Positions 1 through 64,000 of a stretch of DNA of 64,000 nucleotides are shown here, one piece after another. Below the pieces are notes generated by a model. It saw only the letters and a program-made list of their open reading frames with translations. It did no database searches and was not told the DNA's origin. The stretch is from Phoronis australis (Eukaryota; Animalia; Phoronida). The stretch is taken from NCBI GenBank assembly GCA_002633005.1, contig NMRA01000921.1, forward strand, positions 14,740 through 78,739, read 5' to 3'. How positions within the stretch are numbered: position 1 is the first letter of the stretch; each line of letters opens with the position of its first letter. Made by a program: the position numbers and the translations under genes.

Positions 1-1510
1 GCTAGCGTGTCGAACGTGTAAAATATGATAGAACTCTTCAATAAAGATACAATTTAAATAGGCTTGGCAGTTCTGAAAAGGCCACTGGGAGGTAATCACC
101 CAATTTGAATGATTAAACATGTTCCCTCAATAACATCAAAGAGTTTGCAACAAAAGTTTTCACTGCCTATTGAAATATCCAAACATTGAGTTAGAGTTGG
201 TTTAGCTGTCAGAGAGTGCAGTCCTCTCAGGAGAGCACTTATGAAGTATGGTTTTCGAGTGTGGTGCAGCTCTAACAGAAGTTTAGTATGTATATACTCT
301 GGTTGACAGTGGCTTGATAAACTTTTCTTGCAAATGGTCCTTCTTTTTACAGGTAAGTTTGATTGTAACAGAAAACAAGAGTCAGTAGAAACTGTTGACT
401 ACGCAGTTAATATATGAAGTTGGAACGCCTCTCATCTTCAGTAGTATATCAATTCATAATATTGTTGTTATTGGATCAACTCACATTTTGTGTCAGCTTG
501 AATGAGGATAAGACATTGTGTTTAGAGGTTTGGGCTGCAAAATCAACATGAACTCAATGTTATGACAAATGTTGAATCACTCTTGGTAATTCAAAGATGT
601 TACAAAGTGCGTCTGTTCTTTACTTCATAAACTGTTTTCAAGCAACTGGCCTGACTCAAAAGCTTAGACTTATATGCATATATATAGCAGCTTAAGCACT
701 TCAAATTTGTATGTTGAACCATTTTCTTATTTCTGTGTTAATGTTATTCTAGATGAAATGAAATTTAGTGACAACAGTATGTGGTAAGAGTTGGATAGTT
801 ACATTATCCTTTTAATGATTCTATATCATTATCACATTTTGGATTATTTACATCAACAGTAACAATAAACTGTGACTTAAAGAAGAAATCCCTTTATACA
901 TTTGCTTTCAGTATGGATTCCCATGGTGGATGGTGAGCTGCTATAAACAAGAACATTATGGCTTGTACACGGCCTCAGGCTAAATGTAGGGTCGCTACCA
1001 TGGCAATGACACAGATTACAGGCTAGCGTGTCAAAAGCGCCACGTTTGACACGCTAGGGTGTCAAAAGTGCCACGTTTTTGCCACGTTTTGGCAAGCTAC
1101 ATTCGACACGCTATCGCCACGTTTGACACGCTAGCGTGTCAAAAGTGCCACGTTTTTGCCACGTTTTGGCACGCCACGTTCGACACGCTATCGCCACGTT
1201 TTACACGCTTATCGCCACGTTCGACACGCTAGCGTGTCAAAAGTGCCACGTTTTTGCCACGTTTTGGCACGCCACGTTCGACACGCTATCGCCACGTTTT
1301 ACACGCTTATCGCCACGTTTGACACGCTAAGCGTGTCAAACGTGGAGTATTGGAACGAAAATTACACGTTTTTGACACGTTCTTGACACGTTTGACACGC
1401 TACATTTTACACGTTTGACACGCCACGTTTTACACGTTCGACACGTTTTTAGAGCGTTCCAATACTCCACGTTTTTAGAGCGTGTCAAACGTGTCAAATT
1501 CTCACCCGGG
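1..1510. mobile_element. Non-autonomous TIR DNA transposon, CMC/EnSpm-like, copy 1 (left end outside window)
   Basis: Nearly identical to 44484-45806. Ends in ...GTGTCAAATTCTCACCCGGG (1510), with subterminal arrays of GCCACGTTT/GACACGCT motifs. Inserted into Gypsy pol sequence. Confidence 0.85.
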
Positions 1511-2496
1511 ATGTTCCACACGCTCCACAACACCACTTTGTTCCATGCGACTGAGCTCGGCCTCCACCAACTCCTGAATTAAATATGGAACGGGACGAGC
1601 TTTTTGAAATGTGGCTTTTGCATTAGGTTTAAGGTTGATAAACGCAATGAAGTCTCGGATTCCCTCACCATTATCAATAAACAGGTTTTTGTACTTTGCG
1701 ATAAGAAGATCAATATTTTGCGGTTCACAAGTCATAACTTGAAGAGGGAATTCCAGTTAACTCGATCCCAATTCTGATCGTTTCCAATTCCTACCAAAAA
1801 GCGAAGGGCGGTTTACCTTAACCACAACGAGAGGTGAATTTTCTCGAGGGCTGCTTTTTAAATGTGACTGGCACCTCAATAACACCAAGCAAGGGCACGG
1901 GTGCTTGGTCATACCCGAAAAGAGTAACATTTGGAGGCTCCAGATGAAACTGCGAAAAACTCGCCTTGTAAAGGTCTTCACCAATGGTGGTACGTGCAGC
2001 ACCAGAGTCTATATTTCCATAGAAATGACATGGCCAGCAACATTTACAGCTACATAAACTGGAGGCTCTTCACCAGCCCCACAGTAATACAAATGCAAAT
2101 TATCAGGCCCACCAAGCCTCACGTTATTGAGAGTTCCCGAATCAGTTAAATATGCTGTGACTTACACATAGGTTTAATATGTCCAACTTCCCCACATTTA
2201 TAACATGTGGCACCTTTATGTCGACAAGTATGTTTGTTCTGTTTACCTCCACAGCGAAAACAAGAACCACTATAGGCTTACTAACGCCAGATGGGGTAGT
2301 AGTCACTTTCTAGTGGCTGGGACCACGGCCGTCGGACTTAGCAGATGCTGGGCCACTCACCGCGGCAGAAAGCCCCCGCTTGAAACTTGTGTGCATCTTT
2401 AACAGAACACTCCGCCACACGAGCCATTTGCACAGCTTGATCCAGAGTCAGTTTGTCAACTTTTAACAGTTTAGTTAATGTCCCTTCATCCCGAGG
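1511..2496 (-). pseudogene. Degenerate Gypsy/Ty3 gag C-terminus, protease and start of pol
   Basis: Minus-strand peptides: RDEGTLTKLLKVDKLTLDQAVQMA, zinc knuckle CYKCGEVGHIKPMC (~2165-2210), frameshifted protease motif E-I-DSGAA (~1995-2020), SLFGRNW, and pre-RT segment F-KARPVPY...VEAELSRMEQSGVVERV. Contains frameshifts. Confidence 0.85.
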
Positions 2497-4114
2497 CCCA
2501 TACCAAAAGACAATGTTTGCCGCAAGCTTGCAGCAAACATGCCGCAAGCTTGCGGCAAACAATTTTGTTTGCAGCAAACCAGCCGCAAAGTTTGCAGGAG
2601 TTTGCCGCTACCCGCAACTCAGTCGCACACATTGCCACAACCTTGCTGCAAACACTGAAGTTTGCAGGAATGTTGCGGCAAACTTGGTGATTGAAAAAGT
2701 ATTTGCGGGAAAGTTGCAGGAAACTTTATTGTTGAAAAGTGGTTTGCGGGAAAGTTGCGGGAAACTTTATTGGTGAAAAAATGTTTGCGGGAAAGTTGCA
2801 GGAAACTTTGTTGATGAAAAAGTGTTTGCGGGAAAGTTGCAGGAAACTTTATTGGTGAAAAAGTGTTTGCGAGAAAGTTGCAGGAAACTTTATTGGTGAA
2901 AAAGTGTTTGCGGGAAAGTTGCAGGAAACTTTATNNNNNNNNNNNNNNNNNNNNNNNNNNNNNNNNNNNNNNNNNNNNNNNNNNNNNNNNNNNNNNNNNN
3001 NNNNNNNNNNNNNNNNNNNNNNNNNNNNNNNNNNNNNNNNNNNNNNNNNNNNNNNNNNNNNNNNNNNNNNNNNNNNNNNNNNNNNNNNNNNNNNNNNNNN
3101 NNNNNNNNNNNNNNNNNNNNNNNNNNNNNNNNNNNNNNNNNNNNNNNNNNNNNNNNNNNNNNNNNNNNNNNNNNNNNNNNNNNNNNNNNNNNNNNNNNNN
3201 NNNNNNNNNNNNNNNNNNNNNNNNNNNNNNNNNNNNNNNNNNNNNNNNNNNNNNNNNNNNNNNNNNNNNNNNNNNNNNNNNNNNNNNNNNNNNNNNNNNN
3301 NNNNNNNNNNNNNNNNNNNNNNNNNNNNNNNNNNNNNNNNNNNNNNNNNNNNNNNNNNNNNNNNNNNNNNNNNNNNNNNNNNNNNNNNNNNNNNNNNNNN
3401 NNNNNNNNNNNNNNNNNNNNNNNNNNNNNNNNNNNNNNNNNNNNNNNNNNNNNNNNNNNNNNNNNNNNNNNNNNNNNNNNNNNNNNNNNNNNNNNNNNNN
3501 NNNNNNNNNNNNNNNNNNNNNNNNNNNNNNNNNNNNNNNNNNNNNNNNNNNNNNNNNNNNNNNNNNNNNNNNNNNNNNNNNNNNNNNNNNNNNNNNNNNN
3601 NNNNNNNNNNNNNNNNNNNNNNNNNNNNNNNNNNNNNNNNNNNNNNNNNNNNNNNNNNNNNNNNNNNNNNNNNNNNNNNNNNNNNNNNNNNNNNNNNNNN
3701 NNNNNNNNNNNNNNNNNNNNNNNNNNNNNNNNNNNNNNNNNNNNNNNNNNNNNNNNNNNNNNNNNNNNNNNNNNNNNNNNNNNNNNNNNNNNNNNNNNNT
3801 TGAATTCATGAAGTGGGAGACGATAGGATAGACGAAACAGAATCGACTAAACAACATTGAATTCAGTAAACAGGATAGAATATACAAAACAGCATTGAGT
3901 TCACGATATAGAATCGACGAATGTGGATTGGATTGATGTAATAGCATTGAATACACAAGATAGGATTGAATTGTCATACAGTTGGCATTGAGTTCATTAA
4001 ATGGAATTGAATATACATTTTAATGTTTTTTGCATAAACGGCCGCCCATACTTGCCGCAACCTTGCGGCAAGCTTGCGGCAAGTGTTTGCAGGAAGGCTT
4101 CTTTTTCGTATGGG
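2497..4114. mobile_element. Non-autonomous CMC/EnSpm-like TIR element spanning an assembly gap
   Basis: Termini CCCATACCAAAAGA ... TCTTTTTCGTATGGG, with a 2-bp TSD (GG) on both sides. Subterminal GCCGCAAGCTTGCGGC repeats. Removing the element plus one GG restores the gag frame (QLVFG-P-RDEG). Confidence 0.8.
2690..2934. repeat. 41-bp minisatellite inside the TIR element, running into the gap
   Basis: Unit AAAAGTGTTTGCGGGAAAGTTGCAGGAAACTTTATTGGTGA repeated about 6 times. Confidence 0.9.
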
Positions 4115-4517
4115 GGGCCAAACACTAACTGGTCACAAAGTGCCATGTTGAGATGATCCCCATAGCCACAAAGCAATGACAACCGCCGCAGATCGGTAAT
4201 GAACTCTGTGACACTCTCATGCTCCTTCTGAACCCGCCTGGTAAAACAAAAACGTTCTGAGATTTCCAAAGGCTTAGGTTCGTAATGCTCCTCTAACAAC
4301 TTCACGATGTGCGAGTATGCTTTGTCCTTGGAAAGATCGGGCTTCGTCAGACTGCGTAAAATACCATAGGCCTCCTGCCCAATGACTGTAAGGATGGCAG
4401 ACACCCGTTTATCACCTGCAATGTCATTCAACTGAAAATACTGCTCGGCTCTCACCACATAAGTACTCCAGAGTTCAGCCGAAGCATCAAATATTGCAGG
4501 TTCCCCAGATGTGCCAT
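4115..4517 (-). pseudogene. Gypsy gag N-terminus (frameshifted near the start)
   Basis: ATG at 4517 directly after the PBS. Peptide W-TYVVRAEQYF...LLEEHYEPKPLEISERFCFTRRVQKEHESVTEFITDLRRLSLLCGYG...DQLVFG is typical Gypsy gag. Confidence 0.85.
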
Positions 4518-4671
4518 CCTCGTCGCCAATTTGTAGTGTAATACTGATAATTGCTAAGAAAAGAGTATATTTCTACTTAACTCAAAACACGTGATCCCGG
4601 AAGCTCCGCTAAAAGAGACTTCTCGTGGTGATCTCACAAACTAGTGAGCAGGGTATACCACACTCACCACA
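4518..4671 (-). mobile_element. Gypsy PBS (TGGCGACGAGG) and putative short 5' LTR (~4532-4671)
   Basis: Minus strand reads TGTGGTGAG...TACACTACA-AAT-TGGCGACGAGG-ATG. The outer LTR boundary is inferred from TG..CA and from where a different repeat resumes. Confidence 0.6.
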
Positions 4672-4673
4672 CC

Positions 4674-4905
4674 ACTCAACAATTTACCTGAAGTCCTCCT
4701 TAAGTTTTCAAAATAGCGTCTGTAAGATTTTTAAGTTCCTGTGCAGTCGGGATTAACTGCATATTAAGTCCAAATCTGCGCTAGATCGTACTCCGCAACA
4801 TGAGAAAAATCCCTGTACGAACACACATCTTGTTGTCACGTGATGTTTGTTTTTTGAAGTTCGTCTGCGTATTGTGTGAGAGAGCGAGCATGTGCGTGTC
4901 ATCAG
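4674..4905. repeat. Dispersed repeat, homologous to 8581-8795
   Basis: Shared ACTCAACAA-TTACCTGAA...ATTAAGTCCAAAT-TGCGCTA-ATCGTACTCC...TTGTTGTCACGTGA...TCGTCTGCGTAT sequence. Confidence 0.75.
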
Positions 4906-5252
4906 AGTTCAGTCATTTGCCATAGTAAACGCGATATAACGATCTAGGTGTGTATTGTGGCAAGCAGTGAAGCAGAACGTGTTTTATTTAGCACTTGCTG
5001 ATCTCACCTGCTAAAAAATGTTTGAGAATTCTCGGTAAGGCCGATGCATGTCATTGAGTCACCGGGTGACTGGATTCGTGACAGTGTAACAGTTATTTTT
5101 CAGGATATTCCCCTTAAAGTAACGCAAAGGTTTTTGCAGTATTAGCAACTTTCAGAATTAAGTGGCAGTATTTATTTCTTGCCCTTGCTATGCTACCCGT
5201 TTCATGAATAGATAGTTCCCGAAGACTAATCCTCGTTGACACATTCTTAACA

Positions 5253-5839
5253 CAGTGCTCTCCACGACTGGTTCTGACTCAACATGGCAACGATTTTAAG
5301 GTCGGGTTTGGAGAATCAAAAATGAGGTCGGGGTGAATTGGCCAACATCAGCTTTAGTTCCTAATACATATATGACATAATTTTGTAACGATAGAGAGTA
5401 AATTATTGCTAAAAAATCTGAAGAAATCCTATTTCTAACATAATTTTATGGTGTCAGCTACATTATTTTAATAATTGACTAGCCAGCAATATTATTTTAA
5501 CTTTAAAATTTTGCACATAAACCAATAAATTAACAATTTGATATGCTTAATTTAAAGGATTTTGATTTTGAGTGACATCTGGTGGCGAATTAGACCTTAT
5601 TCAACTGGACAACAGGTGTCACTAAAAACTAGGTCACACCGTTAGTAATATTTAATAAGTAGAATTGGACTTATGGTGAAAACTTGGTAGGAAAATCAAA
5701 AAGTAGGCCACACCAGTTCAGTGTACACTTTTAAAACGTATAATTATAATATACACAGTGACCATGTTGTTGGGCCGGGGGAAAGAACACTGTTTAGGCC
5801 TACTACTCACAAAAAAAATTTTTGTTGTGGAGAACACTG
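5253..5839. mobile_element. MITE-like element with CAG...CTG terminal inverted repeats
   Basis: CAGTGCTCTCCAC at 5253 and GTGGAGAACACTG ending at 5839. No TSD seen. Confidence 0.5.
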
Positions 5840-6573
5840 ATAGTACGCGCCTTCCTAGCTAGGTGCTTTTAACTGAACAAAGGTCAAGTTTTTAGTAGTC
5901 TTCGATTCTTCCCTAGCAAGATCAGTAAAACTTGCATTCTTTTTGAAGGACGGAAGTTTGAAGTGTATAGCCGTGGCTAAATACCGACAGAGCGCCGAGG
6001 CTCGAGGTCGACAAATTATGCGCGCAATGATTTTTTCAGGACTGTCGGATCTTATTGACAGATTGAAGACGTTACTGTAGAATTATAGAACAGTAGATAA
6101 GGTATTTTTCGCATGTACACGGTGTTCATGGACTGGGCGCTTATTTTAGCTGAAAATGCGTGGGGGGGGTGATTATAGGAGCATGGGCACTTACTAGGGC
6201 GAATACGGTATATTATAATGGTTCACACTGAACTTCTTTAAACATGGGATTAAACTACATCCATTAGTTTAGAGCAGTGTCCATTTTGTTAAAAACATCA
6301 ATAATAGACAATTCTTCATTTATTTAGCACACAATGCAGCGACAAGTAAAACTTCATTATGTCAAATTTTGCATAAAAGATAACAAGAACATTTTAGTCA
6401 GTTGTCAATTCGCTCGTTCTGTGTAAAAGTCATACATAACATTTTGTTAGGGTTCCCCTATTTGTAGTTACTTATAATGAGCGTTTAAAAATGAGAAACT
6501 ATAATATTGGCAATTATTGTGGTTCAAAGCAATAGAAGATATATAATAGTTATGCCACAAAAATGTTACTTAC

Positions 6574-6942
6574 AGTCCACAACAAGCTGGCTTTTTGAAG
6601 ATTTAACTTTGCCGCCAGTAGCGCCCACTGCCACAGTGTACTGGCCTTCATCATCGGGTGTAACTTGTGACAAAGTGATGGTGAAGTTAGTTTTTCCATG
6701 CGAGTAGTCTGTAGAGCCACGAGATTTAAAGTCACTATGAAATACTCCATCAACATTAATTGTAGAGGGTGGCATAAAGTAAGGGGCTTCAAACAAATAA
6801 CTGCCATCCCATTTCTTCAACACAACTTTGGTAAAGGTTTCACCACTCCCCATTGCATAACTTATCTTGAATTCAGCATTTCCACCATTGACACCAGTGA
6901 CTGTAGGAGTTGAAGTCACACTAAGGGCTGAAACAACAACAC
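6574..6942 (-). CDS. Ig-superfamily gene A: N-terminal V-type Ig exon lacking the canonical cysteines (includes the end of a signal peptide)
   Basis: Strong acceptor (ttttgcttttttcctttttcag) and donor (gtaagt); 369 nt, phase 1/1, open. Translates VVVSA|LSVTSTPTVTGVNGGNAEFKISY...FKSRG...FTITLSQVTPDDEGQYTVAV...SQLVVD, with V-set hallmarks (F-x-x-R, F-T-I-T-L-x-x-V, D-x-G-x-Y). Confidence 0.85.
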
Positions 6943-7149
6943 CTGAAAAAGGAAAAAAGCAAAAACTTACACATTTAACTATACAAAGTATGACTTGCCA
7001 GTCCATTGACCCCTGGCTACTGTGTCTCAACTGCAGGACAACAAAAGATTTGACACAAAACTGTCACTTTTGTTAGTTTTGTAAAAAGATTTAACTACTG
7101 TGTTGTTGTCGGCCATTACATGAGTTTTGGTTCAAAGCTGAGCACTTCT

Positions 7150-7648
7150 TTTTAGAGACAATGATATCTAGAAATTGACTTTTCACATTGCAAAATTTTT
7201 AGACAGGCTGGTTTTTGTGATCGCCGCAAATTCAAATATAGTTTCTGAAACTAGAAAAATTAGCCACTCAGATGAAATGGGCACCATTAAGGTTATCTCC
7301 AACCTTATTTAGTGGCCTCTATTCTAACTCGTATATCAAAAAAACTAAGCTTTGTCAGCTNAGTTATATAACATGTTGCACTGTAAAGGTGGGTGACAAT
7401 CTGCCACAGATGCAGCAGAAGGATGCATCCGCCCACCCTTTAGAGACAATGATATCTAGAAATTGACTTTTCACATTGCAAAATTTTTAGACAGGCTGGT
7501 TTTTGTGATCGCCGCAAATTCAAATATAGTTTCTGAAACTAGAAAAATTAGCCACTCAGATGAAATGGGCACTATTAAGGTTATCTCCAACCTTATTTAG
7601 TGGCCTCTATTCTAACTCGTATATCAAAAAAACTAAGCTTTGTCAGCT
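7150..7648. repeat. ~210-bp direct duplication across a single n (7361), probably an assembly overlap artefact
   Basis: 7150-7360 is nearly identical to ~7438-7648, and the first copy ends exactly at the n. Confidence 0.75.
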
Positions 7649-9104
7649 AGTAAAAGTACATATTTTCTGAAAGAAAAAAGATTAGGGAATATGAAAATAC
7701 TTTTTGAATTAATGTACCATTATCCTTTTTACACAAAAAACCTATTGCCCAAGCCAAGAAAAAGCCGAATAAACTGGGACAAATGAAAATTTCACAGTCT
7801 CCGGTTAATTATTCGGTGAAAACTTGTTTTTGGTACACATATTCTATACAAGACTTAAATATGTTCGCTATTTCAACATTCACTCGCAATGTCAACTGAT
7901 TTTGCAGTGCGTAATTAACTTCATTATCATTAAAACGTATAGTTACCAGCAAACTCTTACTGTTGTTTGCGACCTTTTGGCCTACCTTTATGTAAATAGG
8001 TCACAGTCATGTCCTGAACACATCCACTAAAACAAGAAACTGTAGGAACACTGCATTTATCCAACTTCACTCTTATCAGGCTTCTATTGTGAGTCAGCAT
8101 GTGTGAATAATTGGCTGATAAGCCACCTCTTGGAACTACTTTTGGCTGAATGGATGACCAGGCAATAAAATGATAATTAGCCAAGACCAGTTACTATAAT
8201 GCAACAAAGAATAATGTCTTGCATCACCTAGCCTTGGTGGAAAATGGTATACTGTATTGGCTCAAACAAACGCTTAGAAAAATTCATTTCACGGGGAGGG
8301 GACGCTTATTGTAGTGAGCCTACGGCAGTTGAATCCCGGTTTCCCAAACGGGTAAAATCGGAAGCTAGGATTCACCAAATTTACGCTTTGTGACGTATTT
8401 GTAGCCTATGACAGCCTTTCTAAAAAATTGTGGTGCATTGCTATCAACTTCCATTGTTAAATTACGATAATTTTTCAAAAAATTGGGCTCATCACAGGGC
8501 GAAAACTTGTCGACTGATGCGTCGCTGAATTGCGATCGTCAATAGGAAAACTTGTACTCTTGAATAAAAATATAGTTTCGACTCAACAAATTACCTGAAA
8601 TCTTCCTGATGTTTTACAATTTTTAAAGTTCCTGTGGAGTCCAGATTAATTGCGATTAAGTCCAAATGTGCGCTACATCGTACTCCACAACACGAGAAAA
8701 ATCTCTGGATGAACACACATGTTGTTGTCACGTGACGTTTGTTTTGAAGGTCGTCTGCGTATGAGAGTGAGTGAGCGTGCGTGTGCGGGTCATCGACGAT
8801 AGACTTTTTTGTTACAAAAGGCGGAGGATTATGCAAGTAAATGGCGTTTACTAGATTGTTTTTCACTTGAACGGCTGTAACGTGCAAGGTGAGTGCTGGT
8901 TAACTCACAGATTTTGTGTGCACAGGCCGACTGTCGTTAGTTCTGCCGTGGAGTATTAATAGTCCAAGGCTCGATCTACATGTTGGGGACGAAATGAACT
9001 ACCCGGGCTGTGTGAAATTTCTGGGTCTAACGGAGACACTGACGCAGTGCAGGTCAGTCAGATCGCTGTATCAAGACTATAGTCAAAATCCAAATTCGTT
9101 TTAT

Positions 9105-11240
9105 CCCATACGAAAAAGTACACTGGACTTTCAGTTGGGACAGGAATTGAAACTCAATTGAGGTTCAATTGAGATTCAATTGAAATTCAATTGAAGTTTT
9201 TCTTATGTAAATGAATTGATTCAATTCATTAGCATATTCAATAGCCATTCAATAGGAATTCAATAGCTGTTCAATAGCCATTCAATTTTCCATGCAGTAC
9301 AGGATCATCCCATATTCAATAACCATTCAATAGCCGTTCAATAGCCATTCAATAGCCGTTCAATAGCCATTCAATAGCCGTTCAATGGCCATTCAATTTT
9401 TCTAACTATACAGAATAATTTGAATTTCAAGTATTTTCCATAATAAATTAACTCTTTCAAAAATATGATGTATTGTTGTTAACCTGTTCATGAGATAAGA
9501 ATAGTTCACAATCTTCATTCAACAACCTGGCATGCATGAATACACTCAAATCATAGACAACTGAACATTTTGAAATCTTAAATCGAAACTTGCACAAGTA
9601 TTACAATTATCATACAGCATCAGTCAAAGAAAAACTAAAACAGAGCCTTAGGCATTTGAAAAGTAGCAGCCTTTGTAAACATTTTGAAGAATCTAATGCT
9701 GACTAATTGTAGATTGTTTTTTCAACATTTGTATGTTGAGACTATACATGAAATAATCATATGACACTATGAACTTAGTTGAACACATCCATACGTTGAA
9801 GGGTAAATGAGTATTTTATATCCAGTTAGCTAAATAAATGTAGGCGATAAGATAAAAAATACTAATTTCAGGCATACAAAGCTATAGCAGCAAAATATTA
9901 GTTGTCTGAAAAGCACGGTCCACATGTGATACCAGATCTTTAAATGTCGGCATTGTACAGCCTTTCATGGTCTCTGCAGAACTCTGGAGTCCGCACTTTT
10001 CACAGCACTGAGACTTGATATAATCCATTAATTTGAGTTATCTGTCCACAACAGGAACTGATGATCGGCACAGTGATGGTAGGTCATTGGACATTAGCTC
10101 CCAAGAGTTATAGTCTTTTCACTTCATCATGCATATTTTCAAAGTCTTCTTCTGTACTAAAAAAGTTGAAAAATATCCAGTTAGAGGGTATCAAATAAAG
10201 TATTAAGTAAATTTGAATTTTGTATTGAGGAAATACATGAATGCTTTCTTATTTGATTAGCCATAGTTTTTAGAAAATTTAATATGCTTTTGACTAAGAG
10301 CATTAATAAGGGGGTTATTTGCTACACTAATGGAAACTCATAGCTGAAGTTTGATTTTTAGTCCTATGAGCAGAACAGTTAATTAAACCATACTGCAGAG
10401 ACACTATGGGTAGATGACTGGTGGCAATGGCAAACCTCTAATATCCAATACATCAGTGCATATTAAGCTCAATTATTTAGTTTCAGTTCATGTAACCAAA
10501 ATAAAAATTTACTTTTCTCTCATTGCTCTGATGTGAGAATTTTAACACAGAATCATAAAAACGTGTTTCTAAGTCTCAAATAAAAGTAAATAAAGTATGT
10601 TAGGTCGAAACACGATTAACTGACACTTGTCTTGGCAACTACATGCACATGCAGGTTTTAGTCTGTAACCCAACTCATTTTGAAATCTGTGCTCTACTAC
10701 TTAACTTCCATAACCTTAATCAATTGAATCAGTTAAAAAAACTTCCATTTTGTTTGCAAGACTAAAGCTACTCATTCATATGTGAAACATAAATGTCACT
10801 TAACAATCAAATTGACAAAAATACAATGTTGAAATCAAAAACTCACCATTTAATGTATGCAGTTCTTCACTATCCATGCAGAGTCTATGCTGTACCAAAA
10901 CCGTTTGAAAGGGTTTGAAAATCTTAAAGGTCACTTTCCAGGAATGTAACCTTGACAACCAATTGGTAACACATGTTTAAAATAAACATTGCTGGTAACT
11001 TGCTAAATCAAACCATCCAGAAATTCAATAGCCATTCAATTCCACGACATCCTGAAATTTTCTAAGTCCTCATATTCAATAACTATTCAATTCCGAACAG
11101 CCAAAATTTTTCTAAGTCCTGGAATTCAATAGCCATTCAATACAGAACAGCTAAAAATTTTTTTAAGTGCAGAAATTCAATAGCCGTTCAATAGCCATTC
11201 AATTGACGGCAAGGGAAGTGCCAATTGAATGACAATGAAT
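9105..11240. mobile_element. CMC/EnSpm-like element fragment with ATTCAATAGCC subterminal arrays
   Basis: Begins CCCATACGAAAAAG, the same terminus as the 2497-4114 element. ATTCAATAGCC repeats at ~9230-9400 and ~11020-11200. No matching second terminus found, so the right boundary is approximate. Confidence 0.55.
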
Positions 11241-13390
11241 GAACACAATGAAATTAACAACGTCGTTTTACAGCTTGTAAGATTCATAATAAACGTATTT
11301 TGAATATTGCAATGCATGTGTTCCAAAATCTAAATAACTTGGGTCCTATTGTTGTACTCATATTTGTTTTCGCTCCTCTTTTCAAATATTACAGTAAGAA
11401 CTACGTAAAACTCTCTCTGCTAGCTAGATTGTAATCAGCTGATCATATCCGCATGAGCGAAGCCAATTATCCTCGCTGGTGACTCGATGACTAGAGCAGC
11501 TTGGCGGCATCCCTTTGATCGTGAACCGAGCGCGACTCAGCCAAGGTGGATAAATACGGTCTAGTTCAATTTTCCATACCCCACCGTTGACCTTAACCAC
11601 TGGGGTTAGAACCAATCTTATTTAGTGGGAATGTTCATAGCATGAGTTCTGTTGCCCACAGATTAGTCAATCACAATTAAATTTACAAAATTGATGAGTA
11701 TATAGCCGGCCTGTGCCGTCCTGTAATCTTATTAGAGCCGTAGTGCGCACACAACCAGTAACAATAACTTGGATTTCAACTATTCTCACGCGATGACACT
11801 TTAGAAATGCGCGCGTGTGGGCGCATAAGCTTCACGTGTTGCAGAGTTCACAGCAGACATCAAATTTATGGTACGATACTAGCTGTCAAGTTCCGAGTCA
11901 AAGACCAGTTTTAAAATTAATGATGAAATAAAGGTTTGAAAATCAAATTCAGGTGTTTTTTTTGTTTTTGGGATGTTTATGTTGAAGACTAATTAGATTA
12001 GATTAGACACCCTGACTCATTATCAACGTATGGTTCTGCGGCTATCTGTTTTATCTCGACCGCCCGGCGTTGCCCACTTCCAATTGCGTGAAACATGCCA
12101 CGCAAAGAAGATGAGACTCGGGGGTAAGCGGGCATGAGCCAGTCGTCAATCAAAATTTACCGCAAAGGCATTACTCAAAAACAAGTATTTGCTTAAGATT
12201 TTATATTCAAATTACTAAGACTATGCAGGGGTCGACGCTATTCAAATCGCCAGGTCACATTTTGCGACCTAGCCAAAATCCCAGGTCGCATTTTCAAAAT
12301 CCAGTTCGCATTCATAAATGCCAGGTCGTAAAAATTTCCCGCCATTTTTACGCTTCAAATTTGATTTTTTAGATCACCGAGAAAATGTTTAGATTATGCT
12401 CTTACCTGCAGCGTTAAATACTGAAAAATTTCATATCGCAAAACTGAGTTCGTTAATGCAGGTACGGTATTACTGTTCTTCACGACCGCCATTGAAAGGC
12501 CCTAAAGCGCAAGGCAAGTTGCCGACGTGAAAGTTGAATCAGTGCTCCCTAACTGAACGTGCATTCGAGTAGCTACGTTTGCGATGTGAAAAGGGAGAAA
12601 ATGCCCGTTGAAAAAATATCCGTGATTTTGCTAGGTCTGACCTGCTACTGGCTGTCATCAAACTCGTTAAAGATCCAAACTAACTCGGAGGGCCCTCCAC
12701 TTTTTATTAGTAACCCAAATTTTGAAACTTAACTCGACGTTCGAAAAACATCTGACAAAAAAAAATGTGAAACGGTGCCCTAACCGAATGATGTATTTGG
12801 ATGCGCGGGAACAATTCAGTGCAAATTTCATAACAAAAATGTTGTATTTATGCTGTTTACGTACTCAACAATTCGTTTTCTATGAAATGAATAGCCTCGA
12901 AATAATTCCCGACTGCGTGAGGGATTCCATCGCGTAATTCGAGTTTGCTCCTCAATACCTTCCAAGTACGGGGAAAATAGGTCAGTCACAAAACAACACG
13001 CATGTCACTAGTGTTAAGTTTCTTTCGCAGTTATGAAACAAAGCCGGGATTTGGTTTATACATATTGAGAAAAATGTTTTTGAACACTGAATTTGTTGTG
13101 TAAAATGAGAGTGACACACTATATAGGCTGCGTGTCAATTTTAAACCACGAGTGGTCATTTGTATAGTGCGCTATGATGGGCGCTAGCCTGAACCGTGGG
13201 CGCTTAATGGGAAATTCTCAAAGGTTGAAGGGGAACGCTTAGTAAATCAGTGACCACTTATTACAAAACACTTCAAAGGTAGGGAGTAGGCTTGTGCGTG
13301 AGCATTGTCGTCAGTGTTTGCGTTAATAAGATATTAAACGACTGCAATGTAAATATAGATTATTACATGGCGAAGTCGTTATCCCCCGTT

Positions 13391-13482
13391 ATCTAGAGCC
13401 CGAGTGAATTTTGGTGAATTATCGCCCGAGGGGCGTTAGCCCCGAGGGTGATAATTCTCCAAAATCCACGAGGGCTCTAGAT
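13391..13482. repeat. Long imperfect palindrome (hairpin), probably the end of a DNA transposon
   Basis: ATCTAGAGCCCGAGTGAATTTTGGTGAATTATCGCCC...GGGTGATAATTCTCCAAAATCCACGAGGGCTCTAGAT. Confidence 0.7.
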
Positions 13483-13836
13483 GNTGACAGAATAGCTTAC
13501 GAGATTACCTTTTGAACAGAGTAAGAAACAGCAAATGGCCAACAACGTTTGTTGTTCCATTCTGATGTTGCTCTGGACGAATACAGTGCTGATGAATGTA
13601 CACTGTACAGTGTATGTAGACTGTAGTATGAGCAGACGACAAACTTATGGGCGCTAAAGCACGGTTTCTCCTAGTTATCGCTAGATAGCGCTGCTATTTG
13701 CGACTCTCCCGGCGCTGGTCCCTGCGTGTCGCCAAATCTGTTGACCAAACACCTTAACCTACATCATGATTCTACAGCTCCTGATGTCACACGTGGGATG
13801 GCACGTGCTTTTCCGAACGACAGGCATCAACCAGGA

Positions 13837-16800
13837 CAGTGGCGGATCTACGGGGGGGATCAGGGTGTTTATACCCCCCTCACTCAGTGGGCCAGGACCC
13901 ACAAAAAGTAAAAGACAAAGACGTCTCCAGGAAAACAAGAACGACAGCGCCAGCGTGTGTAAACCCCAAGTAAACCAACTTGGAAAAAATTGAGAGGAGG
14001 GGGGGTTCACTCTGAAAATGTGAATTTTTTGCATTGCGACTGCTGTTATGAAAATCAACGCATTTCAAGTCTTCGTGGCTCATCCAGCAAAACGGCGCTT
14101 CCTTCGACAATTCCAGTGAACTGAGTAGCCAAGCATTTAAGATGACTCCACCGCTCAGCTGAAAGAGCAGCCCTATAGCTGACTTCTTTAGGGAACTAGC
14201 TTCTTTACTCAAAGATATGTTTTGATTTAATCAGGGAAATAGTGTGCCGGGTGCCGCAACCCTGATAACGAAGGCGAATCTACTAAAGTTGACGTGCAGC
14301 GTTTTTACCTCATCTGTCATGCCGTGTCATTCCATTGTACCTCACACATTTGTAACTCGAATTTGACTGGTTTATAGTAAAGTTGTCTTGCGCAATATCA
14401 TACAGTGTACATGTATTTTTTTAAAAGAACTCGTTTTCCGAAGAATTGCTATTGTCGCGGCGGCGCACGGTGGCCTGGTCGCGAGTCCGTTTGAAGATGC
14501 ACTCTAACAAGCTACGTCTATACAAAGAATGACCAAGGGGGCACTCACATTGACAAAGTGACCACATTCGCGAACAGTGTAGAGTACCAGAAATAGCGGG
14601 GAGGCTGTATTTTCACAGCACTGAAAGTCTTGCGGGACTCGTGCGATGTTCAATAGGCCTCCTAAGGAGCTCTAGTTCTGACCGTCAACACCTACCGTCT
14701 TTCTACCTGCAATAAGCACCAGTGCCGTCTATACTGGAAATTTCCACAAAAAGGCCCACCTGATGAAACGCTCATGCCCATGAGCATTTATTTGATGTTA
14801 GTACTTGGAGTTTAAGCGTTCAGACATTGGGACTTTTATTCAGAAAACTGCAAGATATGCAAATAGGTCCTAGGATATATCGTCTAGGTTTGAAGTAGTT
14901 CAAGATGAACGGATCAAAATTAGTTGCGCATGTACGTCTTTTGCCCGAATGGACTTGGCAACCTCAGGGGGCTTAGTGCCAATTGACATATCGCCAGGAT
15001 TTTGAGTGACGGCTTATCTGACCGTTTAGAAAGCAGCATTATTGACACACCTTTGTTTCCAAACCGCCATTTTACCCGACAAACAAAACGTTGCGGGGTA
15101 AAACTTATTGCTTGTTAGTCGACATTACGCAAGGGGCGGACCCCTGCGAAATGTACCTCAGTTAACCATGGTTAACCATGCTTAACCATGGCTGTACAAC
15201 CATGGTTGACCATGGTTNGATTCTGGTTTGTATTTCCACTTGGCTCTATCTGCTTCATAACCAAAATCTATTTCACGTAGTGCGTATTTAATTTGTACTC
15301 AATACTTGTTTCTTCCACTAGTTAGTACTAGAGAACGGTGCAAAAACCCTTCCAAGACAACCTCTCGCAGCAGTTGACGAGCAGATGTATAAAATACACG
15401 TATGAGCAACCACTGGGCATTAAAAAGTGTCTAGAGAGAAGTTTTCAATTCAAAATGTTTTGCATAGTACGCTTTAGGTCTCGCGACGGACCAGTCCAGC
15501 TTGATTTGTGTAGATATTCAGTTTCAGTGTACATGTGGTCCCTCGGTGAACTAGTCTTGTGATGTTTTTTATCTAACTGTGCTTTTTAAAACTATTTGTC
15601 TCAGCCAGTAGGCCTAATGTTTGGTCCCGCCGCGACAGATCGACTATTTTTATAGGGATAATAAGCACGGGTGCACTTTTGGTCTCGTAACGGACCAGGC
15701 CAGCCTTTTTGTGTATTCTCAGTGTACATCTGCATGGTCGCTCTGCGAACTCAGTGGTCCTGTATATCTTTTTACCACCATGAATATGTTTTGGTTTCGT
15801 GAAACTGTTTTCAGATGATTTGTTTCCTGACACATTTGTCGTTTTTCAATTGTTGTCAACATGATTCAGCTTAATAAAGTGATACCAGGAAGAGATCTCT
15901 TCCTGGTGATACTTAATTGTTTATTGTCGCATTTTTCAATAGACTATGAGCTGAGAGCACCATCGTTCGCCACTTGTTCTCGTAACGAGACAAAACACAT
16001 GTTTATTTCCGGACTAACAGAACAGGTCTTCGTTCTTAAACAACTTGAGGGTGCTGTTACGCGATCATGTGATATTCCATTTTTACGCCCCGTCGGTGCT
16101 CCTTATGCTCTTGAATATTTGGTAGTTGTCTAAACCCCACACTTTTTCGTATACGACTTTTCGTATGCTAAAAAAGGTGTGTGCAAGCAGATGTTCTAAC
16201 AAAATTTTTGGCTGGTGACGTGACTCATACCCAGATGTGCACAAATATGGTTTCGTGAAACTCATGAGCCTCGTTCATGTGAAGAAATCGAGAAGGGTTT
16301 TAAATTATCTTAAGAAAAACTCAAGAGACATGTTAAGTGCCAGAAACTTACCAGGATGCATAAAATTTCAGTATTTGGCTACAAAAACAAAACATTGTCT
16401 TACACCGGAGGGAGGAAACCCCCTCCCGACCTCCCCCCTCTCGGCGCAACGCGCCTCGGATTCGACCTTTGCGGGAATCCTAAACCCCCCTTACTGAATA
16501 CGTAGATCCGCCACTGCAGGATCCATGAAGACGAAGTGCATGCCAAGTGGCGAATTTAAGTGGAAAAGAAATCTTTGTGTCCGACGTTGAATCAACTCTG
16601 TTTTAAAACCCCTTTGTTACAATTATTCTTAACATATTACAATTACGCCGATTTCTGTTAACTAGCGGTGCCCGTAACCTCAGCATAAAACTCGTCGGCA
16701 AATATTTTTTAAATCTAGCGAAGAAATCGAAAATTGGGCGATTTTTGAAAATCATAATATTCCCAGTTCGTTTTCGGAAAGCTATGGTGCCATAGTGTNG

Positions 16801-18272
16801 ATAGGCTAACGTTCCTGGAGAAACACGTATTAAGTTATAATTCTACACACATGGTTTGTACATAATGTCGGTTTGATATGCTTGTGTACAATGAAAACGA
16901 AATAGAAATTATTTTTCATGTGGTCATGCCAAATTTACCCAATACTGTAGAGGGTCTTCGAGCACACACAAACTGATTCTGGTTTGTATTTCCACTTGGC
17001 TCTATCTGCTTCATAACCAAAATCTATTTCACGTAGTGCGTATTTAATTTGTACTCAATACTTGTTTCTTCCACTAGTTAGTACTAGAGAACGGTGCGAA
17101 AACCCTTCCAAGACAACCTCTCGCAGCAGTTGACGAGCAGATGTATAAAATACACGTATGAGCAACCACTGGGCATTAAAATGTGTCTAGAGAGAAGTTT
17201 TCAATTCAAAGTTTTTTGCATAGTACGCTTTAGGTCTCGCGACGGACCAGTCCAGCTTGATTTGTGTAGATATTCAGTTTCAGTGTACATGTGGTCCCTC
17301 GGTGAACTAGTCTTGTGATGTTTTTTATCAAACTGTGCTTTTTAAAACTATTTGTCTCAGCCAGTAGGCCTAATGTTTGGTCCCGCCGCGACAGATCGAC
17401 TACTTTTATAGGGATAATAAGCACGGGTGCACTTTTGGTCTCGTAACGGACCAGGCCAGCCTTTTTGTGTTTTCTCAGTGTACATCTGCATGGTCGCTCT
17501 GCAAACTCAGTGGTCCTGTATATCTTTTCACCACCATGAACATGTTTTGGTTTCGTGAAACTGTTTTCAGATGATTTGTTTCCTGACACATTTGTCATTT
17601 TTCAATTGTTGTCAACATGATTCAGCTAAATAAAGTGATACCACGAAGAGATCTCTTCCTGGTGATACTTAATTGTTTATTGTCGCTTTTTTCAATAGAC
17701 TATGAGCTGAGAGCACCATCGTTCGCCACTTGTTCTCGTAACGAGACAAAACACATGTTTATTTCCGGACTAACAGAACATGTCTTCGTTCTTAAACAAC
17801 TTGAGGGTGCTGTTACGCGATCATGTAATATTCCATTTTTACGCCCCGTCGGTGCTCCTTATGCTCTTGAATATTTGGTAGTTGTCTAAACCCCACACTT
17901 TTTCGTATACGACTTTTCGTATGCTAAAAAAGGTGTGTGCAAGCAGATGTTCTAACAAAATTTTTGGCTGGTGACGTGACTCATACCCAGATGTGCACAA
18001 ATATGGTTTCGTGAAACTCATGAGCCTCGTTCATGTGAAGAAATCGAGAAGGGTTTTAAATTATCTTAAGAAAAACTCAAGAGACATGTTAAGTGCCAGA
18101 AACTTACCAGGATGCATAAAATTTCAGTATTTGGCTACAAAAACAAAACATTGTCTTACACCGGAGGGAGGAAACCCCCTCCCGACCTCCCCCCTCTCGG
18201 CGCAACGCGCCTCGGATTCGACCTTTGCGGGAATCCTAAACCCCCCTTACTGAATACGTAGATCCGCCACTG
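13837..18272. mobile_element. Non-coding TIR DNA element (CAGTGGCGGATCTACG...CGTAGATCCGCCACTG); its right part is assembled twice
   Basis: 16-bp perfect TIR at 13837 and at both 16501-16516 and 18257-18272. CAGGA flanks both ends. No transposase ORF recognised. Confidence 0.75.
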
Positions 18273-18554
18273 CAGGATCCATGAAGACGAAGTGCATGCC
18301 AAGTGGCGAATTTGAGTGGAAAAGAAATCTTTGTGTCCGACGTTGAATCAACTCTGTTTTAAAACCCCTTTGTTACAATTATTCTTAACATATTAGAATT
18401 ACGCCGATTTCTGTTAACTAGCGGTACCCGTAACCTCAGCATAAAACTCGTCGGCAAATATTTTTTAAATCTAGCGAAGAAATCGAAAATTGGGCGATTT
18501 TTGAAAATCATAATATTCCCAGTTCGTTTTCGGAAAGCTATGGTGCCATAGTGT
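15219..18554. repeat. 1.58-kb direct duplication (15219-16798 and 16975-18554), probably two haplotypes joined in tandem
   Basis: Offset 1756 with only scattered substitutions. The first copy is bounded exactly by single n bases (15218, 16799). Confidence 0.85.
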
Positions 18555-18779
18555 TGTTTCCATATAGTTTTACATTTGTATTTCAAAGTTTCTACATAAC
18601 AGTGGATGCAACACTTGAATGAATATCAGCATCAACAGCAAATTACAAGAAACCATCTAGAAAAAGACCTAACATTAACATTTCAAGTGAAGCCAACATA
18701 ATGAAAAAACAATAATTACCCGAAAAACTAGCAGAATAATAAGCAAAACACTTACAGTAAACTGTAATAACAATTAACA

Positions 18780-19530
18780 TGTTCATCAAACAAGTAACAT
18801 TTGAACATCATAACAACAAATTACAACACGGATGTGAAAAAACCAGGTTCATGAAAAACAAAAGTTAGTTTCTCAAAGCACTACGTGTTTTCCTCAACAA
18901 TAGAAAGCAATACAGTTTTAGCAAAGGAGTGCTTTACTGTGCGCTTTTGCGAGGTTTGCGGTAATGTAATGCCACAAATCAGATGTAATGTCCAAATGAC
19001 TAACAAGCAAAATAAACAGAGTGAATCTCAAAAACAACACCTTCATCAAACAAAAAAATGAACTAACATTAACAATTAACAATCATCAAAGAAATAATAA
19101 ATTGACATTACATAAAAAATATATGAATTTTTTATGTGGAACACAACACGGTTCAACGAAAAATAGACGTTAGGTTCTAAAAACAATAGGTATATAGCTG
19201 AGCACTAGAATAATGCCGTTTTAACATTAAAGTATATCATTGTCTGCCTCCGCTACGGTTGCCCACTATAAATCAGTTGAAAAGCCCAAAGAAGTAACAA
19301 GCAAAAGTCAGTAAAATCTAATAACAATTAATTAATAACAATCAAGTAGCCATTGAAAATCGTCAGGCATGTAAAAATAAAATGTGATTCATGAAAAACA
19401 AATTTTAAGTTATCAAGTCAACAAGCAATTAGATCACTGCGGAGAATTGAAAAAATAATGTTTTAGCTTTGGAGTTCATTGTTTACTGCCTTTGGGGTGA
19501 AGAAAATCAGCTGGAATGTTCAATATAAAA
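18780..19530. repeat. Diverged ~270-300-bp tandem triplication in the putative 3' UTR of gene B
   Basis: Recurring TTCATGAAAAACAAA...TTTTAGC/A...AAATCAG...TAACAAGCAAAA blocks near 18850, 19150 and 19390. Confidence 0.45.
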
Positions 19531-19566
19531 ACTGGCACACCGCTTGTCTTTGATGACTTCAAAGCT

Positions 19567-19649
19567 TTAAAAGGCGGTGATCATCACCATCACACCAAAG
19601 GCTGCCCCGAGTAGGATTTTGTTTGGAATATCGTCGCATCCAACCGACA
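19567..19649 (-). CDS. Gene B terminal exon encoding a GPI-anchor-like C-terminal signal
   Basis: Acceptor ctctttttgcag, phase 1. Translates (V)SVGCDDIPNKILLGAAFGVMVMITAF*: small residues, a polar spacer, then a 16-residue hydrophobic tail ending at the stop. Confidence 0.65.
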
Positions 19650-19929
19650 CTGCAAAAAGAGGTCAGTAGCATGTACACTTATTTTAAGATTTTTAATAAA
19701 ATAGCTGAAAACAGAACAACGGTAAACCTCACACTGTAATCAATATTCTTAAAACAACTTCAATCTCGCCAGCCCTCTCAATACGACGCACATTAAAGAA
19801 CAGGGTGGGTTATGTCATCTTCCTAAAAACCCAACTCTGTTTGAGGAAGACATTGAGGTGGTGTTCATGTGAATCACTTGCAGTAAACTGAAATTAATAC
19901 AGGATTATCATAGATGGAAACTTTTTTTG

Positions 19930-20230
19930 AAGAAAGCCAGGGGTTGAGCAAACTTAGAAGTGATAACGGACTGGAAACTGTCGAACTAACAAGTTGTAAT
20001 GATACTTCAAGTTTGATACAGGACCTGAAACAGGATGAAAGGGACGAAAGGTTTTGGTAGGTTGCAGGTCGGACGTGCCCATTCAGCTGGTACCGAGGTC
20101 TAATGTATTAGGATAGAATGCTTAGTCGGTGCCAGCGTGGGGCTGTGCAAAACGAAGTTCATGTTTTAATGCAAGGTCCTGCTTATATCGAACAGATATC
20201 ATCAATACATTCAACAGACTGAGGAATATA
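19930..20230 (+). pseudogene. Highly degenerate non-LTR retrotransposon (LINE) 3' coding end
   Basis: RMLSRCQRGAVQNEVHVLMQGPAY resembles the R-C-C-G-VEDE-H-C-x-x-Y C-terminal zinc-finger region of LINE ORF2. Confidence 0.35.
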
Positions 20231-20699
20231 GGATACTGTAAAGTGGGAAAGGCTCCCCTAAATCTGCCTACACATTGTCAACAATGTTAACCCATGAGTA
20301 ACGAAGAAGCCAAAACTCGATAGACTCGCTGGTTATTGCCAAGACCTGCTTATCAGAAGTAATACCATTTATTACTCATCCTCTTCATTGCTCACAGTTG
20401 CATAGTTTCTAATGCGTCCAGAAAGACACTGACAATGTATTGTATTCGGCCAAACGTTTGACAAGAGATTAAAACAAAACTGATCAGTCAACCTAACTTT
20501 TGTTCTTCAGAAATGGGGACGTTATAAATAGATCGAAGGGTAAGTTAGTTTTAGTAGATTGTATTTGATGCAACTGTTCCGATATCTATCAGTTTAGTTT
20601 GGATACATCACAGATTCAAGTTAATTTATATGACAATTTAGGAAGCATCAGAGTAATTTATTTTATAGCCAAGTTTCCATTCTGAGTTATCTGAAGTCA

Positions 20700-22050
20700 A
20701 TAAATGTGAATGAATTGTGCTTCTTTAAATTGTCCAATGACATACACAATTGTAATTTGAAAAGTATATTTTGGGAATTTGCTAAGATTAGATTAATTGG
20801 AAGCAACATGAAGTCAGGTTACTGCCCACAGCCACAACTGTAAACTAGTAAGATCATTGTCACAGCATGACAATAATGGACAATGCCTACATGTATGTGT
20901 ATTAAAGAAATTGTTATGGGAAGTTACTGACAGCAACCCCTTTAACAATTTGAAAAGGAATTCTTTAAAATCGGATGAGGAAATAATTGTAAACTCGACA
21001 AAAAGTGTGATTAGTGCTAAGAATCACAGAATGTTTTACTTTAAGCACTTTAGAATACAACATGAATGAATTGGTCAAACTTTCAGAAGAAAAATGCACC
21101 TAATGACCCCATGGGTGCACCAAATGACCTGATAATTTTGAATTCAAACTCAATCACATTTACTAAAAATATATGTAATTTTAAAGTCTCTAGCTCAAAA
21201 TTTTAGTTTGCACTCAATGACCTTCGACCTATTTTTCTGATTGGTTAGGCCTATTGCATAGTAAAGTAGAACGTTCGATTGGCATGGTGACTTACACCAG
21301 TGTCCTGAACCTGAAAAGAATTCCTTGAAAAATGTAGGGGATATAACATTTTGATCATTAGATGACCTTTGCACTAATTGACCCTATATGGTGCATTCTA
21401 AGCGTCTAGGGGAATCATTGTAAAGGCCGAGAAAAGCGTGTTTAATGCAGAGAATCACAGTTGTCTAACAGTTGACACATCAGAATACTTGGTGAATGAA
21501 AAGGTCAAATTTTCAGAACAAAAATGCACCTAATGACCCCATGTTTGCACTAAATGACCTGAAACTTTGAATTACACTGTACAGTACCTGTGCTTATCAG
21601 ACCTGTAAATTTGAAGTGTTTAGGTCAAAATCTTAGTTTGCACCTAATGACCTTTGACCAGTTTAACCTTATTGGATGACTCAATTACTTAGAAAAGTAA
21701 TTTCTTAATTTGCCTTATTGACTTATACATCTGTACCAAATTTGAAAAGAATAGCTTTTAAAATAAAGAAGGAGTAGCATTTTGACCTTTGCATCAAATG
21801 ACCTCTTCCGGTGCAATATGGAATATGATTATATAATGAATCAAAATTTATGTACTGTCAAAAATGATATGCTGAATTTAAATAACGTAGCTGCACCAAG
21901 TTTGGAGTTATTAAGCCTCTAAGTTTATCGGAAGAAGAATAAGAATAAGAAGAATGAGAATTAGAAGAATAAGAAGAATAAGAATGAGAATAAAATTGAA
22001 GAAAACCCAGGAACAACAATACTCTGCACTTGCACGCGAAGAGTACATAC
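20700..22050. mobile_element. Helentron/HINE-like repeat family 2 (TGACCT-rich ~410-bp core units, GAA/GAATAA microsatellite, terminal hairpin)
   Basis: Core units recur at ~21070 and ~21490 and match 48830-49715 and 46550-46990. Followed by GAAGAATAA repeats and a GTAC/ACTCT-type hairpin at ~22020-22046. Confidence 0.6.
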
Positions 22051-24152
22051 GCAAAGGTGAACCTGCACCTGTACACTCTGAAGTGCATGTAATCTGAATG
22101 CTTATCATTTCTGACTTAAGGTTTTCAATTTCCTTATGATAGTTCCATGGCAAAAATGGTGGACACGAAGCCAAATGTCATTTTAAAGGACCAAACCGCT
22201 ATTGTAGGGAATGCGCACAACCAGACTGTGGCAGTACGACGCCCGTGAATGGTTGCCGCAGTGCACCGTTATTTTAATTAATATCTTATATCAATCCAAA
22301 TTATCTTACACAATTCATTAATTTCAACCATATTTTATTGATATCATATATAAACAAGAATAACCTGATCCACCACTACTTAATTCATAATTGACATCAA
22401 TCGTATTTATGTCTGGCATAAGTCAGCAAATGAAAATCATTGACACATTCATTGCTTTATTTGAATAGCCCACATTATGTACACTGTTAATGCTTTCAAT
22501 GTTAACGCTCTTCTACCTTCGCCTAAATTAAACATTGTTAACGGCATAAAAGCACTATAAACAGCATAAATGAACTGTTTAATGCAATAAATTAACCGTT
22601 AATGGTGTTAATCAATTATTTATGAGTAAATAACTTTTAACTGCATAAATTAATTATTTGCAGAGCAAATTTATGGTGGGACAAATGAGTGAAAATGGTA
22701 GGCACGTAAATTAACTTCAAGCTAATGTCATTAAAAATACATTTGTGACGCAAGTAATCAACTCATGATGCAAAGAATGACATTCAGCTTCAAGAATTGA
22801 TGCGTTAGTAGTTAATTTTCGACGTTATAAGTTAATTTGTGCCGCAAATAATTGATATAGGTGTGAAAGTGCAAATAAAGAATTCGTCCAATGAAAAGTT
22901 AATTGACGGTGTTTATGAGAATTAATTTTTGCACAATTTATGTGGCCAACGATATTCTTCAACTCTCTCACATTTGTCCAAAGCCTCATTTCTGCAACAC
23001 CGAGTGCATGGCAAACATTTCTGAGTCAGTTATCATCTTCAATGGGTCACCAATAATGTCAATAATGTTTTATGGTTACAACCAAGGCTGATAGGCAGAT
23101 TTGTCAAGCAAACCAGGGCTTAAGTGTAGCCACAACATCTAAGCATTGACTCATTTTCATGACGTGCATTTTATACTGGTCAAAAGTTCAAACCGTCAAA
23201 ATTACACAATCATGTTTTGTAGTGATATGCTGTCACGAGTGAAGCATTTTAAAAACAACATTAAACTTTCATTGATACGTTGCCATCATTCTATTTCATG
23301 TTAAGTTACCTGTTCTTATTCAAAAGCATACATGAGGGGACTGACAATATAATTTAAGCTGGTAAAACAGCAAAATGATATCGGGAGATGAAGTCAATCT
23401 CTTTTCAAAACGATTATTCAACTGGACAAAATTTTAAATCAATCTTGATCCTGAAGTTGCCTTAAAAGCAAACAACACATCATACCACGCAAAACTTTCA
23501 CCAATCACTGTTTGGGGTGTGGGGACTGTTGTTAAGCTCATCATTCCTAACTAAGATAATTATTAAAATCTCAAATAGCCATGTTTCTGCGAGGCGCGAA
23601 TGTACTGTGTATGAAAAAGAAGTGAAAGTATGAAATGAGGAAGAATATCTCAAAATTTGAAAATAAAAACCAAAATGAAACATGTTTCTGTGACATAATT
23701 GATACAGATTATATTGTCATCGCATCGACAAATACAGCAGTTAAGAGAACACATTTTGCACTCAATTCATCAGAGTAAAAACAAATGGAAACACAAGACT
23801 TAATGTAAATAGACCTTCAGAAGAAATGCTCTTCAGAGAATAAGTCGTTCAGCGGTAGGGCACGATACAATTCCGATTTCCCATTTCCTTAAACCATTTG
23901 CAAAAATATATTAGAAAATTTCATAATAGTCTGAAAACTGTTCTAAAACAACGAGACACGCCTTACACGCATGTCTGTTGTTATCCATAAAAAGACCACA
24001 GGACAGTTGATCAAGAAACATTGAGTTCGTAAAAGATTTACACTTTGAACAAATCAAATGCATTAATAAGAAAATGATATTAATCGTTCTTGTGAAATTG
24101 CCACATGAGTGAGCACACTTAATTTTTTAACTAGAGCAAAACATGGACGTAC

Positions 24153-24188
24153 CTCCACCTTCTCCATTTCCAATTGGTTTAACGGTAT
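24153..24188 (-). CDS. Gene B stalk micro-exon A (36 nt): (D)TVKPIGNGEGG
   Basis: tttacag|ATACCGTTAAACCAATTGGAAATGGAGAAGGTGGAG|gtacgt; phase 1/1; paralogous to four other copies. Confidence 0.75.
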
Positions 24189-24256
24189 CTGTAAACCATA
24201 ATTTAGCTTTACATTAAATGTTCTTGTAAAAGTGGAGTCTCCACACAAATGGAAAC

Positions 24257-26200
24257 ACAAGAGCAACGCAGAGCGTTGAAATGCGCCCACAATTGCACCG
24301 CATACGGTATCCTTCTAGGGTTGTTTATTGGACCATAAAGTGGCCAGTAGAGGGCATATATGTAGTATGTTGTACTTTGCAAACTGGAAAGGCATGGTCA
24401 TTATCTCCTCAATAGGCTAGGGGCAAAATGTGAGTGATCTTCATAATACAAGCACATCCTATACATCAGTTGCTTAAAGCACCACCGAAACATAGAACTA
24501 AAAACAAATTTACCAACATACGAGATTAGCACAGCATTAGAATGCCAGAAACAAATTTCTACTTGGAAGTTTTCCTACATAGTCACGAAGTAACACAAAG
24601 TATACACCTGAAGACCTATGAAAATACAGAGGTCAATGTAAAATACTTAAATTGCCACTAGAGGCATACCGGTAGTCAGAATCATCCTAAAGTCGTCATC
24701 GTCCGTTGTCAACATCACATAAATACAATTGCTAAATTTAGTAAAGATCCTGCAAACGGTTTGGGAGATACAGCCATGGGCGCAAAAAAAACTGCCACTA
24801 GGAGGCGCCACAGTGATCAAAGTCATCGGAAATTCAGCGTCAACCGTCCTCTTCATAGTAAGAACATACATGCCAATTTTCACAATCATACTTATAGCGG
24901 TTTGGTTGATAGAGGGGTGGACGCCAAAAAACAGACTCAAAAACGGTAAAAATGGCTACTGGGTGTCGCAAACTAGGTCAAATCCATCCGAAAACAAGAG
25001 GATAGCGTCATCCCACAATTAGGTGCCTACATACCAAATTTCATGAAAATCCGTTAAGGACTTATGAAGATACAGAGGTAAACGTAAAAAAATAAAATTG
25101 CCACTAGGGGGCACACTGGTAGGCGGATCCGTCCAAAAGTCATCGGCTGATAACATAATATAATTACACTTATTAAATTTTCTAAAGATCCTGCGTACAG
25201 TTTAGGAGATACATCCATAGGCGCAAAAACAAAACAAAACTGCCACTAGGAGGTGCCACAGTGGTCGAAATCGTCTGAAAATCATCGTCAACCGTCCTCT
25301 ACATAGCAAGCATATACATGCCAATTTTCACAATCATCCTTCGAGCGGTTTGGTTGATAGAGGGGTGGACGCACAAAACAGGCTCGAAAACACTAAAAAA
25401 TGGCCACTAGGTGGCGCAAACTATGTCGAATCCATCTGAAAACGGGAGGATAGCGTCATCTCACTAATAGGTGCCGACATACCAAATTTCATGAAAATCC
25501 GTTCAGGACTTTTGAAGATACAAAGGTAAGCGTAAAAAAATTAAAATTGCCACTAGGGGGCACACCGGTAGTCGGATCCGTCCAAAAGTCGTCATCTTCT
25601 GTTGTTAACATCATATAAATATACTTACACAATTTCGTAACGATCCTGCGAACGGTTTAGGGGCAGCCATAGGCGCAAAAAAACAAAACTGCCACTAGGA
25701 GGCGCCACAGTGGTCGAAATCGTCGGAAAATCATCGTCAATTGTCGTCTACATTATAAGCATATACATGCCAATTTTCACAATCATCCTTCGAGCGGTTT
25801 TGTTGATAGAGGGGTGGACGCACAAAAACAGACTCGAAAACACTAAGAATGGCCACTAAGTGGCGCAAACTATGTCGAATCCATCTGAAAACGGCAGCAT
25901 AGCGTCACCTCACTAATAGGTGCCTACACACCAAATTTCATGAAAATCCGTTCAGGACTTTAGAAGATACAAAGGTAAGCGTAAAAAACTAAAATTGCCA
26001 CTAGGGGGCACACCGGTAGTCGGATCTGTCCGAAAGTTCGCACATGCTGTCCCATTCATGAATAGAACATACCCGTATGTGCCAAATTTCATGAACGTCT
26101 GTCAAAGGGTTTTGGAGATAAAGCAGCGGACGCTTGACGCCACCCGGACGGACGGAGATGACGGCATAATGCGTCCACATATAAATATGTGGGCGCATAA
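24257..26200 (+). mobile_element. Helentron/HINE-like non-autonomous element, family 1, with ~450-bp satellite core
   Basis: 5' ACAAGAG start with subterminal ATGCGCCCAC (24281-24290). Core units begin AAATTGCCACTAG at ~24650, 25095, 25545 and 25993. GACG microsatellite, then 3' hairpin ATGCGTCCACATATAAATATGTGGGCGCAT. Confidence 0.75.
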
Positions 26201-26654
26201 CAAGTGACAAAAAGTTAATGTGCGCCAATGAAACACGGAATTTTAAATCTAGTCTGCTCATAGTTGGTAGAATGAGCATACAGGGTACAGTTGGCACCTT
26301 TCTTGTGTTCAGAAAGACTATGGCACAAAATTCGAGTGGTCATGCCAAGGTGAAACTCACGCCAATCACTATAAATCACATACCCACAGCAAATGGTTTT
26401 CTGGGGTTAAGGTTCTTGATCATGCCAAACTTAATCAGTGAGACTATTCACATACAGGCCCCTGAATGCTGGGATGTCATGCAATAGGAAAGTTTGAATA
26501 TTATAATACTGGTAGCTTCCTTTTTGCTTTCCCAACATTTCTTACTTCTCACTTGGTGAAAAATTCTTTTAAAAGCGACATGTGGTCAGCCCTCAATTAT
26601 GATCAGTGTTCAGTGATCAAAGTTAATTTTGAGAAAGAGAAAATAATGTCATAC

Positions 26655-26690
26655 CTCCACCTTTTCCATTTTCTGTTGGCTTAACAGTAT
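26655..26690 (-). CDS. Gene B stalk micro-exon B (36 nt): (D)TVKPTENGKGG
   Basis: tttccag|ATACTGTTAAGCCAACAGAAAATGGAAAAGGTGGAG|gtatga; phase 1/1. Confidence 0.75.
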
Positions 26691-27531
26691 CTGGAAATCA
26701 TAATTTAGTTGCACCATCAATATTTTTATACAATGTACGTATCCATACTTCGAAGTTGAGGCTCAAAAGAAATGAAAATGCAATTGGTGAAATTTTGTAG
26801 TCCGTGTACAGGTATGTCTGCTTTTCTAATTTATACTAAACTGAAAGAAATGATACTAAAATTTAGTGGCAAAGGAGTTCAGCAATTTTTCTTATTTTAG
26901 TACCAAAAAACTTGTTCATCAGTAGTTAGAGCAGCCAGGACTTTGAATCGTGACAATTGTCTGACATAGTCATAGCGCCACCATGTGGATTAGCTTCTAA
27001 AAGTACGCATTGTAACAAATTCCGTGATGGAGCAGGAGTACTTTCGAACATATGATGACCTAACAAAATGTGTTAACAGAGAAGCCCTACACCAAATGAA
27101 TTAAAAAATGCCAAATAAGAAAATGAATATGCTTTCACAAGGTGCAAATGAAATAAAAATCCCCATTCATGCATAATACTATATGTAATTGAAATTTCTT
27201 TTGTTTTTGGAGAACATGCGTTTATAAATGTATTAGCGGAAAATCAATAAAAGACAGTTATGATACTTGGCGTTTCCCAAACGAAGTGTACAATTCTGTT
27301 TTCTCCATTCCTTGCAACATTTCTCAAACATTTGGAAGAGTATATGTTTTCAGCAATGTCATAATAGTTTGAACATACGGACCCATTAGCAGTTCGTACA
27401 AGGGGATTTGCAGTTTCGAAAAAAGACTCGAATTGCGTTGATAGGAGCTGATGCTGTTCATGCTAGAAATGAAAGAGGGGTATTGTCTGTCTAATGATGA
27501 GTTTTTAAATTTGAGAAAAATATTGACATAC

Positions 27532-27561
27532 CTCCACCTTCTCCACTTCTAGTTGTAGTGT
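27532..27561 (-). CDS. Gene B stalk micro-exon C (30 nt): (D)TTTRSGEGG
   Basis: tttgcag|ACACTACAACTAGAAGTGGAGAAGGTGGAG|gtatgt; in-frame 6-nt deletion relative to the other copies. Confidence 0.75.
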
Positions 27562-27758
27562 CTGCAAATTATAATTAAGTTTTATATTAAGTATTCATGT
27601 CTTTAATAACAAAAATGTGGTGCACAACAAATGCGCCACTAGGTGGCACGAAATATGCCGAATTCATGTGAAAATAGCAAAATGTCATTGTTTCTTTAAT
27701 GGAAAGGTAATGTCTGCCTAATATTAAGTTTCTAATTTGGAGAAAAATAATGACACAC

Positions 27759-27794
27759 CTCCACCTTCTCCACTTCCAGTTGGTTTAATAGTGT
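27759..27794 (-). CDS. Gene B stalk micro-exon D (36 nt): (D)TIKPTGSGEGG
   Basis: tttgcag|ACACTATTAAACCAACTGGAAGTGGAGAAGGTGGAG|gtgtgt; the donor is weaker than in the other copies. Confidence 0.7.
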
Positions 27795-27859
27795 CTGCAA
27801 ATTATAATTAAGTTTTATGATGGTAAGTATTCATATCTGTAAGCAGAAGTTGGTGCATG

Positions 27860-28200
27860 AGAAATGCGCCAATGAATGCACCGCCAATGATCTGCTTCGA
27901 GGGATGTTTATTTATATTCCAAAATGACCACTAGATGGCGCGAAATATGCCAATCTGAAAATAGCAACATGTCATTGTTTCTTTAATGGAAAGCTATTTA
28001 CCAAATTTCATGAAAAATTGTCAAATAACGTCAGAGAAAATTAGGAAAACTGAAAAAATGAAACTGCCACTAGGGGGCACAGCTTTTGCTGGGTCTATCC
28101 TCAAGTCGTCGTCCATTGTCAACGTCATATAACTACATGTGCTAAATTTAACAAAGATTCTGCAGTGGGTTTAGGAAGTGGAAAAAAAATGTCACTAGGA
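27860..28200 (+). mobile_element. Truncated family-1 HINE-like fragment
   Basis: AAATGCGCCA start, CCACTAGATGGCGCG, CCAAATTTCATGAAAA and AACTGCCACTAGGGGGCAC core motifs. Confidence 0.6.
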
Positions 28201-30945
28201 GGGGGTTGTACTGAAACCCCCTTGATCTTCAACCCCCTCGATCCACGACCCATGAGGTGCAACCCCCTCTACCCATGAACTGTGGCGATAGAGGTATCTG
28301 TGCCATTTTTACCTATTACACAATCTTATTACGTCGCTGGGCACCTTTCCCATAAGACATACTTTAACGCCAGTCTGCTCTGGCTGAAGTCTGGTGATAG
28401 GAAACAGAAAGTGGCATGGGAATTCCGGTGGTCTTGAATAAAGCATTGTGAGCGCGCTAGACGTCATCCCTATATCGTGCAAGTCAACATAACGTGCAGT
28501 ACAGTTAGACAAACGGCTATCAATGGCACAGTTCAGATAAACTTAGGGAGAGAGAGTACGTTAACGTGAATGTACATAATTTCATATTTTTATTATTCGC
28601 TCTATATTCGTTTACAATATACTCCATATAATGCTGGAATACTTTTTATGTAGTTAAATTTTTGTTTTTCAAACTGTATTTACTGGTGATTTTATAGTTT
28701 TGTTAGTTCCTCAAACTCACTAATAAATGCTTATCTGCCAAATTTTATGAAAATCTGTGGAGGATCTTTTAAGATACAGACTGAGGTAAATGTGAAAATC
28801 TAAAATTTAATGAAGATCCTGCAAAGCGTTAACAAGATGCAGGCATAGGTGCCAAAGTCAAACAAAATTGCCACAGTCTTATCAAATTTACCTGATGATG
28901 ATTACTGATTATTTTACAAACGTCATTTTCCAGCTACACATTAGCTTCATTTTTGTTTTCCCAGCATTTCTTACTTCTCATTTGGCCAAACACTAATATT
29001 ATTCTCGTGAAAGCGGCATAAGGACAACCTACTATTAACNNNNNNNNNNNNNNNNNNNNNNNNNNNNNNNNNNNNNNNNNNNNNNNNNNNNNNNNNNNNN
29101 NNNNNNNNNNNNNNNNNNNNNNNNNNNNNNNNNNNNNNNNNNNNNNNNNNNNNNNNNNNNNNNNNNNNNNNNNNNNNNNNNNNNNNNNNNNNNNNNNNNN
29201 NNNNNNNNNNNNNNNNNNNNNNNNNNNNNNNNNNNNNNNNNNNNNNNNNNNNNNNNNNNNNNNNNNNNNNNNNNNNNNNNNNNNNNNNNNNNNNNNNNNN
29301 NNNNNNNNNNNNNNNNNNNNNNNNNNNNNNNNNNNNNNNNNNNNNNNNNNNNNNNNNNNNNNNNNNNNNNNNNNNNNNNNNNNNNNNNNNNNNNNNNNNN
29401 NNNNNNNNNNNNNNNNNNNNNNNNNNNNNNNNNNNNNNNNNNNNNNNNNNNNNNNNNNNNNNNNNNNNNNNNNNNNNNNNNNNNNNNNNNNNNNNNNNNN
29501 NNNNNNNNNNNNNNNNNNNNNNNNNNNNNNNNNNNNNNNNNNNNNNNNNNNNNNNNNNNNNNNNNNNNNNNNNNNNNNNNNNNNNNNNNNNNNNNNNNNN
29601 NNNNNNNNNNNNNNNNNNNNNNNNNNNNNNNNNNNNNNNNNNNNNNNNNNNNNNNNNNNNNNNNNNNNNNNNNNNNNNNNNNNNNNNNNNNNNNNNNNNN
29701 NNNNNNNNNNNNNNNNNNNNNNNNNNNNNNNNNNNNNNNNNNNNNNAGATTATGTTTCAATGGTTTTTATGCAGATTCACGATGTTTTTAAAACGTCTAC
29801 AAACGGATCATATGACTTTAATAGCTTATTTAATGCATTAGAGTAAAATCAATGAAAAGACAGTTCTCGCACACAGAAACACAACGTCCTTTTGGACTAA
29901 AGACCCTTCTGTACGTAGGATTTCAATGCAGTTTTTTTGTTTTCCCCATTCGTTGCACCATATTCGCAATATTTGGAACAAGAGCAACGAAGAGCGTTGG
30001 AATGCGTCAACGAATTTGAAGTTGGGAACAATGACTTGAATTGCTTTGATACGAAAATGATGCTGTTAATGCGGCGTATCGACGGCTACCTACTGACCGA
30101 GAATGTCTGTGTTCCAATTTCCTAAAAAAGTGAAAGTTGCACAGAAATGGCAACGTTTTTGCACCGTACAAGAGTGTGGAGTGACGGTACGGAACATACC
30201 ACTCAGTCAGTAGCCACACTTTTTTCTGCATATTTCAGTCTAGGAATCGGGTTTCAACCGAACACAGAAGCGGCGTTAGGAGGAAGGACTGTCCACCATG
30301 TAGTGTATTTCTAAATTTTATAAATAACGGACAGAATGCTTCCATTCTAGGATGAGTGATGCTACGCCCTGGACCCGGGCTCAGAAGGAGTGCTAGGACA
30401 CGTAGGCTGATGCACGGTGTTTAGACCCCACTAATTCTACATGGCAACAGTGAATACGAGTGACCAAGGTTTAACACAGCCTTTGAGAGTTTACCACTCC
30501 TTGGTTCAGTTGGTTGTAGCTCACTTATGTCTGCGGCATTGATCGTGCAAGTGGTTCAAGTTTGTATGGTCTCAAAGTCGATGACATTTGTTGTCCGATT
30601 CTTCTAGTATTTGATTGTATTCCCGTATCTATACTCTCCTCTCTGTCCGCATAATAATTGTCAAAATCTCGCTCAAAATCGACCTCGTCTTCTGATCTGC
30701 TGTGTTCTGCCATTAATGCAATTGATTGTCAAGTGACCAAATATCTTCCTTCCATTACATCATTTGCAAATAACAAATTTTCCTTCAAAATTAAAAAATG
30801 GCTACCATTTGGCATAAAAAGGACTTATTCAGTTAGATTTTATGACATTCATTTCATATTAGCTAACTGAAACCTCAAAGACTAAGGAAATGCATTGTAG
30901 GAATTCATTAGGTTAATTTCAAGTTTAAGAAAAATATTGACATAC

Positions 30946-30981
30946 CTCCACCTTCTCCACTTTCAGTTGGCTTAATAGTGT
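30946..30981 (-). CDS. Gene B stalk micro-exon E (36 nt): (D)TIKPTESGEGG
   Basis: tttgcag|ACACTATTAAGCCAACTGAAAGTGGAGAAGGTGGAG|gtatgt; phase 1/1. Confidence 0.75.
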
Positions 30982-32257
30982 CTGCAAATTATAATTAAGT
31001 TTTATATTAAATATTCATATCTATAAGCAACAGTTGGTGCACAGCAGAAAGATGCAGGATGTGAAAAGATACTGTGCATGTATAGTTGTGACACATGGAA
31101 TGTCCTCATTTTCTAAATGGCAATTGTGGCAATTGCACTTCATTGAAATAAATGAAGTTGAACGTACACAAGTATTCCGTAAGTTTTTGGATTGGAAACA
31201 GGGGTTTGTAGCCAGGACCCGTAGATCTAATCTATGTCCACGAGTGTTTAACTGGCCGGACAACCTGTATGACGTGGTCGGAGCACCACCACCACGTGGA
31301 TTCTGGAAGTACGCCATTGCAGCAAATCCATGGATGACTGAGCAAAAGAATCTTCAAGCAAATGGTGAACTAACAAAACTTGTGAAACTTGTTGATGAAG
31401 AATTTAAGTTCTACTCAGAACACCAAAGTGATGTTCCATGAGTCTGGATACTTCGATAACGTGCAAAGCAAGGTGCTCCCGACGATTGTCATTGGAATTG
31501 AGTAATGCCTGAGAAGTCACATGATGACAAAAGTAATGTTGATTATCAACAGAGTAGCAATTCACCAGTCTGTCAGAATTATGCAGAGGTCGATTATATA
31601 GTATGCAACCAAAGACCACTTGAAGTTTTTAGCTAGCTTGTGAATACATCAAAACAAACACGTCCCGTACAATATTTCATCAAAATCCTTCAAGCACCAC
31701 GTTAAACGGACAGGTCCGAAAATGAAGGTCAGAATCTGATGTATTCTCTTCAACTGAAACACATACATCATAATACCACTATATCAATTATGGGGCTTGT
31801 TAGAATTTGAGATAAAACACAAAAAAGAAAAGAAAAGGCTGGTATTAATCATCCTTTGAACCCTGTAGCATAAAGAGATGAATAGTAACTGAAAAACCTG
31901 GAGACGTAAACATAATAAAAATGGCCGCAGGGGGAAAATTGGTATCCAATTCAAAATGGTGAGGTGTCGTCGTCTCTATAATATCAAAATATTTACCTAA
32001 TTTGAAAAAAAATCTGTCCAAAAATTGGGTATAGAATTTAAAAAACAACTTGACATTAGGGGGCAAATAAGAGGATAAACCACCATTTTATTCAAGCTCA
32101 ACTTGAAACAGACAGCTAGATTCAATATACGCGACTCACACCACATGAGAGGGCAAAATTTTTGTAGCAATTATTCGTAAGCAAGATCTCCATTTCAGGA
32201 CCGACCAAACTTGTGATAATTATACATCATTTGCGTTTTCCAACTACACAAACACAC

Positions 32258-32573
32258 CAACTTGCAGCCCTGAGGGGGCCAATGTTTGGACAATTTCTAG
32301 TGTGGGTGTGTGTGTCAGTGACACCACACTGAACATTGACGCATTAACACATATAAACAATCTCAGATTCAGTGATTGTAAAAGAGATGACGGGTTCACT
32401 GATAACGCTACTTCCATTGACATGCCGGCACCACATGTACTCGTGAGATGCGGGAATTGGTGGAGATGACGTGACACCTCCACAAGTCAAACTGACTTGA
32501 TCCTTGATGTAGTAGTCAAATGGTGATCGTTTTTAACATACTTGAATGTCAGCATCGGTTATAGGCACTGATG
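32258..32573 (-). pseudogene. Decayed Ig (C2/I-type) pseudo-exon within gene B
   Basis: Good acceptor (cttcttttcttttaatttttcaaccag). Phase-1 reading SVPITDADIQVC*KRSPFDYYIKDQVSLTCGGVTSSPPIPASHEYMW...VYMC, then a +1 frameshift to NASMFSVVSLTHTPTLEIVQ. One in-frame stop; 316 nt is not a multiple of 3. Confidence 0.6.
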
Positions 32574-33029
32574 CTGGTTGAAAAATTAAAAGAAAAGAAG
32601 CCATGAAATATACATTCTCAATCTAATACGGCAAGGTGAAATTCCTTGTCGAAACCCACCAATTGCACTTGGCCCATATTATGGAACGAAAACTGCTAGG
32701 AACTGTACGTAACTGCGATGAAGGGATACGTTAACACAGCACTCTCTAATGATGATGAATTTCTATATAACAAGTTTATTCAATGTATTTCAACCACCAG
32801 TCCTGAGGTATGTGTTGTGATTTTTGATTCAAGAATCAATACATTAAACTAATTAATTTTAATAATTTATCTTTTGCACCAACTCAGTTTCAGATTTGAT
32901 GGAGAAACGTTACATGGCTTGAGTTCTCCCCCCACCGCCTGCCTACGTAGGGAAGACTACTTGGCATTCAAGAAGAGCAGAAATCATCTTCAATCTCTTT
33001 TCCCTACATCAGGGGGATTTCAGAACACC

Positions 33030-33360
33030 TATATACGTCTAGTTTATATCCCTGATGATGTCAACACCTATAGGAAGCCCGTTAACAGCCTGAGAAACGA
33101 ACTAGTCCACCTCAAGGATCCCACCCCCTCGATCCCCAATGTTGTCATATCTCAAATGTCTTGCACTGAAGATCCATCTCATACCTACATCTGTGAGACT
33201 AAGCGATCCCTAGGTACCAGAATCAAAGAGCACAACAAACTGGACAAGTCCACAAGCATGGGAGAACATCCCGGAACATCTGGCCATACTGTAAGTGGTA
33301 AATGTGCCAAAACACTGTCTAAAGAAGAGAACTGGATCTCAAAGGAAGTTAAGGAATAAT
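33030..33360 (+). pseudogene. Penelope-like element GIY-YIG endonuclease remnant
   Basis: LRNELVHLKD...NVV-S-MSC...YICETKRSLGTRIKEH...S-MGEH...GH...K-L-KE-NW...KE matches the Penelope endonuclease pattern, with YIGET degenerated. Confidence 0.75.
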
Positions 33361-34158
33361 GAGACACAATATGGCAGACAAGAGAAATTTTACTTTGTCA
33401 AAGTTAAGGAATTTGTTATTTATTTTTTAACCCTTGTCTGTGTAATGTAACGGTCTCCAAACAATTGGTCAAATTTTGAGAATTCAAGCTATTTACTAAG
33501 CTTCTGAAAATCAGAGAAATGCAAATTTTAAGAACTACTTTTGTCCATGATTGAAAAATTTAAAAACAAATTATCAAGTATTTCATTATGGGTCAAAAGA
33601 AACAATAATTGCTACAGTAGTTATTTTCTATGCAAACTTGTTGATTCAGTTCGTGACTTACGAACCTTGATTGGGGGTTTCAGAATGAACTGTTGAACTA
33701 GATTATAAAATACACTGTAGACAGTATTTGACTGTTGCTGCCTATACCAAAACTGACTGTGTCTACTTGAACGACCTCACAAAACATCTAACTGTAACAA
33801 ATCTGCGGTACATTAAGCCAAAGTTCGACAAATCAACTGGTAGATCAAGAATTGGTAATTAGATTTTGCAATTTCAACCTGACATATTGTACCAGTCAGT
33901 ATAATTTGACCTAAAATCGCGACTCAGAAGACCAGACCTTGGAGTAATTTTTGGCCAGGGAAATGTGAAAGGCTTACCACATTGAAGTGGAGCAAACCTT
34001 CAAGATTTGAAAGTAATTCTCATGTTTTGACAATGCGTTGACATTTCAGAATATATGCATACAATTGTCCACACATAAGTACAATTTGCATAATGTTTAC
34101 GATAATCCCATACACAGTACAATTTTTTCAAGAGGAAAAAACAGAGTAAGTCTTCTGC

Positions 34159-35867
34159 AACAAGAGCAACGCGGAGCTTTGAAATGCGTCCACGAATGCA
34201 TCGCAAATGCTGTGCTTTTAGGGTTGCTTATTTGTGTCATAAAATGGGTACTAGATGGCTCAAAAACATGTAATCCTTCCGAATATGGGAACATGTCACT
34301 GATTCTTTAATAGAAATCTATACACAAAATTCCAAATTTCATAGAAATCCACCAAGGAACTTCAGAGAAACAAAGGAAAATGGAATAAAATGAAATTGCC
34401 ATAAGGGGGCACTCCACCTGTCTATTGTTTGCTTCATATAAATACATTTACTAAATTTAATAAAGATCCTCCAGTGGATTTAGGAGATACAGCTTTGGGC
34501 GCAAAACAAAACAAAACTACCACTAGGAGGAGCCAGAGTAGTCAAAGCCGTCATCATCAACCGTCCTCTTCACACTGAGAACATATATGATATGCTTAGG
34601 ATGATTTGGTTGATAGAGAGGTAGACTCGAAAACAGCAAAAAAATGGCCAATAGGTGATGCAAATTACGTTGATTCTATCCAAAAATGGGAGGATTGCGT
34701 CATCTCATCAATAGATGCCCGTATTCAAAATTTTATGGAAATCTGTTGAGGACCTTTGAACATACAGAGGTAAACGTAAAACTTAAATTGCCACCAGGGG
34801 GAATATCAGTATTCAGATCCATCCCAAAATAATCTTCGTTCGTTGTCAACATTATGTAAACACACTTATTAATTTTAGTAAAGATCCTACAAACAGTTAA
34901 GGAGATATAGCTATGGGCACAAAAACAAACTGTCACTAGGAGGCGCCACAGTAGTCAGTCATCAGAAAATCATCATCAGCCGTTAACTTTATAATAAAAA
35001 CATATATGCCAATTTTCACAATTATCCTGAAAGCGGATTGGTTTATAGAGGGGTGGACGCCAAAAGACAGACTCGAAAACAGTAAAAACGGCCACTGGAT
35101 GGCAAATCCATCTGAAAATGGAAAGACAGCATCACCTAACAGAAGCCTGTACGCCAAGTTTTATGAAAATACTTGAGGACCTTTGAAGATTCATAGGAAA
35201 ACATAAAAAATAAAATTGCCACTAGGTGGCACACCAGCCAACAGATCTGTCTGAAAGTCATTGTCGTCCATTCTCAAAATCATATAAATAAATGCACTTA
35301 CTAAATTTAGTAAAGATGCTGCCAAACGGTTAAAGAGATAAAGGCATAGGCACCAAAAATAAAACTGCCACTAGGAGGCGCCACAGTAGTTGAAGTCATC
35401 AGAAAATCATCGCCAACTTTCATCTTCATAGTAAAACATACATGCCAATTTTCACAATCACGCTTAAAGCAGTTTGGTTGATAGAGGGGTGGACATCAAA
35501 AAACAGACTTGAAAACAGTAAAAATGGCCATTAGGTGGGGCAAACCACCTCGAATTCATCCGAAAACGGGAGGATGATGTCATTTTACTACTTATGTACC
35601 AAATTTCATGAAAATACCTTGAGGACCTTTGAAGGCAAATGTAAAAAAACAAATTGCCACTAGGGGGCACACCGGTAGCTGGATAAGTCGGAAAGTTCGT
35701 TCATGACGTCCCATTAATGAAAGGAATACATGTCCAAAACTTCATGAGCATACCTCAATCGGTTTTGGGGATGCCAGAAGCTGGGCACCGGAAGCCAGAC
35801 GGACGCCGCTCGGACGGACGCAGATGACAGCATAATACGTCCATATATAAATATGTGGGCGCATAAT
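34159..35867 (+). mobile_element. Helentron/HINE-like element, family 1
   Basis: AACAAGAGCAACGCGGAGCTTTGAAATGCGTCCAC start, about 3 core units, GACG repeats, and 3' hairpin ending ATATGTGGGCGCATAATAA. Confidence 0.75.
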
Positions 35868-37663
35868 AAACCAAATTTGAGGGTAACTAACAGGAAAGTT
35901 AGTAAAAAGGTGAAAAGGTCAACCTTGAGACAGAAATTAAAACCGTGTTTCTGTTTCTGCTTCTGTTTCTGTGCTGACGTCAGAGGGTAGGCACCGGGAT
36001 AGTCTCTGGTACTCCTCCTTGCAGTATCGCACGCACTATAAATTTGGAGATGCTGTGCCTGTACTAAAATTTCTGGTCTCATCTAACATGCCATTCTAAC
36101 CAGGTGTCCTATAACTTTCAATTTTTTGGCTAAATGGACAAATGACCCTAAAAATTAGCTCGATTTTCATGTGTGTTGCTAATTCTTGTCATAAAAATGC
36201 TAATTATGGGTATTTCACTATACTATCAAATTTGTGCAATCACATGGACCCCAAACTTTATAAAAATAACATCTCAACTTTGGCACATAATTGACCTCAC
36301 TAGGTCAAAGGTCATCTCCTGGATATCATGGTGCCGTATGCCGTCCACTACAAAAGTGTTAAATAGTTAAGTTAATGTTAAGTTTTCAATCACAATTAAA
36401 TTATTAATTCCTGATTCTTATTTAACTAGTTACGCAATATAGACCAAAATTTTAGATCCTAGGAATTATTTGTTCAGTCAGAAATTGCGTGACAGACGTA
36501 CAGCGAATTTGTACGTTCGTCACCTCCGTCCATCACAGCCAAGAAATTACAATATTTCAGCCAATAAAAATAAACTTCGGTCATATTTTACTTTCAAACC
36601 TTGCAGAAGATAAACTGTTACAGTTGTTGACCACTTGTATCATTAGGAGGTGACACCAACAAGAAAACAATACATTACAGAAAGGGTCAATATATATGGC
36701 CACATCAGGCTACATTTGAATTTTCACAATTCTAATTCCAAAAGCAAGTTTTCAGTCAGCAGCTTTTCTGCTGACTTTTCCTAGATTTAGATTGACAACA
36801 GATGCTCACCAATGTGTCAAATCTTCCTTTTTGTTCCCTCACAGTTAGGCAGCTGCACAAAATAATGTGAAAGTGAAAACAATAAATTTTGTAAACCACG
36901 CTGCCTGACCTAACCCTAACCTCCACTTTCACTTTGACATGATTCTCTAAACAGTGTTGAGCTGGGAACAGATTTTGGGCTTGGCCTGCCAAGCTCTCAG
37001 TTGTTTAGTCTTGTGTTTGTAAGCAAGCAGTTCCTGACCTGGCATAATTGGATGATTCTGACTGGGCCATGGTTAAGACATTAAATGTATCTTGGTGTAA
37101 TAAGTTCTCTGTGTATGGGTCTTTTGTTTTAAGTTTAACAGTGGTGTTTTAGGAGATTTAATTGAAAGATATCATGAAAATTAGATGGTTGGAAGACTAC
37201 AATAGTCCATATCTCTATGCCATAAAGAAATCTTGTTGAAGAAACGTAGTGACACAAATATACACATTTCCATGGTGCATGCGGACACAGTGAAATAGGC
37301 CTACCCTCCACTATATGAAAAATGACCCCTATAAACTCAACTTGGAAACACCAGCCACTCGCATGTGGAAATCCTGCTGTTACTTGTCAAAGTAATTATA
37401 TGCATTTACTAAGGTATTCACAAGTGGTACTTATTCTCTTACTTCACATTTTTTGACGTGACAAAACGGTAGGATTGTCATTTTCGAGTTCTTTTATTGG
37501 CATTTAATGATTCTTCATTGTTGTTGAAGGTCAGGCCAAAATTTGGGACCCATTCAACCTCATGTTTACTGACTTTCTAAAACCGCTCTGAGGTGGTGGC
37601 GTATTACAACTATTATTAAAATCTCTTGGTCTATTTACACCGACCTCTAGTCTATATACACTG

Positions 37664-37707
37664 TCACGACGTTTCGGTCGGTCTATTCGCCGGCCGTCAT
37701 CAGGTGT
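37664..37707 (-). ncRNA. Minimal type-I hammerhead ribozyme motif (Penelope-type)
   Basis: Minus strand: CAC-CTGATGA-CGGCCGG cgaataga CCGACC-GAAAC-GTC-GTG. Intact CUGAUGA/GAAA core, stem II, palindromic ACGU stem III, GUC cleavage triplet, and CAC/GTG stem I. Confidence 0.65.
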
Positions 37708-37740
37708 TCCCGCGTTCTTAGAAAAACACCACTACACCAC

Positions 37741-37822
37741 GGAGTCATGACGTAGTGGTTAATGTGCTGGACTCTAATTATCTGTAGTTTCAGAAGTCGT
37801 GGGTTCAAATCTTGCCTAGGAC
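37741..37822 (+). promoter_or_regulatory. Pol III internal promoter (tRNA-derived SINE head)
   Basis: A box TGACGTAGTGG (37748-37758) and B box GGTTCAAATC (37802-37811). No clean cloverleaf, so not called a tRNA. Confidence 0.6.
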
Positions 37823-39469
37823 AAAAAATGACACCATGAGTGTACCACATATCCATGCTCGTTCTTCTAAGAACGCGGGAACACCTGTCGATGGCCGGAG
37901 AATAGACCAACCGAAACGTCGTGACAGAGTAAATAGACTAGAGGTCGGTGTAAATAGACCAAGAGATTTTAAAAATAGTTGTCTCATGTTTACTGTTAGG
38001 TATAGTGAAGTATACTGCAGTTGCAACTTCACTCCAGCCTCGCTATATCACAATAAGTACTGTGTTGTAATTTTATTGAGTGTTAACTAGCTTTAAATGT
38101 CAAGTATCAAACAGTTGCTCTGATTTTAAAATCAAAGTTTTAACTTGTCTTATTTCATATCTTGATTCTCAAAAACCTACATGTCCCAGACTGTTTAGGA
38201 GCTGTTTCAATTAAATGCAAGTGCTAGTTGAAAACATTCTTTGAATGTGCTCACCAAATGGCACCATAAAAGCAGCTGGACAGATTGTGGCAAACAATTT
38301 ATGGTTGCAACTGGGATGTCCCCAACCTCAACAAACTCCAACCTCTTGAAATGTTTATCTAAAACATGCTTTATCAGTTAGTTGTCAAGGTTACGAACTT
38401 AAGCGGCCTTTTCAAACTGCCTGTAACTAAAGGACTTACAATACAGCTGGATTGGTAAGACTGTACACTGAACTTAATGTAGATATATGCAGTATAATAT
38501 TTGATTTCATTCAACAAGAAATAATTACTTCATAAGCATTCAGTCAAAGTTGGAAAAATCTTTCAATTTTGAGTAAAATTAATTGCTGGGTTTTTTATTA
38601 TTCCTGGCTATCTGTTCATTATCAATCTCACTGCAATGATGGGAAACCCCCATTTCAGTTGATACTTCGTATCATGGTGATGACAAAATGAATTCATGGA
38701 TCATCCTTATCATTATTCAAAGTTAAGTAATAAGAAATTTCATAAATTATTCTAACTGGTGAAAAGACGTGCATGAAAATTATATCAACCGTGCGTTAAA
38801 ATGTGAATTTTTGTGAAACATCATGTACCATTCATAGGAATTCAGAAATGGTTTATAAGAATTGGATTTAATTAGATTTGTTTGCAAGCTACCAGTTACA
38901 TTTCTTTTCCAATCAATGTGGAATTTACACAAAACGTGTATCGTGAGTAGCTCGAAGCCTATTGTATTTGGTTGAAATCAGACGCAAGATGGCACTGTAG
39001 ATACCATTTTTCGCTGTCTTGGTTTGCGGAGCCGTAGATTTACAGGTTCTATAATTTTTCTGATTTCTTTTTAGGGGAAAAATCATTTAAATGACCATAA
39101 GAAGTGTCCAATTTGTTTTTTTCCTTAGGACTTACTGTTTTGGAGTTATTCAAAATTTTCCGGCGACTGCTAGATAATCGAATCAATTTTTGTTCGGCAT
39201 CTCTGGCAACACTTGCCGTATCTTTCTTGAAGCCAGTATATAGATAGTGCTATCTGCATTGTGCCATCCATTTCACACTATAACCTACCTTTTTCGAGAT
39301 ATTCAAGATTTACTAGCCACATGAATGTTGTTCTGTCGACTTACTGGTACTTTTAGCTGCACTTCGGTCGCCTATTATATTCGTGACAGAGATTGTTTGT
39401 CTGATTGACATTGATTTACTTAGTGTTTATCTAGTCAAAAGCGCGAGCACTGGTTTGTGGATGAACATG

Positions 39470-40333
39470 TACATCAATTTTCAATCGTTAGAATGGTTTG
39501 GTTAATAGAGAGATCGATGCCAAAAAAACAGACTCAAAAACAGTAAAAATGGCCATGAGGTGGCGCAAAATACCTCAAATCCATCAGAAAACGGCAGGAT
39601 AGCGTCACCGTACCAATACGATGTCTACATTTCAAATTTTTCGAAACTCTGTTGAGCATCCTTGAATATACAGAGGTAAACATAAAAACTAAAATTGCCA
39701 CTGGGGGTTGTAACGGTAGTCCGATTCATGCAAAAGTCATCATCATTTGTTGTCAACATCGCATAAATGTACTTGCAACATTAAGTAAAAGATCCTACTA
39801 ATGGCTTAGAAGATTCAGCCATGGGTGCAAAAAAAACTGCAACTAGGAGGCGCCACAGTTCTCGAAGTCGTCGGAAAATCGTCGTCAGCCGCACTCAACA
39901 CAGTAAGAACATATCCGTCAATTTTCAAAATCATCCCCAGAGCGGTTTGGTTGATAAAAGGGCGGATGCCAAAAACAGACTTGAAAACAATAAAAATGGC
40001 CACCAGGTGGCGCAAAGTGCCTCGAATCCATTCGAAAACGGGAGGATGGCATCATCTCACTAATAGATGCCTAACTGCTAAATTTTATGAAAATCCATTG
40101 AAAACCTTCAAAGATACAGAGGTAAGCGTAAAAAATTAATATTGCCACTAGGGGGCACACCGGTAGTTGGAGAGGTACGAAATTCGTTGTCATCTGTCGT
40201 CAGCTTGATATGAACACACCTGCCAAATCTCATTCAGATCCTGTGAGGGGTTTAGGAGATACAGCTGAGGATGCCAGACGCCCAGACAGAGATGACAGCA
40301 ATATGCGACCACATATAAATATGTGGGCCCATA
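39470..40333 (+). mobile_element. 5'-truncated family-1 HINE-like element
   Basis: Two core units plus 3' hairpin ATGCGACCACATATAAATATGTGGGCCCAT. Confidence 0.7.
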
Positions 40334-40659
40334 AAAATAAAATTGATGAGTTTCTAGACATCTAGCCTACTATATTTTAATCTCTAACAATAAGACACTC
40401 ACAGAAAAGATGAGTCTTAAAGTGAAAGCGAGGTCACAAGGCAGATCTGTCTTGTGACGAAAATGAAAGCATAGAAGCGCTGACATTAAACTTGTCATTG
40501 TGCTTTTTCTCCTCCGTTTTAAAGGGGTGGGGGGGTGCAAAATGGAAATTATTATCTATTCTGGGCTTGAGATTCGTTGGCAGGACAAGACCATAGCAAC
40601 CGTGACGACTATGATCACATTGGTGGATTACAGTACCACAACATGATGAGCATAGTCAC

Positions 40660-40950
40660 AATGATTCGGGGTGTACCCAGATCCTGAGAGAAAAATCCAC
40701 AACACACTTTTACGAGTACACCGAAAATGATTTGGAGTGTACTCAGAGCCTGAGAGCAGAATACACCAACACAATTTTATAAGTACACCCAAAATGGTTG
40801 GGGGTGTACCCAGAGCTTCAAAACTGAATACACAAACACAATTTTATGAGTACCCCAAAAATGATTTGGGGTGTACTCAGAGCCTGAGAGCTGAATACAC
40901 AAACACAATTTTGAGTACATACAAAATGGTTTGGGCTGTACCCAAGCCAG
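40660..40950. repeat. ~60-65-bp minisatellite
   Basis: Repeated GGGGTGTAC(C/T)CAGAGC...AATACACAAACACAATTTT...GAGTACACC-AAAATG units, about 4.5 copies. Confidence 0.8.
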
Positions 40951-42372
40951 ACCAGATGAACTCGCGTCATGCAAGGCCATTCAGGTATACCCTAAACTTG
41001 ACATGACTGTGAGCTCTTTCACAAGGCTACCTGAAACCCTGCACAATTTATTTTTTTTATCAATTGTTCATTTCCATGATAAAAGTTCATTTGAAATAAT
41101 AACATGTTTGTATCTCACACCTAAGAACCTTAAAATGAAAAAATGATAGTACAAAGGCAGCTTAATAATTAAGTGAATAAGTTGCTGCAGATTTAAACTA
41201 AATGCATTGGACTTTTTCAATTTCAAATTTAAAGTATTTATTTTGTAGAAAAGTTATAGTTTAAATTGTCATCTACTTATTCTTAGTAGAATTCATTTTA
41301 TTAAAATCAGACAGTTCAACTACATTATAAAATGTAATTAAAACAAAATGTTAATTAAATGAAGTTAATATTTCTATCTGTTGGTACCCTGTGTTTGTAA
41401 AAAATTGCTTAGATTTCAGGAAAATCAAGATGCAAAAATATTCATATAAAAAGTTCCTAAGGTGCTCTAGAGTATAAATAACAAAAGACCTAAAGGAAGA
41501 TATGTCATGTTGCTGTGGCAATGTAATCAACATGTTATTGTTGCTCTGACCTGCCAGGCTGCATTTGTGTTGAAAAAGCCGATACTGGGCATTTTTAAGC
41601 CGTAGGGACCTACCACCTACTTTACAGAGTACTTTTTCACACCCTCACTGTAGTCACTCGTTTTGTGTCTTTCAGTGCATTGGGCCATTGGGTGGCTCAT
41701 GTATGAAATGATTTCATAGCCATCATTGTCTCTGAGTAATCTTTCATATTCATGATCCCTGGATCTTTTTAAGAATTAGGCTATTTTTTCTGCTGAGCCT
41801 CGCGTAGATTAAACAGGGGTTTAGAAACGTTAGAGCAAATTATTAGAGACAACGGGAAGAACAGAGAGATGCAGCTAGGAGAAGAATAAATATCTGCTGG
41901 AATTCTCTGAAAACATGCAAATGTGAATCAAAAAATTGATAACAGTACTCTACTTGCGTGTACTGTGATGTGACATCAGCTTTACTACTATATACATGGG
42001 CATGGGTCAGAACCATCAACAACATGGCCCAGAAAATAATGTTAGTTCAAGTTGAGGGCGAGCTCTCATTTCAAAAACAAATAATTAAAATGTGTTCTCA
42101 TTCAATGATTATTTAATGTTTTAAACTTTGTTTCACACTTTGTATTTTGACAGTCACATTTGTTTATTAGTTTTGAGTTTCTATTCTATTTAACCCATCA
42201 AAACATTTTTCCTGATAAACTAACAGCTGTCAAATACAAAATGATTGTCGCTTTCATTTCCGTTTGTATTGCTTACCATCTTCAAAGGAAAGAGAAGATT
42301 TTTGGGGGTTGTTTCACATCTTTAAACAAATGTATTGGAAAGTTAACATCTTAGAATATATTTGTAACATAC

Positions 42373-42408
42373 CGCCACCTGTGACGATTTCGTGCAAATG
42401 GTCAGTCA
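42373..42408 (-). CDS. Gene B micro-exon F (36 nt): (V)TDHLHEIVTGG
   Basis: atgtag|TGACTGACCATTTGCACGAAATCGTCACAGGTGGCG|gtatgt. Same length, phase and GGTGG-G|gtatgt ending as the duplicated micro-exons. Confidence 0.55.
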
Positions 42409-43259
42409 CTACATTTAAATAACATTGATTCATAGTACCAACAGACCAATATAGCTTAAATAGTGCAAATGTATTAATTATTCTGAATTGATATCTTTAA
42501 GTCACAAAAAACAACTTATTACTACAAATTCAGAGCGTACATCCGTCACTAACTCAACTTAATATGTCAAGCTGTCTCACAAAAATTTCTTAGAAGATAT
42601 TGTCAAAAAAATTAGTGTGTTGTACTTTGCAAACATTCCACTAATTCTTCATATAAAACGAAAATTGTAACTTTATGCCACTCAAAGAAAATTAACCTTA
42701 ACAAGTTAAAAAAATAATTCAAATTGTCTGCGTAATTCCGTCACACCTCAGACAATTTTCTCAATCAGACCAAAAGTTAGGGGAAAAGCTGTAATTGCTT
42801 TGAAAGCCATCAATGACACCTATCAAACAGGAACTGAACAAATAATTGCACTGAGCTCCTAGCGATGAGTCTAGGGAACATTTTGTCCACTTGTAATTCC
42901 TTGAGGTAGGAATTTTTGGAAGTTGAAGTTGTTAACTGACTGGCATTTTCTATGAGTCAAATGGTTCAAGTGGTGTTGAAAGGTAGAGAGAATGCAATGT
43001 TAACAAACAAATTTGAAAGTATCCCAAGAAGGCAAAAATACAACAGATGAAATTAAGGTCATGAAAGAAAACGTATAACTATGCATTACCAACGGTGATT
43101 ACTGAGAAAGCACATCTCAATGTATCTTGGAGGTTACAATAGAATCGTGGTTCATTACAACAATTTCCTAAGTAATATGTAGTTACTGACATCCTACTAA
43201 TGCATATTGTAACCTAAAACAGGAATGAGTACCATGACACAGTTTAAATAGCAACTTAC

Positions 43260-43583
43260 CGGTCGCCTTAAGGACCTCAGTTTCAGCGTACAAAGTAGCC
43301 TGCCTGTTGGACACTTGACATCTAAACTGTACGCCATCATCAGCTGCATCCAAGTTGACCGTCAGTGTGCTGGTGCTGTTAGTGGTTCCATCATTGTTGT
43401 TGGCAGTAGTCTTGGTAACATTCTCTGTTATGTCTGTGTAGGCACCGCTACTTATTCGCCGTGACCACACCATAGATGCCTGTGGTTTGCCCAAATTGGC
43501 CGTACATATGAGAACAGTTGGTCCTAATCCACCAAGAACAGGCTGCGTCAGGGCACCAGATATAGATGGTGTACTTGGACGGA
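43260..43583 (-). CDS. Ig-superfamily gene B: C2-type (CD80/nephrin-like) Ig exon
   Basis: aacag|...|gtaagt, 324 nt, phase 1/1, open. Translates RPSTPSISG...TVLICTANLGKPQASMVWSR...DGTTNSTSTLTVNLDAADDGVQFRCQVSN...; canonical C, GxP, W, S-x-L and D-G-x-x-F-x-C are present. Confidence 0.92.
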
Positions 43584-44181
43584 CTGTTCATGTGGAAACA
43601 AGTATAAATTAAGCATTACAGCTCCTATCTAGTTACAATTGATCACCAAGGTACCTTAAGACACTTTGACAAGTGAACGATGTTCTGGAATGCGCTTACC
43701 CTCAATTTGGTATGATGATAAAATGTGCCCAGACTTCTAAATGGCTTCTTTTAACATGCAGTTGCAACCTCTTTGTTAAAACTTGTGATACATTTGAATA
43801 GCCAGCATCGCCATCACTTGATGATTGCTGACACTTGAATAATTACGGGTCACCTTAACAATTGTCAAAAAGCCATCCCTTATAAATTTTAGAAAGTAAC
43901 ATTTTGAATTAACATGCTTAAATTGGTAACCCTAGATCGGTGTGGGCACCATTTATTAATATGCAGTCCACAGATCCATCGACCAAAATACAGCCAACAG
44001 GGCGGCAAGATGGGAGGTCAACCATTCCAAAACATGTTCAGTCTAATAAATCACATTATGGATGACAGAAATTTGGTGAAGTTAACCGAGGCAATTGTAG
44101 AACATTTTTACCAGATGAGACTGACAAGTGCTAATAAATGAGCAACAACATGTCCAGAGATTTTTTCTAGTGTGACCGGGT

Positions 44182-45806
44182 CCCGGGTGAGAATTTTACA
44201 CGTTTGACACGCTTTTGAGCGTGTCAAACGTGTAAAAAACGTGTAATACGTGTCAAAATTGCCACGTTAACGTGTAAAACGTGTAAAAACATGACACGCT
44301 AGCGTGTCAAACGTGTAAAATTTGCCACGTTAGCGTGTCAAACGTGTAAAATTTGCCACGTTAGCGTGTCAAACATGTAAAGTTTGCCACGTTAACGTGT
44401 CAAACGTGTAAAGTTTGACACGCTAGCATATCAAAGTGTAAAATGTGACACGCTATGGTGTCAAACGTGTAAAATTTTGACACGCTAGCGTGTCAAACGT
44501 GTAAAATATGATAGAACTCTTCAATAAAGATACAATTTAAATAGGCTTGGCCGTTCTGAAAAGGCCACTGGGAGGTAATCACCCAATTTGAATGATTAAA
44601 CATGTTCCCTTAATAACATCAAAGAGTTTGCAACAAAGGTTTTCACTGCATATTCAAATATTCAAATACTGAGTTAGAGTTGGTTTAGCTGTCAGAGTGT
44701 GCAGTCGTGTCAGGAGAGCACTTATGAAGTATGGTTTTCGAGTGTAGTGCAGCTTTAACAGAAGTTTAGTATGTATATACTCTGGTTGACAGTGGCTCGA
44801 TAAACTTTTCTTGCAAATGGTCCTTCTTTTTACAGGTAAGTTTGATTGTAAAAGAAAACAAGAGTCAGTAGAAACTGTTGACTATGCAGTTAATATATGA
44901 AGTCGGAACGCCTCTCATCTTCAGTAGTATATCAATTGATAATATTGTTGTTATTGGATCAACTCACATTTTGTGTCATCTTGAATGAGGATAAGACATT
45001 GTGTGTAGAGGTTTGGGCTGCAAAATCAACATGAACTCAATGTTATGACAAATGTTGAATCACTCTTGGTAATTCAAAGATGTTACAAAGTGCGTCTGTT
45101 CTTTACTTCATAAACTGTCTTCAAGCAACTGGCCTGACTCAAAAGCTTAGACTTATATGCATATATATAGCAGCTTAAGCACTTCAAATTTGTATGTTGA
45201 ACCATTTTCTTATTTCTGTGTTAATGTTATTCTAGATGAAATGAAATTTAGTGACAACAGTATGTGGTAAGAGTTGGATAGTTACATTATCCTTTTAATG
45301 ATTCTATATCATTATCACATTTTGGATTATTTACATCAACAGTAACAATAAACTGTGACTTAAAGAAGAAATCCCTTTATACATTTGCTTTCAGTATGGA
45401 TTCCCATGGTGGATGGTGAGCTGCTATAAACAAGAACATTATGGCTTGTACACGGCCTCAGGCTAAATGTAGGGTCGCTACCATGGCAATGACACAGATT
45501 ACAGGCTAGCGTGTCAAAAGCGCCACGTTTGACACGCTAGGGTGTCAAAAGTGCCACGTTTTTGCCACGTTTTGGCACGCCACGTTCGACACGCTATCGC
45601 CACGTTTTACACACTTATCGCCACGTTTGACCCGCTGAGCGTGTCAAACGTGGAGTATTGGAACGAAAATTACACGTTTTGACACGTATGACACGCTACA
45701 TTTTACACGTTTGACACGCCACGTTTTACACGTTCGACACATTTTGAGAGCGTTCCAATACTCCACGTTTTTAGAGCGTGTCAAACGTGTCAAATTCTCA
45801 CCCGGG
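44182..45806. mobile_element. Complete non-autonomous CMC/EnSpm-like TIR element, copy 2
   Basis: TIR CCCGGGTGAGAATTT-ACACGTTTGACACGCT ... AGCGTGTCAAACGTGTCAAATTCTCACCCGGG, 2-bp TSD (GT), and subterminal repeat arrays at both ends. Confidence 0.9.
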
Positions 45807-46549
45807 GTAGGCATACGGTCATTGACAGCACGATCTAGCAGATTTGGACTTAACCTGCCTTAAAGTATTCCAGACTCCACGGGAACTTAAACACTTAGAA
45901 ACGCTATGTGGAAACTTAAAGTGGATTTCAGTTAGTTTTCTCGAGTTAAACTATTTTTATTCAAGAATTCAAGTCGCCATATCGACGATTGCAAGGCAGT
46001 CAGTCGGCGAGTTTTGGCCCTCGGATTAATGCACAATTTTCTGTAAAATGATAGTAATTTAACGGCAAAGTTTGATAGGAATGCACCACAATTTTGTAGA
46101 AAGTCTGCCATAGGTTACACTTTCGTCTCATGGCGTAAATATGATGAATCTTAACTTTCGATTTCACCCGTTTCGGAGTCAGGGTTTCAACCATCATATA
46201 TGGGTTACAATAAGCGCTCCCTGAAACAAATTTTTCTAAGCACCCTGGGCGGTTATTAGGGCGAATAAAGTACACAGCACCAAGGCAACATTGCGCAGTC
46301 GGGGCCACTGCCTGGCCTGACGCAGAACAGCATCGTCCCATCCACTAATAGTCAACACTACACGGTAGTTAACTTGTATCATGAACTTCTGAGAGCTGAG
46401 ATTGCAGACGAGTTATACACATTAAGCACATTTCTGTATCCCAGACTGGCTATTCACCCAATGAGCTATACATAATAAGCTTAATTCATCTCATTGACTT
46501 CCCACGGTACAGTCTCAGTGACGTCACTTTTTTACAAAAATGTGAAAGG

Positions 46550-46990
46550 AATAACAAAGATGTGATTTCTGTAATAGACTTTATTCATAAACTAAATTTC
46601 ATTAAAAATGCATGTTTTCGTACTTCAGGAACCTTTTAAAACTTTGGAGACAGTCGTCATTGCAATTTGCATCAAACAGAACTTATCAGAGGAAACTAGA
46701 AAGATTATTGTCACGACGAGACAATAATGGACTCTGCGCGTACGTATTACCAGCAATTCGTTATGGGAAGTTACCGACAACAACCCGTTTATCAATATGA
46801 AAAAGAATTCTATAAAACTATAGGAGTATATCCATGTTGATAATTTGATGACCCTTGCACTAATTGACCCTTGCCAGCGCATTACGAGCCCTGATTAGGG
46901 AAAGACCGTTAACTCGATGAAAAGTGTGGTTAGTGCTAACAATCGGAGATGTCTTACCTTAAAGTCCTTGTTGCAAACTGCCCATGTGGT
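46550..46990. repeat. Fragment of HINE-like family 2
   Basis: Homologous to ~20700-21070 (ACAATAATGGAC...GTTATGGGAAGTTAC-GACA-CAACCC...AACTCGA-AAAAGTGTG-TTAGTGCTAA). Confidence 0.65.
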
Positions 46991-47998
46991 TCTAGTATCC
47001 GAAAATACTTACTACATAAAATCTTATTTTCGACACCCTTTCTTTACATTCTTTTCGCCTTTCTTGCCAAAAGCGATTTTTCAACAGTATTTGACCCTTT
47101 TCTCTGAGCGTATGATTACCGGTTGTCATCGGTTATTTCCGTACCTACATTTCCGGCTCATCAGTTCAGGAACTTTTCCTGAACGCCGCCATTTTTTCCT
47201 TGTAACTGAATGTGCTATGGCTTGCTCGAAAAGTCTTCAATATATTGTTTTATTAGTAATATATCGTGATTCGTTTGCATATGCAGTGTATTTATAGTTT
47301 GTAGTTTGTGGTCGTTGATTTTTTTTGGAATGTTACGCGTACTTAGTATGTTAAAATAGTATTGGTGTTTAGTTCCTCACGTAGGCCGGTCGAACCTAGG
47401 AACCAATATGGGTCGAACCTACTTTTTTCAGTTTCATTTTTTTCCTCGTTTTGAAAAAGTACTTTGCTATCATCGGAAAGGTGGTACATTCTACTCAGTA
47501 AAAATCGAAAAAGCATCAAAATCGGGGCCAGCACTGTAAAGTTATTGCAAGTTTTGTGGCGAAATTTGGGTCACTTTGTTTGGATCGCGTCGACCATATT
47601 GGAGGACAGCGGAATGAGTTACGAGTTTAAAACTTTGTGAAATTGTTTTCGCCAACAAATTACGGTGACATTTAGTTAGACATAACTTTACTTACTATTC
47701 TGCCCGATTTAGCAGTGTTCACCAAATTTCAGCCTCGCAGTTGTTACTCATTAAGTGATAAATGTGCTCACAATTCCCGTTGGACTTCGTCTCATTTCTG
47801 GCGGCACCTACAATGTCGACTTTTGCTGAACTGAAAGGCATGTTCAATCGGCTACTTTGTAATTTGTGAAGATTTAACGTCGAAACATTTTGACAAACGT
47901 GGCTACAAAAAAGAAACTCTGTTCAATTTTCGTGTTTTTTTGTGTTTGTGGTCAGCGAGCAGTTAGGCCTAAGGGTAGTCTTGGCGCAAAGCTGCCTC

Positions 47999-48140
47999 CC
48001 GTTCAGTAACGCTAGGACCTCACTAAAAAGCAAGACTTCGCGAGAATACGTGAGATTTCGCCGTGTCTTTTGAAAAAGAACACGTGACTTTCACTAGGTT
48101 TTAGCTAGGTCCTACCGTAGGTCCTAGCGTCTACTGAACG
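47999..48140. mobile_element. Small MITE-like inverted-repeat element
   Basis: CGTTCAGTAACGCTAGGACCT ... AGGTCCTAGCGTCTACTGAACG. Confidence 0.55.
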
Positions 48141-48829
48141 CACGCCTGTATAGGCCTACTAACAAGCTGTATTTTGACTATAGTCTTCACTGGTTGCTGG
48201 TGACTGAGGCTAACTAAAGTCTGCCGCGACAGTGTTACACAGGACTAACCAGCCCGTAATTTCATGCAAGTATTCTACCCTTGAATATATGCAGCATTTA
48301 TCATTTGACCATTTTACTTCGACAAAACAGCTTGCAACCGCATGTATTTACAGTTCGCCAGTGAGTGGTCTCGATCCGCACCGGGTCCGATAGGCTGCGG
48401 TACCGAGTCTGGCAAAATAATTTCTGTCAAAATTTATTCGCCACATTTCTTCAGCAAATTCGATAAAATTGTCTGTAGTTTGATTTTATTAAAATTAAGG
48501 CGCGCTGTCGATCACTTTATCCCCGTTTGCTGGCTGGTAACAGTACAGGCACTGCTTGAGTCGCACTGACGGCGTTTTCTCGGCCTGGGTTCCTGAATGA
48601 ATTGTACTTCCGGGTTCGCGGCCAGTTCAAAATGGCGGTGTTTCGTCGGGTGCGAATCGTGAGTGGCGCGTTCATTTAAACTGTTTTCGAGTACGGATCG
48701 TGTATTAGTTATGGGGTAGGTACTTCTTGGATCCTTATAACATCTTCTAACCATGTAATAAGGGTTAACACCGCGTGAGACAAGGACTTTAAGCACCATA
48801 GCCGGAATACAAAATGAAATTGATTTGGT

Positions 48830-49960
48830 CAAAATTTGAGAAGAAAAATGCACCTAATGACCAAATGTTTGTACCAAATGACCTGAGACTTTATAATTCA
48901 AACTGAATCGCATTTGCTAAACAGATACGTAAATTTGAAGTCTCTAGCTCAAAATATTAGCTTGCACTCAATGACCTTTGACCTAGTTTCTCTGAGTGGA
49001 TGGCCCTATTGCTTAGTAAAGTAAGGTATTTGATTGGGATGTAGGTTTACACCAATGTGCTGGAATTGAAGAGAATTCCTTGAAAAATGTAGGAGAAATA
49101 ACCTATTCAAATGTAGATGACCTTTGCACTAATTGACCTTATCCAATGCATTACATCCCTTTTAGTAGAATTATTACAAAGACCGTGAATAGAACATTTA
49201 ATTCTGAGAATCACAGTTGGATAAATGTTGACATATCAGAATACTTGGTGAATGAAAAGGTCAAATTTTCAGAAGAAAAATGCACCTAATGACCCCATGT
49301 TTCCACTAAATGACCTGAAACTTTGGATTTCGAATTGAATTACCAGTTCCAATCAGGCATGTAAATTTGAAACTTCTAGCTCAAAATCTTAGTTTGCATC
49401 TAATGACCTTTGACCTATTTAACCTGATTGGATGACCCAATTACTTATAAAGTATTTTTAAATTGTTTTATTGATTTATACCTGGGCACCAAATTTAAAA
49501 ATAATAGCTTTAAAAATGAAGGAGTAGTATTTTGAAAGCTACATGCCCTTATTACCAAATGACCTCTTCCGGTGCATTATGGAATATGATTATATAATGA
49601 ATCAAAATTTATGTACTGCCTAAAATCATATGTTAAATTTGAAGAACATACCTGCAACCATTTTGGAGTTATTAAGTGTCAAAGTTGGTTGGAAGAATAA
49701 GAGTAAGAATAAGAAGAACTAGAATGCAATTTCGTACGCGCACTTGTGCGCGTGTTCTACGCACGTGAATGGGAAGTTATAGCCGTGTTGTTGGTGTGAA
49801 AAAGAGAGATGGCCCTGGTGTGTAAGCTCTCCGGAATGCATCATGTAAGTATGAGCTGATTGAAAAAGTCTGAAATTTAATAGAAAACTGCACTTAATGA
49901 CCCCTAAAATGCACCCAATGACCCCAATGTTTCTGCCAGAACTTCCTTTATAATTCTAAG
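48830..49960. mobile_element. HINE-like family 2 copy, followed by the 5' end of another Helentron-like element
   Basis: Two TGACCT-rich core units matching 21070-21950, a GAATAAGA microsatellite, then an AACTAGAATGCAATTTCG start with a CGCGCAC..GTGCGCG hairpin at ~49718-49753. Confidence 0.6.
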
Positions 49961-50157
49961 TCACAAGCGTGATAAGGAAAAATGTAGCTGTAAGTGCCGA
50001 CGCACTCTTGTGTTTGTAGTCTGACTATATTCGCCATCTGTTGGTGGTTTATGTGTTTGCTCTCAACACCAAAATAAAATTGCCCCCCTAAAGTACTCAC
50101 AAAAACCATTTTCTAGAGGCCCTACAAAATCTGGCCCACCGTCTAATAGACTAATAG

Positions 50158-50731
50158 TGTAAGTGCCGACGCACTCTTGTGTTTGTAGTCTGACTATATT
50201 CGCCTTCTGTTGGTGGTTTATGTGTTTCCTCTCCAGCTTCTACCGCGTATATTTTCCACGTGACTAATTCTTCTATAGAATTTTGCATATGTAAAACTGC
50301 TCGGCACACCATAGTTTATAGCTGTAACGCGCGCCAGCTTAGCTCATTCGTGCTTCAACGTCCTTACATGTATTTTGAGTTTTGAGTTTAGTCGTGACCT
50401 ATGCCGCAAATTGGTGTAAGTATTTTGTACTTAGTTTTGTTACAGTATATAGTCAGTACTTCAACGTACACTGTAATTGTAACGCGTACTCTGTAACTTT
50501 AATTAGCGTTGCCTCAAGTAGTTTGACGTTGTCCGAATAAGAATATATGCAATGTTTAATAGTAGTAATGTAACTTTGTAAACGACCAACGTATTGTTCA
50601 ATTGTCTCATAGAACGTTTTTTTTGTATGTTACAGTTGAACGGAGTAACTATAAGAAAGAAACAAATAAAGTTTGTCAACGCAACTTATGCTCGAGTTCT
50701 CCATGCAGCTCTAACGATTTTCGCGACCACA
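50158..50731 (+). repeat. BEL/Pao 5' LTR
   Basis: TGTAAGTGCCGACGCAC...TTTTCGCGACCACA; contains AATAAA at ~50665. Confidence 0.9.
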
Positions 50732-50746
50732 TTGTTGTTCAAACCA

Positions 50747-53700
50747 ATGGCTGAGATGTCAACGCCCACCGCCATTAGCCATGAAGCTGTCAAGCCTAAG
50801 CTAACGGCAACGCAGTATGCCATGGGGTACACCGACGTCGACTTCATACCGAACATACCTGGCGACGTCGACTAAATTATTCCGAACATGCCTGACGAGG
50901 AGTGGAACGACTCGAAAAGCGTGAAGTCGTCATTCTCTGCAAATTCGTCTGTATCTGCTGTGTCATCTAAAACTATGTTAAAACTTTCGAACGCTAAAGC
51001 CAAGAAAGCTGAGCTTGAGGCACGCCTAGCCGCTGCAAAAACTGATCACAAATTGAAGATGAGCATCAAACAATTAGAGCTGGAATTGGAGGAACACAAA
51101 ATTGCTACAGATTTACAAGTTGCTTCATCCTATGAGAAGGGTTTATCTGAAAGTTTATCAGACAGTGTTGTGTCAACCGACTCGCTGTGCTGGACGCATT
51201 TCGTCATTTGACCAATTTCATTAGTTTACCTAATACTGAAGTCCCAAGATTTGAAGGTGATGTATTGGAATACAAAGCTTGGACTTTGGCTTTTGAAGCT
51301 AGGATTGCATCACGCATCACAAGCAATTCTGACAAGCTGTATTATTAAGAACAGCATCTTATCGGTGAGCCTAAACGTCAGATTGGTGGCTGCCTGTACA
51401 TGCATCCAGACTGTAGTTATCAAGCTGCTCGAGATTTGTTAGACAAAGAATATGGTGATCCAGTTAAAGTATCCAATGCTTATGTTGACAGGGTGCTAAG
51501 ATGGCCGTTAATTCGACAAGACGACATTTCCAGTCTTAAGGAGTTAGGTCTATTTCTACAGAAGTGTTCGTGTGCCATGAGAGGTGTTCCTCATTTGGAG
51601 GTATTGAATCATCCGCCGAACTTACAAGCTGTTGTGAGAAAACTTCCGATGTATATGCAGAATGATTGGCGAAAGAAGGTATCTGCCATGGAGAGACTAT
51701 CTCGATCGCCGATGTTTGCTGACCTCGCTATATTCGTCCAGCAGACTTCAGAGACCGCCTGCCATCCAGTTTACGGTAAGGAAGCACTTTCTCGCACACC
51801 AGTATCCAATTCTATGCACCAACAAAAGAAGTCGCCCCGTAACACGTCATTTGCCACTGAGGTGGGTTCTAGTCGCGGATCACATGCCAACCAACGAACA
51901 TTTTGTCCCCTCTGCAACCAACAACATGACTTAGAAAAATGTTCTCGATTTTTGCAGAAGTCTCTTACTGACAGGCGTTCGTTTCTAAAGGACAAGCGTC
52001 TGTGTTTTGCCTGTTTTAGCGCGTCCCACATGTCCAGAGGGTGCAGCAAGAAGAGAACATGTGGACAGTGTAATGGTAAGCATCCAACGACGCTCCACGA
52101 CAATAACTTTCGCATCGGGAATGCAGAAGCTTCAAGAAATACTCAAGCGACCGCTTCAGATGTTGCTACCCAGACGTGTAGTACTAACGCCATTGATGGA
52201 AACGCATCAGTTCTACAGTCTATATTACCAGTACAAGTGCGACAAGGTGATGGTAAAACGATTAACACCTACGCCTTTTATGACAACGGCAGCAGTGCAT
52301 GCTTCATCAAGGAAGATTTGCTCGACAGACTGACTGCGACGTACTACGAAGCTAACTTGCAAATGCATACCATGCACGGACGTGACGTCATCTCTTCTAA
52401 GGTCGTCGAAGGATTAATCGTGAGTGACGCTTGCGGAGAAAATGCTGTGATGTTGCCGAAGGCCTATAGCAGACCAGAGATCTCCGTTAGCCGCGAGCAC
52501 ATTCCCCGCCCAGGTGTATTGAGGCAGTTTCCTCATCTTGCTGAGCTAGCCACCAAGGTTCCAGAGTACTCCCCCAAGTTAGAGATTGGACTTCTGATCG
52601 GCAACAGTTGCCCGGAAGCACTTAAGCCTCGTGATGTATCGTCGACAGTAGATGGAGGTCCGTATGGTGTTCTACTGAAGCATGGGTGGACGGTGAATGG
52701 ACCCATGGAAGCTACGACATGTTACAGTTTGATTTGCAACCGTATTGGTATTAGAGAATTAGTACCGACACCAATGAGCGACAGTACATCCATCTCTTCT
52801 ACAGCTGTCCTGAATGTGTTTGAGAAGGATTTCAGTGATGGTATCGCAGCATTTCCTGACGAAAAGGGCTTATCTTATGAAGACCGACGATTTTTGGAAA
52901 TTGTGGAAACTGGCATTCAACTAAAAGATGGCCACTACGAAGTGCCCTTGCCTTTTCGAAAAAGTAACGTCTCAATGCCGAACAATAGAGATCAAGCTCT
53001 TCAGAGGTTACTGTGGCAACGAAGAAAGATGATAAAGTCCGAACAATATCGCCAAGATTATGTAGACTTCATGAATTCCGTTCTTGAGAAAGGGTACGCC
53101 AGAAAAGTCAAAACGCCTGACATGCTGACTGATCCTGGGCAAGTTTGGTACCTTCCCCACCATGGCGTTTACCACCCGAAGAAGCCTGGAAAGATTAGAG
53201 TGGTTTTCGATTGCAGTGCCAGATATAACGACACTTCTCTCAATGACAGCTTGTTATGTGGCCCTGATTTAATTAATTCTCTTGTTGGTGTGTTAACTCG
53301 TTTCAGAGAGGAGCCTGTAGCTGTGGTCAGTGACATTGAAGCAATGTTCTACCAGGTTAAAGTTCCAGAACGTCACATGAATTTCCTGAGGTTTCTGTGG
53401 TGGCCCAACGGAAACTTTAATGAAGAAGTAAGGGAATACAAGATGACTGTACACATCTTCGGAGCTGTCTCATCACCCAGTGTGTGTAATTACGCCCTCA
53501 AACGTATCACAGAGGACAATCGCTTGCCGGAACCAGTAAGTTACACTATTTGTCAAAACTTTTATGTGGATGACTGCCTGAAATCTGTTTCCACTGAAGA
53601 TGGCGCTGTGCAGCTTGTAAATGAACTTCGTGCCGCATGTGCTGTAGGAGGTTTTCGTCTGACCAAGTTTTTGAGCAATAGTCGTAAGGTTTTGCAGTCA

Positions 53701-56161
53701 ATTCCTGAAATAGAACGTTCTAAAGTTGGTCATGCTGTGAGTATGAATTATGGTGATCTTGCTATTGAGCGTGCCCTCGGAGTACTGTGGTTTGTTTCTT
53801 CAGATGAACTTGGTTTCTCAATCACGCTCAGCTCTAAACCGTTAACGAGAAGAGGTATTCTTTCAACGGTTTCTTCTGTATACGATCCTTTAGGTATTGT
53901 CGCTCCAGTGATACTTCCGGCGAAGAAGATTCTACAGGATCTTTGCAAATTACAGTCGCTTGGTTGGGATGACGACATACCTGATCAGCAGCGGATGTGC
54001 TGGCAACAATGGTTAAAAGAGCTTCCGTGTCTGGAACGCTTGAAGGTTCAGCGCTGCTTGAAGCCTGGCAGTTTTGGTCCAGTTGTGTCTAGTCAAGTAC
54101 ATGTGTTCTCTGACGCAAGTAACATGGGTTACGCATCTTGTGCTTATCTACGCCTTACCAATGCTGAAGGCAGCATACACTGTTCATTTCTAATGGGGAA
54201 AGCTAGGCTGACGCCGATCAAGACGACGACGATCCCACGACTTGAGCTTACCGCCGCCACCATCTCTGTTCGTCTTGGGGAGATGTTATTCCGCCAGCTA
54301 GAAAGAACCCCCGATTCCATTATGTATCATACAGACTCGATGGCAGTACTTCATTTTCTACGTTCAGAAGCGAAGAGATTTCCGGTGTTCATTGCGAACA
54401 GGGTACAGGTCATCAAAGATTTTTCAAACCCGAGCTAGTGGGCGTTTGTGGATACTCGGAGTAATCCGGCCGATATTGGTTCAAGAGGTGTTAAGGCTGA
54501 GAAGTTTATTGCTGATGATAGTTGGTTGAACGGATCTCGATTTTTGTGGCAGCCTGAGAACGAATGGGTAGACCAACCATCCGTGTTCGATCAACCAGGA
54601 GACAACGAGACTGTCAACGCCGCAGTGACATACGTTTCTAGCGATTCTGCATGTTTGCCATTTGATAACCTTATTAACTATTTTTCAGATTGTCACCGTC
54701 TTTGCAGAGCTGTGGTTCATTATCTGAGACTTCGTCAGGTTCTCCTCAACAGAAGTCATGGTACTGTGTCCCATGGGGCGGAGGCAATAAGTGTGGAGGA
54801 GCTCCAGTTAGCTGAGCTCTACATCCTAAAATACACGCTGCGTAAATACTTCACTGCAGAAGTGAACACCTTAGAAAACCGTGGACCGAACAAGCCTGTG
54901 TGACTAAGAACAGCTCTATCCACAGTTTGGATCCGTTTTGGATGACGCAGGGCTGGTTAGAGTTGGTGGTAGACTACGCAAATCCAACTTGCCGTACGAC
55001 CAAATGCATCAGATCCTTCTTCCACGCAGAAGTCATGTCACTACGCTGATAATCCGTCGTCACCACGAACGATTGCAGCACGCAGGCAGGAACCACGTCC
55101 TAGCTGACACGCTTGAAAGGTTTTGGATCATAGCTGGGAATTCTGTAGTTCGCGAGGTCATTAGTAAATCTGTTATGTGTAAGAAGATAAGAGCCCTGGT
55201 GTGTGAGCAGAAGATGTCTGATCTGCCGTTTGCCAGAACAACTGTTGAAGGCCCATTTTGCTTCACAGGTTTGGATCTTTTTGGCCCTTTCTATAAAAAG
55301 GAACGTAGAATAACGCTGAAACGCTACGGAGTTATTTTCACATGTTTGTCCAGTCGTGCAGTACATTTGGAATATGTTAACTCACTTGACACTGATTCAT
55401 TTATTCAGGCACTCAGACGGTTTTTGTGCAGGCGTGGACCAGTTTTGGAGATATGCAACGATAACGGTACCAACTTTGTTGGAGCAGAGGAAGAGCTTCG
55501 CGAAGCGCTTGCCAATATCGACCAGGGCACCATCCATAACGCCGTACTAAAGAAGGGTATAAAGTGGCATATCAATCCTCCTGCTGGCAGTCATATGGGC
55601 GGAGTTTGGGAACGTCAGATACGAACGATCCGAAAGATTCTGGTGCAGCTATTTCATCAGTTCGGTTCTCAAATCGACGACGAAATTTTCCGTACGCTGC
55701 TGTGTGAGACTGAGGACATTATTAACTCACGTCCTCTGACATCCATATCCGACACCCCTGGTGATCAGGAACCATTAACTCCGAGTCACCTGCTGACACT
55801 GAAGTCGACAGTTTTATCACCACCCGGGCAGTTTTTACATACCGACCTGTATTGCCGTAAACGATGGAAACGTGTGCAATATCTCGTGGAACAGCTTTGG
55901 GTCCGGTAGAGACGTGAATATCTCTTGAATTTGCAGAAACGTCAGAAGTGGTTAACGCCAAGAAGGAACCTGCAAGTGGGAGATGTCGTGCTTTTGATGA
56001 ACGAGAATGTGCCAAGAAACCACTGGGACATGGGTCGTGTGATAGCTGTGGAACCTGATTCTTTTGGTGTTGTACGGACCGTGAGAGTCAAGACACAGAT
56101 GACGGAACTTCGACGTCCTGTTTGTAAATGTGTGCTTTTGATTGATAGTGCACTTGATTAG
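50747..56161 (+). pseudogene. BEL/Pao gag-pol polyprotein with stops and frameshifts
   Basis: Cys/His knuckles (CPLC..H..C, CFAC..H..C, CGQC..HPTTLH), protease FYDNGS, RT WYLPHHGV/KIRVVFD/FGAVSSP/FYVDD, RNase H FSDAS/TIPRLEL, and integrase H..H..C, GLDLFGP, DNGTNF, GGVWER. Breaks at ~50875, ~51190, 54438, ~54903 and 55909. Confidence 0.95.
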
Positions 56162-56214
56162 TTATATTTCTTATGAGTTAGTATTTGTTCAGCAACGAAT
56201 TGCTGAGGGCGGAG

Positions 56215-56786
56215 TGTAAGTGCCGACGCACCATTGTGTTTGTAGTCCGACTATATTCGCCATCTGTTGGTGGTTTATGTGTTTGCTTTCCAGCTTCTAC
56301 CGCGTATATTTTCCACGTGACTAATTCTTCAATAGAATTTTGCATATGTATAACTGCTCGGCACACCATAGTTTATAGCTGTAACGCGCGCCAGCTTAGC
56401 TCATTCGTGCTTCAACGTCCTTACATGTATCTTGAGTTTTGAGTTTAGTCGTGATCTATGCCGCAAATTGGTGTAAGTATTTTGTACTTAGTTTTGTTAC
56501 AGTATATAGTCAGTATTTCAACGTAATTGTAACGCGTACTCTGTAACTTTAATTAGCGTTGCCTCAAGTAGTTTGACGTTGTCCGAATAAGAATATATGC
56601 AATGTTTAATATTGGTATTGTAACTTTGTAAACGACCAACGTATTGTTCAATTGTCTCTTAGAACGTTTTTTGTATGTTACAGTTGAACCGAGTAACTAT
56701 AAGAAAGAAACGAATAAAGTTTGTCAACGCAACTTATACAATGTACTCGAGTTCTCCATGTGGCTTTAACGATTTTCGCGACCACA
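56215..56786 (+). repeat. BEL/Pao 3' LTR
   Basis: Direct repeat of 50158-50731 with scattered substitutions and small indels. Confidence 0.9.
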
Positions 56787-57737
56787 CTACATAACGGACA
56801 CGAAATACAATACTTCATTTATGTCAGTTCCGACTCATTTTCAGACACTCATAATAATGGACTGTCAGAGTTCTGGAGTAGTGAACTTTCGAAGGTAGGG
56901 AACCTTCGGAGTAGCGAACCTTAGGAATTGTAGTGATTTTTCTCGAGTATTGAACCTCTGGAATAGCGACGTGTAACTTTGGAAATATCTTGCATCAAAT
57001 TTGTTACTCGTATGAAGTGTGCGAGGCTGTGTACTATTGACACTTATTGACAAGAGAAAACTTTTTTCATTGATTTAAGTTTACATCAGGTCTAGACCTA
57101 ATATTTCCACATACTGTGAACATGCTCGTCGGAGTTTTCCCAGTGCAAAATGATACGGTAGTTAAATGTCTGATGCTAATTGTTTAACCGATTCCACCCA
57201 AATGTAATGTTGTAGCTTCTTGTCACTACCGACGAGAGATAAAAATGACATCTCTTAAAACATTGGGCGCACGGGCTTTAAAATCTTCATTGTTAGTAGC
57301 TAAGCCTTACAACTAGCATTGTGATCTCAGTACAAATTAATATGCAAATTAAAATGATCGTAACAGCTTTTTGTCACAATAAGTTACTTAGAATGTACTT
57401 TGGAATTTTTTTCCAATAGAGGCTGAACAAAGTTCAAGTTAACTATGAAATTCGACATGATTAATTGTTACCATGGCGACTGAGTACCATAAACGCTTCC
57501 TCCTTAAACTAGAATTTGACAAACATGATAACAAATAATATGAAGCTAGCGGGCAGGATTCAAGTAAGCTTCACACTTCATAATCCAAATGTAACCAACA
57601 CCTTCTCATTTGAAATGACCTTTTCTCAAGTAAATGAGCTTCGAAAACAGAACTTAAATTGAATACTTAATAAGGTATTGCCCAGACAATGCCACACTTG
57701 CAAATTCATTAATCGGTCTATCCTATTAAATACATAG

Positions 57738-57784
57738 GGTATACCGCTAGCGTCATTCGTTTGAGTGGTCTATCATATATATAC

Positions 57785-57839
<55 letters not shown>

Positions 57840-57878
57840 ATATACCAGTGACGTCAATCGTTTGAGTGGTCTATCCTA
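57738..57878. repeat. (TA)n microsatellite between two ~37-bp direct repeats
   Basis: G-TATACC...GTCA-TCGTTTGAGTGGTCTATC occurs on both sides of about 25 TA units. Confidence 0.85.
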
Positions 57879-60800
57879 TATTGTTCTTTTGGGATGAGTT
57901 CAGAATAAAGTATAATTTTTTCTGGACAACAGGATTCGCTGCTCATTTTTTCTAGTTCTTGAGCAATTTTACACCTAATGTCATAGTAGTTATCACTTTT
58001 CTTGTGCAGTTACTTCAAATGAAAAAAATCCAATTAGATTGTCATCCAGATTTTTTCTAGTGTTGTCCGATTTGAAGATTGGTTTCCGGTGCCAAATTTT
58101 GCAAGAAATAAGAGTTTTGAAGTCAAATTTCTCAACAACGTGCAGGTCAAACCTATGGAAATGTTTAGATTCGTAAAATATAGTACTTATTGACATTAAA
58201 AACCCCAAAATTATCTGGCTCCCAAAAATGAGCCACGGAAGTGATTTTCTGGACTTCCTACATGTAGAGTCCAATGGCTTAATATATAGGACATAAAAAC
58301 TACTTTCCTTGAGATCCTTTCTAAGACCACAAAATTTGGTCAAATACATGTAGTGTTTACACCTACATAAAGAACATGGGTGGCAAAGTTTAAAGGTTCC
58401 TTTCACGTCGTTTAACTGTCAGTGTCGGCTACTTAACGGATGTGTCAGAGGATTTTGAAACAAGTCGCCCATTGCACTGACAGTTATTGTTCTCACCGTC
58501 GTTTTCGCCCTCTACTGGCAGCGCCTGGTTGCATCCCACAGCCAGTATGAGTACAATCAATATTGCCACGCACTTCATGACTTTTAGTTTTCTGTAATTC
58601 AATGTCAGATCAAGTTACGAAGAAAGAAGATCATAAAAGGAGAAGCAATTATATGAGACATTAATCTCAACCAAAATGCGAATAATCGTCCGCAAATGCT
58701 TCCCCCCTCTATTGAAAAATTATCGTTTTGTATTATCAAGTACAAACTGAAACAACATGGTTGATGCCAGTGTAAAATAACATTTTAAGAAGTTGGTATG
58801 TCGGTGCCTTTTGACGTAGGTTGGAGTATTTTGCACAATATTACATCGATTTGCCCCACCTTGTGGCATCTAATAGAAAGTCGGGATTCTCATGATTCAT
58901 CACTGGAGTCCTAAGGGGCAGCAGTTGGCTAAGGGATCCGGGTTAGTGAGCCTTTCTCAATAACAATAATGAGATTGATGGCACTCTCACATAAATCCTA
59001 TTATTTGGGCACATACCATTATACATGTACAGCCCTTCATGCTGCATATCCAAGTTTTCTTTAGTTCCTACCAAGTCCGATGGTAGCGCTGTTTGTTCTT
59101 TCTCTCCAGCTTCCTGTTGGTCCAGCCTTAAGCAACAGTACATTGACTCGTAAGTTTTCCTAATTAGACAATTTTATACCTCTCCCACCCTTCCTACCAT
59201 GGGTAATTAGTCAACCGATGTGTACCTTTCCCATGCTCACTCCCATTTGTCGAACACAATCTCCTGTTAGTTATTGTTGTTTTTACAGTAACTGTTGGTA
59301 TCTTCTTCAAGCCCGGAGCGTGTTACCGTTAGCCAAGAACCAGTGTCATTGGCTAGCGACCCGACTTGTACTCGAACATCCATTGCTGCAGCTTGCTTCT
59401 CTCAACCCCGCTCACAGCTCTTGGCACATTCTGAGCCACAGCACCACGTTCCTTACAATGTATCTTTTTATCACTCCGGCTGCTCTGCTCACTCACCTTG
59501 TCCGGAACCTGCTTTACAGGTTGTTATAGCCCAGTTGGCCTTTTGGTGCACCCACTTTATATGATATTTGCCTGTTTTGCAGTTTGTACCCACTCGGTAA
59601 TTGTTATTGAATTTGCCGTTGTGTTCGACTCAGTTGGTAGGCAATCGGCCATTACTAATTTGGTATTATGTACCCATTTGGTATTATGCTAACCTGTGCC
59701 ACTTAGTATCTGATATTCAATTACACTTTGGGTATTGGAAATGTGTGTGTTATCTCTTGTAATTAATGAACCCATCTGGTTCCTTCTATGAAATATTTAT
59801 TTGCAGAGCCGTGACCCTGAAATTCCCAATACAACTTAAAATATATGTTATTCTTTGTTTTATTTGTCCCCAATAATATGAAACATGTCTAAAAAAACCT
59901 ACAATTCTAATCTGGTGGGCCCAGTAAGGATATTGACGGAGTGTGCATCGGATGCCAAGTGCGTAGTGTTCAGATGGTCTCTACTGCATTGTATCAACTA
60001 AATAACGAACAGTTAAGAGCCTAAAAATATGTACATGTACTAGATTTCCATTACTACAACAACAACTAAAGAATGTCCAAGGTTTTCCTAGAATTTTACA
60101 CGATGCGGCGAGACGCATTCGTCAATCTCGTTTACCTCGATGTATCGGCATTATGGTTTCTAAAAGAGTCCCTGCATAAGAACATCAGACAAATTGCAAT
60201 ATGATGGGACCGTGATATGTCATGATTTTTAGAATTGATGCATTGCAAATATCCCTTGGGTGAAATATTTCTAAAAATAGAAAAATAGTTTTGTCTCTCG
60301 TCATTTAGTAAATAAACAGCTGCGTGTAATGTCTAATTAGGGTGATGACATTGTTGACATGTTTGAGAGAAAATTAAACCGCTTTGTGGTGGCTTAAAAA
60401 TCTACACATGCTAGATATGGGAATGACAAACCCAAATCAGATTGAATGATTTTTGATATTTTTAACAACTTTTTAATTGTGCGCTCTTTCACCCGCTTAA
60501 AACGGTTATGTACATTTAGACCTCTTTCAAGGGCCATGGAGTCAAAGGCGCAGAACTGCCTACCGTCCTTACGTAGTTCCCACGATAGCCACAGCTTCCT
60601 TCTTTTATCAGATGTCTATATTTCTATGGACAGCACCCAGCTTAATTCCCAAACTTACACTTTGGCGAAGCCACTTTTACCACTAACACCTCAAGGCGCC
60701 AGAAAATGTAGTGCGTATAAACAAAATTACTATAATTGGAAGTAAATTTAATAAAAACAACCGTTGAAAGATTTAGTCAACTTCATCCTATCTGTTTCGA

Positions 60801-63800
60801 ACATTCCATCATCAAATTAATGCGTTAGTGATCTCTATGTAAGAAGTGGAAGGAGGTTCATAAAAGTAGGTCATTATCTCCAGAGAAATTGCTGTTGCGA
60901 TGTTCGGCCTGTGGTCTCGTCGGCCTTGCTCCACGTCATATTCTAGAGCGTTCGACCAAGAACTTTTACCAATACTACGTTATAAGAGATGTCGTCAAAA
61001 GTCTAACAAGTATCAAATTCGTCAGATCACTTGAAAGAATGGGTGGGAATTAATTGGAAATCGGACACGAATCAGGCGCGCACCCAGGGAGCTCGGAAGC
61101 TCGACGGAGCCCCCCCCCCCCCAATTGGCGAAGTGCGCAAAAAGGTTCACCTCAGAGAAACAATGAAGTCCGAAAAATGAGACAAAAGTCCACAGGAATT
61201 AGGCACGAATACACAATTCTTAGGTCTGCACGTAGTATCAAGATTTTGTTTTCAGTAATAGGTCCACATACTGAAAAATTCGAGCCCCCTTTATTTTAGG
61301 CTGGATGTGAGCACGCGAATGATTGGATTCGGTATGGAGTGATCACTGACCTTATGTCCAAAATATCGTAAGCACTGCTAATATCTAGAACATTCGAACA
61401 CAGCAGGCCTGGTAGGCAAGTTACCATGGTTGGAAACGCATTTAGGTTATTGGAGCACACATAAATGTACATGTACCTTTCGCTGATGATGCAACTTGGC
61501 ATGGATTTCATTAATGTAACGTGAATGACAATTCGTCAATGTTTCTACTTTACATTCTTATTCTTTTAAAGTAATAGTAAACTATGCGAGGATTGCCTCC
61601 AATCCTCGTTCTGTCACCTGGATTACCAAGTTACTGGCGTCATACTTCGAAGTTAAATGTATAACAAACCTGGTTTTGGCATATTAACAGATACTAAAAA
61701 CAAATTTTCTATCCACTTCTCTGAAAGAAAATTATGCTCTGTAACCCTTGAGGAAAATCAAAAAAACTCCTTTCAAAGAATACTAAAGGGCAAACGTGGC
61801 CTACGCTTTTAGCAAGTTAAATGCGGTCACAATGTTGAATTCGTTAGATAGTGGGTATGAATTCTCAGTTAATTCCTACTTTTATCTTTCAAGATTGATG
61901 CCACTGATTGAAATCATCAAAGGAAGGAATCAATTAAAATTCATACACCCAATGTCACAATTTGGACATTAGGGTCCTGGGTGGATGGCCTTTTCCCACA
62001 GTTGTCGTGTAATTAGCAAACTTTGAAAAGAGAATAGTTACTTTTGAATGATATGATGAATCGTATTGGACAGGAAAATGCGGTTTTAATGGAAGTCATT
62101 CTTTGTCAATGTAATTTTTATTGATTTAGTGGTTTTGGAACTAATTCTTGCAGATGTAATTATGTTGGTTTAATATGATGGGTGTAATTTGTTTTGCATT
62201 CTGATGTAATTTTGCAGATTTAATTGATGCGGAAGGTAATTTCGGTGGACTTAATTTTGGTGGTTGTAATTTGTTATTGTACATGTGTAATTTTGCACAG
62301 GCAATTCACTGTCAAAGTATATGTAATTTTGAGAATGAAACTTCTATGGATGCAATTGATTGTCGAAGTAAATTTCTGAATAGATATTTGTCTGGTGTAA
62401 TTTTGTTATGAATCTAACTTCTTTTTATAATAGTGGCTGTTTGTAGTAGGTGACTAGTTTAATGTATTTTCCAGAGGTTGCATTCCTTCAAATATTTACT
62501 GAAATGTTTTGAACAGCTTCTTATTTTAGGAAATTCTTGATAGGAATGGAAATCTGTAATGTAACAAAAAGTTCCAAAGGCATTTTAAAGCGTCGTGAAA
62601 ATTTCATTCTGTTTACTACATTAGGATGTATGGTGTTTTCTCTGAAAGGAAAATCACCAACGAGGAAAGTAATATTTTCAGTGTGGAATCGAACCGCATT
62701 GCTCCGTAGTGGCGGCCTTAGGCTCTGCCTCGGAGTTAAATCCCGCACGATACACATGTATAGCGGTGTATTAGAAGGATATTAATGTTAAAGACTTCAG
62801 CCTTGATTTCATCGAATTTCCGGAAGAACGGCGAGAATTGCCGACTTGTAATAAAATCAAAAATACGCAATGGAATTTTTGTGATAGATCTCTGGTACAA
62901 GTTTACAGCTCACGACGTCCATTCAACAATATCGTCGAAAAGGAATGCACGTAACTGGTTATGATCGCTACCGCTAGTGAGTAGTGAGGATAGGGGGCGC
63001 TGAACAGTTAGACTGCGGCCAAAATATTGAAATCTAGGGGTAGGTCAGGCTTGGGGGCACTTTTAGTTAGGTATTGCATGTAGTGCAGGTGAATGTGATT
63101 TGTTTGTATTTGTGAACATGCTGAGATTTAAAAAAGGCCCCTTTCTTGGCTGAAGCACTCTTCTTCATGATGATGGCCCTCTGTTTCTATTGTGCATTAC
63201 TGTGAAGCAACTGAGACATTGGCCTGCTATTTTTGGTAGCCCTCAAACAAGCCAGATTTGCAAAAAAAATAGTTGGTTGATCATACTTATGAATCACATT
63301 TTTGGAATGGGTAGAAAATTTGCTTTCGGATTTAGTGGAGCATCGGCAGGGAAGTTGTGGTTTTGGGGTGAAACGTGGCGATTTTGCATTGTTTGCCGTG
63401 ATTTTTCTTAGTCTAGCTTGGTTTCCACTGGGAGTGAAAGGGTCAAAAATAAAAGAGAGAAGAAAGTTTCAGTGCTCATATGTAGGGCTTGTCATGTGAA
63501 ATGACTCGAAACTTTTTCGTTATTCGCATGCAGTTTTTGGCAGAGTATAGAAAAGGTGAAGAGTTCATTGACGTGTGTTCTGCTAGGCAAACCCCTGTGA
63601 GAACTGTACAGTGCCTCCTAACGGCTTGTGCGAAACGGCACAGATTTCGTCCATTGAAGGTATACGGAGTTGGCGGTCCATGTACTATAGTCTATGCGTG
63701 CAGTAACTTTAAGTATCTTTATCTGCAAGTTTTGAATGAAATTTAGGCCAAAACTCCCATATATGTCAGAATGTTTAATAGCGGAGTTGCAACGCCGCCA

Positions 63801-64000
63801 TATTGGAAATGGGTCAGAATGTTGCATTGTGGTTAAGCTGGTAAACAAGTACGTCGGCAAGCGTGGGGGCGAACCGGCCACAGGGAGGTTATACGTGTTG
63901 TGTGCCTGGCATGCTATAATACCAGTTGGCGAAATAAAAAATTTAGTTACTACCTGTTTCCCAAGGATCAAGAACTGCGTTAAACATGGGTCAGAGACAT

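Follow-up and report, generated by a model that had tools for sequence, protein, structure and literature searches.

Expressed V-C2 immunoglobulin-superfamily transcripts with a cysteine-free V domain and a predicted GPI anchor in the phoronid Phoronis australis

Do the immunoglobulin (Ig) exons scattered along this piece of Phoronis australis DNA encode one kind of expressed protein, and what could such a protein do? A preliminary description read them as a tandem cluster of GPI-anchored V-C2 genes. We analysed the same 64,000-nt stretch (the window, to which all positions refer) together with three RNA read runs, X1, X2 and X3, for which 15 of 761 splice joints and 24 of 3523 loose ends were listed and examined. 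All named exons (Table 1) lie on the minus strand at the positions first given, with AG/GT ends in phase 1, and the distance of 12.6 kb from the terminal exon to the V exon is correct as well. Introns in the window reach up to 12 kb, and repeats or LTR elements make up about 40% of it. The CpG observed/expected ratio of the whole window is 0.80. Vertebrate genomes are strongly CpG-depleted, and the ratio is in favour of the earlier label “invertebrate”. An Rfam search of the window gave no match.

Table 1. Exons and mobile elements of the locus.
Feature	Positions	Strand	Remarks
Gene B C2-set Ig exon	43260..43583	-	324 nt, phase 1-1; Pfam C2-set_2, reads and joints
Apparent broken third Ig-like exon	32269..32573	-	phase-1 acceptor; 3' end uncertain; by eye
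Stalk micro-exon m1	30946..30981	-	36 nt; Thr/Pro-rich, Ser-Gly-x-Gly motif
Stalk micro-exon m2	27759..27794	-	36 nt; Ser-Gly-x-Gly
Stalk micro-exon m3	27532..27561	-	30 nt; Ser-Gly-x-Gly
Stalk micro-exon m4	26655..26690	-	36 nt; joints from C2, m1, m2 and to m5
Stalk micro-exon m5	24153..24188	-	36 nt; joint from m4, loose end to terminal exon
Terminal exon, predicted GPI signal and stop	19567..19649	-	sequence inspection and loose-end reads
Candidate leader exon, gene A	13509..13560	-	ATG, hydrophobic core, phase-1 donor
Gene A V-set exon	6574..6942	-	369 nt, phase 1-1; signal-peptide end and V domain
Foldback-type DNA transposon	44181..45806	.	directly upstream of C2 exon; second copy 1-1511
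BEL/Pao LTR retrotransposon	50156..56786	+	LTRs 93.7% alike; within presumed V-C2 intron of gene B

Transcript structure

The V-to-C2 junction proposed from the exon ends is found in the reads. Loose ends at the start of the C2 exon match the ends of V exons (137 reads at 43583 in X1, 209 reads at 43578 in X3), and at position 6574, the end of the V exon, 359 X3 reads continue into the C2 start. Further downstream, GT-AG joints connect C2 to m4, with 51 reads in X1 and 59 in X2, and m4 to m5, with 175 and 179 reads respectively. m4 is also reached from m1 (81 and 72 reads) and from m2 (89 and 74 reads), two micro-exons that are identical at 34 of 36 nt and between which read mapping is ambiguous. 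The length of the stalk differs among transcripts; of the five tandem stalk micro-exons of the window, m3 takes part in none of the 15 joints listed out of 761. Reads with a loose end at 24153, 272 and 243 of them, continue into the sequence of the terminal exon. The transcripts do not assign V-type, C2, stalk and terminal exons to unrelated genes, and no transmembrane and cytoplasmic exon replaces the terminal exon among the 15 of 761 joints and 24 of 3523 loose ends listed. A scan for acceptors between 24152 and 13560 points the same way: 3 of 94 phase-1 acceptors passed a hydrophobicity filter, one being the terminal exon and the other two being weak, with no support among the reads listed.

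The C2 exon matches Pfam C2-set_2 with 34.1 bits (cut-off 21); its domain carries Cys26, Trp39 and Cys88 as well as two N-glycan sequons, and the top Atlas match is a CD80-like C2-set domain (score 0.97). By inspection, the terminal exon encodes a small-residue omega site (S-V-G in the window, S-A-G in the majority of reads), a polar spacer and a tail of 16 hydrophobic residues (mean Kyte-Doolittle value 2.39) before the stop, with no cytoplasmic tail. The protein is therefore predicted to end in a GPI anchor signal, and the GPI-type, stop-bearing exon of the preliminary description is borne out by these features together with the reads from the last micro-exon. At the other end, five leader candidates, three of which share a single stretch, were listed for the interval from 19567 to 6942, and the putative leader exon of gene A fits best among them. 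A search of the window that allowed up to 3 mismatches found neither of the two leaders present in X3 reads.

An intron of gene B holds an apparent third Ig exon, which is broken. It shows the spacing of Cys, Trp and Tyr-x-Cys, interrupted by two in-frame stops (TAA, 32535 and 32346), and a pattern for this spacing, written after the exon was seen, matched 1 of 300 resampled introns. Same-strand reads stack at 32503 (143, 101 and 225 reads), all with another letter. Searches of Pfam and PDB with this exon returned no match. As to the two foldback-type copies, we considered a segmental duplication and rejected it, the identity between them ending at the terminal repeat of the transposon.

The V domain and its expressed versions

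The V exon matches Pfam V-set with 31.8 bits (cut-off 26), and alignments to pIgR and CD7 place V-set hallmarks at G19/G20, R74, I88, D97 and Y101; PMC9546547 gives these hallmarks as Gly16, Arg75, Leu89 (hydrophobic), Asp98 and Tyr102. Its 122 residues contain no cysteine. Ile26 and Val103 align with the canonical positions, and the Cys23-Cys104 disulfide is absent. Cysteine is likewise missing from the related protein P0027 (see below) and from the three F-G loose ends listed for X1. The only tryptophan, Trp44, lies 18 residues past the Cys23 position, in a column that holds Leu in the main version of X3 and no Trp in P0027; judged from the alignment, it is likely not the pin residue Trp41. 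AlphaFold models (pLDDT 36.8 and 35.0) are too low in confidence to place Trp44 or the C'' strand, and since the strand labels used here are taken from sequence alignment, the face they define is a predicted one. In the Atlas, the three highest-ranking look-alikes of the V domain are mostly unannotated V-set clusters (scores 0.95-0.96), and their commonest recorded phylum is Cnidaria, the phylum being known for only 2-5 members. Huene et al. (PMC9546547) stated that they were aware of no domain outside Alr, V-set or I-set, in which both the disulfide and the tryptophan are missing; the Phoronis sequences appear to form such a pin-less V-set family outside Hydractinia Alr.

A single full-length relative was found, P0027, an unnamed singleton of 146 aa from an ENA contig of 1139 bases. 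It is 34-36% identical to the V domain over nearly its whole length (E = 1.2e-09), has no cysteine, matches Pfam V-set with 27.9 bits and appears to represent the same exon, translated on into the flanking intron sequence. A word-index search returned P0027 only among 248 near-length candidates, and nothing among longer proteins for V (1182 candidates) or C2 (391). A full HMMER protein search gave 209 matches at E up to 0.001, with 150 listed. Eleven of these were inspected: seven are bacterial-type multi-Ig repeats, one is a fish pIgR-like protein, one is P0027 and two, dinoflagellate light-harvesting polyproteins, are chance matches. Metagenome scans yielded 129 and 596 pattern matches, none confirmed as a related locus. 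We found no published description of such a family, a weak negative from a search that did not use the species name and had most subscription journals outside its scope.

How many versions of the V domain are expressed, and where do they differ? At least six distinct versions are present in X1 and X2, and the reads establish a multi-member family, expressed at 139-173 reads per million on the V exon. The window's own V is also present, with 171 reads in X1 and 123 in X2 at 99% or more identity, and read depth is confined to the V exon limits. Most reads on the exon are less than 90% alike (1490 of 2209 in X1, 1179 of 1748 in X2). In X1 the depth is about 1200-1500 at residues 85-103 compared to 67-124 at residues 34-72. 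The D-E-F strands are thus conserved within the family, whereas the predicted C-C'-C'' and F-G segments vary from member to member. X3, whose version set is unlike that of X1 and X2, shows a nearly flat depth of 370-530. Compared with the window's V, its main version carries 19 amino-acid changes over 122 residues. The corresponding pN of 0.087 and pS of 0.10 give a dN/dS of 0.86 (from 33 of 39 differences), a value that compares two sequences only, which may be alleles or paralogs. The ratio does not exceed 1 (p = 0.83 in a Fisher test for departure from equal rates), and relaxed constraint fits equally well. Twelve of the 19 changes fall on the predicted face, which comprises 46% of positions, and this clustering is not significant (p = 0.10). 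No indels were listed among the V-exon reads.

Proposed function and alternatives

Tentatively, we favour the following explanation: the expressed leader-V-C2-stalk transcripts with a predicted GPI end come from what are likely two tandem members of an abundant invertebrate cell-surface family whose cysteine-free V domain probably binds microbes or non-self cells through its predicted, fast-diversifying GFCC'C'' face. The leader would take the protein into the ER, where the hydrophobic tail would be exchanged for a GPI anchor. A glycosylated stalk would hold the protein out, with units of 12 residues added or skipped, and the Ser-Gly-x-Gly sites of three stalk units might serve for glycosaminoglycan attachment. 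The C2 domain, locked by its disulfide, would be a spacer. Such a protein could be an adhesion ligand, a docking site or a sheddable decoy, and because it would have no cytoplasmic tail, it would signal solely via partners, as do GPI-anchored CEACAMs. CEACAM N-domains (PMC8860441) and domain 1 of Alr2 (PMC8282982) diversify likewise. A signalling paralog with a transmembrane helix or ITAM/ITIM was not seen in this analysis, which counts against the explanation. More speculatively, and rather improbably, this could be a second pin-less V-set family, independent of or sister to Alr, that serves as a polymorphic GPI-anchored self-marker or a microbe-sorting coat, with splicing tuning both stalk length and glycosaminoglycan load.

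Could the proteins mark self instead? They would then bind homophilically and allele-specifically through V between cells, as Hydractinia Alr1 and Alr2 do, but from a GPI anchor, a possible though doubtful alternative. The V domain appears pin-less like domain 1 of Alr, Cnidaria is the commonest recorded phylum of the top three Atlas look-alikes (again known for only 2-5 members), and the variable segments include strands C and C', on which the specificity of Alr2 depends (PMC8282982). However, the Phoronis protein has no Cys-less I-set domain, no Fn3-like spacer, no transmembrane helix and no cytoplasmic tail, and allelic polymorphism and paralog variation are pooled in the reads.

We consider it unlikely that these are structural surface-coat glycoproteins that turn over by birth and death under relaxed selection, with no partner driving their diversification. 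A dN/dS indistinguishable from 1, the apparent broken exon of gene B, the repeat content of the window and the high expression would all fit, but expressed members do not diverge evenly along the domain, the D-E-F strands being spared, and no indels are listed for the V-exon reads.

More unlikely still is a neural or developmental adhesion code like that of Dpr/DIP/IgLON or Beat, in which heterophilic V-V binding gives cells their identities. Wirin domains keep their canonical cysteines, and no full-length relative was found among named proteins. An amino-acid turnover that is recent and close to neutral also argues against such a role, as does the high expression in bulk. In its favour, the version set varies between samples, there is a weak match to Dpr4 (E = 0.12), and the two-Ig GPI-type architecture also occurs in Wirins (PMC10084454).

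It is likely that the window's exons belong to two neighbouring family genes. tblastn with the V and C2 exons found one copy of each within the 64-kb window, and as gene B's own V and gene A's C2 are not directly seen, we infer the second gene. The tandem cluster first proposed therefore stands as far as exons of an expressed, spliced multi-member family are concerned, while the cluster itself rests on two half-genes. The least likely reading is a single gene whose V and C2-stalk-GPI exons were mis-ordered by scaffolding, or an orphan gene B that lost its V exon. In favour of it, the 20 kb upstream of the C2 exon hold no V exon, the window has no other C2 copy, and single-N joints at 7361, 13484, 15218 and 16799, two of them with near-identical duplicated flanks, lie in the interval from the terminal exon to the V exon. 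Against it, introns of this stretch can span 12 kb, the number of expressed V versions is at least six, and the V end found most frequently at this C2 start in X1 is not that of the window, although 171 X1 reads match the window's V at 99% or more identity.

Comparison with known systems

The label “CEACAM/CD2-like” holds for the architecture but not for membership. CEACAM N-domains lack the disulfide and retain the C-strand Trp, and we know of no tandem micro-exon stalk in CEACAMs. CEACAM is a vertebrate family, whereas the CpG ratio of the window speaks against a vertebrate host. CEACAM chains were absent from the PDB matches listed at E up to 1 (40 of 40, 60 of 177 and 40 of 40). What CEACAM5 and CEACAM6 share with the Phoronis protein is an N-terminal IgV-like domain, one or more IgC-like domains and a GPI anchor, and the N-domain is both the binding and the fast-evolving part (PMC8860441).

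CD2/SLAM proteins (CD2, CD48, CD58) have the disulfide-free V plus C2 layout in common with it. CD48 and one form of CD58 are GPI-anchored, and the family belongs to vertebrate lymphocytes. Kinship is not significant (CD2, E = 0.22-0.48), and Pfam Receptor_2B4 reaches 15.8 bits (E = 0.017), under its cut-off of 21. CD2 has been noted as an exception to the V disulfide (PMC12051499).

Wirins (Dpr, DIP, IgLON) and Beats differ by their conserved neural roles, and they gave no significant match, Dpr4 being the best. The canonical cysteines are present in domain 1 of Wirins, whereas the Phoronis V has none. Common to both sides are two or three Ig domains, a GPI anchor in IgLON and expanded paralog sets (PMC10084454).

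The V domain also resembles that of Hydractinia Alr. Shared with the Alr family (PMC9546547) is a V-set domain in which the Arg-Asp salt bridge is retained while both cysteines and, apparently, the pin Trp are missing. In both families each domain has its own exon, divergent paralogs are clustered, and transcripts are alternatively spliced, with pseudogenes or an apparent broken exon alongside. Only Alr has six invariant cysteines, Cys-less I-set domains and an Fn3-like spacer, followed by a transmembrane helix and an ITAM/ITIM tail, and its Cys23 position is aromatic, whereas that of Phoronis is Ile. The likeness to the pin-less domain 1 carries the doubt over the placement of Trp44. Domain 2 differs from Alr, being a canonical C2 (Cys26-Trp39-Cys88) that splices to micro-exons and leads to a GPI-type, stop-bearing end.

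Lineage-specific Ig expansions are common in invertebrates, which limits the weight of the finding. What stands out is an apparently pin-less V joined to an ordinary C2 and a GPI-type end. For comparative immunologists, the family offers a cloneable candidate for invertebrate non-self recognition that is abundant, multi-member and diverging on a predicted face, and a test case for whether the CEACAM/CD2 design has arisen more than once.

Exon layout and splicing of the Ig genes

The window is animal DNA with a GC content of 38% and long introns, and its CpG observed/expected ratio of 0.80 argues against a vertebrate origin. Every internal exon has AG/GT ends and phase 1-1, and the V and C2 exons are each single copy within the window by tblastn. 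The Ig gene set is real and expressed.

Features of the window
Feature	Position	Strand	Remarks
C2-set exon	43583-43260	minus	Pfam above cut-off
Apparent broken third Ig exon	32573 to about 32269	minus	two in-frame stops
Stalk micro-exon m1	30981-30946	minus
Stalk micro-exon m2	27794-27759	minus
Stalk micro-exon m3	27561-27532	minus
Stalk micro-exon m4	26690-26655	minus
Stalk micro-exon m5	24188-24153	minus
Terminal exon with stop	19649-19567	minus
Leader exon, candidate	13560-13509	minus
V-set exon	6942-6574	minus	Pfam above cut-off
Signal-peptide exon	58578-58431	minus	ATG, complete signal peptide; acceptor before it; possible phase-1 donor at 58497; no match in Pfam search
BEL/Pao LTR retrotransposon	50156-56786		1029-codon open stretch; LTRs 93.7% alike
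Gypsy-like gag/pol fragments	1511-2600, 4090-4600	minus	by eye; two scanned pieces, no Pfam match
Tandem duplicates	15219-18554		98.8% over 1580 bases
Tandem duplicates	7151-7648		99.5% over 210 bases
Repeat, period about 449 bases	24619-26037, 34400-35900, 39460-40340		three intronic clusters

Splicing was followed in three stranded 2026 RNA runs (X1, X2, X3) carrying the common species label, with about 18-19% of each run used. Over 24000-43900, where the inspection took in 15 of the 761 joints along with 24 of 3523 loose ends, the joints listed include GT-AG joints from C2 to m4 (51 reads in X1, 59 in X2), m1 to m4 (81, 72), m2 to m4 (89, 74) and m4 to m5 (175, 179), and the loose ends at 24153 (272, 243) match the terminal exon. 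The loose ends found at the start of C2 carry V-exon ends, bearing out the V-to-C2 junction predicted in the preliminary description. Two consecutive units of the m1/m2 type lie within single reads (63-79 in X1); from these reads and the joints, the stalk comprises two to at least four units among transcripts, and alternative splicing cannot be told apart here from allele or paralog differences. In X3 the C2 exon is covered, yet the micro-exon joints hold just 0-2 reads, and its main transcript therefore carries a different 3' part.

The third Ig exon is probably a genuine broken exon. Its pattern, composed after the sighting, recurred in 1 of 300 resampled introns, same-strand reads with differing letters stack over part of it, and Pfam and PDB searches gave no match. 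This suggests that three-domain paralogs exist and that gene B, which holds the C2 and stalk exons, now skips it.

Versions of the V domain

Expression on the V exon amounts to 139-173 reads per million, with depth limited to 6574-6942; the inspection covered 40 of the 146 rows of differences, together with 18 of 113 loose ends. Identity to the window exon reaches at least 99% in 171 of 2209 reads (X1) and 123 of 1748 (X2), while most (1490 and 1179) lie below 90%. X1 depth is highest over residues 85-103 (about 1200-1500), lower over 2-34 (about 290-380) and 104-122 (103-239), and lowest over 34-72 (67-124); that of X3 is nearly flat. The X1 loose ends listed include three close V ends as well as three F-G ends that are distant, hence at least six versions are present; these would mean no fewer than three loci were the run from a single diploid animal. 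In the V-set alignment D-E-F appears conserved and C-C'-C'' and F-G variable, the latter being described as the binding face of CEACAM (PMC8860441) and Alr (PMC8282982) domains.

The main X3 version differs from the window V domain at 19 of 122 residues, with a dN/dS of 0.86 (33 of its 39 differences), indistinguishable from 1; 12 of the 19 changes fall on the predicted C-C'-C''/F-G face, a clustering that is not significant (p = 0.10). Because its two leaders have no match within the window, this version is likely a paralog, and the leader exon at 13560-13509 stays a candidate. Some reads (12 in X1, 10 in X2) join V-exon end to V-exon start (6574-6935, 7 differing letters), representing either a V-V paralog or a back-spliced, single-exon circular RNA.

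The V domain has no cysteine at all. In the alignment Ile26 and Val103 take the V-set cysteine positions, and Gly, Arg74, Ile88, Asp97 and Tyr101 are retained. The fold, and the place of the sole Trp (Trp44) within it, are predicted from sequence; this Trp is substituted in the X3 version and in P0027, the one full-length relative. The three best look-alikes in Atlas, a protein cluster resource, are mostly unannotated clusters whose commonest recorded phylum is Cnidaria (2-5 members each); those of C2 lean, on equally few members, to molluscs and arthropods.

Repeats and surroundings

Within-window repeats or LTR elements make up about 40% of the non-N bases. Both tandem duplicates flank single-N joints and are likely allelic overlaps from scaffolding. 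The Gypsy-like fragments are broken up by a foldback transposon and a 41-base satellite. The roughly 449-base repeat is an abundantly transcribed family (stranded depth up to about 1300-fold, reads mostly 90-95% alike). The signal-peptide exon may open the coding region of a further secreted-protein gene. CpG observed/expected is 0.46-0.61 inside gene B (40001-44000, 32001-36000, 20001-24000) and 0.94-0.97 at 12001-20000, surrounding the leader candidate, a pattern consistent with methylation of the gene body and with a promoter at about 13.6 kb.

Proposed working and known systems

From its leader the encoded protein runs through V and C2 to a stalk rich in Thr, Pro and Gly and ends in a tail of GPI-signal layout, and this anatomy, which we hold with high confidence, is much surer than function. 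The protein would be GPI-anchored through the predicted tail signal, with an O-glycosylated stalk whose Ser-Gly-x-Gly units in m1-m3 may carry glycosaminoglycan, and the V domain would bind a partner. Having no cytoplasmic tail, it would serve as ligand, docking site or decoy. Because expression is high, the versions are numerous and one face turns over fast, we tentatively favor recognition of microbes or non-self cells as the best-fitting function. Allorecognition proper is an unlikely account of the family; a coat protein under relaxed birth-and-death is somewhat less probable, and a neural adhesion code slightly less again. A single gene or misassembly is the least probable explanation.

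A literature search, weak since it omitted the species name, found no account of such a V-C2-GPI-type family. The CEACAM/CD2-like architecture proposed earlier holds for layout but not for sequence kinship: GPI-anchored CEACAMs would work alike and CD2/CD48 are similarly laid out, but the PDB matches listed show no significant kinship of the Phoronis family to either. Huene et al. (PMC9546547) ascribe a pin-less V domain to Hydractinia Alr, other cases not being known to them. The remaining domains of Alr are absent here, but the oddity of the V domain appears common to both.

What the first reader, a model, noticed from the sequence alone, without database searches (positions are those of the whole stretch)
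24153..30981. Tandem array of duplicated, frame-preserving micro-exons encoding Ser-Gly-x-Gly stalk repeats of an Ig receptor
Seen: five paralogous 30-36-nt minus-strand segments (30946-30981, 27759-27794, 27532-27561, 26655-26690, 24153-24188). Each has a YAG acceptor and GT donor, all are phase 1/1 and stop-free, and the only indel is an in-frame 6 nt. The surrounding intronic DNA is more diverged and broken up by TEs. Spliced, they read DTIKPTESGEGG-DTIKPTGSGEGG-DTTTRSGEGG-DTVKPTENGKGG-DTVKPIGNGEGG. Known: Ser-Gly-x-Gly near acidic residues is the xylosyltransferase acceptor motif for chondroitin/heparan sulfate chains. Inference: three cassettes carry the motif (SGEG) and two have an AGT>AAT Ser/Asn switch that removes it. 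Because any subset splices in frame, cassette choice could tune both stalk length and the number of GAG chains on an Ig-domain surface protein. None of these exons is called as such in the ORF track.
Basis: partly seen in the sequence, partly recalled or inferred. Interest (0 to 1): 0.88.

Follow-up and report, generated by a model that had tools for sequence, protein, structure and literature searches.

The report
Variable micro-exon stalk of Ig protein
RNA reads show that tiny repeated exons are spliced into a stalk of varying length beneath an antibody-like domain of an animal protein that is likely lipid-anchored at the cell surface; the length differences likely come from different alleles or gene copies more than from regulated splicing, and sugar-chain attachment is untested.

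Summary
The five 30/36-nt minus-strand segments are present as described. Stranded RNA-seq of the same species label confirms GT-AG splicing of c1/c2-type, c4 and c5 cassettes between a C2-set Ig exon and a terminal exon that reads like a GPI signal. Cassette 3 is not used: no junction listed, about 1% of c2 depth. A stalk ladder exists. Forms include C2>c4>c5 (no Ser-Gly), C2>c1/2-type(s)>c4>c5, forms lacking c4, and variant cassettes absent from the window. However, the C2>c4 form carries one distinct C2 sequence (57 and 59 reads, agreement 1.0), and the reads show three or more C2 ends, a V-set-like end and at least two terminal-exon types. Cassette number therefore most likely differs between alleles or paralogs, as with IgG3 hinge exons. 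Regulated skipping from one allele is neither shown nor excluded. The Ser-Gly site is lost in several ways (S>N, G>E), and GAG attachment is untested. This is a real gene feature and a new invertebrate case of a known kind; the 'tunable proteoglycan' reading is only partly supported.

The parts
43260..43583 (-). C2-set Ig-domain exon (324 nt, phase 1/1), upstream partner of the cassettes
   Evidence: Pfam C2-set_2 E=2.8e-8, above cut-off; boundaries; loose read ends upstream of c2-type and c4 match this exon's 3' end at 26-29 of 30 letters (compared by hand)
30946..30981 (-). cassette c1, 36 nt, (D)TIKPTESGEGG, Ser-Gly present
   Evidence: joints c1>c4 81/72/1 and c1>c1 63/49/0 reads; c1 and c2 differ by 2 nt, so reads cannot be assigned individually
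27759..27794 (-). cassette c2, 36 nt, (D)TIKPTGSGEGG, Ser-Gly present
   Evidence: c2-type>c4 137/118 and c2-type>c2-type 175/120 reads
27532..27561 (-). cassette c3, 30 nt, (D)TTTRSGEGG; not used in the RNA examined (pseudo-exon, absent from those alleles, or used in another tissue)
   Evidence: depth 3.0/4.2 against 380/315 at c2; none of the 8 joints listed touches it; tandem copy of the c2 unit, 82% over 169 nt
26655..26690 (-). cassette c4, 36 nt, (D)TVKPTENGKGG, no Ser-Gly
   Evidence: c4>c5 161/161/1 reads; C2>c4 direct 57/59 reads
24153..24188 (-). cassette c5, 36 nt, (D)TVKPIGNGEGG, no Ser-Gly
   Evidence: c5>terminal exon 83/78/3 reads
19567..19649 (-). terminal coding exon, (V)SVGCDDIPNKILLGAAFGVMVMITAF*, GPI-signal-like hydrophobic end with no cytoplasmic tail
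   Evidence: mean Kyte-Doolittle 2.4 over 15 aa ending one residue before the C-terminus; spliced to c5
18600..19566 (-). 3' UTR, transcribed at least to 18600
   Evidence: depth 58-116 in X1/X2, 3-5 in X3, 0 in X4; minus-strand orientation
58497..58578 (-). candidate signal-peptide exon (MKCVAILIVLILAVGCNQALPVEGEND, phase-1 GT donor); link to this gene not shown
   Evidence: no RNA laid here
29040..29746 (.). assembly gap between c1 and c2 that may hide further cassettes

Best explanation
The segments are tandemly duplicated, frame-preserving micro-exons that are spliced into a Thr/Pro/Gly-rich stalk between a C2-set Ig domain and a likely GPI-anchor signal, and the stalk-length and Ser-Gly differences seen in RNA likely reflect different cassette sets in different alleles or paralogs of a polymorphic Ig gene family rather than regulated exon choice. 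Shown: splicing, several stalk lengths, several upstream and downstream exon types, non-use of c3. Inferred: that short exon-plus-splice-site units of about 100-290 bp were copied locally and then gained or lost by unequal exchange, since phase 1/1 and multiples of 3 make any gain or loss harmless to the frame; that the stalk is a flexible, probably O-glycosylated spacer setting the height of the Ig domain; and that c3 fell out of use after its 6-nt loss. Xylosylation of the Ser-Gly cassettes is possible but untested.
For: GT-AG joints c2-type>c4, c4>c5 and c5>terminal in X1 and X2. Reads joining C2 directly to c4 (57 and 59; 26% and 31% of the listed entries into c4) carry one C2 end, reading AVKET, with agreement 1.0. 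If agreement is a per-letter mean, at most about 4 such reads could come from the other C2 types. Reads entering c2-type cassettes have other consensus ends: ALKET (X1, 117 reads), VLKET (X2, 80), VVKDT (X1, 52) and a V-set-like end SNLVVD (53/40). That is more types than two alleles of one locus allow. Downstream of c5-type pieces the loose-end consensus is mixed (agreement 0.69-0.74), so there are two or more terminal exons. Variant cassettes absent from the window occur (DTTKPTGSEEGG 26 reads; DTIKPTGSEEGR 21/16). The terminal exon and UTR differ from the window in all reads at 7 listed sites, with one more mixed site. pN/pS among the four 36-nt cassettes is 0.62 on few sites, so sequence constraint is weak. 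Precedent: the IgG3 hinge has two to five exons depending on haplotype (PMC7555362, passage).
Against: Agreement of 0.94-0.95 at the C2>c2-type loose end leaves room for AVKET reads there, which would mean skipping within one allele. c2-type>c5 joints lacking c4 (29/25 reads, 13-15% of the listed entries into c5) and a V-like exon joined straight to a cassette could both be alternative splicing. A few reads (depth about 1-3) cover the intron just downstream of c3, so c3 may be present in those genomes and skipped. No DNA run of the RNA samples was available, the samples may be pools, and only about 18-19% of each run was read.
Confidence: 0.6

Rival explanations
1. One gene uses regulated alternative splicing of the cassettes (CD44-like) to set stalk length, with allelic variation on top.
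For: All cassettes are symmetric. Acceptors are weak (ad hoc score -0.6 to 1.0, against 6.5 and 10.2 for the terminal and V exons). c3 is skipped, c4-less joints make up 13-15%, and a V-like exon joins a cassette directly.
Against: The C2 exon's own acceptor scores as weakly (1.1), so weak acceptors do not single out the cassettes. No VLKET/ALKET-type C2>c4 consensus is seen (agreement 1.0 for AVKET). X1 and X2 give similar shares, with no sign of regulation.
Confidence: 0.25
2. The stalk is a part-time proteoglycan region: Ser-Gly cassettes carry chondroitin/heparan chains, and alleles, paralogs or isoforms differ in chain number (0 to 2 or more). This can hold together with either source of variation.
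For: SG followed by E at +2 and D at +5 in c1-c3 fits the SG-plus-acidic preference of xylosyltransferases in disordered regions (PMC10424144, passages). An expressed form with no SG cassette (C2>c4>c5) exists beside forms with SG cassettes.
Against: The motif is short and common in Gly-rich linkers. Acidic residues lie mostly C-terminal, with Lys at -4, whereas PMC10424144 reports acidic residues mostly N-terminal of the Ser at CS sites. The site is lost by S>N in c4/c5 and by G>E in two RNA variants. There is no biochemical evidence.
Confidence: 0.3
3. The cassettes are functionless duplications of intronic or transposon-flanking DNA.
For: c1-c3 share identical 20-nt upstream flanks, and the c2/c3 duplication includes a 74-nt piece of interspersed repeat. 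c3 is indeed unused.
Against: Hundreds of spliced reads use c1/c2-type, c4 and c5 at exact GT-AG boundaries.
Confidence: 0.02

Closest known systems
Human IGHG3 hinge exons (and TRGC exon duplication/triplication)
   Same: Short duplicated exons lengthen a flexible linker next to an Ig domain, and exon number varies by haplotype: two to five IGHG3 hinge exons (PMC7555362 figure-legend passage; PMC6404786 passage; TRGC seen only as a reference title).
   Different: Invertebrate Ig protein with a GPI-like tail and no Cys-rich hinge; Gly/Thr-rich 10-12-aa units with or without Ser-Gly; DNA-level copy variation is inferred here, not shown.
CD44 variable exons (v3 carries heparan sulfate) and APP/appican (exon-15 skipping creates a CS site)
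   Same: Exon content of a membrane-proximal region decides GAG-site presence (PMC2199889 abstract; PMC4314671 passages).
   Different: There the exons are not tandem copies of one micro-exon, and regulated splicing and GAG attachment are shown; here neither is.
Schistosoma micro-exon genes (MEG, SmVAL6)
   Same: Arrays of very small exons giving length variants of secreted or surface proteins (PMC4015677 passages).
   Different: In MEGs micro-exons make up to 75% of the coding sequence; here about 30% of the known coding part (174 of 581 nt), attached to an Ig domain. Skipping from one allele is not shown.
Lophotrochozoan V+C2 Ig-superfamily surface proteins
   Same: The C2 domain is 30-51% identical to single-stretch hits; the two named among the 4 looked up are from Lingula anatina and Gigantopelta aegis.
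   Different: No close homolog. None of the 150 listed hits has SGEGG/NGEGG or the KPT..G.GG unit; 5 have only a TxKPT word.

Membership tests
Micro-exons (up to 51 nt in the broad definition, recalled) | Short exon spliced at both ends in mRNA | tested here: met
   GT-AG joints on both sides of c1/c2-type, c4 and c5; not met for c3
Duplicated hinge/stalk exons (IgG3/TRGC-like arrangement) | Paralogous symmetric short exons between an Ig domain and the rest of the protein | tested here: met
Duplicated hinge/stalk exons (IgG3/TRGC-like arrangement) | Exon number differs between alleles at DNA level | not testable with these tools
   no genome held, no DNA run listed; only indirect linkage in RNA
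CD44-type alternatively spliced stalk | Several exon combinations from one allele | tested here: inconclusive
   several combinations exist, but the shortest is tied to one C2 type; reads could not be phased
CD44-type alternatively spliced stalk | Inclusion changes with tissue or state | tested here: inconclusive
   X1 and X2 similar; X3 has 1-3 reads per joint; tissues not given
Proteoglycan core protein | Ser-Gly with nearby acidic residues in a low-complexity region | tested here: met
   c1-c3 read SGEGG followed by D (or V before the tail); criterion from PMC10424144 passages
Proteoglycan core protein | GAG chain actually attached | not testable with these tools
   needs biochemistry
GPI-anchored protein | C-terminal hydrophobic stretch with no cytoplasmic tail, preceded by small residues and a polar spacer | tested here: met
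   hydropathy; no GPI predictor was run and the omega site was not determined
GPI-anchored protein | N-terminal signal peptide on the same transcript | tested here: inconclusive
   candidate exon 58497-58578 found, link to C2 not tested by RNA
Schistosoma-type micro-exon gene (MEG) | Most of the coding sequence made of micro-exons | tested here: not met
   174 of 581 known coding nt

The most novel reading that the evidence does not exclude
An invertebrate GPI-anchored Ig-superfamily family uses a modular array of one duplicated micro-exon, each copy with or without a xylosylation site, so that both genotype and splicing set the number of glycosaminoglycan chains and the reach of the Ig domain: a digital, one-exon-one-chain proteoglycan switch on a polymorphic recognition molecule.
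Probability: 0.12. Interest if true: 0.72.

Novelty: new member of a known kind. Interest (0 to 1): 0.4.

Why it matters
The finding shows an unannotated-looking, polymorphic Ig surface-protein family in an invertebrate whose stalk is built from duplicated micro-exons, a likely independent parallel to the IgG3 hinge. Gene prediction easily misses such exons. If GAG chains are confirmed, forms with zero versus several chains on a fast-evolving Ig protein would be a neat test of how glycan load and spacer length shape adhesion or recognition. If not, it is a routine variable spacer.

Tried and rejected
No whole genome is held. No RNA holder was listed by the run index; the runs laid came by species label. 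Homolog searches with the C2 exon and the V exon among longer proteins found none at E<=0.001, which is weak evidence. The profile search gave only distant Ig hits. A metagenome scan for a 28-nt cassette pattern gave 0 matches. A candidate extra 48-nt exon at 22365-22412 was rejected: c5 joins the terminal exon directly and no joint to it is among the 15 shown (313 not shown). The 97.6% repeat 1-1132 = 44484-45615 was first read as a gene duplication and rejected, because it lies inside an element with terminal inverted repeats inserted at unrelated sites. An upstream V exon for this gene was sought in 43584-64000 by motif scan, pattern and tblastn with 152 queries; none was found. c1>c1 and c2>c2 self-joints are not taken as proof of extra copies: most reads at c2 carry AAG like c1 (321 of 522 and 247 of 432) while no c1-type GAA row is among the 40 shown (15 hidden), so hybrid cassettes fit c1 and c2 equally. 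Rare c4>c4 (2/4) and c4>c2-type (1/4) joints were left unexplained. Three look-ups in earlier findings returned nothing. No structure or complex was predicted, as it would not bear on a disordered stalk.
Full report
Observation. An 18-nt core occurs 5 times in the window against 0.02 expected, and 0 of 100 shuffles reach 5. The alignment shows one in-frame 6-nt gap in c3. Mean pairwise identity over 10 pairs is 0.86 in the exon, 0.86 in the 20 nt upstream, 0.72 in the 20 nt downstream, 0.44 at +21-40 and 0.28 at +41-80. Conservation therefore covers exon plus splice signals, including a branch-point-like word 17-18 nt upstream of each cassette, not the exon alone. Ten exon columns vary, 4 at third and 6 at first or second codon positions; pN/pS among the four 36-nt copies is 0.62 on few sites. 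The c2 and c3 units are a direct tandem duplication (82% over 169 nt plus 85% over 74 nt).

The gene. The upstream exon 43260-43583 encodes a C2-set Ig domain (Pfam C2-set_2, E=2.8e-8; Atlas first hit a C2-set_2 cluster at 0.97). The terminal exon from 19649 encodes 27 residues ending in a hydrophobic stretch (mean hydropathy 2.4 over 15 aa) with no cytoplasmic tail. I read this as a GPI signal; that is inference, as no predictor was run. A signal-peptide-like exon lies at 58497-58578, beyond a BEL/Pao retrotransposon; its link to C2 is untested. No V exon was found between C2 and the window end. A V-set exon at 6574-6942 (E=1.8e-7) lies downstream of the stop and belongs to another gene. No close homolog was found. 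The two named relatives among four looked up are lophotrochozoan, and none of 150 listed hits has the stalk unit.

RNA, first lay. Four runs of the same species label were listed, three of them raw RNA reads. Laid on 18600-31300 (about 18-19% of each raw run read), they show minus-strand transcription of the terminal exon and UTR (depth 58-116 in X1/X2, 3-5 in X3, 0 in X4). Joints at GT-AG boundaries, as X1/X2/X3: c5>terminal 83/78/3, c4>c5 161/161/1, c2>c4 90/74/2, c1>c4 81/72/1, with self-joints c2>c2 78/49/0 and c1>c1 63/49/0. Only 15 of 328 joints were shown. All reads differ from the window at 7 listed sites of the terminal exon and UTR and one more site is mixed, so the RNA comes from other haplotypes than the assembly.

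RNA, second lay. X1 and X2 only were laid on the repeat-poor stretch 26560-27850 (X3 and X4 left out for lack of depth). c1- and c5-type pieces fall on c2 coordinates there; c5 is recognised by its first six letters. All 8 listed joints, as X1/X2: c2-type>c4 137/118; c2-type>variant>c4 24/16; c4>c5 170/172; c2-type>30-nt piece 56/29, of which 29/25 carry the c5 start, so c4 is missing; c2-type>c2-type 175/120; c4>c4 2/4; c4>c2-type 1/4; a 29-nt go-back 0/4. None touches c3, whose depth is 3.0/4.2 against 380/315 at c2 (about 1%). Self-joints number 0.8-1.0 per listed entry into the c2-type run, so about two c1/c2-type cassettes per such transcript, matching c1 plus c2 with c3 left out.

What sets the cassette number. 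Loose ends (12 of 30 rows shown; translated by hand) give the exon upstream of the first cassette. Reads entering c4 directly (57/59; 26% and 31% of listed entries into c4) have a C2 end reading AVKET with agreement 1.0; on a per-letter reading of agreement, at most about 4 of them could be another type. Reads entering a c2-type cassette have consensus ALKET (X1, 117 reads, 0.95), VLKET (X2, 80, 0.94; 29 of 30 letters as in the window), VVKDT (X1, 52, 0.89) and a V-set-like end, SNLVVD (53/40, 0.95-0.97), about 70% like the end of the window's V exon. Downstream consensus is mixed (0.69-0.74), so at least two terminal exons exist. Variant cassettes with Ser-Glu instead of Ser-Gly occur. X1 thus holds more 5' types than two alleles of one locus, so paralogs or pooled animals contribute, and the shortest, Ser-Gly-free stalk follows one sequence type. 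Against this reading: the 0.94-0.95 agreement leaves room for AVKET reads at c2-type; c4-less joints and the V>cassette joint could be splicing choices; and a few intronic reads beside c3 suggest it may be present and skipped. No DNA of these samples was available.

Mechanism. Shown: spliced symmetric micro-exons, stalks of about 24 to 48 or more residues, and forms with and without Ser-Gly. Inferred: local duplication of exon-plus-splice-site units and their gain or loss between alleles or paralogs, tolerated because the frame is kept; a flexible Thr/Pro/Gly spacer (G 17, T 10 of 53 residues) lifting the Ig domain; a GPI anchor. Untested: xylosylation. The SG sites have Glu at +2 and Asp at +5, which fits the SG-plus-acidic preference, but human CS sites have acidic residues mostly on the N-terminal side (PMC10424144, passages), where these cassettes have Lys at -4.

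Comparison. The closest arrangement is the IgG3 hinge, two to five exons by haplotype (PMC7555362, passages; PMC6404786, passages). Exon-controlled GAG sites are known from CD44 v3 (PMC2199889, abstract only; a text search of the held copy found nothing) and appican (PMC4314671, passages). Micro-exon arrays are known from Schistosoma MEGs (PMC4015677, passages), a class whose micro-exon share this gene does not reach. Eight literature searches (listings and abstract starts only) showed no report of such a stalk array in an invertebrate Ig protein. The species name was not available to search, most subscription papers are outside the library, and no supplements were read, so this is weak evidence of novelty. 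The 51-nt micro-exon definition is recalled.

Verdict. Observation confirmed; interpretation partly supported. A real, expressed, variable micro-exon stalk, most likely varying by allele or paralog (0.6), with regulated splicing (0.25) and GAG attachment (0.3, independent of the source of variation) open. New member of a known kind; interest 0.4.

Noticed in passing
window 6574-6942 (-): V-set Ig exon of a second gene downstream (Pfam V-set E=1.8e-7). RNA shows a related but different V-like exon end spliced directly to a c2-type cassette (53/40 reads), suggesting a family with V-only or V+C2 members sharing the stalk.
   Followed up: partly
window about 50150-56790: BEL/Pao LTR retrotransposon (Peptidase_A17 E=3.4e-44, RVT_1, integrase hits) with repeats 94% alike over 583 nt at its ends; the pol frame is interrupted by stops. 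It lies between the candidate signal exon and the C2 exon.
   Followed up: partly
window 44180-45806 and 1-1510: Non-coding element with terminal inverted repeats and subterminal 21/31-nt repeat arrays; two copies 97.6% alike over 1132 nt, one inserted into a decayed retroelement-like stretch (about 1500-4600).
   Followed up: partly
window 24257-26200, 34200-35800, 39400-40400: Interspersed repeat built of about 449-nt units; reads pile up on it at depth 500-1250, nearly all in the same orientation as the gene, in all three raw RNA runs, including X3 where the gene itself is barely expressed.
   Followed up: no
window 15219-16798 = 16975-18554; 7151-7360 = 7439-7648: Near-identical direct duplicates (98.8%, 99.5%) next to single N letters; likely assembly overlaps.
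   Followed up: no
window 26655-26690 and 27759-27794: Rare out-of-order joints c4>c4 (2/4 reads) and c4>c2-type (1/4): back-splicing, template switching or a further haplotype.
   Followed up: no
window 18600-19649: Gene expression differs about 20-40-fold between runs X1/X2 and X3 of one study, hinting at tissue- or stage-specific expression.
   Followed up: no
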